From IMG/VR virus record IMGVR_UViG_649989946_000004: a DNA stretch of 35,920 bases; one strand, given 5' to 3'. The notes beneath the pieces were generated by a model that saw only the letters and a list, made by a program, of their open reading frames with translations, ran no database searches and was not told where the DNA came from. Positions within the stretch are counted from its first letter, which is position 1. Every line of letters begins with the position of its first letter. This document shows, piece by piece, positions 1 through 35,920 of the stretch. Origin of the DNA: a virus (taxonomy: Duplodnaviria > Heunggongvirae > Uroviricota > Caudoviricetes). Position numbers and translations under genes: made by a program.

Positions 1-1143
1 CTATGCTGTTTTGATATCTACGATAATCCAGTCTTTACCACGATCATCATTGTATCGGTCGGTCATTTTTCTGGATTTATGGCCTAACAACTTTTGCGTA
101 TCCAGACCCTGTTCCCGATATAACCGTTCTGACAGAGATCGCTGCTCATGAAATGTGGGCGCAGTTCCTTGCTCCCATTTTATGCCACATTTTTCCCTGG
201 CCTTTTTAAAAGCCGTTGTCAGAGTATTTGCAGAAACCTGGTCTCCTCTGTTTGCTTGAGAGGTAGTGTGACGGTAATGGACCAGATATTTACTAACAAC
301 AGCATCCCTGCACTGAGATATAACTTCACGAAGGGTAATATTCAGAGCATCGCATTTCAGGTTAAGCGGAATAGCAAGTTTTGAACCGGTTTTTTCCTGA
401 GTAATGTGCAACATGTCGTCCCAGATATCAGAGAATTTCAAATTGCAGATATCACCTAAACGTTGTCCAGTAACAAGAGCAAGTAGCATGCCGCATTTTA
501 AATAGGGCTGCCGTCTGCTTACGCTTTCAAATATTGCCTGCCATTCGGGCAGTGACAATCTTTGGCGGTTTACTCGATTTCGCGGTTGTTTTGTTGCCTG
601 CGCTGGGTTAAATCCTGGCGGAACATGTCCTGCGTGTTGTGCTTCTTTGAAGACGTCGATCAACACCATTCTCACGACTTGCGCCATCCTGTTATGACCT
701 TCAGCCTTTACAGCATCAATTATTTCGGCAATATCAAGTGCGGTAATATCCTTGAGGTGTTGCATTCCACAATGCTCACGGAAAAGACGAATGGGTTTGC
801 CTTTTTGCCGATAGGAGTTGGGTCTTAGTTCATTATGTTGCAGCCTGTCCTCCTGGATAGAAATATATTTATCAAGCCATTCTGTCACCGTAATGTCTGA
901 GCGCCTGCCTTTCATTCTTTCCAGACGCTCATTGACGCTTAATATTTGTCTGGTACGTTGTTCAGCAATAATGGTATTTGCTTCAGTAGCAACTTGTTTT
1001 GCTTCATTCTCATCAGTTCCTAAGCTATGAAAACGACCGGATAGTGGATGTTTGTATTGCCAATATACCTTTCCGGTTCGCTTATCTAATTTGCAATATA
1101 AATTGGGTATAGAGATTTTGTGAGATCGGGGTCTAGCAGCCAT
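1..1143 (-). CDS. int: Phage integrase (tyrosine recombinase), DLP12 IntD-like
   Basis: 380-aa ORF; translation closely matches my recollection of E. coli lambdoid/DLP12 integrase, including the C-terminal ...HEQRSLSERLYREQGLDTQKLLGHKSRKMTDRYNDDRGKDWIIVDIK. ATG at 1143, stop at window edge; attL would lie just outside the window. Confidence 0.9.
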   Translation of the reverse strand: MAARPRSHKISIPNLYCKLDKRTGKVYWQYKHPLSGRFHSLGTDENEAKQVATEANTIIAEQRTRQILSVNERLERMKGRRSDITVTEWLDKYISIQEDRLQHNELRPNSYRQKGKPIRLFREHCGMQHLKDITALDIAEIIDAVKAEGHNRMAQVVRMVLIDVFKEAQHAGHVPPGFNPAQATKQPRNRVNRQRLSLPEWQAIFESVSRRQPYLKCGMLLALVTGQRLGDICNLKFSDIWDDMLHITQEKTGSKLAIPLNLKCDALNITLREVISQCRDAVVSKYLVHYRHTTSQANRGDQVSANTLTTAFKKAREKCGIKWEQGTAPTFHEQRSLSERLYREQGLDTQKLLGHKSRKMTDRYNDDRGKDWIIVDIKTA

Positions 1144-1369
1144 CAGCGATTATCCGTTGGAGTTTTGGGTTTGCGTTTATTGGGAGTTGCGGTTCTGCAA
1201 GCGTTCCTACAAAACGGGAATTTCGGTCAATCATCCAGTAGCGACCAACTTTTATAGCGGGTGGGGCCATCATTTTCCCTTGCGCGTATTTTTTCAGAAC
1301 TCGCTCACTTGGTGCTAAGTCCCCAAATTCTTCTTTAGCCCAGTCCTGTAAAGTGATTAGTCGAGACAT
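1133..1369 (-). CDS. xis: Excisionase (Xis)
   Basis: 78-aa ORF directly upstream of and overlapping int; strong SD (GAGGAGG) before ATG; small basic protein typical of lambdoid Xis. Confidence 0.8.
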   Translation of the reverse strand: MSRLITLQDWAKEEFGDLAPSERVLKKYAQGKMMAPPAIKVGRYWMIDRNSRFVGTLAEPQLPINANPKLQRIIADGC

Positions 1370-1508
1370 TTGTCCTCCTCTTAGCTGCTGAGGGAGTTTG
1401 TGACCGATATATCTGACATGATATTAAGCTCATGGCAGGTACATCTCTTGACTGGTCATAGAGATAAATTTAATGCTGAGGAATGCAGTATTGAATTTAT
1501 CAATTTTT

Positions 1509-1748
1509 CTATTTCCTGCGTATGGCACGTAACTTCTTAATGTGTTCTGCCGTTTCGATCTCTTCTGCTATCCGATCTGCATCAGCTTTATTCACAGGTT
1601 CAAAGTCATGATTAAAGCGGAACATGCTGGCGATACATGTTCTGCCTTTTCGGATGTAGTGAACTTTGTTGTGGGTAGAACGCAGGATTTTGCAGGGAGT
1701 GCCGTGGTGGTCGACGTACCAGGTGTTAGGAAAAATGATTCTGAACAT
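1509..1748 (-). CDS. Hypothetical early-left (b-region) protein
   Basis: 79-aa ORF with ATG and GAGGTG SD; same strand and operon context as the other early-left genes; no family recognised. Confidence 0.55.
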   Translation of the reverse strand: MFRIIFPNTWYVDHHGTPCKILRSTHNKVHYIRKGRTCIASMFRFNHDFEPVNKADADRIAEEIETAEHIKKLRAIRRK

Positions 1749-1795
1749 TTTTACACCTCAGTTGGACGATGTTGAAATTTGCTGCTTTGAGGCCA

Positions 1796-2014
1796 TCACA
1801 GTCCCCATTGTTTGTTCTTAAGTTCGATCTCCTCCTGGCAACTTGCACAAGTCCGACAACCCTGAACGGCCAGGCGTCTTCGTTCATCTATCGGATCGCC
1901 ACACTCACAACAATGAGTGGCAGATATAGCCTGGTGGTTCAGGCGGCGCATTTTTATTGCTGTGTTGCGCTGTAATTCTTCAATTCCTGATGCTGAATCA
2001 ATGATGTCTGCCAT
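1796..2014 (-). CDS. TraR/DksA-family C4 zinc-finger protein
   Basis: 72-aa ORF with CxxC...(17)...CxxC motif (CCECGDPIDERRRLAVQGCRTCASC) typical of phage TraR/DksA-like proteins. Confidence 0.7.
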   Translation of the reverse strand: MADIIDSASGIEELQRNTAIKMRRLNHQAISATHCCECGDPIDERRRLAVQGCRTCASCQEEIELKNKQWGL

Positions 2015-2111
2015 CTTTCATTAATCCCTGAATTGTTGGTTAATACGCTTGAGGGTGAATGCGAATAATAAAAAGGAGCCTGTAGCTCCATGATGATTTT
2101 GTTTTTCATGC

Positions 2112-2393
2112 TCACCGTTCCTTAAAGACGCCGTTTAACATGCCGATCGCCAGGCTTAAATGAGTCGGTGTGAATCCCATCAGCGTTACCGTTTCGCGGT
2201 GCTTCTTCAGTACGCTACGGCAAATATCATCGACGTTTTTATCCGGGAACTGCTGTCTGGCTTTTTTGATTTCAGAATTAGCCTGACGGGCAATACTGCG
2301 AAGGGCGTTTTCTTGCTGATGTGTCATTGAACAAGTCCCATGTCGGCAAGCATAAGCACACAGAATATGAAGCCCGCTGCCAGAAAAATGCAT
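2112..2393 (-). CDS. Hypothetical early-left protein (start uncertain; possible internal start at 2327)
   Basis: 93-aa ORF in tandem with neighbours; no obvious SD at either candidate start. Confidence 0.4.
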   Translation of the reverse strand: MHFSGSGLHILCAYACRHGTCSMTHQQENALRSIARQANSEIKKARQQFPDKNVDDICRSVLKKHRETVTLMGFTPTHLSLAIGMLNGVFKER

Positions 2394-2403
2394 TCAGTGG
2401 TTG

Positions 2404-2595
2404 TCATACCTGGTCTCTCTCATCTGCTTCTGCTTTCGCCACCATCATTTCCAGCTTTTGTGAAAGGGATGCGGCTAACGTATGAAATTCTTCGTCTGTT
2501 TCTACTGGTATTGGCACAAACCTGACTCCAATTTGAGCGAGGCTATGTGCCATCTCAATGCTCGTTCTTAACTCAACAGGAGATGCTTTGTGCAT
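2404..2595 (-). CDS. Small early protein, lambda orf63-position homologue
   Basis: 63-aa ORF with GGGGAG SD; size and position (two genes downstream of exo) match lambda orf63; acidic C-terminus. Confidence 0.55.
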   Translation of the reverse strand: MHKASPVELRTSIEMAHSLAQIGVRFVPIPVETDEEFHTLAASLSQKLEMMVAKAEADERDQV

Positions 2596-2750
2596 ACAGC
2601 TCCCCGTTTATTATTTATCTCCTCAGCCAGCCGCTGTGCTTTCAGGGGATTTCGGGTAACAGAAAGGCCGGGAAATACCCAGCCTCGCTTTGTAACGGAG
2701 TAGACGAAAGTGATCGCGCCTACCCGGATATTATCGTGAGGATGCTTCAT
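2568..2750 (-). CDS. Small early protein, lambda orf60a-position homologue
   Basis: 60-aa ORF starting with ATGA overlap on the exo stop codon; size and position match lambda orf60a. Confidence 0.5.
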
Positions 2751-3427
2751 CGCCATTGCTCCCCAAATACAAAACCAATTTCAGCCAGTGCCTCGTCCAT
2801 TTTTTCGATGAACTCCGGCACCATCTCGTCAAAACTCGCCATGTACTTTTCATCCTGCTCAATCACGACATAATGCAGGCCTTCACGCTTCATTCGTGGG
2901 TCATAGTTGGCAAAGTACCAGGCATCTTTTCGCGTCACCCACATGCTGTACTGCACCTGGGCCATGTAAGCCGATTTTATTGCCTCGAAACCACCGAGCC
3001 GGAATTTCATGAAATCCCGGGAGGTAAACGGGCATTTCAGTTCAAGGCCGTTGCCGTCACTGCATAAACCATCGGGAGAGCAGGCGGTGCGCATACTTTC
3101 GTCGCGATAGATGATCGGGGATTCAGTAACATTCACGCCGGAAGTAAACTCAAACAGGGCTCTGGCGTCGTTCTCGTACTGTTTTCCCCAGGCCAGTGCT
3201 TTAGCGTTAACTTCCGGAGCCACACCGGTGCAAACCTCGGCAAGCAGGGTGTGGAAGTAGGACATTTTCATGTCAGGCCACTTCTTTCCTGAGCGGGGCT
3301 TTGCTATCACGTTGTGAACTTCTGAAGCGGTGATGACGCCGAGCCGTAATTTGTGCCATGCATCATCCCCCTGTTCGACAGCTCTCACGTCGATCCCGGT
3401 ACGCTGCAGGATAATGTCCGGTGTCAT
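2747..3427 (-). CDS. exo: Lambda exonuclease (Red alpha)
   Basis: 226-aa ORF; translation ([69 protein letters not shown]...) is near-identical to lambda Exo as I recall it. Confidence 0.95.
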
Positions 3428-4209
3428 GCTGCCACCTTCTGCTCAGTGGCTTTCTGTTTCAGGAATCCGAGAGCTTTCACTGCTTCGGCCTGTGTCAGTT
3501 CTGACGATGCGCGAATGTCGCGGCGAAATATCTGGGAACAGAGCGGCAATAAGTCGTCATCCCATGTTTTATCCAGGGCAATCAGCAGAGTGTTAATCTC
3601 CTGCATGGTTTCATCGTTAACCGGAGTGATGTCGCGTTCCGGCTGACGTTCTGCAGTGTATGCGGTATTTTCGACAATGCGCTCGGCTTCATCCTTGTCA
3701 TAGATACCAGCAAATCCGAAGGCCAGACGGGCACACTGAATCATGGCTTTATGACGTAACATCCGTTTGGGATGCGACTGCCACGGCCCCGTGATTTCTC
3801 TGCCTTCGCGGGTTTTGAATGGTTCGCGGCGGCATTCATCCATCCACTCGGTAACGCAGATCGGATGATTGCGGTCCTTGCGGTAAATCCGGCATGTGCA
3901 GGATTCATTGTCCTGCTCAAAGTCCATACCATCAAACTGCTGGTTTTCATTGATGATGCGGGACCAGCCATCAACGCCCACCACCGGAACGATGCCGTTC
4001 TGCTTATCAGGGAAGGCGTAAATTTCTTTCGTCCACGGATTAAGGCCGTACTGGTTGGCGACGATCAACAATGCGATGAACTGCGCATCGCTGGCATCAC
4101 CTTTAAATGCCGTCTGGCGAAGAGTGGTGATCAGTTCCTGTGGGTCGACAGAATCCATGCCGACACGTTCAGCCAGCTTCCCTGCCAGCGTTGCGAGTGC
4201 TGTACTCAT
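3424..4209 (-). CDS. bet: Red beta single-strand annealing protein
   Basis: 261-aa ORF; near-identical to lambda Bet by recall; overlaps exo start (operon coupling). Confidence 0.95.
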
Positions 4210-4214
4210 CCGTT

Positions 4215-4511
4215 TTATACCTCTGAATCAATATCAACCTGGTGGTGAGCAATGGTTTCAACCATGTACCGGATGTGTTCTGCCATGCGCTCCTGAAACT
4301 CAACATCGTCATCAAACGCACGGGTAATGGCTTTTTTGCTGGCCCCGTGGCGTTGCAAATGATCGATGCATAGCGATTCAAACAGGTGCTGGGGCAGGCC
4401 TTTTTCCATGTCGTCTGCCAGTTCTGCCTCTTTCTCTTCACGGGCGATCTGCTGGTAGTGACGCGCCCAGCTCTGAGCCTCAAGACGATCCTGAATGTAA
4501 TAAGCGTTCAT
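4215..4511 (-). CDS. gam: Gam (RecBCD inhibitor), short GamS-length form
   Basis: 98-aa [24 protein letters not shown]...[10 protein letters not shown] matches lambda GamS; no in-frame upstream start for the long form. Confidence 0.9.
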
Positions 4512-4586
4512 GGCTGAACTCCTGAAAATGGCTGTGAAAATATCGCCCGCGAAATGCCAGGCTGATTAGGAAAACAGGAAAGGGGA

Positions 4587-4793
4587 TTAGTGATTGAGGC
4601 CGTTACCGCGTCCGTCGAGAAAAACTTCCACGAGCAAATCACGGGTATAAGTGCGCTCGATGCCGCGATGCAGATAAAGCCGTCCGCGTAAATTAGCTGA
4701 TGCAGTCCAGGTACCATCTTTGTGTTTGACCAGCATTCCTGGCATGACCGCACCGCGATTAACGGTCTGCGTTCCGTAATGTTGATGAACCAT
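4587..4793 (-). CDS. Hypothetical protein at the kil/N-equivalent position, first ORF downstream of PL (start ambiguous; frame stays open upstream to 4997)
   Basis: ATG at 4793 preceded by AGGAG SD gives a 68-aa product; the same frame stays open upstream to a TTG at 4997 and encodes an arginine-rich stretch (KRTRERRCDQ). Confidence 0.45.
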
Positions 4794-5069
4794 AAAAACT
4801 CCTGCCCGTAAGCTGGGCTGCTGAACATATAGAGACTTCTGCGCGTATTCAGGCGGTGGATGGCCGCCGGTTGTCATAACTAAGCCGCCTCGTTGAAGCG
4901 ACTGAGGTATAAAGTGTTGTGTTGATTTCAGCTGGTCACACCGACGTTCACGCGTCCGTTTCACCCCTCGCACTCCCCGAAGCCTGCTGAAATTCAAACT
5001 GCGGATCTAAGCGGTCATCGCCACGGTGAAACAGGTGGTTACCGTATCGTTGTGTCGTTGCGATGAATT

Positions 5070-5140
5070 TATTTAAAACTATAGTTGTTTTATCGTCAAC
5101 AACAAAAGTTGTTTTGTCGGTTGTTTTAAATATAACTGGT
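5070..5140. promoter_or_regulatory. Putative OL/PL operator-promoter region
   Basis: Clustered GTTGTT/AACAAC half-sites (e.g. GTTGTTTTATCGTCAACAAC) sharing the half-site of the OR palindrome at 6616-6636; positioned between the immunity operon terminator and leftward early genes. Confidence 0.4.
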
Positions 5141-5240
5141 TGTATTTAGGATGGATTTATTTTGTGACTTGCATCGCATAGCGATAACTGAAGTGAGGTG
5201 TGGTGGTTTTTTGGACGGTATGAGTTATGAGGGGGAGGAA

Positions 5241-5265
5241 AAGAAAACCCGGCGCGGTTGCCGGG
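5241..5265 (-). terminator. Rho-independent terminator ending the cI-lipoprotein transcript
   Basis: Minus-strand hairpin CCCGGCAACCGCGCCGGG followed by TTTTCTTTT. Confidence 0.55.
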
Positions 5266-5299
5266 TATGATTATCAGTCAGCCCAACCTGATTTCGAGT

Positions 5300-5653
5300 T
5301 TATTTGGGTTTCTGACATTGTGTATTTCTTAATCGTGTCATCGTTAAAAAGAATAGTAAGTTCTTTTTCGTACCGTTCGTTCCATTATGGAATAATCCAT
5401 AGAATGGAATAAAAGTGGTGCCATTAACTTTTACTTTTGCAAAGGCGTACTTCCAGATCTCGTTTCCACTGTCAGTATATGAAACAGCATCAGGAGAACC
5501 AAAGTAAGATTTAACCTCATTCTTGGTTGTTTTACCTTCCTGAAGTTTAGACTGGACACTAATTTCAGTTTCATTTTTGAGTTGCTGGTTGCCTGAAGAA
5601 GCACACCCAGCCAATACAGATGCCATCATGGCAGCGATTAGGATTTTTCTCAT
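5300..5653 (-). CDS. Prophage lipoprotein (signal peptide + lipobox LAGC; BamE/SmpA-OmlA-like motif) at the rexAB-equivalent position
   Basis: 117-aa ORF MRKILIAAMMASVLAGC...; motif G.SPD...G.EIWKY resembles BamE-like lipoproteins. C-terminus likely frame-shifted at the T5 run 5334-5338: corrected frame would read ...GTKKELTILFNDDTIKKYTMSETQINSKSGWAD and end at 5278, 12 nt before the terminator. Confidence 0.6.
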   Translation of the reverse strand: MRKILIAAMMASVLAGCASSGNQQLKNETEISVQSKLQEGKTTKNEVKSYFGSPDAVSYTDSGNEIWKYAFAKVKVNGTTFIPFYGLFHNGTNGTKKNLLFFLTMTRLRNTQCQKPK

Positions 5654-5882
5654 TTTATGTTTCCATTCATTATAATCAGAAACATCTTAACATAATGATT
5701 CGAAATAAAAACCGCTACGAGATAGGGGGACATTTTGCTGACAGTAGCAACAAATCTCAGCTAACAACGAGAATATTTACTGAAATATGCAAACAGATTT
5801 GGCGTTCTTATAGAGAATTTAGTGCAATATCTAATCCGAGTGGTATAAACCTTAACCTTCGCTCCCTTAAGTCGTAGATAAA

Positions 5883-6572
5883 TTAACCATGCTTCCTGTA
5901 CGTCTGCGGCATGCTTCCAATGACCTTACCGAATATGAACACCCGGTTCATCTCGTCTTTCTCGATCGGGTCCCACGGCGAGTAGCTCTTGTTATCAGAG
6001 ATAACCAGCAGCTTATCCTTCATCATTTGAAGACGTTTTACATGGGCAGTGTCGTCGTACAGAAACGCATAGATGCCATCACCGTCGAAAGATTTAACAG
6101 TGATATCAACGAACAGCAGGTCACCTGGTTCGATCGTCCCTGACATGCTGTCACCTCGCACGTTAATGATGCGGATATTTTCCGCCTTCCTGCCATCGAA
6201 CATGTGACGAGCATCGTCAAACGAGTACTCAACCGAGCGTAGAACTTCTACAAACTCACGGTTGATTACACCTGGCCCGGCACTGACTTCTATATCAAGA
6301 ACGTCAATTTTGAAGTATTTGGAATGGCTGACAGTTGATTGTATTGGTTGCACTGTACTGTCTGACATATTTCCAACGCCAGAAGATAACCATTCTGCGC
6401 GCACACCCAAAGCGTTCGCGATCTCCACGATTTTAGTTGTTTGGTTAGCTTTCCCTGTTTCGATTTTCTGAATAGCAGCTTGGCTAACCCCGACCAAATC
6501 CCCAAGCGCCTTTTGTGTAAGGCCTCGCGCTAATCTGGCTTCTTTAAGTCTTTCTGAGAGTGTTGTTTTCAT
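5883..6572 (-). CDS. cI: CI-type prophage repressor (HTH_XRE + S24 LexA-like peptidase domain)
   Basis: 229-aa ORF with N-terminal HTH (LTQKALGDLVGVSQAAIQKIETGK) and C-terminal autocleavage domain (GDSM ... HVKRL); ATG has no SD, consistent with a leaderless PRM-type transcript. Confidence 0.9.
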   Translation of the reverse strand: MKTTLSERLKEARLARGLTQKALGDLVGVSQAAIQKIETGKANQTTKIVEIANALGVRAEWLSSGVGNMSDSTVQPIQSTVSHSKYFKIDVLDIEVSAGPGVINREFVEVLRSVEYSFDDARHMFDGRKAENIRIINVRGDSMSGTIEPGDLLFVDITVKSFDGDGIYAFLYDDTAHVKRLQMMKDKLLVISDNKSYSPWDPIEKDEMNRVFIFGKVIGSMPQTYRKHG

Positions 6573-6676
6573 AGATCAAATGTACAACCAAGGTTTTATT
6601 TCATCAAACGAAAATGGTTGTTGACTAAAAACAACCATAGTTTTAATCTTGATTCGGATTAACCACGGAGGTTGTT
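6573..6676. promoter_or_regulatory. OR/PR/PRM immunity switch region
   Basis: 21-bp palindrome GGTTGTTGACTAAAAACAACC (6616-6636) overlapping a -35 TTGACT (6621-6626), 17-nt spacer, -10 TAATCT (6644-6649) pointing at cro; divergent cI start at 6572. Confidence 0.6.
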
Positions 6677-6907
6677 ATGAACCCAGCAATCAAAACAGCG
6701 ATCAATATCGTTGGTTCACAAAAGAAACTAGGCGATGCCTGCGAAGTTTCACAGCAGGCCGTCTATAAGTGGCTTCACAACAAAGCAAAGGTATCCCCTG
6801 AACATGTCGGCAGCATTGTTACGGCTACTGGTGGAGTTGTGAAGGCATACCAGATTCGCCCGGATCTTCCGAAGTTGTTTCCACACACCGAAAAGAACGC
6901 AGCTTAA
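6677..6907 (+). CDS. cro: Cro-like transcriptional regulator (YdaS-type HTH)
   Basis: 76-aa ORF with GGAGG SD, divergent from cI; HTH-like segment QKKLGDACEVSQQAVYKW. Confidence 0.75.
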   Translation: MNPAIKTAINIVGSQKKLGDACEVSQQAVYKWLHNKAKVSPEHVGSIVTATGGVVKAYQIRPDLPKLFPHTEKNAA

Positions 6908-6919
6908 ATTTCCATTTCA

Positions 6920-6933
6920 CGCTCTTTAACAAT
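6920..6933 (+). promoter_or_regulatory. boxA-like antitermination element (putative nutR boxA)
   Basis: Sequence CGCTCTTTAACAAT immediately downstream of cro matches the boxA consensus (CGCTCTTTA / rrn-type GCTCTTTAACAA); no obvious boxB hairpin follows. Confidence 0.35.
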
Positions 6934-6976
6934 AAGCAATCAACTTAACAGTCAATTCAAACTAAAGGAGTCAATT

Positions 6977-7516
6977 ATGCAACCACTTACATACCAACAG
7001 ACTAGCGGATTTATTCCGACTGCGGTGATAAATCGTTCTCAAACAAAACAAGCTCCAGGCCACGAAAAAATCCGTGATGCCGTCCGCGCCTGGTCGGCTG
7101 TAGATAATCAGGATGTCGTTGCCGCACTCATTGTGAATGAGTATCGGGAGCAGGGCGACGGCACCATCGATTTCCCTGATGATGTCAGCCGTGCACGCCA
7201 GAAGCTGTTCCGCTTCCTCGATAACAAATTCGATTCTGAAAAATACCGAAATAACGTGCGTGAACTGACCCCGGCAATTCTGGCGGTACTACCGCTGGAA
7301 TATCGCGGTTACCTGGTTGAGCAGGATAGCTTCATGACTCGGTTGGCTGAAATGGAAAAGGAACTCAGTGAGGCAAAACAGGCTGTCATTCTCAACGCAC
7401 CACGCCACCAGAAACTGAAGGAAATGAGTGAAGGTATTGTGTCGATGTTTCGTGTGGACCCGGATCTGGCTGGTCCATTAATGGCGATGGTGACCACCAT
7501 GCTGGGGGCAATATGA
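6977..7516 (+). CDS. YdaT-like protein (CII-position regulator)
   Basis: 179-aa ORF with AAGGAG SD; segment RELTPAILAVLPLEYRGYL resembles Rac prophage YdaT as recalled. Confidence 0.6.
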   Translation: MQPLTYQQTSGFIPTAVINRSQTKQAPGHEKIRDAVRAWSAVDNQDVVAALIVNEYREQGDGTIDFPDDVSRARQKLFRFLDNKFDSEKYRNNVRELTPAILAVLPLEYRGYLVEQDSFMTRLAEMEKELSEAKQAVILNAPRHQKLKEMSEGIVSMFRVDPDLAGPLMAMVTTMLGAI

Positions 7517-7602
7517 CAGGTTCAGAAATGGCGAAAGTCGGTCTGCGGGAACAGAACCGACTTTCAGGTGCAAATCGTAACACACTCATTGCGGGAGGAA
7601 TT

Positions 7603-8532
7603 ATGGCAAACACTGCTGAGATATTCAATTTTCCAGTGCCGGATGCGGCACAAAAGGAGCCGCGCGTGGCAGATCTCGATGATGGTTATACGCGCATTGC
7701 AAATGAGTTGCTGGAAGCTGTGATGCTGGCCGGATTAACACAGCACCAGCTTCTGGTCTTCCTGGCTGTCATGCGCAAAACATATGGCTTTAATAAAAAA
7801 CTGGATTGGGTGAGCAACGAGCAACTTTCCGAGTTGACCGGGATATTGCCGCACAAGTGTTCTGCTGCAAAAAGTGTTCTGGTAAAGCGTGGGATTTTTA
7901 TTCAGAGCGGGCGGAATATCGGCATTAATAATGTGGTCAGTGAATGGTCAACATTACCCGAATCAGGTAAGAAAAATAAAGTTTACCTGAAAGAGGTAAA
8001 TTTACCTGAATCAGGTAAGAAAAGTTTACCCAAATCAGGTAAAGGCACTTACCCGAATCAGGTAAACACAAAAGACAAACTAACAAAAGACAATATAAAA
8101 CCTTTTTCGTCCGAGAATTCTGGCGAATCCTCTGACCAACCAGAAAACGATCTTCCTGTGGAGAAACCAGATGCTGCAATTCAGAGCGGCAGCAGGTGGG
8201 GGACAGCAGAAGACCTGACCGCCGCAGAGTGGATGTTTGACATGGTGAAGACCATCGCGCCATCAGCCAGAAAACCGAATTTTGCAGGGTGGGCTAACGA
8301 TATCCGCCTGATGCGTGAACGTGACGGCCGTAACCACCGCGACATGTGCGTGCTGTTCCGCTGGGCATGCCAGGACAACTTCTGGTCCGGTAACGTGCTA
8401 AGTCCGGCCAAACTCCGCGACAAGTGGACCCAACTCGAAATCAACCGTAACAAGCAACAGGCTGGCGTGATAGCCGGAAAATCAAAACTCGACCTGACAA
8501 ACACTGACTGGATTTACGGGGTGGATTTATGA
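7603..8532 (+). CDS. O: Replication initiator O
   Basis: N-terminal domain (MANTAEIFNFPV...VADLDDGYTRIANELLEAVMLAGLTQHQLLVFLAVMRKTYGFNK) matches lambda O; GGAGG SD before ATG at 7603; iteron array inside the gene; stop overlaps P start. Confidence 0.9.
   Translation: MANTAEIFNFPVPDAAQKEPRVADLDDGYTRIANELLEAVMLAGLTQHQLLVFLAVMRKTYGFNKKLDWVSNEQLSELTGILPHKCSAAKSVLVKRGIFIQSGRNIGINNVVSEWSTLPESGKKNKVYLKEVNLPESGKKSLPKSGKGTYPNQVNTKDKLTKDNIKPFSSENSGESSDQPENDLPVEKPDAAIQSGSRWGTAEDLTAAEWMFDMVKTIAPSARKPNFAGWANDIRLMRERDGRNHRDMCVLFRWACQDNFWSGNVLSPAKLRDKWTQLEINRNKQQAGVIAGKSKLDLTNTDWIYGVDL
7954..8067. repeat. Origin iterons (ori) inside O
   Basis: Five ~19-bp direct repeats (TTACC(C/T)GAATCAGGTAA-like) within the O linker region, the arrangement of lambda ori. 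Confidence 0.8.
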
Positions 8533-9230
8533 AAAACATCGCCGCACAGATGGTTAACTTTGACCGTGAGCAGATGCGCCGGATCGCCAACAACATGCCG
8601 GAACAGTACGACGAAAAGCCGCAGGTACAACAGGTAGCGCAGATCATCAATGGTGTGTTCAGCCAGTTACTGGCAACTTTCCCGGCGAGCCTGGCTAACC
8701 GGGACCAGAACGAACTGAACGAAATCCGCCGCCAGTGGGTTCTGGCTTTCCGGGAAAACGGGATCACCACGATGGAACAGGTTAACGCAGGAATGCGCGT
8801 AGCCCGTCGGCAGAATCGACCATTCCTGCCATCACCCGGGCAGTTTGTTGCCTGGTGCCGGGAAGAAGCATCCGTTACCGCCGGGCTGCCAAACGCCAGC
8901 GAGCTGGTTGATATGGTTTACGAGTATTGCCGGAAACGTGGCCTGTATCCAGATGCAGAGTCTTATCCGTGGAAATCAAACGCGCACTACTGGCTGGTTA
9001 CCAACCTGTATCAGAACATGCGGGCCAATGCGCTTACTGATGCGGAATTACGGCGCAAGGCTGCCGATGAACTGACTTGTATGACCGCGCGAATTAACCG
9101 TGGTGAGGCGATACCTGAACCAGTAAAACAACTTCCTGTCATGGGCGGTAGACCTCTAAATCGTGCACAGGCTCTGGCGAAGATCGCAGAAATCAAAGCG
9201 AAGTTCGGACTGAAAGGAGCAACTGTATGA
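8529..9230 (+). CDS. P: Replication protein P (DnaB helicase loader)
   Basis: 233-aa ORF essentially identical to lambda P by recall (MKNIAAQMVNFDREQMRRIANNMPEQYDEKPQVQQ...). Confidence 0.95.
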   Translation: MKNIAAQMVNFDREQMRRIANNMPEQYDEKPQVQQVAQIINGVFSQLLATFPASLANRDQNELNEIRRQWVLAFRENGITTMEQVNAGMRVARRQNRPFLPSPGQFVAWCREEASVTAGLPNASELVDMVYEYCRKRGLYPDAESYPWKSNAHYWLVTNLYQNMRANALTDAELRRKAADELTCMTARINRGEAIPEPVKQLPVMGGRPLNRAQALAKIAEIKAKFGLKGATV

Positions 9231-9529
9231 CGGGCAAAGAGGCAATTATTCATTACCTGGGGACGCATAAGAGCTTCTGTGCGCAGGACGTTGCTGCGGT
9301 AACAGGCGCAACAGTAACCAGTATAAATCAGGCTGCGGCTAAAATGGCACGGGCAGGAATCTTGGTCGTTGATGGTAAGGTCTGGCGAACGGTGTATTAC
9401 CGGTTCGCTACCAGGGAAGAACGGGAAGGAAAGGTGAGCACGAATCTGATTTTCAAGGAGTGTCGCCAGAGTGCCGCGATGAAACGAGTGTTGGCAGTGT
9501 ATGGAGATATGAACTTAAACTTGCTGTGA
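9227..9529 (+). CDS. ren: Ren
   Basis: 100-aa ORF MTGKEAIIHYLGTH...KVWRTVYYRFATREEREGK matches lambda Ren. Confidence 0.85.
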   Translation: MTGKEAIIHYLGTHKSFCAQDVAAVTGATVTSINQAAAKMARAGILVVDGKVWRTVYYRFATREEREGKVSTNLIFKECRQSAAMKRVLAVYGDMNLNLL

Positions 9530-9777
9530 CGGTTTTCATCGGTAACACACCATGTAATCTAGCAGTCAGCTTAGAAATAGGAGCGGCAGTTAAAGATTTT
9601 TCAGTTAGTAGAAAATTACTGTTATTGCAGGGATCTAATCACCGGAGAGTCGTTCCATTTGTCTTATGATTACCTGAAGTCCGTTAGTTCGTTGGTAATC
9701 ACCGTTTTTGTTAGAGAAGTAAGCATCGCTGACAAAATATTCTCAACGATGCCTGCTTTATTGCTACTACAAATTAA

Positions 9778-11278
9778 TTAAATTGCATCTGCAAACTCTG
9801 GGGTTTTTCGCTCAGGTATAATTGATGAGTTGCTGTTGTCACTTTTTTTATTTTCATGATTACGAATAGCCAATGACTCATTAAAGTCTTTTGCGACTGC
9901 TGTCTCAATAAATTCAATTTCTGAATCAGAGTGTTTTTTAACAGCTTCTTTGATCTCATCCAGAGTAACATAGAAAAACTCTTTTCTACGATTTACAAGA
10001 TTGACTCTCTTTTTATCGAAGACATCATGTAGTTTTTTTCTAATGATGGAGCGTCCTCCGAATAAATCATGGCATGTACATCAAAAATAAAAGGAACAGA
10101 TGCATCACCGAGCTCATTTACACGGTCTTGCGGATCAAGACGTCGTGTCATGCCTATTTTATAAACATTCTCCCCAAAAGAACCTATGTTCGAAATAATA
10201 TAAACATGACCTTGTTTGGTTTGTTGTGCCATGGATAATGCTCTTTGATGCTTTGATTCAGCCTGCGACAAACTCTGTTCTAGTTCGGCAATGCGATTTT
10301 CGAGGCGCTGCTTCATGTCACCAGTAACTTTTTCCATTTCCTTTCTTGCAGCTTCAATTGCTTTTTTATAACGGCGCTCTTCTGCCTCTGCGTCTTGCAT
10401 GGCCTTTTCTATTTCTCGTTGTGCACGCTCCTCCTCTCTCATTTGTGCCCTTATTTCTGCCTGTTCTTCTTTTTCTTTCTGTTTTTGCTCACGATATTCA
10501 TGGGTAAGCCACAATTCCTCAAGTTTTTTATTGAGGTATTTAGTGTTTATATATATATGATTTTGCTCGTTTAGTTTATTTATGGCCTCAAATGCCTTTG
10601 TGATGCGTTCTTCCATTTTAGTGATGTTTTTCCACGTGCAATTGCTAATTGCAGCATCACATTCATTATTAAATGCTCTAGTAGTTAGCCTGATATTTCT
10701 GTCTGTCATTTTTTTACCCTCTGCTCGAGAGCCTTCAACAGTCCATTGGGTTGTACAATATACTGCGCCAGAGTGGGTTTTATCCCGCAGCATTAATTTC
10801 TGTTCATCCCTGATGGATTTTATTTTGTTTTTAAATTGCTCTGAATCTTCAAAATTAAAATGAGGTTCGTAAAATCCTAGTTCGGCTAGCTCAACATCTT
10901 CTGAATAAATAGAAATTTGCCTTACTAGTTTATCATATATTTCTTTCTTCTCTTTATAAGTTCTTCTTAGCTCTTGGATTTGTTTATTGATACCATCCAT
11001 TTTTTCAATGGTGTTTGTTAGTTCATTATTGGCATTTTCTTTTACTTTTAGGGATTCTTCTTTTATTATGGAGCATTCTTGCTCTGTTTTCTCAATAAGC
11101 TTCTTACATTCTTCTTCTACATTAAAATAATCTGCAAAGCGAGATTTGTATTCTTCATTTTTTTGATTGCTATCACTTAATTCTAATTGTATTTTTTGAT
11201 GCGTTTGATTGCAGCTATATAAAGAACAAGAACAACCAATAAAAATATGATTGCAAGTAATAGAGGAGTTTGAGTCAT
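9778..11278 (-). CDS. Membrane-anchored coiled-coil protein with C-terminal T5orf172/GIY-YIG-like domain (DUF4041-like architecture); reading frame interrupted twice at homopolymer runs
   Basis: ATG at 11278 encodes a TM helix (MTQTPLLLAIIFLLVVLVLYIAAIKRIKK) that stops unless the T6 run 11192-11197 is read as 7; main 435-aa ORF (9993-11300) has a long coiled coil and GHVYIISNIGSFGENVYKIGMTRRLDPQDRVNELGDASVPFIFDVHAMI; the domain continues in the -1 frame (LHDVFDKKRVNLVNRRKEFFYVTLDEIKEAVKK...) to a stop at 9778 if the T7 run 10043-10049 is read as 8. Confidence 0.65.
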
Positions 11279-11587
11279 TCGTGCTATTCCTTACGGACAA
11301 TTTAAGACGTTTTGTATTAAATCCTGTTCAATGTGTATGCGGGTGATTGCTACCGCTTACAATCTTCATAATTATCAGTTAGATAGACTCGCTAGTAAAT
11401 AATTTCATTTTTTGCAATATTCTTATTGAATATTTCAATTTATGAAATGAACTCTTTATCCTTTCAAGGCGAAAGGTTTCTTCTTCGGAAATATTTGCTC
11501 TCGTGTGACGTATAAAGACCTTTGATTTTCAAAAATCAGTAGGGAATAATATAGTTACTGTCGGCCTGAACACCCGGTGGTGGGGTT

Positions 11588-11692
11588 GCGCTAAACGGGG
11601 ACGTTTATGCGCACACACAATCCAAACTCTCATCTCCATTCACAGATGCAGAAATGCACCTACGATTTTTTACATTCGGTGTTTTACTTCGA
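11588..11692. repeat. Direct repeat copy A (~105 bp, ~90% identical to copy B)
   Basis: GCGCTAAACGGGGACGTTTATGCGCACA...TTCACAGATGCAGAAATGCACCT... recurs at 13521-13625. Confidence 0.8.
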
Positions 11693-11737
11693 CAGCCAGA
11701 ATTGGGAGTCTCTATTCGTCTGGCGGCTAAAGGTGAT

Positions 11738-11827
11738 ATGGAAATCGTTATGTTTTGGCCTGAGGTAGTTGTAACTGTTGTAGCAGCTATGGCTGTGATC
11801 ATCATGGTGTCCATTTACTGGGGTTGA
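11738..11827 (+). CDS. Small hydrophobic peptide ORF (29 aa), speculative
   Basis: AAGGTGA SD then ATG; MEIVMFWPEVVVTVVAAMAVIIMVSIYWG is a single predicted TM segment; lies just after repeat copy A. Confidence 0.25.
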   Translation: MEIVMFWPEVVVTVVAAMAVIIMVSIYWG

Positions 11828-11913
11828 CGACATGATTTATCCGGCGCTATATTCTGTGCGTTGCCGCAAAATCGGCACACGGGATTGGCGTCCCGGGATA
11901 CTACTCAACGCAT

Positions 11914-11934
11914 ACCGCGTTAAGCGGTTTTTTT
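11914..11934 (+). terminator. Possible weak rho-independent terminator
   Basis: Short stem ACCGC-GTTAA-GCGGT followed by T7. Confidence 0.3.
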
Positions 11935-12090
11935 GTGCGCTAAGCACGGCTATGCCCAAATTATGGTGGGCTGTGTGAGGGCTTCTTCGGAAGCGCCGGG
12001 TTTGAGTAGCCGGTTACGCCAACCTTACACAGTTCACCACCAGTCGATTGGCGTCGTTGGTGGTGATGGTTAACCTGATGAGGTGATACT

Positions 12091-12699
12091 ATGACTACTC
12101 AATTAGCATTCCACAAAACGACGTTTACCCCGATTTGCCACAATAACAGAATTTGGCTTACTGCCACTGAAGTTGGTTTAGCACTGGAATATGCGGACGA
12201 TAAAGCAGTTCAGCGCATTTACTCTCGGCACTCAGATGAATTCACAGATATGATGACAAGGGTGGTCAAAGTGACCACCCCTCGTGGAATGCAGGAGTCT
12301 CGAGTATTTAGCCTTCGCGGAGCCCATTTGATCGCCATGTTTGCTCGTACTCCTGTGGCCAAAGAATTCCGCCGCTGGGTTCTGGATATTCTCGATCGAG
12401 AAGTTCAACAATCCCCAATCACAAAACAATTCACTGATAACGAACTTTGCACACTCGCCTGGTTATGGCGAGCAAGTGATACGATGTTAACCGCCTGCCA
12501 GAACGTTACGCCCCTTCTTCAGGTCGCAGAGCATCGCGAAGCAGGTAGATTCACTTCAATCGAACAAGAATATCCTCGGATACTCAACAGGGCGCGAGAA
12601 ATCCTTGCCAGAGAAACGGCGCATGTAAAATTCCAACCGTGGCAGGATGATAAGTGGAGTCGTGTGTTACCATATTTCCGTCAGAATCTGTTGCAATAA
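12091..12699 (+). CDS. BRO-N / antirepressor-like protein
   Basis: 202-aa ORF with GAGGTGA SD; N-terminal pattern (LAFHKTTF...IWLTATEVGLALEY ... RVFSLRGAHLIAMFARTPVAKEFRRWVLDIL) fits the Bro-N / P22-antirepressor N-terminal fold. Confidence 0.6.
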   Translation: MTTQLAFHKTTFTPICHNNRIWLTATEVGLALEYADDKAVQRIYSRHSDEFTDMMTRVVKVTTPRGMQESRVFSLRGAHLIAMFARTPVAKEFRRWVLDILDREVQQSPITKQFTDNELCTLAWLWRASDTMLTACQNVTPLLQVAEHREAGRFTSIEQEYPRILNRAREILARETAHVKFQPWQDDKWSRVLPYFRQNLLQ

Positions 12700-12933
12700 A
12701 GTCACTAGTTAGAAATACTGCCAGCATTCTGCGATGACGGAAGTGCTGGCATTTTTTTGGTAATGTGCGAGTCCATTTCATAAAATACGGGTACTGGAAC
12801 TGGACGATATAATCTAAAAGATACCATTATCAGTAGCATTAAAATCGCTATGTGCCGATACGGATATAAATTATATTGATTGTTCACATACCTTATTGGA
12901 TATTACTGAGGGGTGTTTATATAAGGTGTAACG

Positions 12934-13443
12934 ATGATGTGGAACTTTGACAGTGCCGACTTAAGTGCAATAGCAGCAGGCATTTCTGCGTTTGGCACAT
13001 TAGCCGCAGCGGGGTCGGCGCTTGCAAGTTGGTGCACGTCAAAAAAAGCGCTGCAGCTACAAAATAGAGTTTACCTTTATGAGTCTTTAAAGGCTTGCGC
13101 TGAGAGAGCCAATTCATCAGCTAAAGATAAGCGCGGATCTGAATGGAGCGTTAATGATGCAGCGGATATCATCAGGTGCCTAGTACGGGCGATGGAGCTC
13201 ATCAAGCAGGATAGCCAGCAGAAAGAAGGTAATCAGGCATTAATGTTGAAACAGTACTTTGTTAATCTGCTAATAATGGAACTGTACGAGGAAGTTCATA
13301 ACGGTGATGCGGCTGATTCTGTTTTTAAAAGTACGGAACCTACACAAGTACTTGATAACTTATGGAGCAAATGGCAGGAGGCTATAGCTTTTTTTGATAT
13401 TTGGAATTACCCAGTTGCGACTGAGGAAGACTTGGCAGACTAA
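12934..13443 (+). CDS. Hypothetical membrane protein (N-terminal TM helix, cytoplasmic alpha-helical domain)
   Basis: 169-aa ORF with AGGTG SD, preceded by a ~230-bp AT-rich promoter-like region; hydrophobic segment LSAIAAGISAFGTLAAAGSALASW; no family recognised. Confidence 0.6.
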   Translation: MMWNFDSADLSAIAAGISAFGTLAAAGSALASWCTSKKALQLQNRVYLYESLKACAERANSSAKDKRGSEWSVNDAADIIRCLVRAMELIKQDSQQKEGNQALMLKQYFVNLLIMELYEEVHNGDAADSVFKSTEPTQVLDNLWSKWQEAIAFFDIWNYPVATEEDLAD

Positions 13444-13520
13444 TTTTCAGCACATTTGATTTCCAATAATCAACCAGCCATAATCATGCCATTGGAGCTT
13501 GAACAACTCCGGTGACTTCT

Positions 13521-13625
13521 GCGCTAAACGGGGACGTTTATGCGCACATACAATCCAAACTCTCTTCTCCCTTCACAGATGCAGAGATGCACCTGCGATT
13601 TTTTGCATCCAGCGTTTGACCTCTG
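13521..13625. repeat. Direct repeat copy B, immediately upstream of ninB
   Basis: See copy A; ends ~12 bp before the ninB GTG start. Confidence 0.8.
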
Positions 13626-13637
13626 CGGAGGTGAAGC

Positions 13638-14093
13638 GTGAACCTCCCACAAGACGGCATCAAATTGCATCGTGGTAACTTCACCGCTATCGGCCAGCAG
13701 ATCCAGCCTTATCTGGAGGAAGGCAAATGCTTTCGCATGGTGCTTAAACCGTGGCGTGAGAAACGCAGTCTTTCCCAGAATGCACTCAGCCACATGTGGT
13801 ACAGCGAAATCAGTGAATACCTCATCAGCAGGGGTAAAACGTTCGCCACTCCAGCTTGGGTAAAAGATGCTCTCAAACACACATATCTCGGTTATGAAAC
13901 CAAAGACCTGGTTGATGTCGTAACCGGTGAGATCACCACTATCCAGTCGTTACGCCATACCTCCGATCTTGATACCGGAGAGATGTATATCTTCCTGTGT
14001 AAGGTTGAAGCCTGGGCGGTGAATATTGGCTGCCACCTGACTATTCCGCAGAGCTGCGAGTTCCAGCTGCTCCGCGACAAGCAGGAGGCGTAA
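13638..14093 (+). CDS. ninB: NinB-family recombination protein
   Basis: 151-aa ORF, GTG start with GGAGG SD; motif [21 protein letters not shown] matches the NinB RSLDQN region. Confidence 0.75.
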
Positions 14094-14260
14094 TGGCTAC
14101 ACCGCTTATTCGTGTCATGAACGGACACATCTACAGAGTATCAAATCGTCGTAAGCGTAAGCCTGAGCTGAAGCCATCCGAAATACCAACTCTGCTCGGA
14201 TATACCGCTAGCCTGGTTGATAAAAAATGGTTGCGACTGGCAGCAAGGAGGAATCATGGC
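14093..14260 (+). CDS. ninE: NinE
   Basis: 55-aa [59 protein letters not shown] matches DLP12 NinE as recalled; TAATG overlap with ninB; below the ORF-track size cut-off. Confidence 0.75.
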
Positions 14261-14546
14261 TGATTTGAGAAAAGCAGCGCGTGGTCGGGAATGCCAGGTA
14301 AGAATCCCTGGCGTATGTAATGGCAATTCTGAAACGTCTGTACTGGCACATATCCGGCTGGCTGGATTGTGCGGTACCGGTATCAAACCGCCAGACCTGA
14401 TTGCCACCATTGCATGTTCTGCCTGCCACGACGAAATCGACCGCCGCACACATTTTGTCGATGCTGCATATGCAAAAGAATGCGCGCTGGAAGGTATGGC
14501 GAGAACACAGGTTATCTGGCTGAAAGAGGGGGTTATTAAGGCGTGA
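14256..14546 (+). CDS. ybcO: YbcO-like DUF1364 protein (putative nuclease)
   Basis: ATG with AGGAGG SD; [24 protein letters not shown]...[11 protein letters not shown] matches DLP12 YbcO as recalled. Confidence 0.8.
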
Positions 14547-14905
14547 ATACCTACAGTATCACATTACCCTGGCCTCCGAGCAATAATCGCTATTACCGCC
14601 ATAATCGCGGGCGCACGCACGTCAGTGCAGAGGGGCAGGCATACCGCGATAACGTCGCCCGAATCATTAAAAACGCAATGCTGGATATCGGCCTGGCTAT
14701 GCCTGTGAAAATCCGCATTGAGTGCCACATGCCGGATCGCCGTCGCCGTGACCTGGATAATCTGCAAAAAGCCGCTTTTGACGCACTCACTAAAGCAGGT
14801 TTCTGGCTGGATGATGCTCAGGTCGTTGATTACCGCGTTGTGAAGATGCCTGTTACCAAAGGTGGGAGGCTGGAACTGATCATCACCGAACTGGGGGATG
14901 AATGA
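14543..14905 (+). CDS. rusA: RusA Holliday-junction resolvase
   Basis: 120-aa [40 protein letters not shown]... matches DLP12 RusA. Confidence 0.9.
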
Positions 14906-15042
14906 TGTGTGAGTCATATATGGCAGAACTCCTTCGCCACCGCTGGGGGCGTCTGCGCTTATATCGTTTCCCCGGTTATGTTTTGACCGATTACCGAATA
15001 CTGAAGAATTACGCCAAAACACTGACAGGAGCAGGAGTATGA
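14902..15042 (+). CDS. ylcG: YlcG small protein
   Basis: 46-aa [49 protein letters not shown] overlapping the rusA stop; matches DLP12 YlcG as recalled. Confidence 0.7.
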
Positions 15043-15127
15043 AGTCAGAGATAACAATCAACTAATACTGTTTTGTTGATTTTTGCTTGTAATTGGCGTT
15101 CTGGTCTGAGTTTTGTGGAGTAAGTTG

Positions 15128-15511
15128 ATGCGTGATATTCAGATGGTTCTTGAGCGTTGGGGAGCGTGGGCGGCTAATAATCATGAAGATGTGACCTGGT
15201 CGTCCATTGCCGCCGGTTTTAAGGGATTAATTCCTTCAAAAGTAAAATCTCGCCCACAATGTTGTGACGATGACGCGATGATCATTTGCGGGTGCATGGC
15301 CCGTCTGAAAAAGAACAACAGCGATTTGCACGATTTATTAGTAGATTATTATGTAGTCGGTATGACATTCATGTCACTGGCAGGTAAGCATTGCTGCTCT
15401 GATGGTTATATCGGGAAAAGGTTACAGAAGGCTGAGGGCATAATTGAAGGGATGTTAATGGCATTAGATATCCGGTTAGAGATGGATATCGTTGTTAATA
15501 ACTCTAATTAA
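15128..15511 (+). CDS. quuD: Late-gene antiterminator Q (QuuD-type)
   Basis: 127 aa from ATG at 15128; [31 protein letters not shown]...[16 protein letters not shown] matches DLP12 QuuD. Confidence 0.85.
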
Positions 15512-15530
15512 TATGCCAATTGTTTACTAA

Positions 15531-15562
15531 AAATTATTAAAAATGGGGCGTTGAGACGCCCC
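15531..15562 (-). terminator. Rho-independent terminator, minus strand (porin gene)
   Basis: Hairpin GGGGCG-TTGAGA-CGCCCC followed on the minus strand by ATTTTTAATAATTTTT. Confidence 0.45.
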
Positions 15563-15652
15563 CAAAAATAAAGGGTAATATATAACAGAAGGTTTATATA
15601 GTTAGAAGCAAGGTTGTGCTTCTAAAGGAAGTGGCTTGAGGGAGCCACTTAT

Positions 15653-15690
15653 ATGTTGGGGAGGCAACGCCTCCCGCAACATATCTTTTT
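15653..15690 (+). terminator. tR'-like terminator downstream of Q/PR'
   Basis: Plus-strand hairpin ATGTTGGGGAGGC-AAC-GCCTCCCGCAACAT followed by CTTTTT, ~140 nt downstream of Q; PR'/qut expected in 15512-15650. Confidence 0.5.
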
Positions 15691-15700
15691 CGTAATCAGA

Positions 15701-16783
15701 TTAGAACTGGTAAACCATACCTACAGCAACGATATCATCGGTAGCAACGCCAGATGCTTTCGTGAAATCGCTCTTATCAATCAGGTTGATTTTGTAGTCA
15801 ACAAAAGTGGACATATTTTTGTTGAAGTAATAGGTTGCACCTACATCAATATATTCAACCAGGTCCTGATCACCCCAAGCACCCAAGTCTTTTCCTTTAG
15901 ATTGCAGGTAAGCAACGGACGGACGCAGACCGAAGTCGAACTGATATTGTGCAACTACTTCGAAGTTTTGTGCTTTGTTGGCAATATGGTTATTACCAAA
16001 AACAGTCATGTTCTGGGTTTCAGAATAGGTAGTAGCCAGATAGATGTTGTTCGCATCATATTTCAGACCAGCTGCCCATACTTCAGCATTTTGACCAGAT
16101 GCATTCAGGCTGTTGTTACCGTAGATAACCTGATTATTAGTGCGGTCAGATTTAGCATAGGTTGCACCTACGCCGAAACCTTCATACTCATAAGTAGTGG
16201 AGAAACCGAAACCATCACCATTAGCTTGAGTTACGTCAGTGCGGTCATTTTTACCCTGATACTGAGCAGCAAAGTTCAGACCATCAACCAGACCAAAGAA
16301 GTCGTTGTTACGATAAGTTGCAACACCTGTGGTGCGACCAGTCATGAATACATCTGTTTGGGTCCAGGTATCGCCACCGAATTCTGGCAGAACGTCGGTC
16401 CATGCACCAATATCGTATGCTACACCGTAGTTACGGCCATAATCGATGGAGCCGTAGTCACCGAATTTCAGGCCAGCGAAGGCAAGACGGGTTTTATCTT
16501 TGGAGGAACCTTGAGATTCAGCGCGGTTGCCTTTGAATTCATATTCCCACTGACCGAAACCAGTCAGTTGATCGTTGATTTGGGTTTCACCTTTGAAGCC
16601 AAGACGGGCATAAGTAGTATCACCATCATCTGCATCATTAGAGGAGAAGTAGTGCTTAGCATTAACTTTCCCGTACAGATCCAGCTTGTTACTGTCTTTA
16701 TTATAAATTTCAGCTGCCTGAGCAGACATCGCCATCAGTACTGATGCAGCTACAGCAGAAATTGCCACTGTTAATTTTTTCAT
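15701..16783 (-). CDS. nmpC: General porin, OmpC/OmpF family (NmpC-like), apparently intact
   Basis: Signal peptide [23 protein letters not shown] then AEIYNKD... and C-terminal ...VGMVYQF typical of enterobacterial porins; located between Q and the lysis cassette as in DLP12. Confidence 0.9.
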
Positions 16784-17210
16784 CGTGAGCCCTTTTTTTG
16801 AACTATTATTAAAAAATGATGTCACTGCGCGATAAATATTCATCTAATCAATGTGATTATTTCAAGATGTAAGTTTTGGTTTCTCGTTTGATTTGTGAAG
16901 TAGATCTCTATTTTTATCTGAACTTTTTTCTATCGAATCCTATTCATGGCTCTTGGCTGAATAAAAATAAATCTATTAGCCAATTTATATTAACGGCTGT
17001 CATTTATAAGTGCTCTATAATTTGAAGGTTCAATTTAAACCGGCTAAAAATAACGCTGGAAATTATTTGTTGGTTATTTGTTGATATTTGCTTATGTATT
17101 TGTAGTGGTGTTTTCAATACTCGGTAGCATTCTCGCAAATATCATTTAGTGGTTTACGTACGTAAAAAATTGGTTATGCTGTTAAGAGTGGTTACTTCGT
17201 CACACAGCTT

Positions 17211-17243
17211 AAACCCGCCGTCGAGCGGGTTTTTCCATTTTTT
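17211..17243 (+). terminator. Rho-independent terminator upstream of the lysis cassette
   Basis: AAACCCGC-CGTCGA-GCGGGTTT followed by TTCCATTTTTT. Confidence 0.5.
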
Positions 17244-17355
17244 GAGTCTCGATATTAGCTGATAACCCAATACCTGAGTTATTCACTGACTCCGAGTCTG
17301 TTACGTTTCGTAGTATTCCCTCAATTTACACCCGCTTTGTCTGCGAGGTGGGGTT

Positions 17356-17571
17356 ATGAAATCCATGGATAAGTTAACAACGGGTGTCGCCTATGGCACC
17401 TCAGCAGGTAGTGCCGGGTACTGGTTTTTACAGCTGCTAGATAAAGTCACGCCCTCACAGTGGGCGGCAATTGGAGTGCTGGGTAGCCTGGTATTTGGCC
17501 TGCTGACGTACCTGACAAACCTTTATTTCAAGATTAAAGAAGATAAGCGCAAGGCTGCGAGAGGTGGATAA
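17356..17571 (+). CDS. essD: Holin (EssD-type) with dual-start motif
   Basis: 71-aa [17 protein letters not shown]... with Met1-Lys2-Ser3-Met4 and TM segments; matches DLP12 EssD. Confidence 0.85.
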
Positions 17572-18068
17572 TGCCTCCATCATTACGAAAAGCTGTTGCT
17601 GCTGCTATTGGTGGCGGGGCTATTGCTATAGCATCTGTGTTAATCACTGGCCCAAGTGGTAACGATGGTCTGGAAGGTGTGAGACATAATCCTTACAAAG
17701 ACATAGTTGGTGTATGGACTGTATGTTACGGGCATACAGGAAAAGACATCATTCCCGGTAAAACGTATACCGAAGCAGAGTGCAAAGCCCTCCTGAATAA
17801 AGACCTTGCCACGGTCGCCAGACAAATTAACCCGTACATCAAAGTCGATATACCGGAAACAACGCGCGGCGCTCTTTACTCGTTCGTCTACAACGTGGGT
17901 GCTGGCAATTTCAGAACATCGACGCTTCTTCGCAAAATAAACCAGGGCGATATCAAAGGCGCATGTGATCAGCTACGTCGCTGGACATACGCTGGAGGTA
18001 AGCAATGGAAAGGACTGATGACTCGTCGTGAGATTGAGCGTGAAGTCTGTTTGTGGGGGCAGCAATGA
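17571..18068 (+). CDS. rrrD: SAR endolysin (phage lysozyme, RrrD/P21 R-type)
   Basis: 165-aa ORF with N-terminal signal-anchor-release segment ([21 protein letters not shown]) and lysozyme core; TAATG-coupled to holin. Confidence 0.85.
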
Positions 18069-18263
18069 GCAGAGTAACCGCGATTATCTCCGCTCTGATT
18101 ATCTGCATCATCGTCTGCCTGTTATGGGCTGTTAATCATTACCGTGATAACGCCATCGCCTACAAAGAGCAGCGCGACAAAGCCGCATCCACTATCGCTG
18201 ATATGCAGAAGCGTCAACGTGATGTAGCAGAACTCGACGCCAGATACACAAAGGAGCTTGCTG

Positions 18264-18430
18264 ATGCTAACGCGACTATCGAAAGTCTTCGTGCTGATGT
18301 TTCTGCTGGGCGTAAGTGGCTGCGCGTCAAAGCTGTCTGTCCAGACATGCATAAAATCACCGCCGCCTCCGGCGTGGATGATGGCACCAGCCCCAGACTT
18401 ACTGACACCGCTCAACGGGATTATTTCACC
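18264..18430 (+). pseudogene. rzoD: Rz1 outer-membrane lipoprotein spanin, embedded in Rz (+1 frame), also cut by IS2; remainder 19767-19800
   Basis: AAGGAG SD then [23 protein letters not shown]...[24 protein letters not shown] (lipobox, proline-rich), interrupted at 18430. Confidence 0.8.
18426..18430. repeat. IS2 target-site duplication, left copy (TCACC)
   Basis: TCACC directly flanks both IS2 ends (18426-18430 and 19762-19766). Confidence 0.8.
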
Positions 18431-18441
18431 TGGATTTGCCC

Positions 18442-19347
18442 CTATATTTCCAGACATCTGTTATCACTTAACCCATTACAAGCCCGCTGCCGCAGATATT
18501 CCCGTGGCGAGCGATAACCCAGCGCACTATGCGGATGCCATTCGTTATAATGCTCGAACGCCTCTGCAAGGTTCTTTGCTGCCGTTAACCCGTCTGGTTT
18601 GGGCATGATACTGATGTAGTCACGCTTTATCGTTTTCACGAAGCTCTCTGCTATTCCGTTACTCTCCGGACTCCGCACCGCCGTGTTCTTCGGTTCAAGT
18701 CCCAACATCCGGGCGAACTGGCGTGTTTCATTAGCCCGGTAGCATGAACCATTATCCGTCAGCCACTCCACTGGAGACGACGGAAGATCGTTGCCGAAGC
18801 GGCGTTCCACCGCTCCCAGCATGACGTCCTGTACTGTTTCACTGTTGAAGCCGCCGGTAGTGACCGCCCAGTGCAGTGCCTCACGATCACAGCAGTCCAG
18901 CGCGAACGTGACACGCAGTCTCTCTCCGTTATCACAGCAGAACTCGAACCCGTCAGAGCACCATCGCTGATTGCTTTCTTTCACGGCCACTCTGCCTGTA
19001 TGTGCCCGTTTCGATGGCGGTACAGCAGGTTTTCGCTCAAGCAACAGCGCATTCTGGCGCATGATCCGGTAAACACGTTTGGCATTGATCGCAGGCATAC
19101 CATCAAGTTCTGCCTGTCTGCGAAGCAGCGCCCATACCCGACGATAACCATACGTGGGCAGCTCTCCGATAACATGGTGTATACGGAGAAGCACATCCGT
19201 ATCATCAGTGTGACGACTGCGGCGGCCATCCATCCAGTCATCGGTTCGTCTGAGAATGACGTGCAACTGCGCACGCGACACCCGGAGACAACGGCTGACT
19301 AAGCTTACTCCCCATCCCCGGGCAATAAGGGCGCGTGCGCTATCCAC
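18442..19347 (-). CDS. insD: IS2 transposase OrfB (InsD)
   Basis: 301-aa ORF with DDE-type integrase core; matches IS2 InsD. Confidence 0.9.
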
Positions 19348-19670
19348 TTTTTTGCCCGTCCATATTCAACGGCTTCTTTGAGGAGTTCATTTTCCATCGT
19401 TTTCTTGCCGAGCAGGCGCTGGAGTTCTTTAATCTGCTTCATGGCGGCAGCAAGTTCAGAGGCAGGAACAACCTGTTCTCCGGCGGCGACAGCAGTAAGA
19501 CTTCCTTCCTGGTATTGCTTACGCCAGAGAAATAACTGGCTGGCTGCTACACCATGTTGCCGGGCAACGAGGGAGACCGTCATCCCCGGTTCAAAGCTCT
19601 GCTGAACAATTGCGATCTTTTCCTGTGTGGTACGCCGTCTGCGTTTCTCCGGCCCTAAGACATCAATCAT
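19305..19670 (-). CDS. insC: IS2 OrfA (InsC)
   Basis: 121 aa from ATG at 19670 ([25 protein letters not shown]...), HTH regulator; overlaps insD for the usual OrfAB frameshift fusion. Confidence 0.9.
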
Positions 19671-19761
19671 CTGTTCTCCAATGACTAGTCTAAAAACTAG
19701 TATTAAGACTATCACTTATTTAAGTGATATTGGTTGTCTGGAGATTCAGGGGGCCAGTCTA

Positions 19762-19766
19762 TCACC
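19762..19766. repeat. IS2 target-site duplication, right copy (TCACC)
   Basis: See left copy. Confidence 0.8.
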
Positions 19767-20224
19767 CTTAGAAAGCGGATTGAAACCAGTGATAAAATGA
19801 TCCGAGGCTTGCAGCAATACATTCGCACGCAGTGTGTAAGATGAGCAATCTTTGCTAATTAGCCATGAAATAGATAAATATCAGGCCAACGATGATTAGT
19901 GCCAGGCATCCTAATTGGTCAGAATGGCTGGCATTTGATCGTCTTGCTCTTCTTGCAGTTGATTGGACAGCCCTCTGTCCTCGACTTCCTCTTGGCATTC
20001 CTCTCATTTATTCTCTCTCAACATTGATATTGAACTGACAGATGATAATTATTTCATGAAAGTGGTATCTCGTTGATTTGATTACGCTACATAGTCGCCG
20101 GATTTTCGCATTTATCGGCATCGGGCGGTGCAAAATTGGCATAATCGAAACGTAGAGTTTTTGGCTGACAACAGCATTAGCGGTCACCCGGAGAGTGTTG
20201 TGAACATGTTAATTACATGACGCT

Positions 20225-20545
20225 TTAGATGCATCGACATTTGATGATGCTTGTCAGACCTGTCATTTTCTTTGCTTCATTTTCAACATTGAGGAAGTTG
20301 GTTGAGCATATTTTTTGATAATCTCCAGTTGTGAATCCTGTTTTATCGATCTTGCGTTTCAAGGGATTAATCGTTTTGCAAGATGCTCTATGGATTCTGG
20401 TAAAGCGTTCGTCAGATTTATTACCTTTACCTCTGGTTCGCTTCAATGCATTGACAACATATCCGTCTGGATTATCGCCAAGCCAATTACGATAGTCTGA
20501 TTCACTCTCAGTCTGAAGGTCACTTCTGAATACCTTTATGGACAT
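20225..20545 (-). CDS. Hypothetical basic protein at the bor-equivalent locus (between spanins and cos)
   Basis: 106 aa from ATG at 20545 preceded by AGGAG; MSIKVFRSDLQTESESDYRNWLGDNPDGYVVNALKRTRGKGNKSDERFTRIHRASC...; AT-rich gene with own AT-rich upstream region; no signal peptide; family not recognised. Confidence 0.6.
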   Translation of the reverse strand: MSIKVFRSDLQTESESDYRNWLGDNPDGYVVNALKRTRGKGNKSDERFTRIHRASCKTINPLKRKIDKTGFTTGDYQKICSTNFLNVENEAKKMTGLTSIIKCRCI

Positions 20546-20679
20546 GAAGATACTCCTGTGCATTTATGGTACGAAGAAATAGCAAAAGTATTTTTACCGT
20601 AAATTGCGAATCTACAAAAGCAAAACAATGCGTAATATCAGAGTGAATATTCTGCCTTTAATGTGGGTCCTTCTGATGA

Positions 20680-20720
20680 CCTGAGCTCTCACGGGGCGGG
20701 AGCGTCGCGGAAAAAGGCTA
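20680..20720. promoter_or_regulatory. Candidate cos site (cosN-like GC-rich core)
   Basis: GGGGCGGGAGCGTCGCGG ~170 bp upstream of the small terminase gene resembles the lambda cosN core GGGCGGCGACCTCGCGG. Confidence 0.3.
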
Positions 20721-20879
20721 GTTTTTGCATTTTTATCGGCCACCATCATCTTTGCATCTTATTGATTATTAATGGTTATTTGTTTTTTGTATGTCGAATT
20801 GAGCGGTTTTTGTTCGACATCGAACGCGTTTTCTTAAAGTTGTTCGCACGATGCATGTTTAAAGCTCTCCGGAGGAAAT

Positions 20880-21371
20880 ATGGATCATGAGTTGAAAAAC
20901 TTGGTGCTGAATATTAATCAACTGGCGGCTTTATCTGGTCTGCACCGCCAGACTGTCGTGGCAAGACTGAAAAACATTCGTCCCGCTGGTGGACATGACA
21001 AACTCAAGCTATATCGGTTGACCGATATTCTGACTGAATTTATGGGGTTACCACCGCCGGTTGCTGAGGGCGAAATGGATCCACATGAACGCAAAGCCTG
21101 GTATCAGTCTGAACGTGAGCGTCTTAAGTTCGAACAGGAAACGGCACAACTCATTCCGGCCAGTGATGTCAGACGGGAGTTTGCCATCTGGGCAAAAGCG
21201 GTCGTGCAGGTGCTGGAGACATTACCGGATATTCTGGAACGTGACTGCGGCCTGCAGCCTGCCGATGTGAGCCGTGTTCAGTCCATTATTGATGATCTGC
21301 GCGATCAGATAGCCCTGCGGGTGACCGAAGCAGGTGCGGATGATGAGGAGGAATTACAGCAGGAGGAGTAA
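20880..21371 (+). CDS. Terminase small subunit
   Basis: 163-aa ORF with GGAGG SD, N-terminal HTH-like segment, acidic C-terminus; immediately precedes and overlaps the large terminase. Confidence 0.8.
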   Translation: MDHELKNLVLNINQLAALSGLHRQTVVARLKNIRPAGGHDKLKLYRLTDILTEFMGLPPPVAEGEMDPHERKAWYQSERERLKFEQETAQLIPASDVRREFAIWAKAVVQVLETLPDILERDCGLQPADVSRVQSIIDDLRDQIALRVTEAGADDEEELQQEE

Positions 21372-23428
21372 TGCTGAATCAGGAAACCGCAAAGGCAGCA
21401 CGAACCGATTCAGGTTATATCCTTCGCGCACCGAGACGAATGCTGGTTGCTGATGCCGTTGCTCAGTATATGCGGGTGCCCATGGGGGCCGGGAATTCAG
21501 TCCCGTGGGATCCGCTGGTGGCACCGTATGTTATTGAGCCGATGAACTGCCTGGCCTCGCGTGAATACGACGCAGTGATATTTGTTGGCCCGGCACGAAC
21601 TGGCAAGACTATCGGCCTGATTGACGGCTGGGTGATTTACAATGTGATTTGCGATCCTGCTGATATGCTGATCATTCAGATGACGGAGGAAAAAGCCCGC
21701 GAACACTCCAAAAAACGACTTGCCAGAACGTTTCGCGTCAGCCCGGAAGTGGTCAGTCGCCTGAGTCCGAACAAAAATGACAACAACGTTTATGACAGAA
21801 CATTCCTTGCTGGCAACTACCTGAAAATCGGCTGGCCGTCAGTCAATATCATGTCCTCATCAGATTATAAATGCGTGGCGCTGACGGATTATGACCGTTT
21901 TCCGGAAGATATTGATGGCGAGGGGGATGCCTTCTCTCTTGCCTCAAAACGTACCACCACATTTATGTCCAGTGGTATGACGCTGGTGGAGAGTTCCCCC
22001 GGCAGGGATGTGAAGGATGTGAAATGGCGACGGACTTCACCGCATGAGGCTCCACCAACCACGGGGATACTGTCGCTCTATAACCGTGGCGATCGCCGTC
22101 GCTGGTACTGGCCCTGTCCACACTGTGGTGAGTATTTTCAGCCCTGCGGCGATGTGGTTGCTGGTTTCCGTGATATTGCCGATCCCGTGCTGGCAAGTGA
22201 GGCGGCTTATATTCAGTGTCCTTCCTGTTCAGGACGGATTATGCCTGAACAAAAACGTGAGCTGAACGGACGTGGGGTCTGGTTGCGGGATGGTGAATCC
22301 ATCAATGCGGATGGCAGTCGTTATGGTGATCCCCGACGCTCACGTATTGCGTCATTCTGGATGGAGGGTCCGGCAGCTGCTTACCAGACACTCTCGCAAC
22401 TCGTTTACAAACTGCTTACTGCAGAACAGGAATACGAGACAACCGGAAGTGAAGAAACACTCAAGACGGTTATCAATACCGACTGGGGATTACCTTATCT
22501 TCCCCGTGCCAGCATGGAGCAACGAAAAAGTGAACTGCTTGAGCAGCGGGCAGAGCCAGTTCCTTCCCGCAGTGTGCCGGATGGCGTTAATTTCCTGGTG
22601 GCGACAGTTGATGTGCAGGCGGGACGTCATCGCCGTTTTGTGGTTCAGGTAACGGGCTATGGCAGCCGTGGCGAACGCTGGATTATTGATCGTTACAACA
22701 TCACGCAGTCATTGCGCGGTGACAGCGACGGGGAGAGCCAGCGAATTGATCCGGCCAGCTATCCGGAAGACTGGGATGTCCTGCTGACGGATGTTTTTCA
22801 TAAAAGCTGGCCGCTGGCCTCCGATCCTTCTCAACAAATGCGACTGATGGCAATGGCGGTGGACTCCGGCGGTGAAGACGGGGTCACTGATAATGCCTAT
22901 AAATTCTGGCGTCGTTGCCGTCGTGATGGCCTTGGTAAACGTATTTACCTGTTTAAGGGCGACAGCATCCGGCGCGCAAAACTGATCACCCGTACATTCC
23001 CTGATAACACCGGACGAACGGGCCGACGGGCGCAGGCCGCAGGTGATGTGCCGCTCTGGCTTCTTCAGACGGATGCACTGAAAGACCGGGTGAATAACGC
23101 GTTATGGCGTGACTCGCCAGGTCCCGGCTATGTGCATTTCCCTGACTGGCTGGGGAGCTGGTTTTACGACGAACTGACGTATGAAGAGCGGAGCAGTGAC
23201 GGGAAATGGAGTAAGCCGGGTCGCGGTGCCAACGAAGCTTTTGACCTGATGGTGTATGCCGAGGCTCTGGTCATTCTGCATGGATACGAAAAGATCCGCT
23301 GGCCGGATGCACCGGAGTGGGCGAGCCGGGAAACCTGGCTGGAGTGTGTCCAGGACAGTACCGAACCGTCATCCTCACCGGAACCGGTATCCACGCCTGT
23401 TAAAAAACAAAACGGAAGAAAACAGTAA
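21371..23428 (+). CDS. Terminase large subunit (GpA-like)
   Basis: 685-aa ORF; Walker-A-like FVGPARTGKT, nuclease domain, zinc-finger-like CPHCGEYF...CPSC as in lambda gpA-family terminases. Confidence 0.9.
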   Translation: MLNQETAKAARTDSGYILRAPRRMLVADAVAQYMRVPMGAGNSVPWDPLVAPYVIEPMNCLASREYDAVIFVGPARTGKTIGLIDGWVIYNVICDPADMLIIQMTEEKAREHSKKRLARTFRVSPEVVSRLSPNKNDNNVYDRTFLAGNYLKIGWPSVNIMSSSDYKCVALTDYDRFPEDIDGEGDAFSLASKRTTTFMSSGMTLVESSPGRDVKDVKWRRTSPHEAPPTTGILSLYNRGDRRRWYWPCPHCGEYFQPCGDVVAGFRDIADPVLASEAAYIQCPSCSGRIMPEQKRELNGRGVWLRDGESINADGSRYGDPRRSRIASFWMEGPAAAYQTLSQLVYKLLTAEQEYETTGSEETLKTVINTDWGLPYLPRASMEQRKSELLEQRAEPVPSRSVPDGVNFLVATVDVQAGRHRRFVVQVTGYGSRGERWIIDRYNITQSLRGDSDGESQRIDPASYPEDWDVLLTDVFHKSWPLASDPSQQMRLMAMAVDSGGEDGVTDNAYKFWRRCRRDGLGKRIYLFKGDSIRRAKLITRTFPDNTGRTGRRAQAAGDVPLWLLQTDALKDRVNNALWRDSPGPGYVHFPDWLGSWFYDELTYEERSSDGKWSKPGRGANEAFDLMVYAEALVILHGYEKIRWPDAPEWASRETWLECVQDSTEPSSSPEPVSTPVKKQNGRKQ

Positions 23429-23468
23429 CTGATGATGTTAACCCCTGGCTGACTTCCGGAGGATGGTT

Positions 23469-23681
23469 ATGAACCAGAATGATATCGAAGCCATGATTCA
23501 GCGTTATATGGAAGCTGAAATGGCGGTGCTGGACGGAAAATCCGTCACCTTTAATGGTCAGCAGATGACCATGGAAAACTTATCTGAGATCCGGCAGGGA
23601 CGGCAGGAGTGGGAGCGCCGCCTTGCGGCTCTGATTACACGACGACGGGGGCATCCCGGGTACCGGCTGGCGAGGTTCTGA
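23469..23681 (+). CDS. Head-tail joining protein W-like
   Basis: ~70-aa ORF after GGAGG; C-terminus ...ITRRRGHPGYRLARF resembles lambda gpW (...QRRRGPAGFYV). Confidence 0.7.
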   Translation: MNQNDIEAMIQRYMEAEMAVLDGKSVTFNGQQMTMENLSEIRQGRQEWERRLAALITRRRGHPGYRLARF

Positions 23682-25189
23682 TGGCAATTCTTGATGATGT
23701 GATTGGCGTTTTTTCACCTGGATGGAAAGCGGCAAGGCTGCGTTCCCGTGCGGTGATCCAGGCTTATGAAGCCGTAAAAACGACGCGGACACACAAAGCC
23801 CGACGGGAGAACCGAACTGCCGACCAGCTAAGCCAGTACGGGGCCGTGTCGTTACGTGAGCAGGCCCGTTACCTTGATAACAACCACGATCTGGTTATTG
23901 GTGTATTTGACAAGCTGGAAGAACGGGTGGTGGGGAAAAACGGGATTATTGTCGAGCCACATCCGGTATTACGCAATGGGGCCATTGCCCGTGATCTGGC
24001 AGCGGAGATTCGCACCCGATGGAGTGAATGGTCTGTCAGCCCGGAAGTCACCGGGCAGTTTACCCGTCCGATGCTGGAACGTCTGATGCTGCGTACCTGG
24101 CTGCGCGATGGTGAGGTGTTTGCCCAGATGGTTTCCGGGCGCATAAACAGCCTGACGCCTTCTGCCGGTGTTCATTTCTGGCTGGAGGCGCTCGAGCCAG
24201 ACTTTATTCCCATGACCAGTGATGAGAGCAACAGGCTGAATCAGGGCGTGTTTGTTGATGACTGGGGGCGTCCCGAAAAATATCTGGTGTATAAAAGCCG
24301 TCCCGTATCCGGGCGGCAGATGGAAACCAAAGAAGTGGATGCAGAGCGAATGCTGCATCTTAAATTTGTTCGCCGTCTGCACCAGATGCGCGGGACGTCT
24401 TTGTTGTCCGGTGTGCTGATCCGCCTCAGTGCCCTGAAAGATTATGAAGATTATGAGCTGACTGCAGCAAGGATCGCCGCTGCTCTGGGGATGTACATCC
24501 GCAAAGGCGACGGGCAGAGCTATGAACCGGATGGTAATGGCAGCAAGGATAAGGAACGCGAGCTTACCATTCAGCCAGGCATTATTTACGACGATCTGAA
24601 ACCCGGCGAAGAAATCGGAATGGTGAAGTCGGATCGCCCCAATCCTAACCTTGAAACTTTTCGTAATGGTCAGTTACGTGCCGTGGCGGCGGGCAGTCGT
24701 CTGAGTTTTTCCAGTACAGCGCGCAACTATAACGGCACTTACAGCGCCCAGCGTCAGGAGCTGGTTGAATCCACTGATGGCTACCTGATCCTGCAGGACT
24801 GGTTTATTGGTGCTGTCACCCGCCCGATGTATCGTGCCTGGCTGAAACAGGCTGTGGCATCCGGTGTTATCAGGCTACCCCGCGATCTTGACCGTTCTTC
24901 ACTGTATACCGCGGTGTATTCCGGACCGGTGATGCCGTGGATTGACCCTGTTAAGGAGGCTGAGGCCTGGAAAATCCAGATTCGTGGTGGAGCGGCGACA
25001 GAATCAGACTGGGTACGTGCTGGTGGTCGTAATCCGGATGATGTCAAACGTCGGCGCAAGGCCGAAATTGATGAAAACCGCAAACTGGATCTGGTATTTG
25101 ATACCGATCCGGCCAGTGATAAAGGAGGCAGCAGTGCCGCAACGAAACGACAGGAGCCGCAGCACACCGACGACCAGTCCGAAGAATAA
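23681..25189 (+). CDS. Portal protein (lambda B family)
   Basis: ~502 aa from ATG at 23681 (TGATG overlap with W); size, position and acidic C-terminal tail typical of portal. Confidence 0.85.
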   Translation: MAILDDVIGVFSPGWKAARLRSRAVIQAYEAVKTTRTHKARRENRTADQLSQYGAVSLREQARYLDNNHDLVIGVFDKLEERVVGKNGIIVEPHPVLRNGAIARDLAAEIRTRWSEWSVSPEVTGQFTRPMLERLMLRTWLRDGEVFAQMVSGRINSLTPSAGVHFWLEALEPDFIPMTSDESNRLNQGVFVDDWGRPEKYLVYKSRPVSGRQMETKEVDAERMLHLKFVRRLHQMRGTSLLSGVLIRLSALKDYEDYELTAARIAAALGMYIRKGDGQSYEPDGNGSKDKERELTIQPGIIYDDLKPGEEIGMVKSDRPNPNLETFRNGQLRAVAAGSRLSFSSTARNYNGTYSAQRQELVESTDGYLILQDWFIGAVTRPMYRAWLKQAVASGVIRLPRDLDRSSLYTAVYSGPVMPWIDPVKEAEAWKIQIRGGAATESDWVRAGGRNPDDVKRRRKAEIDENRKLDLVFDTDPASDKGGSSAATKRQEPQHTDDQSEE

Positions 25190-25202
25190 TTCCTGGTTCA
25201 GG

Positions 25203-27161
25203 ATGCAGGCTGGTCACCAGAGTGACGCGGATATTTATATTTATGACGAGATTGGTTTCTGGGGTGTTACAGCGAAGCAGTTTATCAGTGATCTGAATGC
25301 ACTGGGCGATATCACCCACATTAATCTCCATATTAATTCACCGGGTGGCGATGTCTTTGAAGGCATCGCCATTTTTAATGCGCTGAAAACACATGGTGCG
25401 TCCATTACCGTTTATGTCGACGGTGTGGCGGCGTCAATGGCGTCGGTCATTGCGATGGTGGGAAACCCGGTCATTATGCCGGAAAACACCTTCATGATGA
25501 TTCATAAACCATTTGGCTTTACGGGCGGTGATGCGGAGGACATGCGCACCTATGCCGACCTGCTCGATAAAGTTGAGGCGGTTCTGTTACCCGCTTATGC
25601 ACAGAAAACCGGGAAAACCACCGATGAAATTGCTGTCATGCTGGCGGATGAGACCTGGATGTCCGGTGCCGAATGTCTGGCACATGGATTTGCTGATCAG
25701 GTATCGCCAGCCGTTAAGGCAATGGCATGTATTCAGTCAAAACGTACAGAGGAATTTAAAAAGATGCCGGAATCCATTCGAAACATGATTACTCCGCCAC
25801 GCAACAGTGCTCCACGCGTACAGGATGATGAACCTGCAGCCTCCCGGACGCCAGTGCAGGCAGCAGCACCCGTGGTGGATGAAAACAGTATCCGTGCGCA
25901 GGTACTGGCAGAGCAAAAAGCGCGTGTAAACGGTATTAATGATCTGTTTGCCATGTTTGGCGGGCGTTATCAGACGCTGCAGGCCCAGTGTCTTGCCGAT
26001 CCTGAATGTTCGCTGGAGCAGGCCCGCGAAAAGTTGTTGAACGAGATGGGGCGCGAGTCCACGCCATCCAATAAAAATACCCCGGCTCATATTTATGCCG
26101 GTAACGGTAATTTTGTGGGGGACGGGATCCGCCAGGCGCTGATGGCGCGTGCCGGATTTGAAAAAACCGAACGTGATAATGTCTACAACGGGATGACCCT
26201 GCGTGAATATGCCCGTATGTCACTGACTGAACGGGGTATTGGGGTTTCCGGTTATAACCCGATGCAGATGGTCGGTGCGGCGTTCACACACAGTACGTCT
26301 GACTTCGGTAATATTCTGCTGGATGTTGCGAACAAAGCCATTCTGCAGGGCTGGGAAGATGCCCCTGAAACCTATGAACAGTGGACGCGGAAAGGTCAGT
26401 TGTCTGATTTTAAAATTGCCCATCGCGTGGGTATGGGGGGCTTCAGTGCTCTGCGTCAGGTGCGTGAAGGGGCGGAATATAAATACGTCACCACCGGAGA
26501 TAAACAGGCCACTATTGCACTGGCGACCTATGGCGAGCTGTTCAGTATCACCCGTCAGGCCATTATCAATGATGATCTGAATATGCTGACCGATGTCCCG
26601 ATGAAGCTGGGCCGTGCGGCGAAATCCACTATTGCCGATCTGGTTTATGCCATTCTGACGTCTAACCCGAAAATCTCCACAGATAATGTAAGTCTGTTCG
26701 ATAAAGCGAAACATGCAAACGTACTGGAGGGCGCTGCAATGGACGTGGCATCGCTGGATAAAGCCCGCCAGTTGATGCGTGTTCAGAAAGAGGGGGAGCG
26801 TCATCTGAATATTCGTCCTGCGTTCGTACTGGTACCGACGGCGATGGAGTCTGTTGCTAACCAGGTCATTCGCTCCTCAAGTGTCAAGGGGGCTGACATT
26901 AACGCCGGTATTATTAACCCGGTGAAAGATTTTGCGACCGTTATTGCAGAGCCTCGTCTTGATGATAACAGCCAGACCACCTTCTACCTGGCTGCGTCAA
27001 AAGGCTCCGATACGATTGAAGTGGCTTATCTCAACGGTGTGGATACGCCATATATTGATCAGATGGAGGGCTTCAGTGTGGATGGCGTGACAACGAAAGT
27101 GCGTATTGACGCCGGTGTCGCGCCAGTTGATCACCGCGGTCTGGTGAAATGTACGGCGTAA
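25203..27161 (+). CDS. Prohead protease (ClpP/S14-like) fused to major capsid protein (HK97 fold)
   Basis: 652 aa from ATG at 25203; N-terminal ClpP-like region (HINSPGGDVFEGIAIFNALK...AASMASVIAM), linker, then capsid-like C-terminal half; no separate capsid gene follows. Confidence 0.8.
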   Translation: MQAGHQSDADIYIYDEIGFWGVTAKQFISDLNALGDITHINLHINSPGGDVFEGIAIFNALKTHGASITVYVDGVAASMASVIAMVGNPVIMPENTFMMIHKPFGFTGGDAEDMRTYADLLDKVEAVLLPAYAQKTGKTTDEIAVMLADETWMSGAECLAHGFADQVSPAVKAMACIQSKRTEEFKKMPESIRNMITPPRNSAPRVQDDEPAASRTPVQAAAPVVDENSIRAQVLAEQKARVNGINDLFAMFGGRYQTLQAQCLADPECSLEQAREKLLNEMGRESTPSNKNTPAHIYAGNGNFVGDGIRQALMARAGFEKTERDNVYNGMTLREYARMSLTERGIGVSGYNPMQMVGAAFTHSTSDFGNILLDVANKAILQGWEDAPETYEQWTRKGQLSDFKIAHRVGMGGFSALRQVREGAEYKYVTTGDKQATIALATYGELFSITRQAIINDDLNMLTDVPMKLGRAAKSTIADLVYAILTSNPKISTDNVSLFDKAKHANVLEGAAMDVASLDKARQLMRVQKEGERHLNIRPAFVLVPTAMESVANQVIRSSSVKGADINAGIINPVKDFATVIAEPRLDDNSQTTFYLAASKGSDTIEVAYLNGVDTPYIDQMEGFSVDGVTTKVRIDAGVAPVDHRGLVKCTA

Positions 27162-27247
27162 ACATCGCAGACAACAACTCTGATGGCCCGTAAGGGCTTT
27201 TTTTGTACCTGAAATCAGCCCCTGAACGGGGCTGTGTGGAGACAGTT

Positions 27248-27571
27248 ATGGCAAAGAATTTTGTAGAAGAAGGAAAAACGGTGGCGATTGTTGCCAGTGC
27301 AGCCATCAGCAGCGGAGATCTGGTGCAGGTGGGTGATGTTTTTGCGGTGGCGCTGACCGATATTCCACAAGGTGAAACAGGCGACGGTATGACCGAAGGT
27401 GTGTTTATGCTGCCTAAGCTGAAAACGGATGACATGAAAACGGGTAAGAAGGTTTATCTGAAGTCCGGAAAAGTTCAGCTGACTAACAGCGGCTCTGAGC
27501 CGCTGGTCGGGGTTGTCTGGGCAGATGCCGGAACCAGTGCAGAAGAAGTGCCGGTAAAACTCAATGTCTGA
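27248..27571 (+). CDS. DUF2190-type head protein (putative decoration/cement protein)
   Basis: 107 aa from ATG after GGAGA; small Gly/Val-rich protein immediately after the capsid gene. Confidence 0.6.
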   Translation: MAKNFVEEGKTVAIVASAAISSGDLVQVGDVFAVALTDIPQGETGDGMTEGVFMLPKLKTDDMKTGKKVYLKSGKVQLTNSGSEPLVGVVWADAGTSAEEVPVKLNV

Positions 27572-27839
27572 TCCCTTTTCCCGGCTGGCAGCGCGTATGG
27601 ATGCTATCACGGTCAGAAAGATGGGAAAGACAGCCTCGATTAATGATGTCGATATGACCGTGATCCCGGGAGAAACACTGGCAGAGCTGAATGCCCTGTC
27701 CGGACCTGCGGTCTCTCTGGTGGTGTTTTCTTCGGGATACCGCCCACGGCGCGGGGATCGCGTTGTTTATGACGGACAACAATGGACGGTCACACGGCAT
27801 GAACGCTTTAACGGTAAGCCAATGATCTTTATTGAGTAA
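27564..27839 (+). CDS. Head-tail adaptor/completion protein (FII-position)
   Basis: 91-aa ORF overlapping the previous stop; position between head and tail genes. Confidence 0.5.
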   Translation: MSDPFSRLAARMDAITVRKMGKTASINDVDMTVIPGETLAELNALSGPAVSLVVFSSGYRPRRGDRVVYDGQQWTVTRHERFNGKPMIFIE

Positions 27840-27850
27840 AGAGGTGTGGG

Positions 27851-28429
27851 ATGAAGGGGCTTGAGAATGCCATCCGCAATCTGAACAGCCTTGATACCCG
27901 TATGGTGCCACAGGCCAGCGCATGGGCGATAAACCGTGTGGCACAGAAAGCGGTCTCGGTTGCCACCCGGCAGGTTGCCGGGAATACCGTTGCGGGAGAT
28001 AACCAGGTGAAAGGGATCCCCCTGAAACTGGTACGTCAGCGTGTCCGGGTGTTTAAAGCCAGTCCGTCAGGAAAAATGACGGCCAGGATCCGCGTTAACC
28101 GGGGCAATCTGCCCGCCATTAAGCTGGGGACAGCCCGGGTCAGACTGGCCCGGCGTGGTGGAAAACTGCAGTACCGTGGCAGTGTGCTGAAGGTGGGTAA
28201 ATATCTTTTCCGGGATGCGTTTATTCAGCAACTGGCGAATGGTCGCTGGCATGTGATGCGGCGTATTGATGGCAAAAATCGTTACCCCATTGATGTGGTG
28301 AAAATCCCGCTTTCCGGACCGCTGACACAGGCATTTGAAGATGCCCGCGACCGCATCATTGCTGCGGAAATGCCGAAACAGCTGGGGTATGCACTGAAAC
28401 AACAACTGAGGTTATGGCTGACCCGATGA
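27851..28429 (+). CDS. Z: Tail completion protein Z
   Basis: 192-aa ORF; MKGLENAIRNLN...RVNRGNLPAIKLG...NGRWHVMRRIDGKNRYPIDVVKIP...LGYALKQQLR closely matches lambda Z as recalled. Confidence 0.8.
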   Translation: MKGLENAIRNLNSLDTRMVPQASAWAINRVAQKAVSVATRQVAGNTVAGDNQVKGIPLKLVRQRVRVFKASPSGKMTARIRVNRGNLPAIKLGTARVRLARRGGKLQYRGSVLKVGKYLFRDAFIQQLANGRWHVMRRIDGKNRYPIDVVKIPLSGPLTQAFEDARDRIIAAEMPKQLGYALKQQLRLWLTR

Positions 28430-28827
28430 ACCGACATACACAAATCCGCCAGGCCGTACTGGCACGCCTTCGGGAACAGTGTGGAGACAGCGCCACGTTT
28501 TTTGACGGGCTTCCGGCATTTATTGATGCGCAGGAACTGCCTGCCGTGGCGGTGTGGCTGAGTGATGCTCAGTACACCGGAAAAATGACGGATGAAGATG
28601 ACTGGCAGGCTGTTCTGCATATTGCTGTCTTCATCCGGGCACAGGCACCGGATTCAGAGCTGGATATGTGGATGGAGAGCACCATTTTCCCGGCCCTGAA
28701 TGATATACCGGCACTTTCCGGACTCATCGACACCCTGATCCCTCTCGGTTTTAACTATCAACGTGATAATGAGATGGCCACCTGGGCGATGGCGGAAATC
28801 ACGTACCAGATCACGTACACGAATTAA
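28426..28827 (+). CDS. U: Tail terminator U
   Basis: ATGA overlap with Z stop; ...ATFFDGLPAFIDAQELPAVAVWL...WQAVLHIAVFIRAQAPDSELDMWMES...DIPALSGLI...ITYQITY matches lambda U. Confidence 0.85.
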   Translation: MNRHTQIRQAVLARLREQCGDSATFFDGLPAFIDAQELPAVAVWLSDAQYTGKMTDEDDWQAVLHIAVFIRAQAPDSELDMWMESTIFPALNDIPALSGLIDTLIPLGFNYQRDNEMATWAMAEITYQITYTN

Positions 28828-28838
28828 AGGAGGTGGCA

Positions 28839-29582
28839 ATGACCACACCAAATCCACTGGCAAAAACGAAAGGTGCGGGAACGACGTTCTGGATGTACAC
28901 CGGCAAGGGCGATGCGTTTGCGAACCCTTTATCGGACACTGACTGGCTGCGTCTTGCGATGGTGAAGGATCTGCAACCTGGCGAAATGACCGCTGATGCA
29001 GAAGATGACTCTTATCTCGATGATGAAGATGCAGACTGGAAAACGACAACCCAGGGGCAGAAATCCGTCGGTGATACTTCGGCGACGCTGGCCTGGCGTC
29101 CGGGTGACAGCGGGCAGAAAAAACTGGTTCAGTTGTTCGACTCCGGTGAAGTCTGCGCGTTTCGTATCAAATATCCCAACGGCACTGTTGATGTTTTCCG
29201 TGGCTGGCTGAGCTCACTGGGTAAAACCATTGCCTCAAAAGACGTGATGACCCGCACAGTGAAAATCAGCGGTGTGGGGCGTCCGTATCTGGCAGAGGAA
29301 GGCACTGAAACAGTGAGCGTTACCGGGCTGACGGTGGCACCGGCATCTGCCAGTGTAAAAGTGGGAGCAACCACCACGCTGACCTTTACAGTAAAACCTG
29401 ACGGAGCCAGTGACAAAGCGATCAGTGTGCATTCGACAGATCCACAGACTGCCACGGTGACCCTGAACGGGCTTGTGGCCACGGTGAAAGGCGTGAAGCA
29501 GGGCAGTGTCAGCATTGTGGGCATGACTTCTGACGGCGATTTTGTGGCAGTGGCTGCGGTGGCTGTCAGCGCCGCAGGTTAA
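28839..29582 (+). CDS. V: Major tail protein V with C-terminal Ig-like (Big_2) domain
   Basis: AGGAGG SD; KGAGTTFWMYTGKGDAFANPLSDTDWLRLAMVKDL...YLDDEDADW...NGTVDVFRGW matches lambda V. Confidence 0.9.
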   Translation: MTTPNPLAKTKGAGTTFWMYTGKGDAFANPLSDTDWLRLAMVKDLQPGEMTADAEDDSYLDDEDADWKTTTQGQKSVGDTSATLAWRPGDSGQKKLVQLFDSGEVCAFRIKYPNGTVDVFRGWLSSLGKTIASKDVMTRTVKISGVGRPYLAEEGTETVSVTGLTVAPASASVKVGATTTLTFTVKPDGASDKAISVHSTDPQTATVTLNGLVATVKGVKQGSVSIVGMTSDGDFVAVAAVAVSAAG

Positions 29583-29639
29583 CAGGACGATACTCATCAT
29601 TTGCCCCGGTTATCCGGGGCTTTTTTGCAGGTGGAGAAC

Positions 29640-30029
29640 ATGATGTTTCTGAAACAGGGCACGTTTAATTATGAAAAGCAGTCCGTGGTGCTCAGTGAGC
29701 TGTCCGGGCTGCAGAGAATTGAATATCTGGCGTTTGTTCAGCAGCGAACGGCAAAGTTTGATGCCGAAGAGGGAGAACTGCCGGAGGCTGAACGACAGAT
29801 TGCTTTTCTGCGGATGGGGATGGATATCAATGCCTGGCTGGTTTCCCGCTCACTGTGGAATGCGGAACAGTCTCAGGATGTTGAGACGCTTTGCGCATCC
29901 GTTATTACAACATGGTCGTATGATGCCCTGGGAGCGGGGGCGGAGATGGTTCTGTCGCTGAGCGGTATGGGAGCCATTGAGAATGCCGGGGATTTGGAGC
30001 ATGAGGTGCTGACGCCGGAAAAGTCCTGA
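29640..30029 (+). CDS. G: Tail assembly chaperone G
   Basis: MFLKQG...VLSELSGLQRIEYLAF matches lambda G (MFLKTESFE...TLSELSALQRIEHLA). Confidence 0.85.
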   Translation: MMFLKQGTFNYEKQSVVLSELSGLQRIEYLAFVQQRTAKFDAEEGELPEAERQIAFLRMGMDINAWLVSRSLWNAEQSQDVETLCASVITTWSYDALGAGAEMVLSLSGMGAIENAGDLEHEVLTPEKS

Positions 30030-30367
30030 CGCGGGAAATGCAGTTTGTCATGCGGCTTGCCCGGGAGTTCCGGCGGGCAGACTGGCGGCGGATGCTGTCG
30101 GAAATGTCGGCCACTGAGCTTGGTGAGTGGGGCGATTATTTCCGGATGCAGAGCTTCAGTGATGTGTGGATGGATGCGCAGTTTGCCTCGCTGAAGGCAT
30201 TGATCGTGAGAATGGTGTCCGGTAGCAGTGATGCTGCGGTGGCTGATTTCAGCCTTTTACCGGAAGAGAACGGGATACCGGAGCGAACGGACGAAGAACT
30301 GATGCATCTTGGGGAAGGTATTTCCGGAGGTGTGCGTTATGGACCAGATAGCCAACCTGGTCATTGA
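29640..30367 (+). CDS. Tail assembly chaperone GT (programmed -1 frameshift product)
   Basis: The -1 frame is open from 30005 and continues 112 codons past the G stop (30027-30029) to 30367; the shift window 30005-30029 contains GGAAAAG; conserved G/GT arrangement of lambda-like tails. Confidence 0.7.
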
Positions 30368-33300
30368 TTTGGGGATTGATGCGGCAGAGTTTAAAAATGA
30401 AATTCCCCGTATCAAAAACCTTCTGAATGGTGCAGCCAGCGATGCAGAACGGTCTTCTGCCCGTATGCAGCGTTTTATGGAGCGTCAGACTCAGGCCGCC
30501 CGGCAGACAATGCAGGCGGCTTCTTCGGCTGCAACAGCCGCATCCGTCCATGCGCAGACGGTGGAGAAGAGCGCACAGGCTCATGAACGCATGGCCCGCG
30601 AGGTGGAGCAAACCCGCCAGCGTATGGAGGCACTGAGCCAGAAAATGCGCGAGGAACAGGCGCAGGCCATGGCTCTGGCGGAGACTCAGGATAAAGCGGC
30701 TGCCGCGTTTTATCGTCAGATTGACAGTGTGAAACAGGCCAGTGCGGGGCTGCAGGAATTACAGCGTATTCAGCAGCAGATCCGACAGGCCAGAAACAGT
30801 GGCGGGATTGGTCAGCAGGATTATCTGGCGCTGATTTCTGAGGTTACGGCGAAAACCGGTGTTCTTACGCAGGCTGAGGCAGAGGCTACCCGACAGAAAG
30901 TGGCGTTTATCCGTCAGCTTAAAGAGCAGGCAACCCGCCAGAATCTTTCTTCTTCTGAGTTGCTTCGTGCTAAGGCTGCCCAGCTGGGGGTAAGCAGTGC
31001 TGCAGAAGTGTATATCCGCAAAATGGAGCAGGCAGGAAAAGCCACGCATTCGCTGGGTCTGAAAAGTGCAGCGGCCCGCCAGGAGATAGGCGTTCTGATA
31101 GGTGAACTGGCTCGCGGCAATTTAGGTGCGCTGAGGGGATCCGGGATAACGCTGGCTAACCGTGCCGGATGGATAGACACACTGATGTCACCGAAAGGCA
31201 TGATGCTGGGCGGGGTTATTGGCGGTATTGCCGCGGCCGTCTATGGTCTGGGTAAAGCCTGGTATGATGGTCAGAAGGAGGGGGAAGAATTTAACCGCCA
31301 GTTGTCGCTGACGGGGCATTATGCCGGAGTCACTGCCGGGCAGCTGTGGACGCTCAGTCGTGCTATTTCCGGGAATGGTATTACGCAACATGCTGCAGCC
31401 GGTGCGCTGGCTCAGGTGGTGGGGAGTGGTGCATTTCGTGGAAACGATATCGGTATGGTGGCGAGAGCTGCCGCACAGATGGAGCGATCGGTTGGCCAGT
31501 CGGTCAGCGATACCATAAATCAGTTTAAGCGGCTGAAGGATGATCCTGTAAATGCCGCGAAGGCTCTGGACAATGAGCTGCATTTTCTTACTGCCACTCA
31601 GCTTGAGCAGATACGCGTCCTTGGGGAACAGGGGCGGTCCAGTGATGCGGCACGGATAGCCATGTCTGCACTGGCAGAGGAAACCGGTCGGCGTACTGCG
31701 GATATTGATAATAACCTCAATGCGCTGGGCAGTACGCTGAAGTATCTGTCTGATTTATGGAGTCGTTTCTGGGATGCGGCCATGAATATTGGTCGTGAAG
31801 ACTCGCTGGATGAACAGATTTCCGCTTTACAGGAGAAAGTGTCGCGGGCGAAAAGACTCCCCTGGACGGCATCATCTTCTCAGGTTGAGTACGATCAGCA
31901 GCGTCTTAACGAGCTTCAGGAGAAAAAACGCCAGAAGGATTTGCAGGATGCAAAAGAGCAGGCAGAGCGGAATTATCAGGAGCAACAGAAACGCCGTAAT
32001 GCTGAAAATGCTGCACTGAACCGGATGAATGAAACGGAAGCAGCACGACATCAGCGTGAAATTGCGCGTATTAATGCCATGCAGTACGCCGATCAGGCTG
32101 TCAGGGATGCGGCGATACAACGTGAAAATGAACGTTACGAGAAAGCCCTGGCATCCGGTAAGAAAAAACACGCGAACCCCGTAATGATGAGGCCACCCGG
32201 TTATTGCTGCAGTACAGTCAGCAACAGGCACAGGTGGAAGGACAGATTGCTGCTGCCAGACAGTCAGCAGGCATTGCCACGGAAAGGATGACAGAAGCGC
32301 ATAAACAGCTTCTGGCTCTGCAGCAGCGCATCAGCGACCTGGACGGGAAAAAACTGACGGCAGATGAAAAGAGTGTGCTGGCCCGTAAAGATGAACTGAT
32401 TCAGGCACTGACGCTGCTGGATGTAAAACAGCAGGAGCTTCAGAAACAGACGGCACTCAACGAGCTGAAGAAAAAACAATTCAGCTGACCAGTCAACTGG
32501 CTGAAGAAGAGCGCGCTCAGCGTCAGCAACATGACCTGGATATCGCCACGGTGGGTATGGGTGATCAGCAGCGGCAGCGATATCAGGTACAACTGAGTCT
32601 TCGCCAGAAATACCAGCAACAGCTGGAGCAGTTGAGGCGGGATAGTGAGCAGAAAGGAACATATAACACGGATGACTACAGAAAGGCCGAGCAGGCGCTG
32701 ACGGAGAGCCTGAACCGACAACTGAATGAGAATCGCCGTTACTGGCAACAGCTTGAAGTTGTGCAGGGTAACTGGAAAAACGGAGTCCTGCGTGCATTTC
32801 AGGATTTTACCGTGGATGCAGATAATACGGCAGGAACAGCAGAACAGGTGTTCTCGTCAGCCTTCAGCAACATGGGAAATGGCCTGGCAACTTTTGTCAC
32901 TACCGGCAAACTCAATTTCAAATCCTTCACCTCTTCTGTGCTGTCAGATATGGCGAAAATCCTGGCGCAGGCAACCATGATGAAATCGATAAAAGGGATT
33001 GGCAGTGTACTGGGATTTGATCTCAGCAGCCTTTCCCTGAATGCCAATGGGGGGATTTATCAGTCTGCTGATTTGAGTCGTTACAGTGGCACGGTGGTTA
33101 ACCGTCCGACGTTTTTTGCTTTTGCAAAAGGCGCGGGTGTGATGGGGGAAGCGGGACCTGAAGCCATTCTGCCACTGCGTCGTGGTGCTGACGGTAAGCT
33201 GGGGGTTGTGGCGGATATTGGTGGTTCAGGTATGGCGATGTTTGCCCCGCAGTACAACATCGAGATCAATAACGATGGCACGAACGGGCAGATAGGTCCG

Positions 33301-33402
33301 GCTGCCCTGAAGGTGGTTTATGACCTCGGGAAAAAAGCGGCAGCGGACTTTATGCAACAGCAGGCCCGTGATGGTGGTCGGTTAAGTGGAGCATATCGGT
33401 AA
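30339..33402 (+). CDS. H: Tail tape measure protein H (frame broken twice at A6 runs in this assembly)
   Basis: Three successive ORFs (30309-32291, 32204-32488, 32551-33402) are rejoined by adding one A to each of the A6 runs at 32163-32168 and 32471-32476; coiled-coil-rich; C-terminus ...NIEINNDGTNGQIGPAALKVVYD...DGGRLSG matches lambda H. Confidence 0.85.
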
Positions 33403-33731
33403 TGGAGACGTTTCACTGGAAAGTGCGCCCGGATATGAATGTGGTATCAGAGCCGAAAGTGGTGACAGTGAAGCTGGGCGATGGTTATGAACAGCGTCGT
33501 GCGGCGGGACTGAATAACCAGTTGTCGATTTACAGCGTGACGATACGTGTTCGTAAATGTGAACACCCATCTTTAAAAGCCTTTCTGGAACGGCACGGTG
33601 GCGTCCGCGCATTTCAGTGGACGCCACCTTATGACTGGAAGCCGATCAGGGTGGTTTGTCGTAAATGGTCGGCAAGCGTGGGGGCGCTGTGGATAACCAT
33701 AACGGCAGATTTTGAACAGGTCGTGGCATAG
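33402..33731 (+). CDS. M: Minor tail protein M
   Basis: METFHWKVRPDMNVVSEPKVV...GDGYEQRRAAGLN...FLERHGGVRAFQWTPPYDWKPIRV matches lambda M. Confidence 0.9.
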   Translation: METFHWKVRPDMNVVSEPKVVTVKLGDGYEQRRAAGLNNQLSIYSVTIRVRKCEHPSLKAFLERHGGVRAFQWTPPYDWKPIRVVCRKWSASVGALWITITADFEQVVA

Positions 33732-33740
33732 GAGGCTCTG

Positions 33741-34438
33741 ATGCAGGATATTCCACAGGAAACACATCATGAGACGACACGCCTCACTCAGTCAGCCCAG
33801 GTGGTGCTCTGGGAAATCGATCTGACAGAGGTCGGTGGTGAACGTTATTTTTCTGTAATGAGCAGAACGAAAAAGGTGAGCCGGTTACCTGGCAGGGGCG
33901 GCAGTATCAGGCATACCCCATTCAGGGGACGGGATTTGAACTGAATGGCAAGGGCAGTGCTGCCCGTCCGACACTGACGGTTTCTAACCTGCACGGCATG
34001 GTCACCGGGATGGCGGAAGACCTGCAGAGTCTGGTCGGCGGAACGGTGGTCCGGCGTAAGGTTTACGCCCGTTTTCTGGATGCGGTGAACTTCGTCAACG
34101 GAAACAGTGACGCCGATCCGGAGCAGGAGGTGATTAGCCGCTGGCGCATCGAGCAGTGCAGCGAACTGAGCGCGGTGAGTGCCTCTTTTGTACTGTCCAC
34201 GCCGACGGAAACGGACGGTGCCGTTTTTCCGGGACGTATCATGCTGGCCAACACCTGCACCTGGACCTATCGCGGTGACGAGTGCGGTTATCACGGTCCG
34301 GCGGTCGCGGATGAATATGATCAGCCGACGTCCGATATCACGAAGGATAAATGCAGCAAATGCCTGAGCGGCTGTAAGTTTCGCAATAACGTCGGCAACT
34401 TTGGCGGCTTCCTTTCCATTAACAAACTTTCGCAGTAA
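33741..34438 (+). CDS. L: Minor tail protein L (frame broken at the T5 run 33848-33852 in this assembly)
   Basis: N-terminal ORF MQDIPQETHHETTRLTQSAQVVLWEIDLTEVGGERYF and C-terminal ORF ...MVTGMAEDLQSLVGGTVVRRKVYARFLDAVNF... both match lambda L; reading one more T restores GERYFFCNEQNEKGEPVTWQGRQY... Confidence 0.85.
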
Positions 34439-34443
34439 ATCCC

Positions 34444-35186
34444 ATGACAGAGACAGAATCAGCGATTCTGGCGCACGCCCGGCGATGTGCGCCAGCGGAG
34501 TCGTGCGGCTTCGTGGTGAGAACACCGGAGGGGGAAAGATATTTTCCCTGCGTGAATATCTCTGGTGAGCCGGAGGCGTATTTCCGGATGTCGCCGGAGG
34601 ACTGGCTGAGTGCAGAAATGCAGGGAGAGATTGTGGCGCTGGTCCACAGCCACCCCGGTGGTCTGCCCTGGCTGAGTGAGGCCGACCGGCGGCTGCAGGT
34701 GCAGAGTGATTTGCCGTGGTGGCTGGTCTGCCGGGGGCGATTCATAAATTCCGCTGTGTGCCGCATCTCACCGGGCGGCGCTTTGAGCACGGGGTGACGG
34801 ACTGTTACACGCTGTTCCGGGACGCTTACCATCTGGCGGGAATTGAGATGCCGGATTTTCATCGCGGGGATGACTGGTGGCGTCACGGCCAGAATCTCTA
34901 TCTTGACAATATGGAGGCAACGGGTTTTTACCGTGTCCCACTGACAGAGGCGCAGCCTGGCGACGTGCTGCTGTGCTGTTTTGGTTCATCGGTGCCGAAT
35001 CATGCCGCCATTTACTGTGGCGACGGCGAGCTGCTGCACCATATTCCTGAACAACTGAGTAAACGAGAGAGGTACACCGACAAATGGCAGCGACGCACAC
35101 ACTCCCTCTGGCGTCACCGGGCATGGCACGCATCTGCCTTTACGGGGATTTGCAACGATTTGGTCGCCGTATCGACCTTCGTGTGA
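34444..35186 (+). CDS. K: Tail protein K (NlpC/P60-type) with one apparent single-base deletion near 34736-34740
   Basis: MTETESAILAHARRCAPAESCGFVV... and ...IHKFRCVPHLTGRRFEHGVTDCYTLFRDAYHLAG... both match lambda K but lie in different frames. Confidence 0.85.
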
Positions 35187-35731
35187 AAACGGGGGCTGAA
35201 GCCATCCGGGCACTGGCCACACAGCTCCCGGTGTTTCGTCAGAAACTGAATGAGGGCTGGTATCAGGTGCGCATTGCCGGGCGTGATGCAGGCGAAAATG
35301 AATTATCTGCCCGTCTTAATGAGCCGCTGGCAAATGGTGCCGTGATCCACATCGTGCCGCGTCTGGCGGGAGCTAAAAGTGGCGGTGTGTTTCAGGTGGT
35401 GCTTGGGGCGGCGCTGATTGCGGTGGCATGGTGGAACCCTGTGGGCTGGCTGGGGGCCGCGGCTGTATCGGGCATGTATGCGGCAGGGGCCAGTATGATC
35501 CTGGGCGGAGTGGCGCAGATGCTGGCACCGAAAGCCAGGACGCCCACGGCAGCCAGTACAGATAACGGCAAACAGAACACCTATTTCTCCTCACTGGATA
35601 ACATGGTTGCCCAGGGCAATGTTCTGCCGGTTCTGTACGGTGAAATGCGCGTGGGGTCACGCGTGGTTTCTCAGGAGATCAGCACGGCAGACGAAGGGGA
35701 CGGTGGTCAGGTTGTGGTGATTGGTCGCTGA
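35084..35731 (+). CDS. I: Tail assembly protein I
   Basis: MAATHTLPLASPGMARICLYGDLQRFGRRIDLRVKTGAEAIRAL... and C-terminus ...GNVLPVLYGEMRVGSRVVSQEISTADEGDGGQVVVIGR match lambda I. Confidence 0.9.
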   Translation: MAATHTLPLASPGMARICLYGDLQRFGRRIDLRVKTGAEAIRALATQLPVFRQKLNEGWYQVRIAGRDAGENELSARLNEPLANGAVIHIVPRLAGAKSGGVFQVVLGAALIAVAWWNPVGWLGAAAVSGMYAAGASMILGGVAQMLAPKARTPTAASTDNGKQNTYFSSLDNMVAQGNVLPVLYGEMRVGSRVVSQEISTADEGDGGQVVVIGR

Positions 35732-35750
35732 TGCAAAATGTTTTATGTGA

Positions 35751-35775
35751 AACCGCCTGCGGGCGGTTTTGTCGT
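35751..35775 (+). terminator. Hairpin plus T-run between I and J (terminator/attenuator-like)
   Basis: AACCGCC-TGCG-GGCGGTT followed by TTGTCGTTT. Confidence 0.35.
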
Positions 35776-35791
35776 TTATGGAGCGTGAGGA

Positions 35792-35920
35792 ATGGGTAAA
35801 GGAAGCAGTAAGGGGCATACCCCGCGCGAAGCGAAGGACAACCTGAAGTCCACGCAGTTGCTGAGTGTGATTGATGCCATCAGTGAAGGGCCGATTGAAG
35901 GTCCGGTGGAGTGGAATTAA
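35792..35920 (+). CDS. J: Tail tip / host-specificity protein J, N-terminal 42 codons (window edge)
   Basis: MGKGSSKGHTPREAKDNLKSTQLLSVIDAISEGPIEGPV matches the lambda J N-terminus; the frame hits TAA at 35918-35920, the last bases of the window. Confidence 0.7.
   Translation: MGKGSSKGHTPREAKDNLKSTQLLSVIDAISEGPIEGPVEWN

Follow-up and report, generated by a model that had tools for sequence, protein, structure and literature searches.

A conserved, apparently untranslated PL leader in place of N ahead of kil in a lambdoid prophage common in Escherichia coli

Introduction

In lambda, P22 and phi80, transcription from PL first passes through nutL and N, ahead of kil, gam and the recombination genes. 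What occupies this position when no N gene can be recognized? The question is raised by a lambdoid prophage represented here by a window of 35,920 nt, the whole stretch of DNA that was analysed. The initial annotation of the window pointed to an arginine-rich stretch in the upward extension of the first leftward open reading frame (ORF), reminiscent of the RNA-binding motif of N proteins, and proposed either an N-like antiterminator with a non-ATG start codon or an N-less phage relying on another mechanism, for example HK022-type put RNA.

Results

The PL promoter and the first gene of the early-left operon

The PL promoter has a −35 hexamer TTGACG (5099-5094) and a −10 hexamer TTAAAT (5076-5071) separated by 17 nt, which is the spacing of the annotated pL of phi80. 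Its placement is borne out by an overlapping operator-like 19-nt block common to PR (5073-5091 versus 6628-6646, 95% complementary; inverted repeat I3). Transcription would start at A5064, and 20 of the first 26 nt of the leader match those of phi80, HK639 and CobraSix at the same distance from the −10 hexamer. The features of this part of the operon, with the promoter and the Shine-Dalgarno (SD) sequence read from the sequence, are as follows.

5247..5266, minus strand: intrinsic terminator of the lipoprotein moron, upstream of PL
5071..5099, minus strand: PL promoter
4794..5064, minus strand: untranslated 5′ leader of the PL transcript, 270 nt, start inferred at A5064
4799..4803, minus strand: SD sequence of kil, AGGAG, 5-nt spacer to ATG 4793
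4587..4793, minus strand: kil, 207 nt, 68 aa, Kil/KilR-family cell-division inhibitor
4215..4511, minus strand: gam, the next operon gene after kil, followed by bet and exo

The region 5064-4794 is 100% identical to that of Escherichia phage PhiR26_1, and 2253 of 5426 complete E. coli genomes (42%) carry the leader; RefSeq annotates no feature within it in any of the 40 genomes listed. In most relatives, the upstream limit of homology is the moron terminator.

The first leftward ORF, which the initial annotation placed before the kil/gam/bet/exo block, is itself kil. Its product matches PHROG 294 over its full length (E 1.3e-37; residues 1-68 on profile positions 13-80 of 83) and Rac KilR with 36% identity (E 9e-13), it has 68 aa and is encoded just upstream of gam like other members of this family, and RefSeq names it 'phage encoded cell division inhibitor protein' (PGAP CDS WP_000233576.1). 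The 47-aa Kil of lambda, by contrast, is a different protein. Inhibition of FtsZ and cell division is predicted from homology.

Comparison with homologues shows the SD-backed ATG at 4793, already noticed in the initial annotation, to be the predicted start of this 68-aa Kil/KilR-type protein. The equivalent methionine starts the Kil homologues (68-69 aa) of six phages, annotated at 207 nt in HK225, KO-TP1, HK639 and S9-5 and at 210 nt in CobraSix and phi80, and upstream of it all six carry unrelated sequence or another frame. Consistently, PGAP calls the 207-nt kil and no coding sequence in the leader, and among 63 distinct relatives all 16 variable sites of kil fall at codon position 3, with 19 synonymous and 0 non-synonymous changes. 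At least one deposited genome, that of PhiR26_1, whose annotation is the product of one pipeline, has a 125-aa 'Kil' starting at GTG 4964; recognizing the 68-aa form as the true gene avoids this wrong annotation.

The arginine-rich frame upstream of kil has no coding signature

As the initial annotation stated, the kil frame remains open upstream to a TTG at 4997, and no separate N-sized ORF follows PL: from the promoter to gam, the ORFs of at least 30 aa on the PL strand are kil and an out-of-frame overlap of kil. The extended minus-strand ORF (4997..4587, 136 aa) spells GVKRTRERRCDQLK and contains the stretch ...GVRGVKRTRERRCDQLK... In the 63 relatives, the extension proper (4997-4878) has 9, 6 and 6 variable sites at codon positions 1, 2 and 3, respectively, and 6 synonymous versus 15 non-synonymous changes. 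A stop codon (Q>stop at 4904) interrupts it in 18 of the 63. Frameshifting indels do so in 6 of 63, by loss or gain of 1 nt or, in 4 relatives, by insertion of 5 nt. The stretch 4877-4794, between the extension and kil, has two variable sites at each codon position, with 3 synonymous and 4 non-synonymous changes. Thus, unlike N of lambda, P22 or phi80, the arginine-rich stretch is non-coding in signature and is severed from kil in about one-third of the relatives.

Nor does the motif hold up as an N-type RNA-binding signature, its composition being at chance: when the 35.9-kb window is translated in six frames, 69 separate places yield stop-free windows of 14 aa with at least 6 K/R, of which 4 or more are R, mostly in non-coding frames. 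No family in Pfam or PHROGs matches the extension, which is weak evidence because phi80 N itself is found only in a PHROG of 'unknown function'. The cryptic N-like protein, as proposed, is not supported and is very probably not real. Comparison shows instead that the peptide is best read as the kil-frame rendering of a conserved CG-rich leader, AAA CGG ACG CGU GAA CGU CGG.

N, nutL and HK022-type put are not found

A lambdoid N would be expected as a protein-coding ORF of ~90-130 aa under purifying selection directly after PL, and none is present there. No N gene was found in the window, and none is annotated in the 48-kb, near-identical genome of PhiR26_1, where Q is present. The leader contains no boxA, even when 3 mismatches to the 13-mer or 1 to the 8-mer are allowed, and enumeration of its hairpins yielded no boxB-type structure with a GNRA or GNRNA loop. 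A nutL in the leader, for which the initial annotation had suggested searching, was therefore rejected. On the PR side, as in the phages with N and nutL, an exact boxA consensus is present (6920-6932, after cro), without a boxB-type hairpin.

The CG-rich hairpins of the leader suggested HK022-type put, which acts through the β′ zinc-binding domain of RNA polymerase (PMC9378689). A covariance model built from 8 put sequences (R1) scored the held-out positive controls from S9-5 and Pantoea PdC23 at 85.6 and 51.2 bits, respectively, whereas the leader alone scored −0.9 bits, and the best match over the window (8.9 bits, E 1.4) lay outside the leader; against working controls, these scores led us to reject put. 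The put architecture (CGAACGGC / GUCGG / GGCG.GG / CAAU blocks, two stems) was not recovered either, with no equivalent of stem II, and the leader has no similarity to the PR operon that would give a put-like left/right pair. Like HK022-type put in its known versions (HK639, phiEt88, CobraSix, UPF_BP1, S9-5 and PdC23 included), the region would be a cis-acting leader of an N-less lambdoid, but it differs in that no part of the window reaches 9 bits and in that both stem II and a post-cro copy are lacking. A decayed relic of put, suggested by colinear TTCGG..AGT.CGA / ACGG.CGCG / GTCGG blocks, was rejected as well: the local score of 16 compares with 14.9 ± 2.5 for shuffles, and 698 of 2000 dinucleotide shuffles scored as high, which is chance level. 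A search of positions 4000-7200 against Rfam at E up to 10 returned chance matches only, and neither the leader nor hp2 (see below) recurs elsewhere in the window, PR operon included.

By these comparisons, the phage is shown to be one that apparently has no N gene, nutL or HK022-type put. Of the second proposal in the initial annotation, the absence of N stands for the window and PhiR26_1, but its example of an alternative mechanism, put, does not.

In most other carriers, the structured 3′ half of the leader follows a terminator

Comparison with other phages shows the 3′ half of the leader (4909-4852) to be a structured element, which reads CAUACC, a hairpin hp1 (9 bp with GAG), UUAUGA and GGCGGCYAUCCACCG. 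Its parts are listed below.

4883..4903, minus strand: hp1, 9-bp hairpin AGUCGCUUC-AAC-GAGGCGGCU, masking an SD-like GAGG
4875..4877, minus strand: invariant AUG in the UUAUGA motif, opening a short upstream ORF (uORF), MTTGGHPPP...
4852..4868, minus strand: hp2, GGCGG-CCAUCCA-CCGCC

Compensatory changes affect 6 of the 9 pairs of hp1 and extend across genera; over 27 distinct versions, 97.9% of its cells are paired, versus 33-53% when the partner is slid. As evidence against its proposal, the initial annotation had named translation solely from 4793 together with an upstream stretch devoid of conserved RNA structure: translation from 4793 is supported, but the upstream stretch does hold such a structure, hp1. 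The masked GAGG stands 8-10 nt 5′ of the invariant AUG. The uORF opened by this AUG has 19-21 codons in phi80, HK225 and HK639 and continues in frame into kil in the window, while hp2 is near-invariant in sequence in all carriers, the synonymous sites of the uORF included.

In about 90% of the other carriers, the element lies directly behind a predicted intrinsic terminator (65 of 70 viral contexts outside the clade of the window; 20 of 22 species genomes). Such a terminator precedes it in phi80, where the order is N, tL1A, element, as well as in HK225 and HK639, and is absent in every member of the clade. The genes before the terminator-element junction in other phages encode 60 distinct, highly diverse proteins, to which PHROGs assigns no function; the idea that they form an N family was set aside. 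Since the element also occurs far from kil and ahead of other genes, it is not specific to kil. It can act as a mosaic joint, as in L134, where the upstream part is of the window type and the downstream part is different. A literature search on the PhiR phages, the phi80 tL1 region and the hp2 sequence returned nothing relevant. The element, with its clear covariation, is not in Rfam; in many enterobacterial phages it marks the site immediately after the first terminator of the early-left operon.

The 5′ half of the leader is conserved at the nucleotide level

Conservation of the leader begins at about +1 and holds across immunity types. In the 63 relatives, 7-21% of the leader columns are variable, versus 39% in the kil-gam spacer and 38% of gam third positions; the most conserved part of the locus is the 84 nt 5′ of kil (7% variable). 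Within the 5′ half, we distinguish the following features.

4926..4992, minus strand: conserved CG-rich domain, spelling the 'arginine-rich motif'
4992-4983 with 4935-4926, minus strand: candidate helix P1
4956-4943, minus strand: candidate hairpin GACG-CGUGAA-CGUC
4903..4928, minus strand: G-free, C-containing single-stranded 26-nt stretch AAAUCAACACAACACUUUAUACCUCA, with a TCAAC repeat

A run of 27 nt overlapping the motif (4951-4925) has no variable site in the 63 relatives, which fits an RNA function and, taken alone, is also compatible with a short conserved peptide. The polymorphisms of the CG-rich domain (4988 A>G, 4985 A>U, 4959 A>G and 4958 C>U) preserve or improve pairing; read in the peptide frame, variants at 4958 and 4952 would give R>W and R>C. 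The G-free stretch, in which the TCAAC repeat is longer by 5 nt in 4 relatives, may be rut-like, an assignment made from composition alone. The consensus fold pairs 4942-4933 with the start region of kil (4792-4784). Taken as a whole, the leader has an unremarkable predicted folding energy (z = 0.37).

The domain and the rest of the 5′ half are seen only in close E. coli relatives. No divergent homologues were found in the phage collection searched, no leader of the window type lies upstream of hp1-hp2 elements in representative genomes of other species, and among 46 relatives, which are highly similar, no pair shows compensatory changes. The slot occupied by the domain at ~5038-4926 can be defined by flanks that are homologous on both sides, the linker AATCAA..CTTT.ATACC and, next to the start site, the 20 of 26 matching nt. 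In at least 12 viral contigs, put stands in this slot, between the conserved PL transcript start and the hp1-hp2 element, with no gene or terminator behind it (matches to the search pattern, CGGCAAT...CATACYTCAG, were mostly due to chance and were filtered). A short conserved leader domain in the position of put and nut is thereby singled out.

Discussion

A PL operon that would not require antitermination

A consensus scan of the PL strand from 5064 to gam returned one terminator-like site (4644-4628), which has 3 G-C pairs and lies within the kil coding sequence. With no terminator between PL and the kil-gam-bet-exo block, antitermination would not be needed there. We consider it probable that 5064-4794 is the untranslated PL leader of an N-less lambdoid prophage, in which no terminator precedes kil-gam-bet-exo and antitermination is not required. 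N and its terminator are likely both absent; the terminator is missing throughout the clade, as is any gene that stood before it. After loss of repression, RNA polymerase would reach kil-gam-bet-exo without processive antitermination. The leader itself appears to be under nucleotide-level constraint and probably tunes the expression of the toxic kil. Further sites with a hairpin and a T-run lie farther along both early operons (2089-2075, minus strand; 11914-11928, plus strand), and antitermination-free expression of int/xis and Q therefore stays beyond this reading.

Three other accounts of the leader were considered. It might serve as an attenuator or translational throttle for toxic kil, with the G-free 26 nt loading Rho, hp1 masking the GAGG in front of the short ORF with its PPP motif, and a possible long-range pairing of 4942-4933 with the kil start region. 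The strong conservation of the 84 nt before kil and the consensus fold that reaches the kil start agree with such a role, as does the Rho-mediated silencing that is reported for kilR in the Rac prophage; yet the element is shared with genes other than kil, the long-range pairing has no covariation and the rut assignment comes from composition, so that we regard this account as possible but unlikely. A lower probability still attaches to the domain at ~5038-4926 being a new cis-acting RNA through which, in the role of put or nut-N, RNA polymerase or the transcript becomes resistant to terminators or Rho. The domain fills exactly the slot held by nutL-N-tL1A in phi80 and, between homologous flanks, by put in the 12 or more contigs; it is conserved from +1 across immunity types, includes the invariant 27-nt run, has polymorphisms compatible with pairing, and candidate terminators lie farther downstream. 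Against this, its likeness to put is at chance by both R1 and shuffling, with no stem II equivalent, no second copy serves the PR operon, the folding energy is unremarkable and the domain is confined to close E. coli relatives. If true, it would be a third kind of early-operon device, in a prophage of ~40% of sequenced E. coli, and the arginine-rich 'motif' would be the protein-frame shadow of the conserved core of the domain. We assign a similarly small chance to the leader being an inert scar, left when deletion or recombination took out N (or put) along with the terminator, its conservation reflecting recent spread of the lineage. The narrow distribution of the 5′ half and the behaviour of the hp1-hp2 element as a mosaic joint, as in L134, speak for a scar, but the leader varies at most half as much as the kil-gam spacer and gam third positions in the same relatives, and hp1 has undergone compensatory evolution across genera.

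Least probable is that an N-like arginine-rich protein is made from any of the non-ATG starts (TTG 4997, GTG 4973 or GTG 4964) and binds a leader hairpin, be it as an N-terminal extension of Kil or as a stand-alone short peptide, MKRTRERRCDQLK plus a variable tail. It is true that 42 of the 67 distinct upstream sequences tabulated keep this frame open, that GGGGAG sits 8 nt 5′ of GTG 4964, from which PhiR26_1 is annotated, that changes in the 12 motif codons are limited to one common synonymous and two rare non-synonymous ones, and that the same RNA contains the small hairpin GACG-CGUGAA-CGUC. However, stops or indels break the frame between the motif and kil in about a third of the relatives, third-position bias is absent, and the two non-synonymous changes, R>W and R>C, are neutral for the hairpin but would be harmful to an arginine-rich motif. 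There is neither a boxA nor a GNRA-type loop nor a rightward second copy of the leader, family matches and a PGAP coding sequence are lacking, and the composition is common by chance. Lambda N requires its NusA- and RNA polymerase-binding parts, which a peptide of ~20 aa would not have.

The N-independent PL operon that we favour is best appreciated next to phi80, in which the early-left order is pL, nutL, N, tL1A, ..., tL1B, ..., kil, ..., gamL. Common to both are the CAUACC-hp1-UUAUGA-hp2 element, whose hp1 differs by a compensatory G-C to A-U change, Kil proteins of one family and Gam farther downstream. They differ in that the ~700 nt of phi80 comprising nutL, N and tL1A correspond to ~130 nt of unrelated conserved leader in the window, which has no tL1-type terminator, and in that phi80 carries extra small genes between the element and kil. 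The region upstream of Rac kilR, with its sRNA KilS, was also considered as a homologue of the leader and rejected, the sequences being unrelated.

Lambda turns N-independent once its terminators are deleted, as in nin5. The arrangement described here resembles nin5-type lambda in that N would be dispensable where terminators are absent, and differs in being natural and in concerning the left operon only. It thus qualifies the assumption that N-less lambdoids must use put, by providing a natural lambdoid early-left operon in which antiterminator and terminator are both absent, carried by 42% of the complete E. coli genomes.

Organization of the early-left region

The window represents a lambdoid prophage that shares 100% identity with Escherichia phage PhiR26_1 (PV340555) at positions 4500-5320. 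Its early-left features are, in leftward order:

6572..5883 (-): cI-type repressor, S24-peptidase
5266-5247 (-): terminator of a lipoprotein moron located between cI and PL
5099-5094 and 5076-5071 (-): PL, with -35 TTGACG, 17-nt spacer and -10 TTAAAT
PL to ATG 4793 (-): stretch of ~270 nt, gene-free by annotation
ATG 4793 (-): start of a 68-aa ORF (kil), followed leftward by gam, bet and exo

By sequence, PL can be placed securely: it has a 19-nt block in common with PR (6628-6646; 95% complementary) and its -10-to-ATCG spacing equals that of the annotated phi80 pL, which puts the predicted transcript start at ~A5064. The BamE-like lipoprotein moron (5273-5653, minus strand) is frameshifted in the window, with A5 versus A6 in the A-run at ~5364-5368, yielding a 117-aa ORF, where PhiR26_1 and NZ_CP098192 encode a 126-aa protein; either the gene has become a pseudogene or the shorter A-run is a homopolymer sequencing error.

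Coding capacity of the kil frame

The initial annotation had proposed that the frame of the first leftward ORF, open upstream to a TTG at 4997, might encode an N-like antiterminator with an arginine-rich motif. The ORF exists as described (4997..4587, 136 aa, containing GVKRTRERRCDQLK), as does the ATG at 4793 with AGGAG five bases 5' of it, and there is indeed no further N-sized ORF between PL and gam. The supposed first leftward ORF is nevertheless not separate from the kil block but is kil itself: the 68-aa ORF matches PHROG 294 ('Kil protein for bacterial septation inhibition') over its full length (E 1.3e-37), is 36% identical to the characterised KilR of the Rac prophage, and has a product named 'phage encoded cell division inhibitor protein' by PGAP. 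The locus belongs to the Kil/KilR family.

As a test of whether the extension is translated, 80 viral contigs with identical Kil were fetched; after removal of duplicates, 63 different sequences covering PL through gam were left.

Variable sites among the 63 relatives (by codon position 1/2/3; synonymous/non-synonymous)
kil, 4793-4590: 16 sites; 0/0/16; 19/0
Extension with the motif, 4997-4878: 21 sites; 9/6/6; 6/15
Segment behind the in-frame ATG 4877, 4877-4794: 6 sites; 2/2/2; 3/4

The extension displays no coding signature. A CAG>TAG stop at 4904 interrupts it in 18 of the 63 relatives, and indels shift the frame in three ways: one nucleotide is lost at 4994, one is gained after 4968, and four relatives gain 5 nt after 4926 through expansion of a TCAAC repeat. 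It has no match in Pfam or PHROGs. Nor is the arginine-rich stretch unusual, since six-frame translation of the window yields 69 separate places with comparable stretches (stop-free 14-residue windows with at least six K/R, of which at least four R). On this comparative evidence, the N-like reading is an artefact, produced when untranslated leader is read in frame with kil.

In each of HK225, KO-TP1, HK639, CobraSix, S9-5 and phi80, the Kil homologue starts at the corresponding Met (M-x-x-Q/H-HYGT), preceded by unrelated sequence or a different frame, and RefSeq annotates a 207-nt CDS right behind the leader, with no feature under the leader itself in 40 out of 40 genomes listed. Because of these homologue starts and the RefSeq annotation, the 378-nt, 125-aa 'Kil' of the PhiR26_1 record, starting at GTG 4964 (PV340555.1 4498-4875; window 4587-4964), is an over-extension, and comparison shows the 68-aa form starting at 4793 to be the real gene. 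In the Rac prophage of E. coli K-12, the annotated sRNA KilS lies ~175 nt upstream of kilR on the same strand (locus L094, 5406-5503); its sequence is unrelated to the window leader, so that two kil-family genes each have a distinct upstream non-coding element.

Search for N, nut and put

The alternative raised in the initial annotation was that the phage lacks N and relies on another mechanism, such as put RNA. The first part stands: no N gene is annotated across the 48-kb PhiR26_1 genome, in which a Q antiterminator is annotated, and the ORFs lying right of P, scanned against PHROGs, matched ren, NinB and an Ant/Rha-like protein among others, none of them N. The search of the leader for boxA, boxB and put proposed at the same time found none of them. 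The leader contains no boxA within three mismatches of CGCTCTTTAACAA or one mismatch of GCTCTTTA, no hairpins with GNRA or GNRNA loops, and no Rfam match. For put, we aligned putL of HK022, HK639, phiEt88, CobraSix and UPF_BP1 with putR of three of these phages, an alignment with compensatory changes at 7 of 13 predicted pairs, and built from it a covariance model, R1, which recovered put in the held-out phages Salmonella S9-5 (85.6 bits) and Pantoea PdC23 (51.2 bits). Across the whole window the top R1 score was 8.9 bits (E 1.4), inside int, and on the leader alone the top alignment, of its CG-rich domain, reached -0.9 bits, which speaks against an HK022-type put. Comparison thus shows N, nutL and put to be absent as far as sequence can tell; since their defining features were searched for and not found, the locus falls outside the N/nut and put families.

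A conserved hp1-AUG-hp2 element

The 3' half of the leader contains an element (4852-4909, minus strand) with the aligned order CAUACC, hp1, UUAUGA, 5 nt and hp2 (GGCGG-CCAUCCA-CCGCC). Segment 4913-4852 is 95% identical to HK225, while the neighbouring kil genes are only ~72% identical, and is also found in phi80, HK639, CobraSix, S9-5, KO-TP1 and Enterobacter phages. Hp1 is a 9-bp hairpin with GAG(G) on its 3' arm, and compensatory changes affect six of the nine pairs (65 cells; 27 distinct versions). Among the 27 versions, 97.9% of hp1 cells are paired, versus 33-53% with the partner slid by 1-3 columns, and the covariation score was reached by no shuffle; a 7-phage version of the analysis was also made. 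By covariation, hp1 is a real structure. Hp2 is nearly invariant and shows no covariation.

The AUG of the element opens a short ORF (MTTGGHPPP...), which is 19-21 codons long in phi80, HK225 and HK639. Both the frame and the tail of this ORF vary, with a 1-nt deletion in CobraSix, and the conserved nucleotides downstream of the AUG fall in different reading frames in HK639 and the window. Given that the frame is not conserved and that hp2 is invariant at synonymous sites too, the constraint acts on the nucleic acid. The element (CAUACC-hp1-UUAUGA-GGCGGCCAUCCACCGCC) is widespread in enterobacterial lambdoid prophages (loci L095-L215, L334-L358), with 58 distinct versions in viral contigs and occurrences in 23 species genomes. 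Neither it nor the domain preceding it in the window has an Rfam entry, and no match to the hp2 sequence was found in the literature.

A survey of 113 viral-contig instances (83 distinct contexts) and 23 enterobacterial species genomes showed that the element almost always lies directly behind the first early-left intrinsic terminator: a GC hairpin with a T-run occurs immediately 5' of it in 65 of the 70 contexts from viral contigs that do not belong to the window's clade, and in 20 of the 22 species genomes that were informative. The terminator hairpins differ, as do the genes preceding them (60 distinct proteins). Phi80 has pL, nutL, N and tL1A, in that order, ahead of the element, with tL1B and kil further on; HK639 has an annotated terminator that the element overlaps. 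The preceding terminator is missing from all members of the window's clade, which have ...GACCAGCUGAAAUCAACACAACACUUU-AUACC... instead, and a consensus scan of this strand from 5064 to gam detected a single terminator-like site (4644-4628; three G-C pairs), within the kil CDS. Comparison therefore indicates that the terminator normally preceding hp1-hp2 is absent here.

The 5' half of the leader

Over its first 26 nt, the PL transcript agrees with the leaders of phi80, HK639, CobraSix and L104 at 20 positions, without gaps or any shift in register, and the 5' half is conserved from ~+1 whatever the immunity type. This start (AUCGCAACGACACAACGAUA...; window 5039-5064 (-); L091 2744-2769; L085 and L087 ~2940-2965) is common to the N-less clade, N-type phi80 and put-type HK639 and CobraSix; the latter three are nearly identical over ~50 nt and then continue with nutL or put. 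The next ~130 nt (~5038-4929) were found only in close E. coli relatives, in the phage collection 16 phages, and a window-type leader was not found upstream of hp1-hp2 in representative genomes of other species. Of 5426 complete E. coli genomes, 2253 carry the whole leader, at 95-99% identity.

In at least 12 viral contigs, put is followed directly by AAUCAAACGAC(U/C)UU-CAUACC-hp1-hp2, without an intervening gene or terminator. The window carries its own domain there, ahead of AAUCAACACAACACUUU-AUACC-hp1-hp2. In L104 (6140-6300), L244, L255, L262, L267, L269, L280, L298, L302, L317, L318 and L333, a CobraSix-type put is joined directly to hp1-hp2 by the 14-nt linker AATCAAACGACTTT, resembling AATCAACACAACACTTT of the window. 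With homologous flanks on both sides, the window domain fills the slot taken elsewhere by put and in phi80 by nutL-N-tL1A. It is not demonstrably a decayed put: the local score of 16 compares with 14.9 ± 2.5 for dinucleotide shuffles, 698 of 2000 of which scored as high.

Variable columns amount to 17-21% in the 5' half versus 39% in the kil-gam spacer and 38% at gam third positions, and a 27-nt run (4951-4925) has no variable sites among the 63 relatives. The motif codons AAA CGG ACG CGU GAA CGU CGG fall within the short hairpin GACG-CGUGAA-CGUC (4956-4943), with the two arms of a candidate closing helix (4992-4983 and 4935-4926) on either side. Polymorphisms keep or improve the predicted pairing (4988 A-U>G-U, 4985 A.A>U-A, 4959 A-U>G-U, 4958 C-G>U-G), and two changes in the motif region would replace arginine in the protein frame (R>W and R>C). 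No compensatory changes are available in the 5' half among relatives; the pairing-compatible polymorphisms, small in number, favour RNA rather than peptide constraint. One small conserved RNA domain remains at the locus, and neither it nor hp2 has a second copy elsewhere in the window.

Proposed expression of the early operons

In organization, the locus comes closest to a phi80 early-left operon from which nutL, N and tL1A are missing. Lambda derivatives become N-independent when terminators are lost, and the same logic may apply here: upon repressor inactivation, RNA polymerase starting at ~5064 would traverse the leader and reach kil-gam-bet-exo in the absence of processive antitermination. 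The constrained leader probably modulates expression of the toxic Kil, candidate features being an SD-masking hp1, the upstream AUG, the G-free stretch 4928-4903 and base pairing that may form between 4942-4933 and the kil start. Lambdoids lacking N are known, and the usual assumption is that they rely on put (for example, PMC12315714). That assumption fails here, and a simpler arrangement with neither terminator nor antiterminator fits; the locus carries a version of the lambdoid early-left control region that is undescribed, if otherwise ordinary.

Hairpins with T-runs also occur at 2075-2089 (-), between the orf61-like and TraR-like genes of the early-left operon, and at 11914-11928 (+), before the Rha/Ant-like gene of the early-right operon. 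These may or may not be efficient terminators; if they are, int/xis and Q would need a read-through mechanism. A boxA at 6920-6932 (+), the sole exact match in the window to the rrn/P22-type consensus, lies 13 nt past the stop of cro (YdaS-like), the classical nutR position, and is not followed by a boxB-type hairpin. It is present in 23 of 64 relatives' loci, each time directly after a near-identical cro 3' end, a hint that the PR transcript is acted on by host Nus factors even though N is missing. At the cII position, the gene (6977-7516, +; 'cII' in PhiR26_1) encodes a YdaT_toxin-domain protein (Pfam PF06254, E 4e-30), so that the immunity region is of the Rac-like YdaS/YdaT type rather than lambda cro/cII. 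The nin region carries a leftward 435-aa ORF (9993-11300, minus strand) that belongs to PHROG 1847, a family of no assigned function, and is annotated in PhiR26_1 as a PD-lambda-1 defence protein.

Follow-up and report, generated by a model that had tools for sequence, protein, structure and literature searches.

A BamE-like lipoprotein gene in the swappable cargo slot between cI and the immunity terminator of an Escherichia coli lambdoid prophage

The window analysed here, a stretch of 35,920 nucleotides, belongs to a lambdoid (pro)phage of E. coli. The comparisons reported below identify the interval from the stop codon of its cI repressor gene to the next terminator as a swappable defence-cargo hotspot with exact breakpoints (5883 and 5253-5266). 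In the window this slot holds a single gene for a predicted lipoprotein, which reads as intact and, given its variable presence at a fixed site, its deviant base composition and the conserved extended -10-like element in front of it, as an accessory (moron) gene. The product has a BamE/BLIP fold, yet it is not the BAM subunit. Our best guess at its role, held tentatively and by analogy with known prophage lipoproteins, is that it may bind an envelope protein from the periplasm and exclude superinfecting phages by blocking either a receptor or DNA entry.

The cargo slot between cI and the immunity terminator

On the minus strand, cI is followed by an AT-rich spacer, the lipoprotein ORF (start at 5653), an intrinsic terminator, the left operator cluster and then kil, gam, bet and exo, and rightward from 6677 come cro, a YdaT-domain gene, O and P (Table 1). 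The operators of the left cluster and of the cI-cro gap include one 19-nt inverted pair with 95% complementarity, and since operator copies lie on both sides, the lipoprotein ORF falls within the immunity region in the order oL, terminator, ORF, cI, oR. The initial annotation had placed the gene on the same strand as the repressor, directly 3' of it and ending at a terminator, and this arrangement was confirmed (ORF on the minus strand, cI at 5883-6572, terminator at 5266-5247). No N-like antiterminator ORF was evident between the pL/oL region and kil (window 4587-5130). The position of cII (window 6977-7516) is occupied by the YdaT-domain protein, so that the early region is Rac-like. Elsewhere in the window, between Q and the lysis genes, lies a porin gene of the OmpD/NmpC/Lc type (15701-16843, minus strand), a second envelope-altering moron of the same prophage.

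When the window was aligned with two prophages carrying the same or nearly the same cI, homology ended exactly at the cI stop codon (5883) and resumed at 5253-5266, within the terminator. The lipoprotein CDS and the spacer have GC contents of 38% and 34%, respectively, compared to 49% for the window. A cI allele of at least 95% identity is present in about 1520 E. coli genomes, whereas the lipoprotein cassette occurs in only 69 of 5426 complete genomes, every one of them with the same prophage context. RexA (PADLOC, E = 3.5e-115) and RexB (E = 2.1e-55) fill the interval in strain EC38, which has the identical repressor (WP_000858975.1); strain ZY22049 has the candidate defence system PDC-M66A/B there; and in Salmonella phage S107 the lipoprotein shares it with BstA (E = 9.4e-100). 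Thus, RexAB or PDC-M66 replaces the lipoprotein behind the same or a 96%-identical repressor allele, and the earlier description of the site as a rexAB-equivalent slot proves literally correct, with operators bracketing the region and true RexA and RexB in the interval behind an identical repressor. Because the terminator at the end of the interval is common to the prophages with RexAB or PDC-M66 in the slot, it is best assigned to the immunity operon and not to the cargo. The cI-to-N region has been described as a moron hotspot in which bstA is co-transcribed with cI (PMC7067206), and our view of the slot as a cargo hotspot agrees with these published descriptions.

The order of genes is retained beyond E. 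coli. In Citrobacter and Enterobacter prophages and in S107, the lipoprotein gene always lies on the same strand as the repressor gene, 3' of it and before the leftward early genes, sometimes with another cargo gene in between. A separate ORF of 68-75 aa, which closely follows the lipoprotein gene but is encoded on the other strand, is conserved in the Citrobacter, Enterobacter and S107 loci (L003 6413-6619, L007 6510-6722 and L090 4423-4650, all minus strand) and is absent in the window.

Table 1. Coordinates of the features discussed. Positions refer to the window unless a locus number (L) is given.
Feature	Position	Strand	Remarks
oL/pL-like operator cluster	5073-5149		Inverted copies of the oR operators
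Intrinsic terminator	5247-5266	minus	7-bp stem with 6 G-C pairs, then a T-rich tail
Swappable cargo interval	5267-5882	minus	From cI stop to terminator; AT-rich
Lipoprotein CDS	5274-5653	minus	126 aa after restoring one base; ATG 5653-5651, TGA 5276-5274
Homopolymer run, site of the -1 frameshift	5364-5368		T5 on the plus strand, A5 on the coding strand; relatives have 6
Nine -1 homopolymer deletions	2069, 5364-5368, 10032, 11191, 23408, 32162, 32470, 33847, 34732		
Candidate extended -10 element, TGtTAAGAT	5684-5692	minus	Invariant in the upstream alignment
AT-rich spacer from cI to the lipoprotein ORF		minus	229 nt
cI repressor	5883-6572	minus	HTH and S24 peptidase (LexA/S24-type); identical to WP_000858975.1
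oR operator cluster	6584-6646		Between cI and cro
Alternative cargo, RexA and RexB (EC38)	L100 4353-5656		
Alternative cargo, PDC-M66A/B (ZY22049)	L099 4396-5969		
Alternative cargo, BstA beside the lipoprotein (S107)	L090 2989-3756		
Moraxella loci	L057 5001-5378; L062-L065, L072, L073, L077, L087		Pfam annotation for L057 only; the others by the same ORF geometry

Integrity and expression of the lipoprotein gene

As assembled, the lipoprotein ORF spans 5300-5653 and encodes 117 aa. Restoring one base yields the 126-aa product, which ends in ...GTKKELTILFNDDTIKKYTMSETQINSKSGWAD and whose stop codon stands 7 nt from the terminator stem, in place of the 12 nt to the hairpin given previously. 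A frameshift near the C-terminus had been proposed, and relative to every intact homologue the reading frame is indeed shifted; its origin lies in homopolymer under-calling and not in biology. The missing base also maps elsewhere than to the suggested site at 5330-5340: it belongs to the plus-strand T run at 5364-5368, and not to the coding-strand T5 run at 5346-5350 either. The six-base run (T6, A6 on the coding strand) and the 126-aa product are found in 68 of the 69 complete E. coli genomes that carry the cassette, as well as in phage PhiR26_1.

Compared with relatives of 99.8-99.9% identity, all nine clean indels of the window are single-base homopolymer deletions, and they break the genes for the lipoprotein, PD-lambda-1/DUF4041, terminase, tape measure, L and K, several of them essential, with the tape-measure gene split into 30309-32291 and 32551-33402. 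ET201 is the only other genome with the T5 allele, and in its copy of the same prophage ybcN, ren, O, ydaT and bet are all annotated as frameshifted. On the strength of these nine deletions and of the many annotated frameshifts in the ET201 prophage, the frameshift is to be read as an artefact of assembly or sequencing (systematic homopolymer under-calling) and the gene as intact; on the same observations, a programmed or phase-variable frameshift was rejected. That the gene is a true pseudogene, or slips in a phase-variable manner at the A6 tract, as the A5 of the coding strand and the shared allele of ET201 might suggest, is thus barely credible against the A6 of the other E. coli genomes and the identical type of deletion in terminase, tape measure, L and K. 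For annotation, the frameshift label on the window's lipoprotein gene reflects a sequencing error and should not be trusted. The DUF4041 gene (window 9993-11300, minus strand), which lies downstream of ren and is named PD-lambda-1 in the annotation of phage PhiR26_1, where it is intact at 1503 nt, is broken in the window by two homopolymer errors.

Selection on the gene was assessed with homologues from Escherichia, Citrobacter, Enterobacter, Salmonella phage S107 and other genera, and all 17 are intact 381-nt ORFs ending in GWAD and a stop codon. Among them, dN ranged from 0.10 to 0.23 with dS saturated (dN/dS ≤ 0.06), values that indicate a strongly constrained family.

The gene is conserved across genera together with a block of about 55 nt upstream of its ATG, which holds the candidate extended -10 element. 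In Citrobacter this element is paired with a -35 sequence, TTGACC, whereas the -35 of the window is weak, and in Enterobacter and S107 the conserved block is directly preceded by an intrinsic terminator. Together, the upstream terminators and the conserved -10-like block would imply an independent promoter. A consensus scan of the coding strand from cI to the ATG returned no strong sigma-70 promoter of the gene's own, the extended -10-like element emerging from comparative alignment only. In the window, no convincing terminator was found between cI and the lipoprotein gene, and this, together with the lost -35, makes read-through from the cI promoter likely as well. Folding of the spacer between the two genes gave no significant signal of a structured RNA (z-score -0.57). 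Expression of the lipoprotein in lysogens would accordingly draw on two sources, the conserved extended -10 promoter of the gene itself and transcripts running on from the cI promoter, and the immunity terminator would end both. For Perceval, a related prophage, strong expression in lysogens has been described for another gene near cI (PMC9928086). An 8-bp palindrome, ATTATAAT (window 5669-5676, minus strand), is located between the putative -10 element and the Shine-Dalgarno sequence; its position is taken by GATTGCAATC in most homologues (alignment A4), and it may be a regulator-binding site.

Lipoprotein character, fold and family distribution

The N-terminus of the product (MRK-ILIAAMMASV-LAGC) consists of an n-region, MRK, a hydrophobic core and a lipobox, L14-A-G-C17, with Ala at +2, which bears out the lipoprotein call and the LAGC lipobox of the initial annotation. 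Across an alignment of 70 family members Cys17 is invariant, and the lipobox pattern [LVI][ASTVI][GAS]C is matched by 65, in which the +2 residue is A, S, V, G, M, T, I or E and never Asp (0/65). Asp at +2 leads to retention in the inner membrane, and lipoproteins with other residues undergo Lol-dependent sorting to the outer membrane. By this rule, the Ala at +2 would direct the mature lipoprotein, predicted at about 12 kDa, through the Lol pathway to the inner leaflet of the outer membrane.

Profile searches placed the protein close to BamE without placing it in that family. Residues 1-124 match PHROG 3135 over its full length (E = 2.9e-48). The score against the Pfam BamE model (PF04355) is 21.8 bits, below the gathering score of 23.2, and 59 of the 70 family members match this model at E ≤ 0.01. 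In NCBIfam, in a release that holds no SEN1984-family model, no BamE model was matched, and the matches there were at the level of the signal peptide, for instance to Ag473 and TrsH. A search of PDB chains with the family profile returned nothing beyond marginal BamE matches (E of about 0.07-0.2), and a BFVD fold search returned only SmpA/OmlA proteins of Pseudomonas phages, which are without known function.

The AlphaFold2 model (mean pLDDT 78.6) shows a pair of helices and then a beta sheet, and a conserved aromatic loop specific to the family, TFIPFYGLFHNG, is modelled with low confidence. We conclude that the predicted fold is of the BamE/BLIP type, alpha-alpha-beta(-beta-beta), with the conserved aromatic loop added; the earlier suggestion of a BamE/OmlA-like protein is therefore upheld by both the model and the Pfam matches of the family. 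The same fold is found in BLIP, BtiO and OsmE and represents a general protein-binding module, the identity to BLIP and BtiO being 11-18%. With hhalign, the lipoprotein aligned with E. coli BamE at 89% probability, with a BamE sequence that agrees with the partial PDB alignment. The N-terminal segment of BamE, RVVYRPDINQGNYL, contacts BamA and BamD; in this alignment it stands opposite a shorter, dissimilar linker with a 7-residue gap, and the beta-hairpin of the lipoprotein carries an insertion of about 14 residues relative to BamE. The sub-threshold Pfam score, the shorter and unrelated linker and this insertion are our reasons for holding that the protein is not the BAM subunit. In RefSeq the identical protein, WP_001226568.1, is named 'outer membrane protein assembly factor BamE' or, in newer records, 'SEN1984 family lipoprotein', and the former label overstates what is known and should not be trusted.

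An exhaustive HMMER search returned 1316 clusters at 50% identity (E ≤ 1e-3), and a genome scan with an alignment of nine close sequences detected 79 loci, reaching from Enterobacterales to Moraxella, Neisseria, Pseudovibrio, Zetaproteobacteria, Nitrosomonadales, Paraburkholderia and Desulfovibrio. In prophages of Phytobacter, Raoultella, Buttiauxella, Biostraticola, Pantoea and Pseudidiomarina and in Klebsiella phage RAH1 the gene is located in the tail module, mostly adjoining the tape-measure gene, and in Pseudidiomarina it adjoins a tail-chaperone gene and a probable tape-measure gene. A more distant homologue in Pseudomonas phage Lodos adjoins the integrase gene. Positions downstream of cI, beside the tape-measure gene and beside the integrase gene are classic moron sites, and temperate phages of Enterobacterales, Klebsiella, Alteromonas and Pseudomonas have acquired members of the family on repeated occasions.

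Other members stand in settings unrelated to phages. About ten Moraxella genomes have a homologue in the F1Fo ATP synthase operon, in the gap between atpG and atpD, an unusual chromosomal site that is conserved among them; this and the following chromosomal members are distant ones. In Paraburkholderia (L050 5001-5348) the homologue lies between a TpsA (filamentous-haemagglutinin) gene and a TpsB gene of the ShlB/FhaC type, whose product has POTRA domains and belongs to the Omp85 family, a context which hints that the family may work with Omp85-type proteins. SEN1984 is a lipoprotein of the S. Enteritidis pathogenicity island ROD21 (PMC10655114, PMC3198454) and was predicted to be BamE-like by Phyre2 (PMC10655114). 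Taken together, ROD21, the Moraxella atp operon and the TpsA/TpsB pair, along with the positions beside tape-measure and integrase genes, argue that the ancestral role of the family was not phage exclusion. We found nothing in the literature addressing the function of this lipoprotein family, which is large and strongly constrained.

Candidate functions and comparison with known systems

Three considerations favour an anti-phage role: the systems found with the gene or in its place in this slot; Llp, Cor and the mEpimmI Lpp as precedents; and the fold, which is often used for binding or inhibiting other proteins. Under this proposal, which we put forward as a leading but tentative reading, the lipoprotein would bind a host envelope protein from the periplasmic side, and this binding would shield the lysogen from superinfecting phages, because either receptor function or DNA entry would be blocked. 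Experiments have demonstrated prophage lipoproteins that exclude phages dependent on OmpA or LamB (PMC11893012). The gene is linked to the immunity module, not to the one for receptor binding, and occurs with two different head modules; these features, together with the family members outside phages, count against a simple receptor-matched blocker. PADLOC, which has no model for the family, gave no match for the lipoprotein, and searches of Pfam and PHROG revealed no homology to Cor, Llp or Bor, the match to PHROG 1119 (Cor) being confined to the signal peptide (E = 0.066). The defence company in the slot nevertheless gives good reason to regard the lipoprotein as a candidate, inexpensive to pursue, for a new factor in exclusion or lysogenic conversion.

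It is also conceivable, if rather unlikely, that the protein is an accessory or mimic directed at the BAM complex, docking on BamA or BamD instead of or beside BamE and altering outer membrane protein assembly or Rcs signalling as a form of lysogenic conversion; a possible role would be to aid the assembly of the prophage's own porin. The Paraburkholderia homologue next to an Omp85-family TpsB gene would fit such a function. Against it stand the score below the Pfam BamE threshold and the zero matches to NCBIfam BamE models, the dissimilar, gapped linker where BamE has its N-terminal segment, the loop insertion, and a fold whose presence in BLIP, BtiO and OsmE marks it as a general binding module.

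We consider it doubtful that the gene is a Bor-type moron for host fitness or virulence, that is, an envelope lipoprotein that aids stress resistance, serum resistance or colonisation and does not exclude phages. Such a role is suggested by the presence of a family member, SEN1984, in the ROD21 island (PMC10655114, PMC3198454), by the expression of lambda bor and lom in lysogens (PMC7067206) and by the fold shared with OsmE. The other cargos of the slot, however, are anti-phage or candidate anti-phage systems, RexAB and PDC-M66 as replacements and BstA beside the homologue, and the literature reports no phenotype for SEN1984.

Less probable still is a periplasmic inhibitor or immunity protein in the manner of BLIP or BtiO, whose target would be an enzyme or toxin entering from outside, for instance a phage tail lysin, a colicin or a type VI secretion system (T6SS) effector. 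In its favour, several homologues adjoin tape-measure genes, but no partner toxin gene is adjacent in the window, and the identity to BLIP/BtiO-type proteins is as low as noted above. A more far-reaching conjecture, to which we assign little credence, is that a phage-made BamE mimic docks from the periplasm on BAM or on another Omp85/POTRA protein and locks or remodels it, guarding the lysogen against phages, CDI toxins or bacteriocins that need BamA or newly assembled receptors; if true, this would be superinfection exclusion of a new class, with outer-membrane biogenesis and not one receptor as its point of action.

Among known systems, BamE (SmpA/OmlA) resembles the lipoprotein as a small outer-membrane-type lipoprotein with the same G-x-P and W-x-Y core motifs. 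BamE is, however, encoded by a core chromosomal gene, whereas the lipoprotein is prophage-encoded and confined to the minority of complete E. coli genomes counted above; it further differs in its linker, in the aromatic nature of its inserted loop and in an extra C-terminal strand. SEN1984 and PHROG 3135 represent the same family by RefSeq naming and the same length class, and the two loci differ in that SEN1984 belongs to an excisable island and the window gene to a prophage immunity region. Lambda Bor shares with the window gene the character of a prophage lipoprotein expressed in lysogens (predicted for the window gene); the lipoprotein, however, has no match to the Pfam Lambda_Bor model, and relatives of this phage carry a separate bor near the lysis genes and hence at a different locus.

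Cor (phi80, N15, HK022 and mEp phages), Llp (T5) and the mEpimmI Lpp are likewise small phage-encoded lipoproteins of the outer-membrane type, and they provide the precedent for the mechanism through their block of FhuA, OmpA or LamB (PMC11893012). Their genes are found within or close to the tail or receptor-binding module, whereas the window gene lies by cI, and since they are not homologous to the lipoprotein, the proposed likeness of mechanism is one of analogy only. In position, the closest counterpart is lambda itself, whose pL-rexB-rexA-cI-pR layout is matched by the oL-terminator-ORF-cI-oR order of the window. In lambda, rexA-rexB lie on the same strand in the same interval, bounded by the cI stop codon and the immunity terminator, without sequence or structural kinship to the lipoprotein, for which PADLOC detected no homology to RexA or RexB. 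RexAB combines a cytoplasmic sensor with an inner-membrane protein, whereas the slot in the window is filled by one predicted exported lipoprotein.

Follow-up and report, generated by a model that had tools for sequence, protein, structure and literature searches.

Single-base deficits at homopolymer runs in a lambdoid Escherichia coli prophage are very probably sequencing or assembly errors

Genuinely decayed elements are exemplified by the K-12 cryptic prophages DLP12, Rac and Qin, and interrupted frames that are restored during decoding have precedents in lambda G/GT, dnaX and the IS3-family transposases. One-base under-calls, for their part, are typically left behind when an assembly is built from long reads only (nanopore R9-type, or PacBio at low coverage) or from flow chemistry. 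The residual errors of nanopore sequences take the form of homopolymer indels, which generate frameshifts and inflate pseudogene counts (Homopolish, PMC8011154). Replication slippage is also homopolymer-prone, with an exponential increase with run length (PMC8510543).

The window, i.e. the whole stretch of 35,920 nucleotides analyzed here (IMG/VR record IMGVR_UViG_649989946_000004), is a lambdoid prophage of E. coli that extends from int to the beginning of J. It joins a lambda-like early region, with PD-lambda-1/SNIPE and a BamE-like lipoprotein moron, to head and tail genes of the mEp460/Ayreon type. The window holds prophage DNA only. It was compared with RefSeq prophages that are near-identical to it (99.7-99.9% identity) and with the plaque-forming phages Ayreon and mEp460. 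Relative to the near-identical prophages, the window is exactly one base short at each of nine homopolymer runs: eight of these deletions lie in six genes, namely those for the BamE-like lipoprotein, PD-lambda-1/SNIPE (two), TerL, H (two), L and K, and the remaining one is intergenic. The nine runs, followed by two ambiguous tracts, are:

2070..2074, no strand: A5 (A6 in relatives), intergenic, flanked by the TraR/DksA-like gene and the early-left gene that follows
5364..5368, minus strand: T5 (T6 in relatives), in the BamE-like lipoprotein gene 5274-5653, which is split
10033..10039, minus strand: T7 (T8 in relatives), in the PD-lambda-1/SNIPE (DUF4041 + T5orf172) gene 9778-11278
11192..11197, minus strand: T6 (T7 in relatives), second PD-lambda-1/SNIPE break, close to the 5' end of the gene
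23409..23412, plus strand: A4 (A5 in relatives), in the large terminase gene 21371-23472, near its 3' end
32163..32168, plus strand: A6 (A7 in relatives), first break in the tape measure gene H 30339-33402
32471..32476, plus strand: A6 (A7 in relatives), second break in the tape measure gene H
33848..33852, plus strand: T5 (T6 in most relatives), in the minor tail gene L 33741-34438
34733..34737, plus strand: G5 (G6 in relatives), in the C40 peptidase gene K 34444-35186
12752..12758, no strand: T7, intergenic, downstream of the P22AR-C-domain gene; outside the count of nine
16793..16799, no strand: T7 (A7 when read along the gene), upstream of the prophage porin ATG (16783) by 10-16 nt; outside the count of nine

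Seven frame breaks, six at homopolymers and one in K, had been listed in the original prediction. All seven are real one-base deficits, each mended by one added base, and the coordinates are exact at 11192-11197 (T6), 32163-32168 (A6), 32471-32476 (A6) and 33848-33852 (T5), but two of the breaks were misplaced: the positions given for the lipoprotein run, 5334-5338, read 'cgtgt', the true T5 lying at 5364-5368, and those given for the first run of the nuclease-like gene, 10043-10049, read 'atgatgg', the true T7 lying at 10033-10039. The single-base loss in K, which had been described as not in a homopolymer, is real but falls in the G5 run at 34733-34737. The list was also incomplete, as the runs in TerL (23409-23412) and in the intergenic stretch at 2070-2074 had been overlooked.

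The deficits follow run length closely. All nine robust events (11/11 when the ambiguous tracts are counted) are inside runs of true length 5-8, composed of A or T except for one G6; runs of at least five bases make up 2.6% of the sequence, yet contain 9/9 events (p ~5e-15). The fraction of runs that is shortened, corrected after the demotion of two T7/T8 polymorphic sites, is 0/367 for runs of true length four, 1/119 for 5-mers, 4/41 for 6-mers, 3/12 for 7-mers and 1/1 for 8-mers; the longest runs in the window itself are shorter than eight, with no run of eight or more. Slippage likewise climbs with run length, and thus this dependence alone does not discriminate between error and mutation. 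The direction of the changes is uniform: no window-only inserted base was found against the relatives, making it 9:0 in favor of deletions, and two genes, PD-lambda-1/SNIPE and H, carry two deletions each. The Dam/Dcm motif context of the window-only substitutions was also examined and gave no convincing pattern.

Comparison with closely related prophages, which had been suggested in the original prediction, found the long alleles at all nine counted sites, and at no site is the short allele of the window present in any of the five closest prophages. In the early region, A6 is present at the 2070 site in references L002, L003 and L005, the last of these with 0 mismatches over the surrounding 601 bases, and the A5 of the window is a probable one-base under-call that leaves the reading frame unaffected. 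Around 5364, 801 bases of the window align with 802 reference bases, a single gap being the sole difference. At 10033, T8 is found in 130 of the 131 E. coli genomes with this segment; the sole T7 genome is TB354, whose copy of PD-lambda-1 is additionally interrupted by IS1. At the five structural-gene sites the long alleles are present in five near-identical prophages and in the viable phages Ayreon and mEp460, e.g. A5 at 23409, where the deletion changes the final ~20 residues of TerL. At 33848 the run is T6 in mEp460, with CT5, equal in length, in Ayreon, and the G6 at 34733 is found in Ayreon and also in phage NT1F31.

Addition of one base per site brings all six proteins to full length. 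When compared with the translations of annotated CDSs from the RefSeq reference prophages, five of them are 100% identical: the BamE-like protein (126 aa; L005 CDS, annotated WP_001226568.1), PD-lambda-1/SNIPE with both sites repaired (500 aa; L002 CDS, annotated WP_000195116.1), TerL (700 aa; L001 CDS), L (232 aa) and K (247 aa). The sixth, H with both sites repaired (1021 aa), shows 99.9% identity to the RefSeq protein. No other lesion, be it a nonsense codon, an IS element or a larger deletion, is present in the six repaired genes. Since repair mends all six interrupted genes, the deficits bear on each pseudogene call made in the window, as had been anticipated.

The population frequency of the alleles was surveyed with 28-mer queries with mismatching spacers against 5,426 complete E. 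coli genomes, covering eight sites for the short alleles and four for the long ones; with DUST masking, runs of at least seven bases are not assessable by 28-mers, and 10033 was checked separately in distant mode. The long-allele queries, for four sites only, matched 4,506 of the 5,426 genomes. The short-allele queries for eight sites matched 54 of the 5,426, with 63 places in total, a median of 1 and a maximum of 3 per genome; this figure has no per-site breakdown, and roughly half of the matches in it are gapped and hence not the short allele. Site by site, the short allele occurs in 0-15 of the 5,426 genomes: no exact match was found at 23409 and none at 11192, one genome has it at 5364, two have it at 2070 (A5), two at 32163 and two at 32471, about six have a same-length short allele at 33848, and about 15 scattered genomes have G5 at 34733, one of them flagged as frameshifted. 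For the 32471 allele, PGAP marks H as frameshifted in strain 204446. An exact 30-mer with the 11192 short allele had no match in the viral and genome contig collections either, and the phage collection contained no record identical to the window. A frameshifted K in L008 was considered as a further instance of the window's allele and rejected, L008 having lost one base at the adjacent CC. The sporadic short alleles in other complete genomes would fit both recurrent error and recurrent mutation.

A natural baseline is provided by six relatives compared with L001 over ~15 kb, which differ by 986 substitutions and 3 one-base indels. Over the same ~15 kb the window has 28 substitutions and 5 one-base indels (Fisher p = 1.3e-6), i.e. 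an indel:substitution ratio about 60-fold above the baseline. Several substitution alleles of the window are found elsewhere (34437 in phages, 35759 in more than 2,000 genomes and 27499 in ~100), and in a census of private substitutions that left out the very common 35759 allele, those at 21265 and 10557 were absent among the matches listed and may be private. This leaves at most two private substitutions versus eight private deletions. In mismatch-repair-deficient E. coli the spectrum is 30,061 substitutions to 5,324 indels (PMC8510543), and under that ratio the private counts have P = 9e-6.

On these sequence comparisons, we consider it very probable that the broken genes are products of sequencing or assembly error, one base having been dropped per run, and that they reflect neither decay nor a frameshifting mechanism. 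The restriction to deletions, the run-length trend, the state of the relatives, the outcome of the repair and the indel:substitution ratios all support homopolymer under-calling over pseudogenisation or programmed frameshifting, the preference already expressed in the original prediction. The sequencing or polishing pipeline would have called one base too few at nine runs; the cause would be base-calling instead of mutation, and the platform was presumably a long-read or flow-chemistry one. The implied error density is ~2.5-3 per 10 kb, i.e. about 1 per 3-4 kb (~Q35); both this density and the frameshifting homopolymer indels agree with the residual nanopore errors described in the literature (PMC8011154). 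The prophage itself is in all likelihood intact.

Were the deletions real, the prophage would be decaying or very recently inactivated, with replication slippage at homopolymers having disabled six genes. Slippage indels do cluster in runs and increase with run length (PMC8510543), relaxed selection is frequent on prophage genes, a few other RefSeq genomes have the same short alleles and are annotated as frameshifted, and the T7 allele of TB354 belongs to a copy of PD-lambda-1 with an additional IS1 interruption. Nevertheless, decay appears improbable, as it would have to produce eight independent frameshifts in six genes with no nonsense codon, IS insertion or deletion beside them, and with zero amino-acid changes in five of the repaired genes (H being at 99.9%). 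Slippage would further have to act in one direction only and strike two genes twice, to exceed by ~60-fold the indel:substitution ratio that six natural relatives show over this region, and to yield private counts that are incompatible even with a mismatch-repair mutator; moreover, no lesion is inherited in common with the closest relatives. It is decidedly improbable that the stated run lengths are right and that these genes were rapidly inactivated solely by eight or more independent -1 slippages. If true, this would imply an extreme deletion-only homopolymer bias in host or phage replication, unlike that of wild-type or mismatch-repair-deficient E. coli, possibly with partial rescue via transcriptional slippage.

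A biological decoding of the window as it stands, with programmed ribosomal frameshifting or transcriptional slippage on A/T runs restoring the frame, would draw on the established capacity of A6 and T6-T7 runs to support low-level slippage of RNA polymerase or the ribosome, and on the one genuine programmed frameshift of lambda-like tail operons, G/GT. However, programmed sites are conserved in homologues, and all close homologues here, including those of two viable phages, are uninterrupted with one more base; equal events occur at the intergenic 2070 site and in a G run; and the events are scattered over six unrelated genes, with none at the G/T junction. Such decoding is exceedingly unlikely. 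The canonical lambda slippery heptamer GGGAAAG is absent at that junction, and its window-wide count is at chance level. Equally little can be said for phase-variable (contingency) tracts as on-off switches of prophage genes, for which the only point in favor comes from the two intergenic tracts that are truly T7/T8 polymorphic. At 12752 L004 has T8 (1 mismatch in 801 bases) and L005 has T7 (99.75% flank identity), and at 16793, upstream of the porin gene, T8 is found in the closest references, L004 and L006, and T7 in L002 and L007. Both tracts were demoted from the list of errors once this polymorphism among the references had been found: the one at 12752 may be a natural length polymorphism or an error, and the one at 16793 is likewise ambiguous. 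As far as the compared sequences go, they show that run lengths in this element do vary genuinely at some places. Against contingency switching, the tracts are short (5-8 bases), the long allele is all but fixed at the coding sites among hundreds to thousands of genomes, the changes go in one direction, and terminase and tail genes as targets offer no rationale for reversible switching; we assign this explanation a probability close to nil.

If the nine counted deficits are under-calls, all pseudogenes of the window, i.e. the BamE-like lipoprotein, PD-lambda-1/SNIPE, TerL, H, L and K, would be spurious, and it would be wrong to annotate the element as a defective prophage or to score its defence gene as inactivated. 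Should the same rate hold assembly-wide, the false frameshifts in a 5-Mb genome would number around a thousand, and inferences on pseudogenes, gene content or phase variation from the source assembly would need polishing first. The significance of the pattern, very probably an artefact, is practical and not biological.

In truly decayed lambdoid prophages genes are likewise interrupted, and PGAP would label them as 'frameshifted' in the same manner; however, real decay leaves mixed lesions (IS elements, deletions, nonsense codons and substitutions) that are shared by descent, whereas the window has only one-base losses at homopolymers. The lambda-like G/GT -1 frameshift belongs to the same operon, and there too read-through requires a change of frame, but its place is the G/T junction and all relatives conserve it, whereas the events in the window are absent from the relatives, lie elsewhere and are partly intergenic. 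Some pipelines leave insertions as well, whereas the window has deletions only. It nevertheless resembles the residual errors of long-read or flow-chemistry assemblies (PMC8011154) in its one-base homopolymer indels, frameshifts in conserved genes, correctability from relatives, error density of about Q35 and many apparently spurious pseudogenes.

The window is a lambdoid E. coli prophage, as indicated by an ORF map and by the annotated RefSeq genomes to which it was compared, and carries nine one-base deletions that are, on the comparative sequence evidence, very probably assembly artefacts. Its left arm shows the order int, xis, exo/bet/gam and kil, followed by a cI-like repressor, cro, O/P/ren, the nin region, Q, a porin moron and the lysis genes. 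A packaging, head and tail module of the mEp460/Ayreon type makes up the right arm, up to the start of J. In relatives icd adjoins the element. The following features are referred to below:

1-1143, minus strand: int, at the start of the left arm
5274-5653, minus strand: moron encoding a small lipoprotein, flanked by the kil/cIII region and the cI-like repressor
9778-11278, minus strand: PD-lambda-1 anti-phage defence gene, now annotated as SNIPE-associated (PADLOC PD-Lambda-1 match, E = 2e-198)
15704-16783, minus strand: OmpC/NmpC-like porin gene
20880-21371: small terminase gene

The cos site is probably located at 20855, the exact position where the alignment of the linear mEp460 and Ayreon phage genomes starts, a short distance upstream of the gene for the small terminase. 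The defence gene lies between ren and the nin region and combines DUF4041 with a T5orf172/MUG113 (GIY-YIG-type) domain. The lipoprotein moron bears the RefSeq name 'outer membrane protein assembly factor BamE', its Pfam BamE match being weak (E = 1.6e-4, 21.8 bits, under the gathering score), and its segment is carried by about 70 complete E. coli genomes. The last ~100 bases (35824-35920, the N-terminus of J) are unlike all tail-module references and seem to have one additional base at each of 35911 and 35916. Rather than error, this suggests a mosaic junction to another J allele, cut off by the end of the window.

Every indel in clean flanking sequence was recorded against the closest references available: strain NT1F31 (99.75% identity across 19762-35920), L002 and L005 (99.8-99.9% across 9500-12000) and, for the 12-17 kb region, L004 and L006. 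Across 5150-5950 a single gap is the sole difference from L005. The listed events comprise eleven in which the window lacks one base, each inside a homopolymer, and none in which it has one extra. For two intergenic T7 runs, at 12752 and 16793, the nearest references have T8 and other close ones T7 (at 12752 L005 has T7 with a flank identity of 99.75%); these are either natural length polymorphisms or errors. Since they are polymorphic among references they were left out, giving a robust set of nine events, all deletions (9:0), eight of them in six genes. The second of these runs belongs to an A7/A8 tract on the gene strand (16783-16799), directly 5' of a Shine-Dalgarno-like AGGG of the porin, whose length varies among genomes (A8 in L004 and L006, A7 in L002 and L007). 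A natural AAA versus AA polymorphism is also seen at 28826 in the short U-V intergenic spacer (L009, L013), common to strain 120899 and phage mEp460, showing that genuine, non-disruptive run-length variation occurs in the tail module.

The original prediction had read the frame breaks as homopolymer under-calling, an interpretation that is supported, while its coordinates and site list need correction. Alignment to the closest references places the losses at 11192 (defence gene), 32163 and 32471 (tape measure H) and 33848 (L) exactly where it had put them. Those in the lipoprotein gene and the first in the defence gene, then termed nuclease-like, are real but lie at T5 5364-5368 instead of 5334-5338 and at T7 10033-10039 instead of 10043-10049. 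The single-base loss in K, thought to be outside a homopolymer, falls in a G5 run (34733-34737; G6 in relatives). Two losses had been missed: A5 to A4 at 23409, towards the 3' end of the gene for the large terminase, and A6 to A5 at the intergenic 2070.

When one base was inserted per site and the products compared with reference CDSs, the BamE-like lipoprotein (126/126 residues), the DUF4041 defence protein (500/500; L002 CDS translation, annotated WP_000195116.1), TerL (700/700), L (232/232) and K (247/247) became identical to them, and H yielded 1021 residues with 99.9% identity, all six proteins being full-length. The portal, protease/capsid, M, I and porin genes are intact without repair. 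The restored genes contain neither a stop codon nor an IS element nor a larger deletion, the lesions being exclusively one-base homopolymer deletions.

The long allele, one base longer than in the window, is present at all five structural-gene sites in five near-identical prophages and in Ayreon and mEp460. A query of concatenated 46-48-mers with the short alleles of eight testable sites, locally validated such that long-allele genomes seed no 28-base word, matched 63 places in 54 of 5,426 complete E. coli genomes (median 1 per genome, at most 3), about half of these matches being gapped alignments without the short allele. By site, the counts were ~15 for the K G5, ~6 for the L T5, two for each H site, two for 2070, one for 5364, none for 11192 and no exact match for 23409. 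The long-allele control, testable at four sites only, matched 12,967 places in 4,506 genomes. In those inspected, PGAP labels the short-allele genomes 'frameshifted'. Of 131 genomes compared at 10033, 130 have T8; besides the window, T7 occurs in TB354 alone (L016 1481-3047), whose defence gene, in contrast to that of the window, is a genuinely decayed copy because an IS1A insertion also splits it.

The K-gene motif GCCGGGGGGC (window 34730-34738; L008 15230-15245) is a recurrent hot spot: strain GDSC2BY4G shows a different one-base loss in it (CC to C), annotated as frameshifted. The cause in these public 'complete' genomes is sequencing error or slippage, arising repeatedly in either case. 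In the phage record ON470578.1 (vB_EcoS-606R10), two entries under the match are named 'tail length tape-measure protein H', suggesting that its H gene is split too, possibly by the same class of error.

The losses depend steeply on run length. Grouped by their true length after repair, 0/367 runs of 4 are shortened, 1/119 of 5, 4/41 of 6, 3/12 of 7 and 1/1 of 8 (the last two classes adjusted for the polymorphic 12752/16793 runs), and the window as given has no run of 8 or more. Runs of at least 5 make up 2.6% of the bases but hold all nine events (p ~5e-15). Slippage mutation likewise favours runs (PMC8510543), as would suit real deletions in a decaying prophage; therefore, indels were weighed against substitutions. 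Over ~15 kb, six relatives differ from the NT1F31 reference by 986 substitutions and three one-base indels, two of which are one shared intergenic AAA/AA polymorphism, whereas the window differs from it by 28 substitutions and five indels (odds ratio 59, Fisher p = 1.3e-6). The substitution alleles of the window are ordinary shared polymorphisms: that at 34437 is present in Ayreon and mEp460, that at 35759 in over 2,000 genomes, and that at 27499 in ~100. In the ~19 kb with good references, no more than two substitutions, those at 21265 and 10557, are candidates for being private, versus eight private deletions. Even mismatch-repair-deficient E. coli, with 30,061 substitutions per 5,324 small indels (PMC8510543), would give at least eight indels in ten private events with P ~ 9e-6, and the uniform direction of the events adds to this. 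Further, decay should have left other types of lesion in the inactivated genes and altered their amino-acid sequences, and neither is seen.

Programmed frameshifting can be ruled out as the general cause because the interrupted arrangement is conserved in no homologue, events of this type also affect an intergenic stretch and a run of G, and no site lies at the G/T junction. The assembly-artefact reading implies an error density of ~2.5-3 per 10 kb (~Q35), and the finding serves quality control; it is not a biological feature. A precedent is presented by the residual error of long-read assemblies, in which homopolymer indels shift frames, inflate pseudogene counts and are correctable from close homologues (PMC8011154); the pattern in the window matches it, both in its frame-shifting homopolymer indels and in their repair from close homologues.

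Follow-up and report, generated by a model that had tools for sequence, protein, structure and literature searches.

The 4108 bp that separate ren from a NinB-like gene in the window (the whole stretch of viral DNA that was analysed, 35,920 nt) are very probably an occupied variable slot that holds two modules, one carrying the gene of the anti-phage nuclease PD-lambda-1/SNIPE (module A) and the other an antirepressor operon (module B), together with an orphan gene (Table 1); the same reading takes the frameshifts of the nuclease gene to be artefacts. The locus is already known, near-identical copies being present in public genomes. The ren-to-ybcN slot is a hypervariable hotspot of accessory and defence genes in lambdoid prophages of the DLP12/phage-82 type; it would have the replication genes (P/ren) on one side and the beginning of the nin region, orf33-ybcN, on the other.

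Table 1. Features of the ren-to-ybcN interval and its flanks (window coordinates)
Feature	Coordinates	Strand	Evidence or remark
ren, left flank	9227..9529	+	PHROG 142 Ren-like, E = 5.5e-42
ren-tail variant and spacer	9505..9718	.	38.3% GC; outside minimal SNIPE unit
Hairpin just 3' of SNIPE stop codon	9721..9754	-	Putative terminator or stabiliser
PD-lambda-1/SNIPE gene	9778..11278	-	Pfam DUF4041 E = 1e-19, MUG113 E = 4e-9
AT-rich region upstream of SNIPE	11279..11520	-	Promoter-like site; AAGGAA Shine-Dalgarno
Internal copy of promoter-orf33 (ylcH) cassette, module A/B joint	11521..11690	+	
Promoter-like site of isrK-C4-ant operon	11824..11853	+	TTGACG-18-TATATT, 10/12 consensus matches
IsrK-like leader sRNA	11862..11934	+	Rfam RF01394, 58.7 bits (gathering score 50)
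C4-type antisense RNA	11959..12044	+	Rfam RF01695, 74.8 bits (gathering score 45)
C4 target region around ant ribosome-binding site	12046..12102	+	
Antirepressor-like gene ant, 202 aa	12091..12699	+	Pfam Bro-N E = 4e-10, P22_AR_C E = 2e-17
Intrinsic terminator 3' of ant	12719..12757	+	GCCAGCA...TGCTGGC then T-run; fold z = -3.0
169-aa orphan gene	12934..13443	+	PHROG 1779, unknown function
Conserved right flank, promoter-like/orf33 (ylcH) cassette	13455..13637	+	
ybcN, right anchor of slot	13638..14093	+	PHROG 72 (NinB/Orf), E = 1e-52

Boundaries and diversity of the slot

In phage lambda, ren and ninB are spaced by only 73 bp. A sequence-only reading of the window had described about 4.1 kb between the two genes, with three genes in mixed orientation, which coordinates and domain assignments confirm, and a Shine-Dalgarno sequence on each gene, which is evident by direct reading of the sequence. 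It had also placed the insertion exactly at the ren-ninB junction; the slot is there, but its edges lie elsewhere. On the left, comparison by blastn with contigs that hold other cargo (L004, L005, L011) shows that homology ends at ~9502-9504, within the last 8 codons of ren, so that these ~8 codons are part of the variable segment; in an arrangement with an HD-domain gene and SNIPE (L011, L032), homology to the window begins only at 9716. On the right, the same kind of comparison with phages of other cargo gives a breakpoint at 13455, 183 nt upstream of ybcN, which is also where homology to phage 82 (X92588), PhiR30_1 and PhiR68_2 begins; the flank that follows contains orf33 (13540-13641 in the X92588 annotation) and a terminator-like hairpin (13580-13597). 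The earlier label ninB is correct as to the NinB/Orf family but not as to type, the product being of the YbcN/phage-82 orf151 type (RefSeq 'DNA base-flipping protein YbcN'), with a match to Pfam NinB (22.8 bits) that is under the 23.8 cutoff.

A survey of 57 IMG/VR viral contigs with YbcN at least 95% identical and near-identical flanks yielded 23 architectures of 1.2-5.8 kb, comprising 46 protein families. Their cargo includes SNIPE alone, AbiLi/AbiLii, BstA (E = 4e-121), PRTase-CE with NADAR, an HD-domain protein and DUF4145, in keeping with the earlier suggestion that such slots in lambdoid prophages often house anti-phage genes; non-defence cargo is found in the slot as well, such as the antirepressor operon and, in DLP12, the genes emrE-ybcK-ybcL-ybcM. 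Conserved flanks around variable, defence-rich cargo are likewise found in the P2/P4 prophage defence hotspots (Rousset et al. 2022, PMC9122126), which differ in belonging to another phage family, whereas the present slot runs from P/ren to orf33-ybcN and its cargo is stacked via a repeated orf33 linker. Close relatives of the prophage sit at the argU site. With a 5.2-kb query that takes in P, ren and ybcN, near-full-length matches (at least 80% of the query) were found in 84 complete E. coli genomes, the best at 99.8-99.9%; the SNIPE segment is present to 80% or more in 131 complete E. coli genomes, and module B, by the same measure, in 112.

Two modules with a duplicated linker

The GC content of the whole interval is 40.7%, compared with 49.3% for the window. 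This low value is due to the SNIPE half: module A (9719-11520) has 34.9% GC, in the lowest 0.4% among windows of the same size, while module B (11685-13454), at 45.8% (29th percentile; 50.5% in its RNA leader), is compositionally not distinct. The AT-richness ascribed to the entire block therefore holds for the SNIPE half and fails for the half with the Bro-N and 169-aa genes.

Between the modules lies a segment (11521-11684) that is 80-82% identical to the ybcN-upstream segment of phage 82, PhiR30_1 and PhiR68_2, and positions 11587-11690 and 13520-13623 form a direct repeat with 89% identity; in the internal copy the start of orf33 is truncated and fused into an ORF at 11607-11768. This internal copy of the right flank (~165 nt) had been overlooked in the sequence-only reading.

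Each module also occurs without the other. SNIPE is found without module B in three of the surveyed contigs (L060, L066, L011), as in the order ren-SNIPE-orf33-ybcN of L060, whose single cassette aligns to both copies in the window, and module B is also absent from the second contig with the HD-domain gene and SNIPE (L032). The unit of antirepressor and 169-aa gene is found without SNIPE in three others (L017, L028, L083); in L017 the cargo on the left is a different one, and orf33'-module B-orf33 comes after it with 99.6% identity.

It is quite improbable, then, that the interval arose by a single insertion of one horizontally acquired, AT-rich moron cluster with three candidate anti-phage genes, as had been proposed. 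The GC content of the interval ranks among the lowest 0.5% when windows of the same size are compared, the block is contiguous in the 84 E. coli genomes, and one of its genes is a proven defence gene; however, the halves are found apart (L060, L011, L017, L028, L083), the internal right-flank copy is a recombination joint, module B is not compositionally distinct, and the Bro-N gene belongs to a C4/IsrK regulatory operon and has no PADLOC match. The SNIPE-only and module-B-only configurations contradict constant co-occurrence and largely refute the single-cluster view. According to the two-module reading, modules A and B would assort independently within the slot, joined by homologous recombination at conserved linkers, one being the 3' end of ren and the other the orf33 cassette of ~90-165 nt, here in two copies.

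A known anti-phage nuclease gene

Judged by its sequence, the minus-strand gene is the known and characterised anti-phage nuclease gene PD-lambda-1/SNIPE; the earlier description of it as nuclease-like proves correct, and the system has been validated experimentally as an anti-phage one (PMC13190303; PADLOC). Its product has an N-terminal transmembrane (TM) helix, DUF4041 and a GIY-YIG nuclease, and an intact homologue matches PADLOC PD-Lambda-1 over its full length (E = 2e-198). Phage PhiR26_1 is 99.7% identical over 5.2 kb and has this gene annotated as PD-lambda-1. The gene is 1501 nt long in the window and 1503 nt when intact; with two T's restored it encodes 500 aa, 100% identical to the PhiR26_1 protein, with glutamate at residue 414, the catalytic residue mutated in published work on SNIPE (PMC13190303). 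The same protein in a lambdoid-prophage setting has been described before (Vassallo et al. 2022, PMC9519451; Saxton et al. 2026, PMC13190303), and the sole difference is that the frame is broken twice at T-runs here, most likely by assembly errors.

This gene does show moron traits: deviant GC, a promoter-like site of its own (TTTACT-17-GATAAT, 11399 to 11371; like all promoter sites reported here, a consensus-scan match) and a 3' hairpin. It thereby resembles the lambdoid 'morons' that Juhala and colleagues are said to have described in 2000, cargo genes with deviant GC and their own promoter. The RNA of 9700-9777 (minus strand) folds with -22.9 kcal/mol (z = -4.35), and the role of the hairpin is put forward as putative because a clear U-run is absent. 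Expression from the native promoter gives active SNIPE (PMC13190303). By identity with the system whose mechanism has been shown in the literature, it would act here as a single-gene defence system transcribed leftward from its own promoter, the constitutively made, inner-membrane-anchored DUF4041 and GIY-YIG nuclease cutting the DNA of superinfecting siphoviruses during injection via association with ManYZ and the tape-measure protein, and induction of the resident prophage would be unaffected.

Frameshifts at homopolymers

The two frameshifts are 1-nt deletions, one at 10032 (T7 rather than T8), directly after the codon of catalytic E414, and one at 11191 (T6 rather than T7), after residue ~29. 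Relative to two complete genomes that are 98.1% and 99.8% identical to the window, each of the ten single-base deletions found across the window sits in an A/T run; besides SNIPE, they affect the tape-measure gene (twice, splitting it), the terminase gene (shortened) and intergenic runs. Every T8 run of the references (3/3, the third being the T-run of the ant terminator at 12751) reads as T7, and the longest run anywhere in the window is 7.

If the deletions were true, SNIPE would be dead in this strain, its TM-less, nuclease-truncated product inactive. That the gene is such a decaying remnant, a pseudogene through two slipped-strand events, is unlikely. There are two independent deletions in its coding sequence; loss of the TM helix alone makes SNIPE toxic (PMC13190303), so that compensation by a further mutation, in the nuclease domain, would be expected; and other strains have IS insertions within or beside the gene. 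Against decay, the ten deletions all fall in A/T homopolymers, including those of intergenic runs and essential late genes, the remaining sequence agrees closely with the two references, and shortening of all three T8 runs is length-dependent undercalling, a typical sequencing artefact. The frameshifts are almost certainly assembly artefacts rather than decay, given that all ten deletions lie in A/T homopolymers and that some break the tape-measure and terminase genes.

An antirepressor operon with IsrK- and C4-type RNAs

Module B contains, in order, a promoter, IsrK, a C4 antisense RNA, a Bro-N/P22AR_C antirepressor (PHROG 245 and 5060, 'anti-repressor Ant') and a terminator, an antirepressor operon that is phage lysis-lysogeny circuitry. 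Its promoter-like site has the top score in the scan, with a predicted start at ~11860, and the isrK match begins 8 nt downstream of that site. The IsrK-like RNA contains decoy sites b1 (11883-11892) and a1 (11900-11908), with an intrinsic terminator (11914-11928 plus T7) at its end; the match to c4-a1b1 (RF03163, 39.6 bits) is under its gathering score. The C4 RNA (-42.9 kcal/mol, z = -5.9) has a' in its hairpin-2 loop (UUGAGUAG) and b' as single-stranded ACGCCAA; it overlaps with a short ORF, orf36 (11963-12073), that corresponds in position to Gifsy-1 orf45. The corresponding targets are b2 (GATTGGCGTC, 12046-12055), followed by the ant Shine-Dalgarno sequence (GAGGTGAT), and a2 (ACTACTCAA, 12094-12102), just within the gene. 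Each of these 9- or 10-nt target motifs has two copies in the window, in isrK and in the ant start region only. The C4 loop and both its targets co-vary across three specificity variants (the window, L012 and L085) and the b sites are invariant, presumably a parallel to P1/P7 heteroimmunity. The two Rfam-level RNAs had been overlooked in the earlier reading, and its treatment of the Bro-N gene as a free-standing, defence-type moron is rejected, the gene being the effector of an operon under IsrK/C4 antisense-RNA control.

In the proposed scheme, the sigma-70-like promoter would give a leader that mostly ends as a ~75-nt IsrK-like RNA, and read-through past its terminator would give the C4-type RNA and ant mRNA. 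The C4 a' loop and b' strand would pair with b2 and a2, flanking the Shine-Dalgarno sequence and start codon, and leave the antirepressor untranslated; the a1/b1 sites of IsrK, identical to the targets, may compete for C4. The RNA elements and their complementarity are evident from the sequence, and from these we infer both the repression of ant by C4 and the target of the antirepressor; the repressor of the prophage itself is a cI of the S24 type.

The P1/P7 immI system (c4-icd-ant; Citron & Schuster 1990, via PMC8198154) likewise has a C4-family RNA co-transcribed upstream of an antirepressor gene, and paired a/b targets with a1/b1 upstream and a2/b2 at the downstream translation start. Specificity variants distinguished by a' loop and target sequences would be a further point in common. 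The present locus differs in its lambdoid host phage with an S24-type cI repressor, a C1-type operator not being evidenced, and in having no icd gene, so that the targets lie directly on either side of the ribosome-binding site of ant. The P1 scheme of an icd translation block followed by Rho termination does not literally apply, since there is no Icd homologue and ant starts 46 nt past C4.

Gifsy-1 isrK-orf45-anrP of Salmonella (Hershko-Shalev et al. 2016, PMC4825925) shares the order of promoter, IsrK with terminator, and antirepressor, here of Bro-N plus P22AR_C type, and has a conserved ~85-nt structured segment with an overlapping short ORF before the antirepressor gene. The Gifsy-1 locus lies beside antQ, and its short ORF overlaps the start codon of the antirepressor gene; here the locus lies between ren and the nin genes in a lambdoid prophage of E. 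coli, orf36 ends 17 nt upstream of ant, and no isrJ match was found downstream of the antirepressor. In the Gifsy-1 work IsrK activates in trans, and the piece that resembles C4 was interpreted as orf45 (PMC4825925), which makes the direction of any IsrK effect here uncertain.

The orphan gene upstream of ybcN

The 169-aa gene is preceded by a 234-bp spacer (36.8% GC) with a promoter-like site (12757-12786) and is probably a transcription unit of its own, separate from the ant operon. Its product, an N-terminal hydrophobic, Ala-rich helix (Kyte-Doolittle mean 1.59) followed by an all-helical domain, is probably a small membrane-anchored helical protein; the earlier designation 'membrane protein' is plausible to that extent. 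Searches gave no Pfam or PADLOC match, and an AF2 model (pLDDT 70.7) no fold match at E < 0.1. We would guess, with low confidence, at an early-expressed exclusion or host-modulation factor.

The family is small (14 clusters, 34 representatives) and present in the lambdoid prophages sampled. In diverged lambdoid prophages, the gene directly downstream of a family member is of NinB or DUF1367 type, and members are the final slot gene in six of the 23 architectures, as might be expected if the block were not accessory cargo but part of a conserved nin-region core in this phage lineage. Such a status is very unlikely for the block as a whole: the lambda junction is empty, the same flanks enclose 23 different architectures, SNIPE is present in just 132 of 5426 E. 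coli genomes compared with 3672 that match some part of the 5.2-kb query, and other phages have members of the 169-aa family in their pL operon. For SNIPE and Ant, the architecture survey refutes core status; only the 169-aa gene, recurring upstream of ninB-like genes, leans toward it.

A composite interval between ren and ybcN

The window represents a lambdoid DLP12/phage-82-type prophage. Leading up to the interval are cI (encoding an S24 peptidase), cro, a gene with a YdaT domain at the place of cII, O, P and ren; after it come NinB-like ybcN, ninE, ybcO, rusA, ylcG, Q, a porin gene pointing leftward, the lysis genes and the late genes. Close relatives of the prophage are located at the argU tRNA beside fimZ, i.e. 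the DLP12 site. The porin gene (nmpC/ompD/ompC-like), directly after Q, has a region of 32.6% GC upstream and seems to form a second locus of the accessory or lysogenic-conversion kind in the window.

The gap between ren and the NinB-like gene pointed out in the sequence-only reading measures 4108 bp, as against only 73 bp at the lambda junction, and contains the three genes described there. The accompanying description of an AT-rich island holds for the segment with the minus-strand gene SNIPE (module A), which at 34.9% GC falls in the lowest 0.4% of same-size windows, but not for the segment with the antirepressor operon and the 169-aa gene (module B), which at 45.8% GC lies at the 29th percentile and has a 406-nt leader of 50.5% GC. 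Insertion exactly at the ren-ninB junction holds only in part when alignments are considered: homology to phages with other cargo stops at 9502-9504, inside ren, and restarts at 13455, and the stop and start codons of the flanking genes are not the boundaries of the interval. An alternative left boundary in one E. coli genome match (H102) was ruled out, being the result of an IS5-mediated deletion.

The proposal of a single moron cluster is structurally wrong, as the interval comprises two modules that are found apart in other phages. Between SNIPE and the RNA operon lies a copy, about 165 nt long (best 104 nt 89% identical), of the sequence preceding ybcN, which is annotated in phage 82 as a putative promoter, a regulator-binding site and orf33 (ylcH). 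Two comparison loci (L060, L066) have the order ren-SNIPE-orf33-ybcN, with a single cassette that aligns to both window copies. Another (L017) has a different leftward gene, encoding 472 aa, and then the internal orf33 copy, module B and orf33 at 99.6% identity; two more (L011, L032) have an HD-domain gene and SNIPE without module B; and in E. coli O26 RM8426 (L012) the place of the 169-aa gene, after the internal orf33 copy and IsrK-C4-Ant, is taken by a pair of genes, one with a HEPN domain and one hypothetical. Of the complete E. coli genomes, 131 match the SNIPE segment over 80% or more of its length, 112 do so for module B, and 84 for the full 5.2-kb query in a single match, the best at 99.8-99.9% identity. 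The modules would most simply have been joined by homologous recombination acting at orf33 and at the 3' end of ren. The locus is a worked example of how an "AT-rich island" can be a composite of a defence moron and lysis-lysogeny circuitry, joined at short conserved linkers.

Features of the interval, its surroundings and comparison loci
Feature	Sequence	Position (strand)	Remarks
BamE-like lipoprotein gene	Window	5300-5653 (-)	Frameshifted
O	Window	7513-8532	
P	Window	8529-9230	
ren	Window	9227-9529	
SNIPE segment (module A)	Window	9719-11520	
Internal orf33 copy	Window	11521-11684	
Rejected ORF	Window	11654-11827 (+)	57 aa
Module B	Window	11685-13454	
Promoter-like site	Window	11824-11853	TTGACG-18-TATATT
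IsrK	Window	11862-11934	Rfam RF01394
IsrK terminator hairpin	Window	11914-11928	Followed by T7
C4 RNA	Window	11959-12044	Rfam RF01695
orf36	Window	11963-12073	Overlaps C4
Terminator after ant	Window	12719-12757	
ybcN	Window	13638-14093	NinB-like
Porin gene	Window	15701-16843 (-)	
Low-GC region at porin gene	Window	16750-17250	
Tape-measure gene, two parts	Window	30309-32291, 32551-33402	
HD-domain gene beside SNIPE	L011	3153-4700	515 aa
HD-domain gene beside SNIPE	L032, P-to-ybcN interval	643-2190 (-)	515 aa
472-aa protein gene	L017, P-to-ybcN interval	655-2073 (-)	
HEPN-domain and hypothetical genes	L012	6321-7117	
isrJ	L010	8567-8643	Just downstream of Q
Distant 169-aa family members	L097-L099	6001-6522	
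Distant 169-aa family member	L100	6001-6522	
AbiLi and AbiLii	L094		Slot cargo
BstA	L055, L063, L069		Slot cargo
PRTase-CE and NADAR	L088, L095		Slot cargo
DUF4145 protein	L020		Slot cargo

SNIPE and the homopolymer deletions

That the nuclease-like minus-strand gene is a defence gene is borne out by its Pfam domains, a PADLOC PD-Lambda-1 match and the annotation of phage PhiR26_1. The product has the central DUF4041 domain (PF13250, E = 9.7e-20, profile positions 2-56 of 56) and a MUG113/T5orf172 GIY-YIG domain. In the gene as assembled, the latter is matched over no more than profile positions 1-41 of 73, and the reading frame is lost directly behind the catalytic Glu E414; restoring one T gives a complete GIY-YIG domain identical to the PhiR26_1 one. 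From the true ATG, at 11278, the gene encodes MTQTPLLLAIIFLLVVLVLYIAAI, a candidate N-terminal transmembrane helix (Kyte-Doolittle mean 3.37) that is continuous with the rest of SNIPE only if the run at 11191 is T7; as assembled, the frame breaks after approximately residue 29. T7 is found at the equivalent position in all relatives examined (L001 and L003, with the SNIPE coding sequence annotated as intact in L002, L011 and L015). An intact homologue, identical to the repaired SNIPE of the window, matches PADLOC model PDLC03976 (PD-Lambda-1) with E = 1.9e-198 over positions 1-485 of 491. PhiR26_1 (PV340555.1), 99.7% identical over 5.2 kb, has the gene annotated as PD-lambda-1, and in RefSeq it is named "DUF4041 domain-containing" or "SNIPE associated domain-containing".

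Compared with PhiR26_1, the window is one T short at 10032 (T7 versus T8), at 11191 (T6 versus T7) and in an intergenic run at 12751; with both T's of the gene restored, the SNIPE protein is 100% identical to that of PhiR26_1. Comparison with close complete genomes reveals ten single-base deletions (2069, 5363, 10032, 11191, 12751, 16792, 23408, 32162, 32470 and 33847), all in A/T homopolymers. In a 17-kb alignment with a genome of 98.1% identity, each of the six single-base indels is a deletion in an A/T run, and the late region, 99.8% identical to another genome, contains four further such deletions, two of which split the tape-measure gene and one of which shortens the terminase large subunit; the BamE-like lipoprotein gene is frameshifted in the same way. 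All three T8 runs of the reference read T7, and the longest homopolymer anywhere in the window is 7. This length-dependent, deletion-only pattern, which affects essential genes too, is the signature of homopolymer undercalling, and the SNIPE frameshifts are very probably an assembly artefact. Thus, any "pseudogene" in the window is to be distrusted, and seeming pseudogenes in AT-rich cargo can be homopolymer artefacts.

SNIPE has been characterized as a constitutively membrane-localized nuclease that guards cells against siphovirus infection by cleaving phage DNA during injection, requiring the DUF4041 domain and the nuclease residue E414; without its transmembrane segment it is toxic, because it cuts host DNA, and it leaves prophage induction unaffected (PMC13190303), which fits carriage by a prophage. 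The gene has the marks of a moron, in that it is absent from lambda and many relatives, has 34.9% GC, and is provided with a promoter-like site and a 3' hairpin (both signals predicted); module B does not stand out in GC content as a moron would. A degraded prophage at the argU site of E. coli LR-45 (L015), without immunity and replication genes, has kept SNIPE intact along with the antirepressor unit and nin region, a pattern of retention consistent with domestication of a defence gene.

The predicted IsrK-C4-antirepressor operon

The Bro-N gene was mislabelled as a defence-type moron, and belongs to an antirepressor operon that is probably controlled by C4 and IsrK. C4 RNA (74.8 bits versus a gathering score of 45, over the whole model, positions 1-87; fold z = -5.9) and IsrK (58.7 bits versus 50) are the sole gathering-level Rfam matches across the window; the c4-a1b1 model, at 39.6 bits, falls short of its gathering threshold of 46.7. 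IsrK, which ends in a Rho-independent terminator, is preceded at a distance of 8 nt by the region's best promoter-like site, and a strong terminator follows ant. The 202-aa ant product has Bro-N and P22_AR_C domains, belongs to PHROG "anti-repressor Ant" families and is predicted to be the antirepressor-like effector of the operon. A further ORF, with a strongly hydrophobic, toxin-like C-terminus, occupies the stretch from the orf33 remnant to the isrK promoter; an in-frame stop in its O26 homologue makes it unlikely to be a gene. The orf33 remnant before the IsrK-C4-Ant unit of the O26 locus is a pseudogene in the RefSeq annotation.

The C4 fold exposes the loop of hairpin 2, UUGAGUAG, and a single-stranded ACGCCAA. 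The complements of these exposed segments each occur twice and nowhere else in the 35.9 kb: ACTACTCAA at 11900, in IsrK, and at 12094, in ant codons 2-4; and GATTGGCGTC at 11883, in IsrK, and at 12046. Together, the two downstream sites thus flank both the Shine-Dalgarno sequence and the start codon of ant. In L012 the loop is UCGUUUUG, with the target CAAAACGA at -198 and -19, and in comparison locus L085 the loop is UGAUUACC, with GGUAAUC at -196 and -10; in both, the loop and the two sites complementary to it (the a sites) have changed together, and the b sites are unchanged. Three C4 types can be distinguished by sequence (CUACUCAA, CAAAACGA and GGUAAUC), and their three-way covariation of loop and target is strong evidence, at the sequence level, for what would be a working antisense system with distinct specificities. 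Targets were located by loop-specific motif searches, whole-C4 RNAduplex comparison with the flanks being uninformative because it ignores intramolecular structure, and covariation was assessed by motif counts, a column-wise analysis being unfeasible because the position of the downstream a site relative to the start codon differs among the three types. The specificities presumably resemble the heteroimmunity of P1 and P7 immI, and could, as they stand, be used to test antisense "immunity" types in E. coli prophages.

The arrangement matches isrK-orf45-anrP of Gifsy-1 (PMC4825925), and in its working the operon may be likened to c4-icd-ant of P1 (PMC8198154), but without icd. No icd-type gene was found between c4 and ant, where the distance from C4 to the ant start codon is just 46 nt and orf36 is the sole ORF; by this analogy the locus would be P1-like in mechanism, but it is not the P1 immI operon. 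An isrJ match (60.8 bits versus a gathering score of 37) is present in a distantly related lambdoid prophage (L010) that also has a 169-aa family member.

The 169-aa orphan gene

The 169-aa gene has its own AT-rich spacer of 234 bp and a promoter-like site. The protein has no Pfam or PADLOC match and belongs to PHROG 1779 (unknown function). Its family is small (14 clusters at 90% identity); a profile search with the family alignment returned only 34 representatives among 1.84 billion, and no Pfam domains were found among the 34. Three features recur among the members: a hydrophobic, Ala-rich helix at the N-terminus, the conserved motif A(E/D)RAN, and a tail that is acidic (DEDLxD). AF2 predicts an all-helical structure (pLDDT 70.7), for which Foldseek searches of PDB and BFVD gave nothing at E < 0.1. 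A HepT/HEPN-like fold, suggested by weak matches (probability at most 0.35), was dropped because the invariant columns of the family alignment contain no R-x4-6-H motif.

All relatives whose context was inspected are in lambdoid prophages and co-directional with the early operon. The usual place of the gene is last before ninB/ybcN; some relatives, at loci that lack Ant, directly precede NinB- or DUF1367-type genes, and others belong to the pL operon. Distant members (L097-L100) occur in the pL (N-cIII-kil-recT-exo ... int) operon or after a Dam methylase gene in the replication-nin region.

Novelty is low, since the locus, its defence gene and the two RNA families have all been described or deposited before: little is added to a characterized SNIPE mechanism, Rfam families and near-identical GenBank loci. 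A literature search on the RefSeq accessions of four island proteins found no paper. The remaining interest lies in the orphan family and in cassette stacking mediated by orf33. It is an unlikely, speculative reading that the 169-aa orphan is an undescribed, early-expressed superinfection-exclusion or defence factor and, separately, that the repeated orf33 linker is a general device for stacking and swapping defence and regulatory cassettes among lambdoid phages.

The slot in other prophages

The expectation that such a slot houses anti-phage genes is supported by SNIPE, AbiLi/AbiLii and BstA among its alternative cargos. In 57 IMG/VR contigs with both anchors and YbcN at least 95% identical, the P-to-ybcN interval has 23 architectures of 1.2-5.8 kb and 46 protein families. 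Known systems include SNIPE, AbiLi/AbiLii, BstA (E = 4e-121) and a PRTase-CE and NADAR pair; an HD-domain protein and a DUF4145 protein are further cargo, and non-defence cargo includes the DLP12-type emrE-ybcK-ybcL-ybcM set and an acyltransferase with a lipoprotein. The slot is thus a prophage defence hotspot, with conserved flanks and many cargos that include known defence systems. The PhiR phages probably come from Brenes and Laub (2025), who may also describe the hotspot.

The slot is a rich hunting ground for uncharacterized cargo, with candidates such as the 169-aa family, the 472-aa protein, the HD-domain neighbour of SNIPE and the HEPN pair. The 515-aa HD-domain protein, encoded in some prophages directly beside SNIPE on the same strand, has no PADLOC match and may be a second defence gene or a SNIPE partner. 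The 472-aa protein of L017, without a Pfam domain and with a weak PADLOC HEC-07 match (E = 1e-9), is a candidate uncharacterized defence gene; it occupies the exact position and orientation of SNIPE, upstream of the internal orf33 copy, IsrK, C4, Ant and the 169-aa gene.

Insertion sequences lie in or next to the island in several E. coli genome matches: ISEc48 in H31 and H73, IS5 in H32, H88, H89 and H102, and IS3 in H106. In MS 198-1, packaging genes come immediately after an IS5 at approximately position 9687 of the window, indicating a large deletion.

Follow-up and report, generated by a model that had tools for sequence, protein, structure and literature searches.

SNIPE and other defences acting at genome injection

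The defence gene PD-lambda-1 was isolated from Escherichia coli ECOR26 (RCP76574.1, a 1503-bp gene encoding 500 amino acids; Vassallo et al. 2022, PMC9519451), and the HHpred table of that study places DUF4041 at residues 197-252, T5orf172 at 357-448 and MUG113 at 373-449 of the protein. PD-lambda-1 was renamed SNIPE by Saxton et al. (Nature 2026, PMC13190303), who dissected its mechanism. SNIPE is described there as a GIY-YIG nuclease of the inner membrane by which siphovirus DNA is cut in the course of injection, with support for the GIY-YIG fold reported from AlphaFold and HHpred. The DUF4041 domain is reported to be needed for defence, to mediate DNA binding and to contact the tape measure protein, which is also recovered in SNIPE crosslinking; DUF4041 mutations that boost defence against phage Bas14 were escaped through tape-measure mutations (PMC13190303). 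According to the same source, adsorption is unaffected by SNIPE and the appearance of injected lambda genomes is down ca. 30-fold. The defence is strongest against ManYZ-dependent phages, when most BASEL siphoviruses encounter a weaker, ManYZ-independent protection, and no protection is reported against myoviruses or podoviruses (PMC13190303).

In the discussion of the same article, SNIPE is compared with Zorya, Kiwa and the classical superinfection-exclusion proteins, which likewise operate at the inner membrane while the genome is being injected. SNIPE resembles the superinfection-exclusion genes in being encoded on a prophage and in protecting the lysogen. However, the proteins are unrelated. 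Zorya and Kiwa are multi-gene systems that are thought to sense envelope perturbation, whereas SNIPE is a single polypeptide, and the classical superinfection-exclusion proteins block entry without degrading the DNA. SNIPE differs from all of these in that it cleaves the DNA itself, which is found via ManYZ and the tape measure protein.

The reverse-strand gene and its reading frame

The window, i.e. the whole 35,920-nt stretch of viral DNA analysed here (IMG/VR record IMGVR_UViG_649989946_000004, Caudoviricetes), carries on its minus strand a gene at 11278..9778, with the ATG at 11278 and the stop codon ending at 9778. The gene covers 1501 nt in the window. Its frame is broken at two points and no more, and at both of them an A-run on the gene strand is one base short.

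Frameshift site 1: 11192..11197, minus strand, A6 in the window, A7 in all intact copies
Frameshift site 2: 10033..10039, minus strand, A7 in the window, A8 in intact copies

Restoration of one A at both sites resulted in a single uninterrupted ORF of 500 codons (1503 nt). Without repair of site 1, translation from the ATG at 11278 reads MTQTPLLLAIIFLLVVLVLYIAAIKRIKKYN and then meets a stop, ending after 31 codons, just past the transmembrane (TM) helix. The gene body is found as a 435-codon ORF (11300..9993) in another frame, and the last 65 codons (9971..9774) are in a third frame. Site 2 overlaps codons E414-K415-K416, and only one codon beyond the catalytic Glu is still in frame: unrepaired, E414-K415 are kept and are followed by N-Y-M. 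An uninterrupted frame joining the TM helix, DUF4041 and the nuclease domain is therefore absent from the window as given, and the sequence encodes no intact protein, since site 1 separates the TM helix from the body and site 2 truncates the nuclease domain.

Domain architecture of the repaired protein

Profile searches (Pfam) and the hydropathy plot divided the repaired protein into an N-terminal membrane segment, a central domain and a C-terminal nuclease domain.

TM helix: 11207..11266, minus strand, single and N-terminal, residues ~5-24 (Kyte-Doolittle)
DUF4041 domain: 10524..10688, minus strand, residues 198-252 (Pfam PF13250, E = 1.2e-19)
T5orf172/MUG113 (GIY-YIG-type) nuclease domain: 9934..10211, minus strand, residues 357-449 (Pfam)

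The hydrophobic segment LLLAIIFLLVVLVLYIAAI at residues ~5-24 reached a Kyte-Doolittle 19-residue mean of 3.37 and was the sole stretch above 1.6. T5orf172 (PF10544, residues 357-449, E = 6.9e-17) and MUG113 (PF13455, residues 373-449, E = 7e-19) both scored well over their gathering thresholds, and we take the two Pfam families to be members of the GIY-YIG clan. In the repaired protein the elements of the GIY-YIG signature follow each other in the order GHVYII (GIY-like), VYKIGMT (YIG), RR and E414. The E414 codon is located at 10038-10040, and in the window as given the nuclease domain is split by site 2.

The searches against NCBIfam returned no specific family, the hits being weak coiled-coil noise far under the cut-offs (an archaeal SMC-related family, E = 6e-4, and a MazE fragment), and the C-terminal 152 residues had no relative in a PDB sequence search (best E = 0.94, a LysM kinase). 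Other T5orf172/GIY-YIG defence candidates, represented by PDC-S57 in PADLOC, share the C-terminal nuclease domain (E = 1.7e-18 and 9.4e-11, residues ~351-476) but do not resemble the protein in its TM, helical or DUF4041 parts.

Much of this architecture had been anticipated in a sequence-only reading of the gene, which had proposed a frame of about 500 codons with two homopolymer breaks and an N-terminal TM helix. Its coordinates were exact, with 500 codons obtained after the addition of two A's, the Kyte-Doolittle mean agrees with the helix, and the C-terminal motifs that it quoted are all present in the repaired protein. The profile search that it had set as a test for a T5orf172/GIY-YIG domain returned T5orf172. 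The coiled coil of about 350 residues held in part: long charged helices are present, but the DUF4041 domain at 198-252 lies within the region.

Identity with SNIPE/PD-lambda-1

Judged by its sequence, the repaired gene is SNIPE, first named PD-lambda-1, hence an already characterised gene and not an undescribed one. The PADLOC PD-Lambda-1 model PDLC03976 matched the protein end to end (E = 1.9e-198, residues 1-485 of the 491-position model), and a second PD-Lambda-1 model, PDLC03977, gave E = 7e-195. The repaired protein was 100% identical to RefSeq WP_000195116.1, and also to the coding sequence annotated "PD-lambda-1" in Escherichia phage PhiR26_1 (PV340555.1). On the nucleotide level, besides the two absent A's (A6 for A7 and A7 for A8), the window differs from PhiR26_1 by one synonymous change at 10557 (T in the window, C in PhiR26_1), and over the 322 bp upstream of the ATG the two sequences agree in full. 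From the naming convention in PMC13190303 (PhiR68.2, PhiR40.1 etc.), we infer that PhiR26_1 derives from ECOR26. Gene length and domain coordinates agree with those published for PD-lambda-1, i.e. for RCP76574.1 of ECOR26.

The residues and primers of the SNIPE article tie the gene to the published protein as well. The repaired protein has all nine residues named there (N250, L253, W257, E264, K305, I308, T319, E223 and E414) at the stated positions, for which the chance from composition alone is about 3e-11. Seventeen of the primers match the gene or its immediate flanks. Primer oDS47, with the annealing part AAACGCATCAAAAAAATAC..., reads ...CATCAAAAAAATAC (A7), and its full 39-nt match is obtained only with the repaired A7 version of site 1. 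The E414A primer pair (oDS93 geometry) implies eight bases between TTAG and CTAC (GAA AAA AAA), when the window has seven.

The exact protein is present on at least 1000 public contigs. The gene was found in 132 of the 5426 complete E. coli genomes, every time on the chromosome, and the RefSeq labels among those copies are "DUF4041 domain-containing protein" or "SNIPE associated domain-containing protein".

The sequence-only reading had taken the gene for an undescribed one, outside the named defence systems. This was mistaken, as the gene is PD-lambda-1 (PMC9519451), i.e. SNIPE (PMC13190303), and a PADLOC model for it exists. Its proposal of a prophage-borne, membrane-anchored, nuclease-like defence gene was sound; a genuine defence gene and the logic of its domains had been recognised correctly from the raw sequence. 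The discovery value of this copy is small, since the system has a name, is covered by PADLOC and RefSeq annotation and has been explained mechanistically.

Origin of the two frameshifts

The two frameshifts are very probably one-base under-calls of A-runs that arose in sequencing or assembly. The evidence comes from a comparison of single-base indels between the window and three near-identical prophage references.

LR-25 prophage: window 1835-18323, 98.0% identity
PhiR26_1: window 1519-18430, 98.1% identity
GDSC2BY4G prophage: window 20660-35920, 99.8% identity

The indel tally was limited to well-aligned sequence, with a few patchy, highly diverged stretches (porin, Rz) left out. In comparison with the three references, the window had 10 contractions of A/T runs and no expansions, the contractions being located at 2069, 5363, 10032, 11191, 12751, 16792, 23408, 32162, 32470 and 33847. 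The share of contracted runs depended steeply on the length of the run in the reference.

Reference run length 5: contracted in the window 1/100
Reference run length 6: contracted in the window 3/36
Reference run length 7: contracted in the window 3/10
Reference run length 8: contracted in the window 3/3

Runs of 8 or longer are found nowhere in the window. Besides SNIPE, the contractions break the genes for the BamE-like lipoprotein (5363), the large terminase (23408), the tape measure protein (twice, 32162 and 32470) and gpL (33847). The site 1 deletion was present in none of the 130 complete E. coli genomes matching that stretch, and the site 2 deletion in none of the 131 matching the other. 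The artefact call is made because the contractions are one-directional and length-dependent, which is the pattern of under-counting in base calling, and because the two deletions are absent in ca. 130 genomes. That the SNIPE gene was hit twice follows from its intact form, which has five A-runs of at least 7 in 1.5 kb. Real slippage mutations likewise favour long A/T runs, which counts against the artefact reading.

If the frameshifts were real, SNIPE would be a dead pseudogene in a decaying prophage with broken terminase, tape-measure and gpL genes and an inserted IS2. This is improbable, even though the gene as given has two disabling frameshifts, several essential late genes are frameshifted, an IS2 is situated in the lysis module, and truncated or frameshifted alleles are met elsewhere, together with IS-interrupted copies in complete genomes (H1, H23, H24). 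Against decay, all ten single-base indels are contractions of A/T homopolymers, with all three of the length-8 runs affected, and indels that are confined to homopolymers and depend on their length are characteristic of base-calling error rather than independent mutations. The substitution divergence is also tiny (25 mismatches in 15.3 kb, with the one synonymous change in the SNIPE gene), and neither deletion was seen among the ca. 130 other genomes.

It is more doubtful still that the A-run deficits are genuine in the sense that SNIPE is naturally switched off, with the A7/A8 tracts serving as a slippage on/off switch or as a mutational hotspot. If true, a SNIPE switch could trade immunity against a cost, e.g. 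the toxicity of the nuclease when it lacks the TM helix. A contingency (phase-variation) switch by slipped-strand mispairing at A7/A8, of which the window would represent the OFF state, is very hard to credit. It could be surmised from the unusual richness of the intact gene in long A-runs and from the position of both breaks at such runs. However, the OFF length was met in 0/130 complete genomes at site 1 and in 0/131 at site 2, two simultaneous OFF events in one gene would be unexpected for a switch, and identical contractions are spread over the window, both in unrelated genes and in runs between genes. Runs of 7-8 are also short for efficient phase variation in E. coli.

Under-calling remains the preferred explanation, under which the lysogen probably has an intact, active gene. 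Since homopolymers in the window are systematically under-called, all calls of pseudogenes or frameshifts within it deserve distrust, be it in SNIPE or in the terminase, tape measure, gpL and lipoprotein genes.

Allelic variation of SNIPE is evident in public sequences. In other public assemblies, SNIPE alleles are frameshifted at different positions (P0006, P0008, P0013), as in P0006 at the A7 run that corresponds to window 9843-9849. The SNIPE protein cluster (P0006, P0008, P0013, P0009, P0011) also includes N-terminally truncated calls starting at M94. In the interrupted copies found in complete genomes, the inserted elements are IS3 and IS5.

Predicted mode of action

In the identical protein, PhoA-LacZalpha topology mapping placed the N terminus in the periplasm and the remainder in the cytoplasm (PMC13190303). 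Accordingly oriented, the N-terminal helix of the protein encoded in the window would anchor it in the inner membrane. DUF4041 and the GIY-YIG nuclease would lie on the cytoplasmic side, and the anchoring would keep the nuclease off the chromosome. The N-terminal region is expected to associate with the ManYZ mannose permease, the DNA entry route of lambda-like phages, and the nuclease, with E414 as the catalytic residue, would then cut the phage DNA on injection and leave DNA already inside the cell unattacked. The infected cell would survive, and the system would represent direct defence rather than abortive infection. This SNIPE model was demonstrated by experiment on the identical protein (PMC13190303), and as far as a sequence can speak to it, the window holds nothing at odds with it.

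A different reading would make the protein an abortive-infection or toxin effector, i.e. a membrane-tethered nuclease that infection sets free or activates, with the death of the host cell as the result. SNIPE without the TM helix is indeed reported to be highly toxic and to bind and cut the nucleoid, and E414A abolishes toxicity, defence and DNA cleavage (PMC13190303). In addition, many T5orf172/GIY-YIG proteins are found in other defence contexts, as the partial matches to PDC-S57 in PADLOC illustrate. Nevertheless, the reading has next to no likelihood in view of the data published on the identical protein: infected cells bearing SNIPE survive and keep growing to confluence, unlike those of the PD-lambda-3 abortive-infection control, 32P-labelled phage DNA is degraded to a smear during injection, and induced prophage and transformed plasmids are spared (all in PMC13190303). 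The sequence-only reading had left the type of effector between superinfection exclusion and abortive infection; the former idea came close to the published destruction of DNA at entry, and the latter is contradicted by the survival of infected cells in the same report. SNIPE is published as a direct defence that cleaves incoming DNA.

Genomic setting of the SNIPE gene

In all likelihood, the locus is a single-gene SNIPE system with artefactual frameshifts, an AT-rich moron in reverse orientation that a lambdoid prophage of the PhiR26_1 type carries between its ren and nin genes. Two neighbours delimit the gene.

ren: 9227..9529, plus strand, left boundary of the insertion slot, converging on the SNIPE gene
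Rha/P22AR C-terminal-domain gene: 12091..12699, plus strand, neighbour on the upstream side of SNIPE, outside the defence system

The GC content was 0.285-0.40 across 9600-11600 vs 0.50-0.56 in O/P/ren, and the SNIPE gene runs against the direction of O, P, ren and the genes downstream. Phage lambda has only 73 bp between ren (40280-40570) and Nin146/ninB (40644-41084), and the slot is thus empty there. The AT-rich segment, the opposite strand and the vacancy of the slot in lambda had all been read correctly from the raw sequence.

The gene order in the left 18 kb is that of PhiR26_1, i.e. int, exo/bet/gam, kil, the lipoprotein gene, cI, cro, a YdaT-domain gene (in the cII position), O, P, ren and SNIPE (reverse), followed by Rha/P22AR, a 169-aa hypothetical, ybcN, ninE, ybcO, rusA, ylcG, Q, the porin gene and the lysis genes S/R/Rz. 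The related prophage of strain LR-25 adjoins tRNA-Arg and intD. In PADLOC searches, six neighbours (Rha/P22AR, the 169-aa hypothetical, the BamE-like lipoprotein, the YdaT-domain protein, YbcN and Ren) had no match, which gives no sign of partner genes for SNIPE at this locus. Strain WP2-S18-ESBL-07 has kept SNIPE directly beside the ybcN region, with the Rha module absent. Both the lack of PADLOC matches among the neighbours and the absence of the Rha module in that strain agree with a single-gene system.

The published defence clones relied on the native promoter (PMC13190303). Upstream of the gene, one candidate was picked by its match to the consensus.

Candidate sigma-70 promoter: 11371..11399, minus strand, TTTACT, 17 nt spacer, GATAAT, ending ~90 nt upstream of the ATG (consensus match only)

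The promoter and terminator scan found 12 elements vs 7.1 +/- 3.1 expected from shuffles, which are consensus-level candidates without enrichment, and it returned no minus-strand terminator downstream of the SNIPE gene.

A direct repeat of 89 bp (93% identity, 11587-11675 and 13520-13608) brackets the Rha/P22AR and 169-aa hypothetical genes, and LR-25 and PhiR26_1 have this repeat pair too. Together with the state in WP2-S18-ESBL-07, the arrangement suggests that the Rha/P22AR module was gained or lost through recombination between the repeats.

The prophage is a mosaic. Its early region (1519-18430) is ca. 98% identical to PhiR26_1 and LR-25, when the head and tail module (20660-35920), with a ClpP-protease/major-capsid fusion and a tape measure protein of ~1021 aa, is 99.8% identical to a different prophage lineage. 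This late-gene module differs from those of PhiR26_1 and LR-25, and it has no relationship to the late genes of LR-25, which are lambda-like. The mosaic structure implies that the SNIPE cassette travels with the early region, independent of the tape-measure type of its carrier, and the window documents a combination in which the cassette occupies the ren-nin slot of a lambdoid early region and the attached tail and tape-measure module is unlike that of PhiR26_1.

The lysis module contains an IS2 element of 1331 bp (18431-19761) between the lysozyme and Rz-type genes. The element is 99.85% identical to the IS2 of GDSC2BY4G and is absent from the lysis module of two related prophages (H63 and H64). 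Just downstream of cI, roughly at the position of lambda rexAB, a minus-strand gene (5275-5655) encodes the putative BamE-like lipoprotein, which could be another moron expressed in the lysogen. The prophage porin gene (15701-16843, minus strand, annotated as OmpC/OmpD-like) shows patchy, indel-rich divergence from PhiR26_1 between near-identical flanks, which is consistent with surface-loop diversification.

Follow-up and report, generated by a model that had tools for sequence, protein, structure and literature searches.

Direct repeats around an antirepressor segment of a lambdoid prophage are probably paralogous orf33/ylcH promoter-leaders at which modules are exchanged

Introduction

The viral DNA analyzed here (Caudoviricetes, IMG/VR record IMGVR_UViG_649989946_000004; the whole stretch of 35,920 nucleotides is termed the window) carries two similar sequences in direct orientation, one on each side of an antirepressor segment. 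What are these repeats, and what does their position in front of two different gene sets mean for the phage? We conclude that they are very probably two paralogues of a single conserved element, the orf33/ylcH promoter-leader found in lambdoid prophages of the 82/phi80 type, and that exchange occurs at the repeat.

Results and Discussion

Two diverged direct repeats bracket the antirepressor segment

A repeat search revealed one two-copy direct repeat of 104 nt with 89% identity and a spacing of 1933 (Table 1), and a gapless scan of positions 11000-14200 matched the same two intervals at 93 of 104 positions. An initial annotation had described two repeats of ~105 bp with ~90% identity at coordinates that agree with these within 1-2 nt. 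The identity is not well below 80%, nor is the match an artefact of low complexity: the repeat sequence is not low-complexity, and 30 mononucleotide shuffles averaged 48.8 matches of 104 and never exceeded 52. Homology of ~80% continues for ~65 nt upstream of both copies, to ~11521 and ~13455, and takes in a promoter-like site. When covariance model R1 was run over the whole window with filters off, exactly two matches were obtained, one at each repeat. The short ORF beginning MRT(H/Y)NPNS that had been reported in each copy was located at 11607-11768 and 13540-13641.

The repeat is the core of the orf33/ylcH leader

The repeat proved to be the core of a known unit, the orf33/ylcH leader of phage 82 and DLP12, which is normally single and stands in front of ybcN/ninB. 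Copy B is 97.9% identical over 141 nt to the phage 82 record X92588, which annotates orf33, a putative -35/-10 and a palindrome. With R1, copy B scored 197 bits, the K-12 DLP12 ylcH (b4588) region 196 bits and copy A 119 bits. The small ORF, its overlap with orf151/ybcN, the putative -35/-10 and the palindrome are thus shared with phage 82 and DLP12 (X92588, Mahdi et al. 1996; b4588). In those records, however, the unit is single and is described only as an ORF with putative signals, whereas the window has in addition a copy of 89% identity in front of another set of genes. The phi80 record annotates hairpin 2 of the leader as IR4. By BLAST, the unit was found to precede ybcN/ninB in lambdoid phages of Escherichia, Klebsiella and Enterobacter, as expected of the conserved boundary sequence that had been suspected here, and the ylcH leader was detected in about half of complete E. 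coli genomes, K-12 included; roughly 2,700 E. coli genomes have it.

The leader consists of a sigma-70-like promoter, four hairpins and an ORF of 31-34 codons. An Rfam search of 11400-13750 with E up to 10 returned no match on the repeat, only isrK, C4 and c4-a1b1 in the cargo. A description of the leader was not found in the literature on ylcH, phi80 IR4, tR2 or boundary sequences, nor was an annotation of the four-hairpin RNA structure found in accessible records or papers.

Copy B (13486-13643) is the canonical ybcN leader. The gene that it precedes belongs to the YbcN branch of the NinB/Orf family (NF007281, 278.8 bits; phrog_72), with Pfam NinB scoring 22.8, below its cut-off of 23.8. Copy B adjoins the start of this gene, as had been claimed: the GTG of the 151-aa ORF at 13638 overlaps the TGA of the small ORF at 13639-13641. 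This placement directly upstream of ybcN/ninB, with overlapping stop and start, was seen for copy B and not for copy A. A scan detected a terminator-like site in copy B at 13580-13597 plus ATTTTTT, with two A-C mismatches in its stem.

Table 1. Features of the repeat region, with positions in the window.
Feature	Position	Strand	Basis
PD-lambda-1 (DUF4041/T5orf172) defence gene	9778..11278	-	PADLOC PD-Lambda-1 E=8e-166; Pfam DUF4041, MUG113; coordinates by blastn
Promoter-like site of copy A (TTGATT, 17-nt spacer, AATAAT)	11522..11550	+	consensus scan; position of phage 82 putative -35/-10
Leader, copy A	11553..11702	+	R1, 119 bits
Copy A hairpin 1	11557-11581	+	-4.4 kcal/mol
Direct repeat, copy A	11587..11690	+	repeat search, gapless scan
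29-nt core identical in both copies (hairpin 2)	11587..11615 (copy B 13520-13548)	+	four-way comparison
Copy A hairpin 2, then C-rich linker	11587-11613	+	-13.7 kcal/mol
ylcH-like small ORF of copy A, extended to 53 codons, overlapping start of next small ORF	11607..11768	+	ORF list
Copy A hairpin 3, weakened, then T-run	11640-11665	+	-4.4 kcal/mol
29-codon hydrophobic ORF (MEIVMFWPEVVVTVVAAMAVIIMVSIYWG)	11738..11827	+	phrog_4612 E=7.5e-16; hydropathy
Promoter-like site before isrK	11824-11853	+	promoter scan
isrK sRNA gene	11862..11934	+	Rfam RF01394, 58.7 bits
orf45-like ORF	11933..12073	+	ORF list; layout as Gifsy-1 isrK-orf45-anrP (PMC4825925)
C4/STnc1160-type RNA, inside orf45-like ORF	11959-12044	+	Rfam RF01695, 74.8 bits
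Antirepressor (Bro-N + P22_AR_C, AnrP/Ant-like)	12091..12699	+	Pfam, PHROGs
Terminator-like hairpin then T7, just 3' of antirepressor gene	12719..12758	+	fold GCCAGCA...UGCUGGC, then U7
169-aa ORF, function unassigned, hydrophobic N-terminus	12934..13443	+	phrog_1779 E=2e-102
Promoter-like site of copy B (TTGATT, 17-nt spacer, CATAAT)	13456..13484	+	consensus scan; matches X92588 putative -35/-10
Leader, copy B, canonical	13486..13643	+	R1, 197 bits; pair counts; folding
Copy B hairpin 1	13490-13514	+	-9.0 kcal/mol
Direct repeat, copy B	13520..13623	+	repeat search, gapless scan
Copy B hairpin 2	13520-13546	+	-13.7 kcal/mol; SD-like GGGGA including GGGA loop; ATG 13540 in 3' arm
orf33/ylcH small ORF, 33 codons, stop overlapping ybcN start (GTGA 13638-13641)	13540..13641	+	ORF list; phage 82 orf33; K-12 b4588
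Copy B hairpin 3, then T6	13573-13598	+	-9.3 kcal/mol
Copy B hairpin 4, over ybcN SD + GTG	13612-13639	+	-16.8 kcal/mol
ybcN (orf151), NinB/Orf family, first nin operon gene	13638..14093	+	profile searches

The leader family shares a promoter and four covarying hairpins

In hairpin 1 of the leader the loop, CCUGAACAA, is conserved; in hairpin 2 the loop includes a Shine-Dalgarno-like GGGA, and the 3' arm holds the start codon of the small ORF. A C-rich, G-poor linker (38% C, 6% G) lies between hairpins 2 and 3, a U-run follows directly after hairpin 3, and hairpin 4 spans the downstream gene's ribosome-binding site and its start codon, which overlaps the small-ORF stop. The family has this four-hairpin arrangement, in which hairpin 2 holds the small-ORF start codon and hairpin 4 the downstream Shine-Dalgarno sequence; copy A is without the canonical hairpin 4.

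Across 82 distinct leaders, in an alignment that was fitted to the model, 97.3% of cells were paired and both-sided changes were present in 31 of 39 pairs. None of 500 shuffles reached the observed pairing values, and controls in which the pattern was slid along were 29-43% paired. The many G-U pairs in the stems are possible on the + strand only. The hairpins were kept with different stem sequences in homologues from Klebsiella, Pseudescherichia, Serratia, Buttiauxella and Phytobacter, which were collected via the ybcN protein or BLAST and are thus independent of the DNA search pattern. Many leaders were gathered by a pattern within hairpin 3, and the invariance of that block is therefore partly ascertainment.

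For the third helix, RNAalifold offered a pairing of GAUGCAG with UUUGCAUC, the sole alternative predicted, that is not conserved in Klebsiella or Serratia. It was rejected in favor of UCACAGAUGCA-GAAA-UGCACCUGCGA, since only the latter was kept, with compensatory changes, in all four of Klebsiella, Pseudescherichia, Serratia and Buttiauxella. This hairpin 3 has two conserved A-C mismatches and a folding energy of -9.3 kcal/mol, as of a weak terminator, and its U-run is degenerate in some variants (GAUGUCUUG, GAUAUAUUG). Of 72 distinct leaders, 57 have a promoter-like site at one fixed position, versus 2.75% of random positions.

The palindromes invite the reading that hairpin 1 or the -35 region is a DNA operator by which one regulator is shared by both transcription units. 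Record X92588 annotates 82-110 as a 'possible regulator-binding site', and a palindrome, TTGAT(T/A)-N6-(A/T)ATCAA, overlaps the -35 and changes symmetrically in phi80. The stem of hairpin 1, however, varies freely through compensatory and G-U changes while its loop stays constant, the reverse of what an operator would show, and the -35 palindrome is not part of the 104-nt repeat and changes from lineage to lineage. An operator is accordingly improbable as an account of the repeat, and is compatible with a promoter-leader as an extra layer of control.

The promoter, hairpins and U-run would also suit a gene for a trans-acting sRNA of ~115 nt, made up of the promoter, hairpins 1 and 2, a C/A-rich seed and hairpin 3 with its U-run as terminator; the duplication would then have produced two sRNA genes, and a dual role is possible. 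We regard this as unlikely, even with a conserved promoter, a terminator-like site, strong hairpin covariation, an unstructured C-rich linker and the richness of prophages in sRNAs (PMC4104026) in its favor. Past the hairpin that would terminate the sRNA lies hairpin 4, which covaries and sits over the ribosome-binding site of the next gene; the supposed seed, the linker, is less conserved than any other part; and the retained open frame, the start-to-hairpin-3 distance of 30 or 33 nt and the overlap of the stop with the next start are features of an mRNA leader. The Rfam search described above also gave the unit no family. Identity with the known EHEC prophage anti-sRNAs AgvB and AsxR was rejected, as both map elsewhere, at the PR' moron site (PMC4104026); the Pas sRNA preprint makes no mention of this locus.

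The small ORF mostly keeps its position relative to the hairpins

In 81 distinct leaders, the ylcH ORF was found to span hairpin 3 and its U-run. Its first start codon falls within the 3' arm of hairpin 2 in 71 of 81 sequences and its stop at the start of the downstream gene in 72 of 81, and neither placement holds in the two other frames. The distance from the start codon to hairpin 3 was 30 or 33 nt in the ten sequence types checked by hand. Almost all differences between copies A and B alter the ylcH peptide, and the peptide sequence is therefore probably not the selected feature. Another frame (...ALNGDVYAH(T/I)...) seemed to be coding when copies A and B were compared, with four synonymous third-position differences; it was rejected, as it never starts in the leader and ends before the leader 3' end in 44 of 81 sequences, phi80-type included.

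These data bear on the possibility that the repeat is a duplicated ylcH microprotein gene, with the peptide under selection and copy A a decaying remnant. The ORF is open in 80 of 81 frame-scorable sequences (one has a premature stop), a DFLHSA...GG motif recurs, and a CDS is annotated in K-12, phage 82, HK225 and Klebsiella phages. The peptide nevertheless changes freely with compensatory substitutions in the stems (in Klebsiella, SPMAKATG stands in place of SQMQKCTC), its conserved residues fall where the RNA has the U-run, hairpin 4 and the downstream SD (GGAGG encodes Gly-Gly), only 1-2 of the 11 differences between copies A and B are synonymous, and the peptide matched no Pfam, NCBIfam or PHROG family. 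We thus give a selected microprotein little credence. The suggestion of a duplicated remnant gene, made for the same ORF in the initial annotation, did not stand: the ORF is orf33/ylcH, a conserved open frame within a structured regulatory leader.

Copy A heads an antirepressor cassette

Copy A (11553-11702) is a diverged paralogue of the leader that heads an isrK-orf45/C4-antirepressor cassette. Its ORF runs on to 11768 and overlaps the hydrophobic ORF, and copy A is therefore considered to be derived. Hairpins 1-3 are kept (1 and 3 weakened), the canonical hairpin 4 is replaced by other sequence, and the terminator scan did not pick up hairpin 3 (-4.4 kcal/mol). When the extension of the ORF was compared to the O157-type copy, 3 of 4 non-stop codon differences were synonymous in the ylcH-like frame and none in the other. 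The gene status of the 29-codon ORF is uncertain, because a TAG interrupts the O157:H7 copy.

The matches to RF01394, RF01695 and Bro-N + P22_AR_C place the cargo among the IsrK-orf45-AnrP / immI-type modules. Judged by the accessible part of the Gifsy-1 report (PMC4825925), the cargo shares with Gifsy-1 IsrK-orf45-AnrP and P1 immI c4-icd-ant the isrK and C4 matches, an orf45-like ORF and the antirepressor, in the same order. In the window, by contrast, the module is flanked by ren/PD-lambda-1 and ybcN, and a ylcH-type leader and a small hydrophobic ORF come before it; that part of the report mentions neither of these two. IsrK and C4 follow every A-type copy found, with the same order in seven other loci. 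The slot of the 169-aa ORF is variable and holds a HEPN gene in O157:H7. Pairing of IsrK or C4 with either leader was no better than with shuffles in the window and O157:H7 (duplex energies, z -1.3 to +1.1). To the left, PD-lambda-1, which is annotated in PhiR26_1, travels with the left half of copy A.

Natural alleles point to recombination within the leader

The arrangement ren - PD-lambda-1 - one leader - ybcN, free of the cassette, was found in IMG/VR contigs L047, L036 and L072, in contig L158 and in 144 complete E. coli genomes, and the two-copy form of the window in 84 complete E. coli genomes. The single copy in L047, L036, L072 and L158 is a hybrid that matches copy A in its left half and copy B in its right half. 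L050 is the reciprocal hybrid, with a B-like left half and the right half of A, such that all four left/right combinations occur in nature. In L047, the PD-lambda-1 side and the ybcN side of the window overlap by exactly the 104-nt repeat. When L047 and L050 were set against both window copies in a four-way comparison, the exchange mapped to the 29 nt that are identical in the two copies. Both YbcN-type and true NinB-type genes, which are mutually only 15-20% identical, have this leader in front of them.

Since the unit marks a boundary between interchangeable modules and retains a core of 29 identical nt, homologous recombination within it very probably brings different left and right neighbours together and thereby inserts or removes the 1.9-kb cassette exactly. 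The alleles of related prophages indicate gain or loss of the 1.9-kb antirepressor segment by recombination inside the leader unit. The earlier proposal of acquisition through a conserved junction, with the repeats as a substrate for precise loss, is thereby supported by natural one-copy, two-copy and hybrid alleles, which fit insertion and deletion alike. Experiments have measured relaxed homologous recombination between phage sequences that have diverged (PMC3945230), and the module-junction linkers of lambdoid phages (De Paepe et al. 2014, PMC3945230) are likewise short conserved boundary sequences with homologous exchange between diverged copies. Unlike those linkers, the unit of the window occurs twice in direct orientation and can delete the intervening DNA, and the junction is itself a regulatory leader, not a neutral spacer.

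Direct repeats around an accessory segment with exact presence/absence alleles could also be the termini of a cassette that a dedicated enzyme mobilizes, through target-site duplication or att-like sites. Ends of the transposon or integron type were rejected, as no transposase or recombinase gene was detected between the repeats by ORFs, Pfam or PHROGs, and diverged repeats pre-exist in cassette-free phages. A repeat of 104 nt at 89% identity is unlike a target-site duplication; the unit is single in cassette-free phages, is far older than the cassette and reaches Serratia and Klebsiella; its left and right halves reassort independently with their neighbours; and mosaic joints occur elsewhere in the cassette too, for example inside ant in L033 and L110. 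Movement by a dedicated enzyme is thus highly improbable, and homologous recombination within the leader is retained as the explanation of the alleles.

The leader may gate entry to the nin operon

From its layout, we propose that the leader is a cis-acting gate that controls access to the nin operon from the place held in lambda by tR2, a reading to which we give somewhat less than even weight. Transcripts from the local promoter would mostly stop at hairpin 3 or stay untranslated; ybcN would be translated solely via coupling to ylcH, whose own start would be locked in hairpin 2; and antiterminated early transcription would read through the leader. Promoter start, hairpin 3 termination and ylcH translation are all inferred. 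The predicted folds over the two starts are -16.8 kcal/mol for hairpin 4 on the SD and start of ybcN and -13.7 for hairpin 2 on the ylcH AUG. Expression of the DLP12 ybcN-rusA operon is reported to require an IS-supplied promoter (PMC4118853).

Lambda tR2, at the ren-ninB junction, has the same map position before a NinB/Orf-family gene and is likewise a hairpin followed by a T-run; by analogy, the leader may have a comparable role as a barrier to nin transcription that is not antiterminated. The two share no sequence or model similarity (R1 gives no match in lambda), and tR2, unlike the ylcH leader, is a single strong GC-rich hairpin with no promoter, small ORF or translational coupling.

The leader may work like an attenuator. 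As in pyrBI/trp-type attenuators, a short leader ORF overlaps a terminator-like hairpin, and, as in coupled leaders including Gifsy-1 orf45-anrP (PMC4825925), the downstream RBS is predicted to be hidden in a hairpin, to be opened solely by a ribosome arriving from upstream, with overlapping stop and start. Unlike the pyrBI/trp leaders, the start of the leader ORF itself lies in a hairpin. No alternative antiterminator fold or trigger that opens hairpin 2 was found in the leader, nor any mutually exclusive antiterminator or run of regulatory, sensing codons in the ylcH peptide, and the unit was therefore not classed as a classical attenuator.

Significance

We tentatively suggest, at slightly lower confidence than the gate itself, that the ylcH leader represents a cis-regulatory RNA class that is widespread in Enterobacterales prophages and has gone unrecognised. 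It would be a gate to the nin-Q operon that lies close to the promoter, has four hairpins and is coupled to a leader ORF, and it would also have been copied as a portable promoter-leader onto the antirepressor cassette. The locus provides a sequence-resolved case of the gain and loss of an accessory cassette in lambdoid prophages, with both alleles common in natural E. coli. For the uncharacterised K-12 ylcH, it provides a testable hypothesis, namely that a strongly covarying RNA leader appears to have this ORF as its translated part. When there is no antitermination, the leader would probably set the output of the nin recombination genes and, in the end, of the late activator Q. If true, this gating would bear on prophage silencing, on induction and on why DLP12 rusA is silent, and one element would both regulate prophage modules and, as a direct repeat, allow them to be swapped.

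Direct repeat flanking the antirepressor cassette

By a repeat search of positions 11000-14200, one long direct repeat of 104 nt was detected (11587-11690 and 13520-13623, copies A and B), with 89% identity and a spacing of 1933 nt. A gapless scan matched 93 of 104 positions at exactly these coordinates, compared to at most 52 of 104 in 30 shuffles of the region. The coordinates and identity proposed in the initial annotation were thus recovered, and copy B adjoins the next gene as had been claimed (see the table for leader B and ybcN). Pairwise alignment revealed a 29-base identical block (11587-11615 and 13520-13548) and lower similarity between the copies extending upstream of the repeat.

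Over 9200-14100, the window, a lambdoid prophage, shares 99.7% identity with Escherichia phage PhiR26_1. Its cargo between the copies includes, in full, an isrK - orf45/C4 - antirepressor module (11824-12699), of the same type as the isrK-orf45-anrP module studied in Gifsy-1 (PMC4825925). A strong promoter-like site (TTGACG, 18-nt spacer, TATATT) directly precedes isrK, and a c4-a1b1 match below threshold lies at 11847-11899. The strong terminator-like hairpin directly after the antirepressor gene (GCCAGCA...TGCTGGC then T7) was missed by consensus scan because its loop is long.

Features of the window around copies A and B
Feature	Coordinates	Strand	Basis
P	8529-9230		
ren	9227-9529		
PD-lambda-1 defence gene	9778-11278	minus	
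Leader copy A	11553-11702		covariance model
29-codon hydrophobic ORF	11738-11827		
isrK	11862-11934		
orf45-like ORF with C4-type RNA inside (11959-12044)	11933-12073		
Bro-N/P22_AR_C antirepressor	12091-12699		
Terminator-like hairpin	12719-12758		
169-aa ORF of unknown function	12934-13443		
Leader copy B	13486-13643		covariance model
ybcN, then remaining nin genes	13638-14093		

Between the antirepressor and leader copy B lies a variable slot (4923-5719 in the related locus L010), possibly one for defence genes or morons. In the window it holds the 169-aa ORF, which has a hydrophobic N-terminus, belongs to phrog_1779 (no known function) and had no match in PADLOC; in O157:H7, the same two-copy layout carries a HEPN-domain gene and its partner instead. 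To the left of copy A, the PD-lambda-1 gene differs from the intact 1503-nt gene of PhiR26_1 and complete E. coli genomes by two single-base deletions and one substitution (near 11197 and 10032), leaving two frame breaks and a longest ORF of 435 aa vs 500; it is either a pseudogene or a sequencing error. A 56-codon ORF between ybcN and ybcO (14093-14263) occupies the ninE position of related prophages and is without annotation in the near-identical PhiR26_1 record.

The repeat is the core of a conserved leader

Copy B shares 97.9% identity with the beginning of GenBank X92588 (phage 82), a record whose annotations include orf33 and orf151 as well as a putative -35/-10 and a 'possible regulator-binding site'. 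The K-12 counterpart is ylcH (b4588) of cryptic prophage DLP12, 102 nt long with a 4-nt overlap with ybcN, and in the phi80 record the second hairpin appears under the name IR4, an inverted repeat. The unit is present in about half of complete E. coli genomes (2741 of 5426). It was also found before ninB/ybcN in Klebsiella and Enterobacter phages by BLAST and, by search via the YbcN protein, in prophages of Phytobacter, Pseudescherichia, Buttiauxella, Serratia, Scandinavium and Raoultella; the latter search also returned many YbcN genes without it. The same leader precedes YbcN-type and true NinB-type genes, mutually only 15-20% identical, and homology stops at the start codon. Lambda gave no match to the leader covariance model; at this map position it has the single hairpin tR2.

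For structural analysis, 88 leader copies (82 distinct) were aligned by a covariance model whose inputs were 29 phage-82-type leaders and a structure that we specified. Four helices were supported among the 82 distinct leaders, with standard pairs in 97.3% of cells and both-sided changes in 31 of 39 pairs, the alignment being fitted to the model itself. None of 500 shuffles reached any observed pairing measure, and pairing fell to 29-43% when partners were slid by 1-3 columns. Unaligned sequences led directly to the same conclusion. Hairpin 1 stems vary (CACCGGAG/CUCCGGUG, GCCAGCGG/CCCUGGC, GCUGAUGG/CCAUUGGU and CGCAGUCGG/CCGGUUGCG, among others) around a constant loop, YYUGARCAM, as do hairpin 2 stems (GCGCUAAACG/CGUUUAUGCGC, CGCAUUUAAG/CUUAAAUGCG, GCGCUUUGAG/CUCAAAGUGC, GCGCCAAGUG/CACAUGGCGC) around GGGA. 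Hairpin 3 is UCACAGAUGCA-GAAA-UGCACCUGCGA in E. coli vs UCACCGAUGGC-GAAA-GCCACCGGCGA in Klebsiella, its invariance within E. coli being apparent and partly due to the search pattern used to collect copies; two A-C mismatches are kept in it (78 and 80 of 82 sequences). G-U pairs are frequent on the + strand only, and therefore the structure is that of + strand RNA. By folding, hairpin 2 (-13.7 kcal/mol) sequesters the AUG and exposes a purine-rich Shine-Dalgarno-like motif in its loop, and hairpin 4 (-16.8 kcal/mol) sequesters the ybcN Shine-Dalgarno and GTG. C makes up 38% of the linker and G 6%. The leader of a Pseudescherichia MAG (L151, 1313-1506) has a tandem array of three stem-loops resembling hairpin 1, all of which carry the conserved loop motif (CCUGAACAAC, UCUGAACAAC, CCCGAACAGC), an arrangement suggesting that some factor recognizes this loop.

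In 57 of 72 distinct upstream regions, hairpin 1 is preceded at a constant spacing by a -35/-10 pair (typically TTGATT, 17-nt spacer, CATAAT), compared to 2.75% at random positions; most remaining leaders still have TATAAT, GATAAT or TACACT at this spot. Both window copies have such a site. Given this placement, hairpin 1 would form the 5' end of the transcript. A palindrome, TTGAT(T/A)-N6-(A/T)ATCAA, overlaps the -35 (13455-13475 and 11521-11541) and alters symmetrically in phi80 (TTGATA...TATCAA); another lineage (L006, L016 and others) has a different 19-nt palindrome, ATCATTTTTCAAAAGTGAT, at the same place. These palindromes may be operators for regulators.

The small ORF and divergence of copy A

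Of 81 distinct sequences, 71 have their first ylcH-frame start codon in the hairpin 2 3' arm, and in 72 the stop of this frame falls at the downstream start codon, the exceptions being A-type copies and one premature stop. Neither arrangement was ever seen in the other two frames of these 81 sequences. The distance from start codon to hairpin 3 was 30 or 33 nt in ten hand-checked sequence types with unrelated linkers, and the ylcH reading frame is therefore under selection. The peptide is poorly conserved and rewritten by compensatory stem changes; the residues it does keep fall where the U-run, hairpin 4 and the Shine-Dalgarno of the next gene lie.

Copy B is the canonical leader. In copy A, hairpin 2 is unchanged, hairpins 1 and 3 fold less stably (-4.4 kcal/mol each), hairpin 4 is lost, and the ORF, lengthened to 53 codons, runs into the hydrophobic ORF. 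In all A-type copies found (window, L004, L010, L039, L040, L050, L070, L084), isrK and C4 lie no more than about 300 nt downstream. PHROG 4612 models a 57-aa ORF from ATG 11654 (11654-11827; about 3650 in L010). Over its first half, the ylcH frame is favoured by the codon positions at which the window and O157-type copies differ, and the hydrophobic ORF has an early TAG in O157:H7; therefore, this 57-aa ORF may be a false call and the hydrophobic peptide dispensable.

Exchange within the repeat

Window segments 9201-11690 and 13520-14600 both align to the related locus L047 at about 98%, and the stretch common to the two alignments is precisely the 104-nt repeat. The order in L047 is therefore ren - PD-lambda-1 - one leader - ybcN, an arrangement shared by L036, L072 and L158. 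At single-base resolution, L047 agrees with copy A as far as the identical core and with copy B from there on. Locus L050 has a B-like left half and an A right half, with the same cassette at 99.6%. With the two window copies, all four left-right combinations thus exist, which requires recombination within 11587-11615 and bears out the initial annotation's reading of the repeat as a recombination junction. Among complete E. coli genomes, 144 carry the cassette-free allele and 84 the window's allele. Exchange in the leader would have given the window form by insertion or the cassette-free form by deletion. Red-beta-type recombinases have been shown experimentally to recombine diverged phage sequences of this kind (PMC3945230). 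We consider both the identity of the repeat and the exchange at it very probable. A further mosaic joint lies inside the antirepressor gene: L033 and L110 match the window from 12389 on (C-terminal half of ant, ORF169, leader B, ybcN) and differ upstream.

Possible function and significance

We tentatively propose that the leader acts in cis as a double lock, a reading we rate at slightly below even. The ybcN gene would be translated only if a ribosome completing ylcH melts hairpin 4, and ylcH initiation would itself be hampered by hairpin 2. Hairpin 3 and its U-run would halt most local-promoter transcripts about 115 nt after their start, to which Rho acting on the untranslated C-rich linker possibly adds. 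This barrier would stand where lambda has tR2, such that Q at the operon end would depend on antiterminated early transcription. The DLP12 ybcN-rusA operon has been reported to need an IS-borne promoter for adequate expression (PMC4118853), in agreement with such a barrier.

The ORF, putative promoter and one or two palindromes were already annotated in records of 1996 and 2012. The four-hairpin leader had no match in Rfam, and a limited literature search found no description of a four-hairpin covarying leader, of its coupling logic or of its duplication before an antirepressor cassette, none of which we claim as undescribed. Exchange at conserved junctions is the classical model of lambdoid mosaicism, and the repeat is a real feature, ordinary in kind. 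The present analysis adds a point of moderate interest: the junction doubles as a conserved regulatory RNA leader, of which the K-12 orphan gene ylcH forms part.

What the first reader, a model, noticed from the sequence alone, without database searches (positions are those of the whole stretch)
12934..13443. Orphan 169-aa membrane protein with its own promoter-like region
ORF with AGGTG SD and ATG, preceded by ~230 bp of AT-rich non-coding DNA, encoding one N-terminal hydrophobic helix followed by a ~130-residue helical domain. No similarity to any phage protein I can recall. Small single-pass membrane proteins expressed from prophages (SieB- or Imm-like) are classic superinfection-exclusion factors, so this may act alone or with the adjacent antirepressor-like gene.
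Basis: inference. Interest (0 to 1): 0.55.

Follow-up and report, generated by a model that had tools for sequence, protein, structure and literature searches.

The report
Uncharacterised prophage moron, small membrane protein
A real, conserved but functionally unknown accessory gene of lambda-like prophages that has its own conserved promoter and probably encodes a small inner-membrane-anchored protein; its proposed role in excluding other phages is plausible but untested, and it is not tied to the neighbouring antirepressor gene.

Summary
The ORF at 12934-13443 is real. It has an AAGGTG ribosome-binding site and a 234-bp, 37% GC upstream gap. Related copies give dN/dS of about 0.1. It lies in the ren-to-ninB accessory region of a lambdoid E. 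coli prophage.

It is not an orphan. It matches PHROG 1779 (function unknown), occurs in 181 of 5426 complete E. coli genomes and two isolated phages, and belongs to a small family of 34 clusters.

There is no match to Pfam, NCBIfam, PADLOC or PDB sequences. Fold searches return only generic helical bundles.

New findings:
- A sigma-70-like promoter (ATTGnnn-N17-GATATTA) sits about 30 nt before the start codon in seven diverged lineages.
- A strong terminator closes the upstream operon, and terminators follow the gene in several lineages. This is the layout of a moron.
- The N-terminal helix is uncharged and rich in Ala and Ser. Its flanking charges predict N-out/C-in topology, and one family member carries three extra transmembrane helices.
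- The neighbouring antirepressor belongs to a separate isrK/C4-RNA module, and that adjacency is not conserved outside E. coli.

Function remains inferred. An exclusion or abortive-infection role is possible (about 0.3). SieB membership was tested and not met. Interest is modest.

The parts
12720..12758 (+). Intrinsic terminator of the upstream isrK/C4/antirepressor unit (GCCAGCA...TGCTGGC hairpin followed by a T7 run). It insulates orf169 from upstream transcription.
   Evidence: Sequence read. RNA fold gives -20.2 kcal/mol, z = -3.0, with 0 of 200 shuffles as stable. Coordinates.
12876..12904 (+). Sigma-70-like promoter: -35 TTGATT (12876-12881), 17-nt spacer, -10 GATATT (12899-12904). An A/T-rich AAATT tract lies just upstream. 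The predicted transcription start is about 12910.
   Evidence: ATTGnnn-N17-GATATTA is kept at the same distance from the ATG in 7 lineages whose proteins are only 50-76% identical and whose synonymous sites are saturated. The motif occurs once in the window, against 0.01 expected by chance. It scores 8 of 12 consensus positions by my reading, so the generic scan (threshold 9 of 12) did not list it. No transcript data are available.
12889..12917 (+). Imperfect inverted repeat flanking the -10 box. It reads ATACCCT...AGGGTAT in most lineages and ATACCTT...GGGGTGT here. Its role is unknown.
   Evidence: Seen. The consensus RNA fold is weak (-4.6 kcal/mol) with negligible covariation. Left unexplained.
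12923..12928 (+). Shine-Dalgarno sequence AAGGTG
   Evidence: It lies 5 nt before ATG 12934 and 8 nt before ATG 12937.
12934..13443 (+). orf169 coding sequence (169 aa, or 168 aa from ATG 12937), a member of PHROG 1779
12961..13032 (+). Codons 10-33: an uncharged Ala/Ser/Gly-rich helix, the predicted transmembrane segment. It carries one stripe of large hydrophobic residues (positions 20, 23, 27, 30). Small residues are conserved around it: S18, A19, A24, A26, A28 and A29, with S32 invariant.
   Evidence: Hydropathy and flank charges in 25 family members. Per-column conservation. P0041 carries three additional strongly hydrophobic helices in front of this segment.
13033..13440 (+). Codons 34-169: the predicted cytoplasmic all-alpha bundle, with conserved E50, L52, R58-A59-N60, W71, K106-x-Y-F and W147. 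It ends in an acidic tail, ATEEDLAD (13417-13440).
13580..13607 (+). First terminator-like hairpin plus T-run downstream of orf169, and the probable 3' end of its transcript. It belongs to the conserved ylcH/ybcN leader element.
   Evidence: In other lineages a lambda-tR2-like terminator follows the orf169 homologue directly.

Best explanation
orf169 is a genuine accessory gene of lambdoid (pro)phages, organised as an autonomous moron-type unit.

Shown:
- It is under purifying selection.
- It is present in only a minority of otherwise similar prophages.
- It has lower GC than its core neighbours.
- A promoter-like motif conserved across diverged lineages lies just upstream.
- A strong terminator precedes it, and in several lineages a terminator follows it directly.

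Inferred from sequence:
- The product is a small bitopic inner-membrane protein. About 10 N-terminal residues face the periplasm. One weakly hydrophobic Ala/Ser-zipper transmembrane helix follows. A helical bundle of about 135 residues with an acidic C-terminal tail sits in the cytoplasm.
- The small residues of the helix are more conserved than an anchor alone would need, so the helix probably self-associates or packs against another membrane protein.
- No catalytic motif or enzyme fold is detectable, so the cytoplasmic bundle most likely binds a partner.

Speculative:
- It is expressed from the repressed prophage and acts alone at the cytoplasmic face of the inner membrane in phage-phage conflict. 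It would either block productive genome entry or trigger membrane-level abortive infection.

Rough sub-confidences: real gene 0.95; own promoter 0.7; membrane anchor with N-out/C-in topology 0.75; exclusion or abortive-infection role 0.3.
For: Real gene:
- dN/dS is about 0.1 with saturated synonymous sites.
- The family has consistent length and conserved motifs.

Accessory status:
- The gene is in 181 of 5426 E. coli genomes. The flanking ybcN leader is in 2892.
- ORF GC is 44.5%, against 50.9% for ybcN. In other lineages it is 43-48% against flanks of 51-56%.

Promoter and insulation:
- ATTGnnn-N17-GATATTA is conserved in 7 lineages and occurs once in the window, against 0.01 expected.
- There is an upstream terminator and downstream terminators in L048, L051-L053 and L060.

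Membrane anchor:
- All 25 family members have an uncharged N-terminal stretch of about 22 residues, with Kyte-Doolittle scores of 1.5-2.5.
- The N-terminal flank is net negative or neutral. The C-terminal flank is net positive in 22 of the 25.
- P0041 adds three strong transmembrane helices, which keeps the same C-in topology.
- S32 is invariant and A29 is 96% conserved.

Stand-alone action:
- Upstream neighbours vary.
- An intact copy is retained in a decayed prophage remnant (L057). In O104:H4 it is retained although neighbouring genes are pseudogenes.

Precedent: moron-encoded inner-membrane proteins that exclude phages include HK97 gp15 (PMC3594210) and P22 SieA (PMC10883804).
Against: - No transcript, protein or phenotype data exist, and no literature mentions the protein.
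- The promoter matches only 8 of 12 consensus positions and is purely computational.
- In the window there is no terminator directly after the ORF.
- The transmembrane segment of this allele is the weakest in the family. Its approximate Hessa insertion energy is about +2.7 kcal/mol, and AlphaFold gives pLDDT below 50 for residues 1-33.
- There is no similarity to any known exclusion or defence protein.
- The gene always lies on the same strand as the early operons, usually between the replication genes and ninB. An early lytic function would fit equally well.
Confidence: 0.35

Rival explanations
1. It is an early lytic-cycle helper. The gene would be expressed mainly from N-antiterminated pR (or pL) transcripts during infection or induction. 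It would act on a host inner-membrane-associated target, for example a protease, a transporter, or a replication or division factor. The benefit would go to phage development or the lysis-lysogeny decision, not to defence of the lysogen.
For: - In all 13 diverse contexts the gene lies on the same strand as the early operon. It usually sits between the replication genes and ninB or DUF1367.
- In one lineage it lies in the pL operon just after N (L060).
- In L048 and L051-L053 it occupies the position of lambda ren, upstream of a tR2-like terminator.
- The gaps to the upstream gene are short (about 80-110 nt) outside E. coli.
Against: - A promoter-like motif is conserved although synonymous sites are saturated. 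An operon-internal gene would not need one.
- In the window a strong terminator lies between it and the upstream genes.
- Intact copies are retained in decayed prophages that can no longer grow lytically.
Confidence: 0.3
2. It is a lysogenic-conversion factor unrelated to phage defence. A prophage-expressed membrane protein would modulate a host envelope function such as transport, stress tolerance or colonisation, as lambda Lom and Bor do.
For: - The moron architecture described above.
- The gene is present in diverse commensal and pathogenic E. coli, including O104:H4.
- It is retained in prophage remnants.
Against: - No similarity to any known conversion factor.
- The bulk of the protein is predicted to be cytoplasmic rather than surface-exposed.
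- Nothing in the gene context points to a host pathway.
Confidence: 0.2
3. It is a soluble oligomeric protein. The Ala-rich N-terminal helix would be a coiled-coil or Ala-zipper oligomerisation element, not a membrane anchor.
For: - Large hydrophobic residues follow a 3-4-3 spacing (positions 20, 23, 27, 30) with Ala elsewhere.
- Hydrophobicity is borderline in this allele.
- AlphaFold draws one continuous helix, residues 11-63.
Against: - Almost no charged residue appears in about 22 consecutive positions across 25 diverged sequences.
- Trp/Asp lie on the N-terminal side and aromatic plus Lys/Arg residues on the C-terminal side, as at membrane interfaces.
- One member fuses three unambiguous transmembrane helices in front of this segment.
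Confidence: 0.15
4. It works as a two-gene system with the adjacent Bro-N/P22_AR_C antirepressor-like gene.
For: In every E. coli locus examined where an upstream match was detected, orf169 sits about 235 nt downstream of a gene ending in a P22_AR_C domain.
Against: - The antirepressor gene is preceded by isrK and C4 antisense-RNA elements (Rfam 58.7 and 74.8 bits). This is the arrangement of the IsrK-orf45-AnrP unit (PMC4825925).
- A strong terminator ends that unit.
- In other genera the upstream neighbour is DUF551 or another unrelated, unannotated gene.
- In O104:H4 the P22_AR_C gene is a pseudogene while orf169 is intact.
Confidence: 0.05

Closest known systems
HK97 gp15 moron (inner-membrane superinfection-exclusion protein; Cumby et al. 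2012, reviewed in PMC3594210)
   Same: - A small protein encoded by an add-on unit of a lambdoid phage.
- Has its own promoter and a GC content different from its neighbours.
- Inserted in the inner membrane and acts alone.
   Different: - No sequence relationship; gp15 is YebO-like (PMC3594210).
- gp15 sits in the tail operon, whereas orf169 sits in the early region.
- Expression from the prophage and exclusion are shown for gp15 and only inferred here.
P22 SieA and lambda/P22 SieB exclusion proteins
   Same: - Prophage-encoded proteins of similar size (about 160-190 aa) from lambdoid phages, and membrane-associated.
- One orf169 family member (P0048) lies just downstream of N, which from memory is where sieB is described; the lambda record read here places its GeneMark-predicted SieB ORF next to N on the opposite strand.
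   Different: - SieA has three predicted transmembrane helices (PMC10883804); orf169 has one weak one.
- No Pfam SieB hit, and hhalign probability against lambda SieB is 0.2%.
- In most lineages orf169 lies in the pR arm, before ninB.
SAR (signal-anchor-release) domains of phage endolysins, pinholins and T4 RI
   Same: An N-terminal transmembrane segment dominated by Gly, Ala, Ser and Thr: 74% here and about 60% across the family. Such segments are only marginally stable in the membrane.
   Different: - From my own knowledge, SAR proteins have a positively charged N-terminus, N-in/C-out topology, a periplasmic functional domain, and sit in lysis cassettes.
- orf169 has an acidic N-flank and a basic C-flank, which predicts N-out/C-in.
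- It lies in the early region.
Lambda ren (positional analogue)
   Same: The last small gene of the replication block before a tR2-type terminator and ninB. Ren is also an exclusion-related accessory gene.
   Different: - The window's prophage already has a ren gene directly after P.
- No sequence similarity.
- Ren has no hydrophobic segment (own knowledge).

Membership tests
PHROG 1779 (phage protein family of unknown function) | Full-length match to the family profile | tested here: met
   E = 1.7e-102, residues 1-169 against profile positions 1-169. All 25 diverse family members match only this PHROG.
Moron (Juhala/Hendrix definition, as summarised in PMC3594210) | Own promoter | tested here: met
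   A -35/-10-like motif with a fixed 17-nt spacer is conserved in 7 diverged lineages. It occurs once in the window, against 0.01 expected. This is computational only; no transcription start data exist.
Moron (Juhala/Hendrix definition, as summarised in PMC3594210) | Own terminator | tested here: inconclusive
   In the window the first terminator-like site (13580-13607) lies 137 nt downstream and belongs to the ybcN leader element. In L048, L051-L053 and L060 a strong hairpin plus T-run follows the stop codon directly.
Moron (Juhala/Hendrix definition, as summarised in PMC3594210) | GC content differs from surrounding genes; present or absent among related phages | tested here: met
   GC is 44.5% (GC3 42.9%) against 50.9% (GC3 61.2%) for ybcN. 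In other lineages it is 43-48% against 51-56%. The gene is in 181 genomes; the adjacent ybcN leader is in 2892.
Moron (Juhala/Hendrix definition, as summarised in PMC3594210) | Expressed from the repressed prophage | not testable with these tools
   Needs RNA-seq, 5'-RACE or a reporter fusion in a lysogen.
SieB superinfection-exclusion family | Sequence or profile similarity to SieB | tested here: not met
   No Pfam hit at E <= 1 for orf169 or at E <= 0.1 for 25 members. hhalign of the family profile against lambda SieB gives probability 0.2%.
SieB superinfection-exclusion family | Aborts lytic development of superinfecting phage | not testable with these tools
   Needs a phage-challenge experiment.
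Inner-membrane injection blockers (SieA, T4 Imm, HK97 gp15) | Homology to one of these proteins | tested here: not met
   No Pfam, NCBIfam, PHROG (other than 1779) or PADLOC match.
Inner-membrane injection blockers (SieA, T4 Imm, HK97 gp15) | Integral inner-membrane protein | tested here: inconclusive
   One weakly hydrophobic N-terminal segment. Flank charges, aromatic borders and the P0041 fusion support insertion. This allele is borderline.
SAR-domain proteins | Gly/Ala/Ser/Thr-rich N-terminal transmembrane segment | tested here: met
   74% G/A/S/T in the best 19-mer and about 60% across the family.
SAR-domain proteins | Basic N-terminus, N-in/C-out topology, periplasmic functional domain, lysis-cassette location | tested here: not met
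   The N-flank is net -1 to -2 in most members and neutral in a few; the C-flank is net positive in 22 of 25. The gene lies in the early region, not the lysis cassette.
Known anti-phage defence systems (PADLOC-DB v2) | Match to any defence-protein model | tested here: not met
   No hit for orf169 at E <= 1. Among 25 members there are only scattered single hits at E > 1e-3.
IsrK-orf45-AnrP-type antirepressor module (as a component) | Conserved linkage and co-transcription with the antirepressor gene | tested here: not met
   A terminator lies between the two genes. Linkage holds only in E. coli and is absent in other lineages.

The most novel reading that the evidence does not exclude
PHROG 1779 proteins are single-polypeptide membrane switches. 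The marginally hydrophobic Ala/Ser-zipper helix would sit at the edge of membrane stability, much like a SAR domain but with inverted topology. It would assemble into a tight oligomeric bundle or pore only when the cytoplasmic helical bundle, or its conserved acidic tail, senses a cue from an infecting phage. The result would be a one-gene abortive-infection or viroporin-like device carried as a moron by lambdoid prophages.
Probability: 0.1. Interest if true: 0.6.

Novelty: new member of a known kind. Interest (0 to 1): 0.3.

Why it matters
If the protein does exclude or abort other phages, it would add a new single-gene family, unrelated in sequence to known ones, to the set of moron-encoded inner-membrane defence factors. 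That family is present in about 3% of complete E. coli genomes, including the O104:H4 outbreak lineage.

It would also give a simple model for how a marginally hydrophobic, small-residue transmembrane helix is used functionally.

Even without a known function, the analysis has practical value. It defines the gene as a clean, portable unit (promoter, ribosome-binding site, coding sequence) that can be tested directly. It also corrects the idea that the gene belongs with the antirepressor.

As it stands, this is one of many uncharacterised prophage accessory genes, so the present interest is modest.

Tried and rejected
- **Family searches.** Pfam, NCBIfam and PADLOC gave nothing for orf169. For 25 diverse members they gave only scattered single hits at E > 1e-3.
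- **PHROGs.** Only family 1779, function unknown.
- **Solved structures by sequence.** A profile search of PDB sequences gave nothing better than E = 3.8.
- **Fold searches.**
  - Foldseek against BFVD gave a best E of 0.11.
  - These are generic helical matches and say nothing about function.
  - The afdb50 library was not available.
- **SieB.** hhalign against lambda SieB was negative.
- **Inverted repeat around the -10 box.** I considered whether it is an RNA structure. The RNAalifold consensus is weak, with almost no covariation, so I rejected it as an established RNA element and left it unexplained.
- **Regulator sites.** Read by eye, the promoter region does not resemble a sigma-54 promoter, a CII box (TTGC-N6-TTGC), a LexA box or a DnaA box. 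This was not a formal test.
- **Lipoprotein or Sec signal.** The N-terminal region is acidic and there is no lipobox. The Cys at position 34 is not conserved. Rejected.
- **Downstream structured element.** It is not AgvB, AsxR, isrJ or any other Rfam family at E <= 5.
- **Literature.** Searches for protein accessions, locus tags and phage names found nothing on this protein.
- **Genome-contig scan.** The scan of genome contigs with the diverse alignment A2 failed for lack of a conserved block. The scan with the closer alignment A1 returned a single locus.

Full report
**The observation**

The ORF at 12934-13443 (+) is present as described. AAGGTG lies at 12923-12928, followed by two in-frame ATGs at 12934 and 12937. 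Several E. coli variants carry ATT or ATA as codon 1, so 12937 is probably the universal start.

The upstream gap (12700-12933) is 234 bp and 36.8% GC, against 49.3% for the window.

The gene is real. Homologues 47-76% identical keep the same length and motifs. Between diverged copies synonymous sites are saturated while pN is 0.14-0.33. Where it can be measured, dN/dS is about 0.1.

**Genomic setting**

The window is a lambdoid E. coli prophage. This region is 97.8% identical over 14.8 kb to phage PhiR26_1. The gene order is:
- O, P, ren
- PD-lambda-1 on the minus strand
- a structured non-coding element
- an antirepressor-like gene (Bro-N plus P22_AR_C domains)
- orf169
- the same structured element again
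- ybcN (a weak, sub-threshold NinB-family match), ybcO, rusA, ylcG, Q, and a porin gene

Rfam places isrK (11862-11934, 58.7 bits) and a C4 antisense RNA (11959-12044, 74.8 bits) directly upstream of the antirepressor gene. A 10-of-12 promoter match lies at 11824-11853. This is the layout of the Gifsy-1 IsrK-orf45-AnrP unit (PMC4825925). A strong intrinsic terminator at 12720-12758 closes that unit (-20.2 kcal/mol, z = -3.0). The antirepressor is therefore its own sRNA-controlled transcription unit, and orf169 lies outside it.

**Distribution and family**

- orf169 is annotated only as 'hypothetical protein'.
- It occurs in 181 of 5426 complete E. coli genomes, including O104:H4 2011C-3493 (O3K_RS27165).
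- It occurs in two isolated phages.
- It gives a full-length match to PHROG 1779, function unknown.
- The 5.8-billion-protein search found 14 relatives.
- A profile search of 1.84 billion representatives found 34 clusters.
- All 25 diverse members tested match PHROG 1779 and nothing else consistently.

**Context of relatives**

Every relative with readable context lies in a lambdoid (pro)phage early region, on the same strand as the early operon. Most often it is the last gene before ninB or DUF1367. One lineage has it in the pL arm after N (L060). Another keeps it intact in a decayed prophage remnant (L057).

The upstream neighbour changes between lineages. It is P22_AR_C-type antirepressor genes in E. 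coli, and DUF551 or other unannotated genes elsewhere. In O104:H4 the P22_AR_C gene is a pseudogene while orf169 is intact. This argues against a two-gene system.

**Regulatory signals**

Aligning the upstream regions of seven lineages shows an invariant TTG, a 17-nt spacer and an invariant GATATTA about 30 nt before the start codon. An A/T-rich tract lies upstream of the TTG. These lineages have protein identities down to 50%.

In the window the motif is TTGATT (12876-12881) and GATATT (12899-12904). The extended motif occurs once in the window, against 0.01 expected. Synonymous sites are saturated between these lineages, so this conservation implies constraint. A sigma-70 promoter is the simplest reading.

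An imperfect inverted repeat brackets the -10 box. Its RNA fold is weak and shows no covariation, so it stays unexplained.

Downstream, several lineages have a lambda-tR2-like terminator directly after the stop codon. In the window the first terminator-like site is at 13580-13607.

Taken together, these features fit the published definition of a moron (PMC3594210):
- lower GC than core neighbours
- presence in only some related prophages (181 genomes, against 2892 that carry the adjacent ybcN leader)
- a conserved promoter-like motif and flanking terminators

Expression from the prophage remains untested.

**The protein**

The N-terminal helix (residues about 10-33):
- It is uncharged in almost all of the 25 members.
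- Its Kyte-Doolittle 19-mer scores are 1.5-2.5, and about 60% of its residues are Gly, Ala, Ser or Thr.
- Asp/Trp lie on the N-terminal side, and aromatic plus Lys/Arg residues on the C-terminal side.
- The flank charges are negative or neutral before the helix. After it they are positive in 22 of the 25 members. This predicts an N-out/C-in orientation.
- One member (P0041, 288 aa) adds three clearly hydrophobic helices in front. That keeps the same orientation and supports membrane insertion.
- The window's allele is the least hydrophobic (1.59), so insertion is probable rather than certain.

The conservation pattern of this helix is unusual for a simple anchor. S32 is invariant, A29 is 96% conserved and A26 is 88% conserved. 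Large hydrophobic residues form a single stripe at positions 20, 23, 27 and 30. This suggests tight helix-helix packing, either with itself or with another membrane protein.

Residues 34-169 are modelled as an all-alpha bundle (pLDDT 80.6, pTM 0.74). A conserved acidic tail, (T/S)D-x-DL-x-D, is present in most members. Fold searches return only generic helical repeats. No conserved catalytic-looking residues are seen. A binding or sensing role is the most economical inference.

**Comparison with known systems**

The closest functional analogues are moron-encoded inner-membrane exclusion proteins: HK97 gp15 (PMC3594210), and P22 SieA and SieB (PMC10883804). Family membership fails wherever it could be tested. 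There is no Pfam or PADLOC hit, and hhalign against lambda SieB gives probability 0.2%.

The transmembrane composition resembles SAR domains, but the predicted topology and the genomic location are the opposite.

The protein is therefore best filed as a member of an uncharacterised family (PHROG 1779) within the known kind 'prophage moron encoding a small membrane protein'.

**Verdict**

The link to the antirepressor is not supported. Superinfection exclusion remains a reasonable but untested guess (about 0.3), with an early-lytic helper role almost as likely. Interest is modest (0.3).

Noticed in passing
window 11862-11934 and 11959-12044 (+), with promoter-like site at 11824-11853: Rfam isrK (58.7 bits) and C4 antisense RNA (74.8 bits) lie directly upstream of the antirepressor-like gene at 12091-12699. 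A sub-threshold c4-a1b1 target match lies at 11847-11899. A 46-aa ORF (11933-12073) occupies the orf45 position. This is an IsrK-orf45-AnrP or P1 immI-like sRNA-controlled antirepressor module in an E. coli lambdoid prophage.
   Followed up: partly
window 13456-13640 and 11522-11690 (+): There are two copies of a conserved structured element. The 104-nt cores (11587-11690 and 13520-13623) are 89% identical. Each copy has a promoter-like TTGATT-N17-(C/A)ATAAT, a hairpin with conserved loop CCUGAACA and differing stems, a second hairpin with loop GGGGAC and covarying stems, a CA/CU-rich linker, and a terminator-like hairpin. The two copies bracket the antirepressor + orf169 block. The downstream copy overlaps the short annotated ORF (ylcH-like) whose stop codon overlaps the ybcN start. 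It is present in 2892 of 5426 E. coli genomes, including K-12. It has no Rfam match. It could be an sRNA or a leader/attenuator for ybcN.
   Followed up: partly
window 9775-11300 (-): The PD-lambda-1 defence gene matches the PADLOC model at E = 8e-166. PhiR26_1 has a 500-aa intact version. In the window the gene is broken by two frameshifts at A-runs. One follows the N-terminal transmembrane segment (after ...IKRIKK). The other lies in the C-terminal nuclease domain (after ...APSLEK). The window-to-PhiR26_1 alignment has 59 gaps in 14.8 kb, so these may be homopolymer sequencing errors rather than real pseudogenisation.
   Followed up: partly
window 11738-11827 (+): A short ORF (29 aa, MEIVMFWPEVVVTVVAAMAVIIMVSIYWG) is almost entirely hydrophobic and is preceded by AAGGTG only 2 nt upstream. 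It lies between the first structured element and the isrK promoter. PhiR26_1 does not annotate it. It may be a small membrane peptide or a chance ORF.
   Followed up: no
window 12705-12887 (-): A 60-aa minus-strand ORF with a GTG start and a hydrophobic stretch lies inside the AT-rich gap upstream of orf169. The gap is only 80-110 nt in other lineages, so this ORF is not conserved and is probably spurious.
   Followed up: partly
L048, L051, L052, L053 (about 25-70 nt after the orf169 homologue); lambda L069 1095-1130: In these lineages the orf169 homologue is followed directly by a hairpin, aggcctctccggaggcc plus a T-run. This closely resembles lambda tR2 (aggcctgctggtaatcgcaggcc plus a T-run). 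It places the gene in the same position relative to tR2 as lambda ren.
   Followed up: partly

Follow-up and report, generated by a model that had tools for sequence, protein, structure and literature searches.

The insertion sequence IS2 and the embedded two-component spanins of lambdoid phages are both already known. In phage lambda, spherical cells result when one or the other spanin subunit is defective (PMC5295617). Nonsense mutations anywhere in the periplasmic part of lambda Rz abolish lysis, R153X alone being tolerated, and the Q151X and C152X products are lysis-defective and fail to accumulate (PMC5295617). The extreme C-terminus of the second coiled coil of lambda Rz is the proposed Rz1-binding segment (PMC5295617). 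In lambda Rz1, W46X is the last of the nonsense alleles recovered with a defect, proteins truncated at positions 55-58 are still functional, as is a His-tagged Rz1, and the extreme C-terminus has been judged dispensable even though it includes R59, which forms a salt bridge with E150 of Rz (PMC5295617). As published, the features of IS2 include a 41-bp right inverted repeat (IRR), a 42-bp left inverted repeat (IRL), an A6G frameshift window with a role in joining orfA and orfB, and a two-step, circle-mediated transposition pathway (PMC3299598).

The window analyzed here, that is, the whole stretch of 35,920 nt, is a mosaic lambdoid prophage with all modules present, in which a complete copy of IS2 interrupts the Rz and Rz1 genes. 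We consider it very probable that a transposition-competent IS2 inserted recently into the Rz/Rz1 pair and that the resulting loss of Rz renders lysis by this prophage spanin-defective. The event is an ordinary mobile-element insertion and involves no new system.

The int-xis module (positions 1-1600) shares 99.8% identity with modules of many E. coli genomes, the early, nin, Q and porin region (1522-17400) has 98.7% identity to the prophage at the DLP12 site of strain MFDS1019527, and positions 19762-35920 match the right arm of a prophage of E. coli NT1F31 (NZ_CP045190) at 99.8% identity. From approximately position 17800 on, the genes are of the NT1F31 type, with a DUF1441 small terminase, a large terminase, a portal, a protease-capsid fusion and tail genes. 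Compared with NT1F31, substitutions are unevenly spread: 49 out of 85 lie between 17301 and 17780, and nearly none follow until 21264. The mosaic joint is located at approximately 17300-17800; the match of the left arm, up to 17400, to the MFDS1019527 prophage together with the drop in substitutions places the recombination boundary inside the holin and endolysin genes.

Other features of the prophage are observed outside the lysis genes. An OmpC/NmpC-like porin gene (15701-16783, minus strand) separates the Q antiterminator gene from the holin gene, as in DLP12-type prophages; compared with the MFDS1019527 copy it displays gaps of 5, 1 and 9 nt, which total 15 nt and so keep the overall frame. 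An open reading frame of 106-112 aa (20225-20563, minus strand) occupies the bor/iss position of other lambdoid prophages; no Pfam family matches it, and it is annotated as 'hypothetical protein' in NT1F31 (WP_000025003). A direct repeat of approximately 104 bp with approximately 89% identity (11587-11690 and 13520-13623), noticed through cross-matches to a locus used for comparison, brackets the region of a P22AR-domain gene. The accessory ('moron') genes of the early region encode a DUF4041-domain protein (9780-11300, minus strand) and a BamE-like lipoprotein (5300-5653, minus strand), both of which are also annotated in the MFDS1019527 relative.

The inserted element occupies positions 18431-19761 on the minus strand and is a complete IS2 of 1331 bp. 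It is identical over its full length (1331/1331) to features annotated as 'IS3-like element IS2 family transposase' in numerous complete genomes of E. coli, and the best match is at 99% identity or above in 2835 records. Taking the lengths of the terminal repeats from the published values (PMC3299598), the 41-bp IRR corresponds to positions 18431-18471, where the element terminates with ...CA-3' on the minus strand, and the 42-bp IRL to positions 19720-19761, starting with 5'-TAGACTGG on the same strand. The likeness between the two ends is poor in an ungapped alignment and good once a single gap is permitted; the gapped alignment reveals the shared conserved blocks CCCC, TCCAGACA and TATCACTTAA. 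Both coding sequences of the element lie on the minus strand, antiparallel to the late transcription of the phage. The orfA gene (insC; 19305-19670) encodes 121 aa and matches the model NF006928 'IS2 repressor TnpA' with 276.4 bits against a cut-off of 229, as well as PF01527. The orfB gene (insD; 18442-19347) is an open frame of 301 aa that matches NF006918 'IS2 transposase TnpB' with 727.6 bits against a cut-off of 597 and also PF13683; its integrase-core (DDE) catalytic domain is recognized by PF00665 (rve, E 1.1e-18). The predicted A6G programmed -1 frameshift window at the orfA/orfB junction is the AAAAAAG motif at 19347-19353 (minus strand), which is at IS2 position 409, counted from IRL, and lies in the overlap of the two genes.

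Copies of the target-site duplication TCACC abut the element on both sides, at 18426-18430 and 19762-19766. The corresponding site is empty in E. coli NT1F31, where both flanks align to a single uninterrupted 147-codon gene annotated as 'lysis protein' with one copy of TCACC, one SNP relative to the flanks in the window, and no indel. Removal of IS2 and one copy of TCACC from the window yields a 444-nt Rz gene; other E. coli strains carry it uninterrupted and with 100% identity, in at least 12 of the complete genomes listed among the matches, and 41 records match this reconstructed gene at 99% identity or above. The distance between the Rz start codon (ATG at 18065) and IS2 is 366 nt, or 122 codons, and the insertion falls between codons 122 and 123 of 147. 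In the +1 frame, where Rz1 starts with ATG at 18264, the element lies inside codon 56 of 66. The full-length match, the perfect duplication and the empty-site allele, when combined, exclude a chance resemblance, and the insertion is a simple, clean transposition of IS2. It is also a recent one, since neither the element nor the split gene has diverged. A preliminary description of this DNA had proposed a full-length 1331-bp IS2 with a 5-bp TCACC duplication at codon 122 of Rz, within the stretch where Rz1 is embedded. Our comparisons bear this out: the element, on re-examination, is IS2, identical to annotated copies and above the cut-offs of IS2-specific models, the duplicated pentamer is present once in NT1F31, and both reading frames are interrupted. 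In the mechanism we propose, IS2 would have entered the embedded Rz/Rz1 genes by its normal circle-mediated pathway, duplicating TCACC.

The insertion divides each spanin gene into two parts, delimited here by translation. The 5' part of Rz, which encodes the i-spanin, comprises codons 1-122 (18065-18430, plus strand; also supported by PF03245 and by alignment with lambda Rz), and the 3' remnant, with codons 123-147 and the stop codon, is found at 19767-19844 (plus strand) by comparison with NT1F31, separated from its start. The 5' part of Rz1, which encodes the o-spanin, comprises codons 1-55 plus two of the three bases of codon 56 (18264-18430, plus strand; PF06085), while the last base of codon 56, codons 57-66 and the stop codon remain at 19767-19800 (plus strand). 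The reconstructed 147-aa Rz matches PF03245 'Bacteriophage Rz lysis protein' (E 5.8e-39, residues 34-145) and has a hydrophobic N-terminus, of 18 residues as read from the translation, in keeping with the transmembrane segment of an i-spanin. The reconstructed 66-aa Rz1 matches PF06085 'Lipoprotein Rz1 precursor' (E 8.4e-14) and carries the lipobox VSGC with Cys20; its gene covers nucleotides 200-400 of the reconstructed Rz gene in the +1 frame, and its start aligns as homologous to the start of lambda Rz1. Neither gene is intact in the window: IS2 interrupts Rz, of 147 codons, after codon 122 and Rz1, of 66 codons, inside codon 56, and the locus is a disrupted, rather than working, member of the embedded two-component spanin class. 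As encoded now, the chimeric Rz consists of 122 native and 28 IS-encoded residues (150 in total, stop codon at 18515-18517), and the chimeric Rz1 of 56 native and 58 IS-encoded residues (114 in total, stop codon at 18606-18608). No second Rz or Rz1, nor any other spanin candidate, was found elsewhere in the window by tblastn with the window and lambda Rz and Rz1 proteins or by a lipobox scan; besides the split locus, these returned one unrelated gene, that of the BamE-like lipoprotein at 5300-5653 (minus strand). As a separate observation, the Rz homology in the sequenced phages 4A7, Lambda_4C10, 1W, 3W, SfI and mEp460 ends at Rz nucleotides 387-388; this break corresponds to window position ~19787, 21 nt past the IS2 site, and the C-terminal end of Rz appears to be a separately exchanged module.

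Residue T122 of Rz in the window aligns with T129 of lambda Rz. The 25 C-terminal residues lost from Rz correspond to lambda residues 130-153, and include most of coiled-coil 2 (lambda 121-150) as well as E150, Q151 and C152. Because the cut falls at the equivalent of lambda residue 129, an Rz null is expected, and the split Rz is, by analogy with lambda, almost certainly a null allele. The distal coiled coil and the Cys-containing, Rz1-binding C-terminus are swapped for 28 unrelated residues. Upon induction, the holin and the endolysin would still kill the cell and degrade its wall; as both spanin subunits are needed, outer-membrane disruption would fail, leaving spherical unlysed cells at low shear or when the outer membrane is stabilized by divalent cations. 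Spanin loss has a conditional effect in shaken laboratory cultures without added Mg2+. Phage release from the lysogen is likely impaired at low shear or high Mg2+, and it is from the lambda genetics that we infer both the loss of Rz function and the lysis phenotype. Several points weigh against such a reading: the lambda results are transferred to a protein approximately 68% identical, Rz could be supplied in trans by other prophages in the host genome, and the homopolymer deletions described below, if real, would make a spanin defect irrelevant.

The preliminary description had gone further and regarded both spanins as inactivated, on the grounds that the C-terminal ends removed from Rz and Rz1 hold the periplasmic interaction region. 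For Rz this is consistent with the nonsense genetics of the lambda gene: the Rz1-binding end is lost, and a spanin-defective prophage would be the expected outcome. For Rz1 the proposal, as worded, is not supported. Its residues 1-56, numbered as in lambda Rz1, are kept in native form, and the 10 residues at the C-terminus are replaced. That the replaced end belongs to the interaction region holds in the narrow sense of the pairing between R59 of lambda Rz1 and E150 of Rz (PMC5295617), which does not by itself establish inactivation. Inactivity of both subunits, with Rz truncated and Rz1 deprived of its C-terminal interaction residues and burdened with a foreign tail, is quite possible, if short of probable. 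The Rz1 frame does continue from codon 56 into IS2 for 58 further codons, and the tail thus added is longer than the native part of the mature lipoprotein (~37 residues after Cys20), so that it could plausibly block the formation or stability of the complex. On the other hand, lambda Rz1 can be truncated to residue 55 without a lysis defect and functions with a His tag (PMC5295617), and the Rz1 of the window keeps the lipobox, Cys29 and the proline-rich stretch, that is, everything up to P56. By this comparison, Rz1, which retains all the residues (1-56) for which a need has been shown in lambda, may still work with a 58-residue IS-encoded tail added. Inactivity of Rz1 would depend on the effect of that tail; the spanin defect is attributed here to Rz alone, and we expect, by analogy with lambda, a phage-21-type lysis cassette that is spanin-null through Rz.

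The genes preceding Rz in the lysis cassette are intact. The holin gene (17356-17571, plus strand) encodes a 71-aa protein of the phage-21 S type (PF04971 'Bacteriophage P21 holin S', E 2e-35), and the endolysin gene (17571-18068, plus strand) a 165-aa lysozyme (PF00959 Phage_lysozyme, E 3.2e-48) with a Gly/Ala-rich N-terminus that resembles a signal-anchor-release segment, as judged by eye from the translation. The cassette, with an S21-like holin, a lysozyme-type endolysin and then Rz/Rz1, is probably of the phage-21 type, and the holin, endolysin and Rz genes are annotated in relatives as essD, rrrD and rzpD, respectively. Upstream of the cassette, a consensus scan predicts an intrinsic terminator (17211-17232, plus strand) with an 8-bp GC-rich stem and a T run; with the Q/porin region on one side and the holin gene on the other, it fits the lambdoid pR'-tR' layout and would function as tR'.

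IS2 is located in the late operon, upstream of all packaging and structural genes, the small terminase gene being at 20880-21371 (plus strand). This location raises an alternative in which the insertion acts mainly through transcriptional polarity on the terminase, head and tail genes; their expression would be lowered, and virion production, not only the last step of lysis, would be blocked. The element does separate Rz from the small terminase gene, both of which are on the plus strand with the structural genes, and strong polarity in operons has historically been associated with IS2. The late transcripts of lambdoid phages, however, are antiterminated by Q and extend through terminators, and the consensus scan detected no intrinsic terminator on the plus strand inside IS2. 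Q-modified RNA polymerase would therefore be predicted to read through the element to the packaging and structural genes, and we regard polarity as the main effect as unlikely.

A further alternative is that the prophage was dead already, and that IS2 entered a decaying cryptic prophage as a neutral event with no effect on lysis. Comparison with two independent references reveals 11 single-base deletions and no insertions in the window, all of them in homopolymer runs (positions 2069, 5363, 10032, 11191, 12751, 16792, 23408, 32162, 32470, 33847 and 34732). By comparison with close relatives, these deletions cause frameshifts at the C-terminus of the large terminase, at two places in the tape measure, in tail genes L and K, at two places in the DUF4041 gene and in the BamE-like gene, which is what a decayed prophage could look like. 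The deleted fraction, however, grows with run length: 3 of 3 runs of 8 nt, 3 of 10 runs of 7 nt and 4 of 38 runs of 6 nt are affected. Apart from the deletions, every module from int/xis to the tail retains 98-100% identity to relatives. The 11 deletions are most likely due to homopolymer compression in long reads rather than to decay; with indels that are one-directional and dependent on run length, decay was rejected as the leading view, and we hold a prophage dead before the insertion to be decidedly unlikely. If the deletions were real, the prophage would be dead regardless of IS2. The identification of IS2 is independent of the homopolymer errors, the Rz flanks being free of indels relative to NT1F31. 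There is also a practical warning in these data: small frameshifts elsewhere in the window should not be read as biology.

None of the collections searched contains the exact junction. Queries of 3.6 kb and of the 400-bp junction returned no place with at least 80% coverage in 5,426 complete E. coli genomes, and the junction is absent from the records of the phage collection. The exact 39-mer of the left junction has no match in the GTDB species representatives, nor has that of the right junction in the JGI metagenomes. Exact-protein look-ups gave no record of the chimeric Rz, from either of its two possible starts, or of the chimeric Rz1, and a literature search for IS2 in spanin genes retrieved nothing relevant. 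Insertions of IS2 close to this position are nevertheless found in other genomes. In E. coli CH4804 (NZ_CM166344.1), a related Rz gene contains an IS2-like insertion (extracted locus 2335-4108), and PGAP annotates it as a pseudogene of 'lysis system i-spanin subunit Rz' in two pieces. In STEC384 and STEC379, IS2 is located between rzpD and iss, just downstream of an intact rzpD (STEC384 extracted locus 4757-6477); STEC384, the best partial match, was considered as a carrier of the same insertion and rejected, as its element occupies a different site. IS2 copies seem to gather at this end of the lysis cassette. A stronger proposal, in which this end of lambdoid prophages is a recurrent IS2 target, with three placements, and Rz1 remains functional with its 58-residue tail, strikes us as very unlikely; if true, it would mean that the o-spanin tolerates large C-terminal extensions and that spanin-less prophages of the phage-21 type persist in nature. 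Finally, misplacement of a repeat by an error-prone long-read assembly, to which the systematic homopolymer errors and the absence of the junction from every collection searched might point, is extremely improbable and was rejected, as no misjoin would produce a flawless 5-bp direct repeat of the target at both ends of a full-length IS2 with both termini exact, nor let the flanks join exactly into the intact gene of the empty site.

A recent insertion of IS2 that almost certainly inactivates Rz bears mainly on annotation and on the biology of the strain. Rz, and nominally also Rz1, should be annotated as IS-disrupted pseudogenes. Two conclusions of the lambda spanin genetics can be put to a small natural test here: whether an Rz truncation also amounts to a null in a cassette of the phage-21 type, and whether Rz1 can do without its C-terminus or bear an extension of it. 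Insertion sequences in prophage genes are commonplace, and no new question is opened by this one.

Compared with IS2 of Escherichia coli (IS3 family, IS2 group), the element has the same sequence, imperfect 41/42-bp ends, orfA/orfB layout, A6G window and 5-bp duplication; the element itself displays no differences, and only its insertion site is particular to this prophage. The locus in CH4804 carries an element of the same family, in the same orientation to Rz, and its Rz is likewise split into two pseudogene pieces. Its IS, however, is 96.5% identical and its Rz allele 93.8% identical to those in the window, and its insertion lies approximately 100 nt further upstream, near Rz nucleotide 260, which makes it an independent event. 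With the cassette of phage 21 and DLP12 (the S21 pinholin and R21 endolysin; essD-rrrD-rzpD/rzoD in K-12) the prophage shares the holin family, the 165-aa lysozyme and the essD/rrrD/rzpD names, and, as in DLP12-like prophages, a porin gene is found upstream, between Q and S. It differs from DLP12 in that the Rz allele and everything downstream follow the NT1F31-type prophage, without bor and with different packaging and structural genes. As in lambda, Rz carries an N-terminal membrane anchor, its gene encloses the whole of Rz1 in the +1 frame, and the pair directly follows the endolysin gene; the lipobox Cys20, Cys29, the proline-rich stretch and the numbering up to P56 are also those of lambda Rz1. 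The intact allele encodes an Rz of 147 aa, compared with 153 aa in lambda, and an Rz1 of 66 aa, compared with 60 aa. Relative to lambda Rz, a gap of 7 residues falls in the first coiled coil and the C-terminus is longer by one residue, with an overall identity of approximately 68%, and, unlike in lambda, the gene pair is split by IS2.
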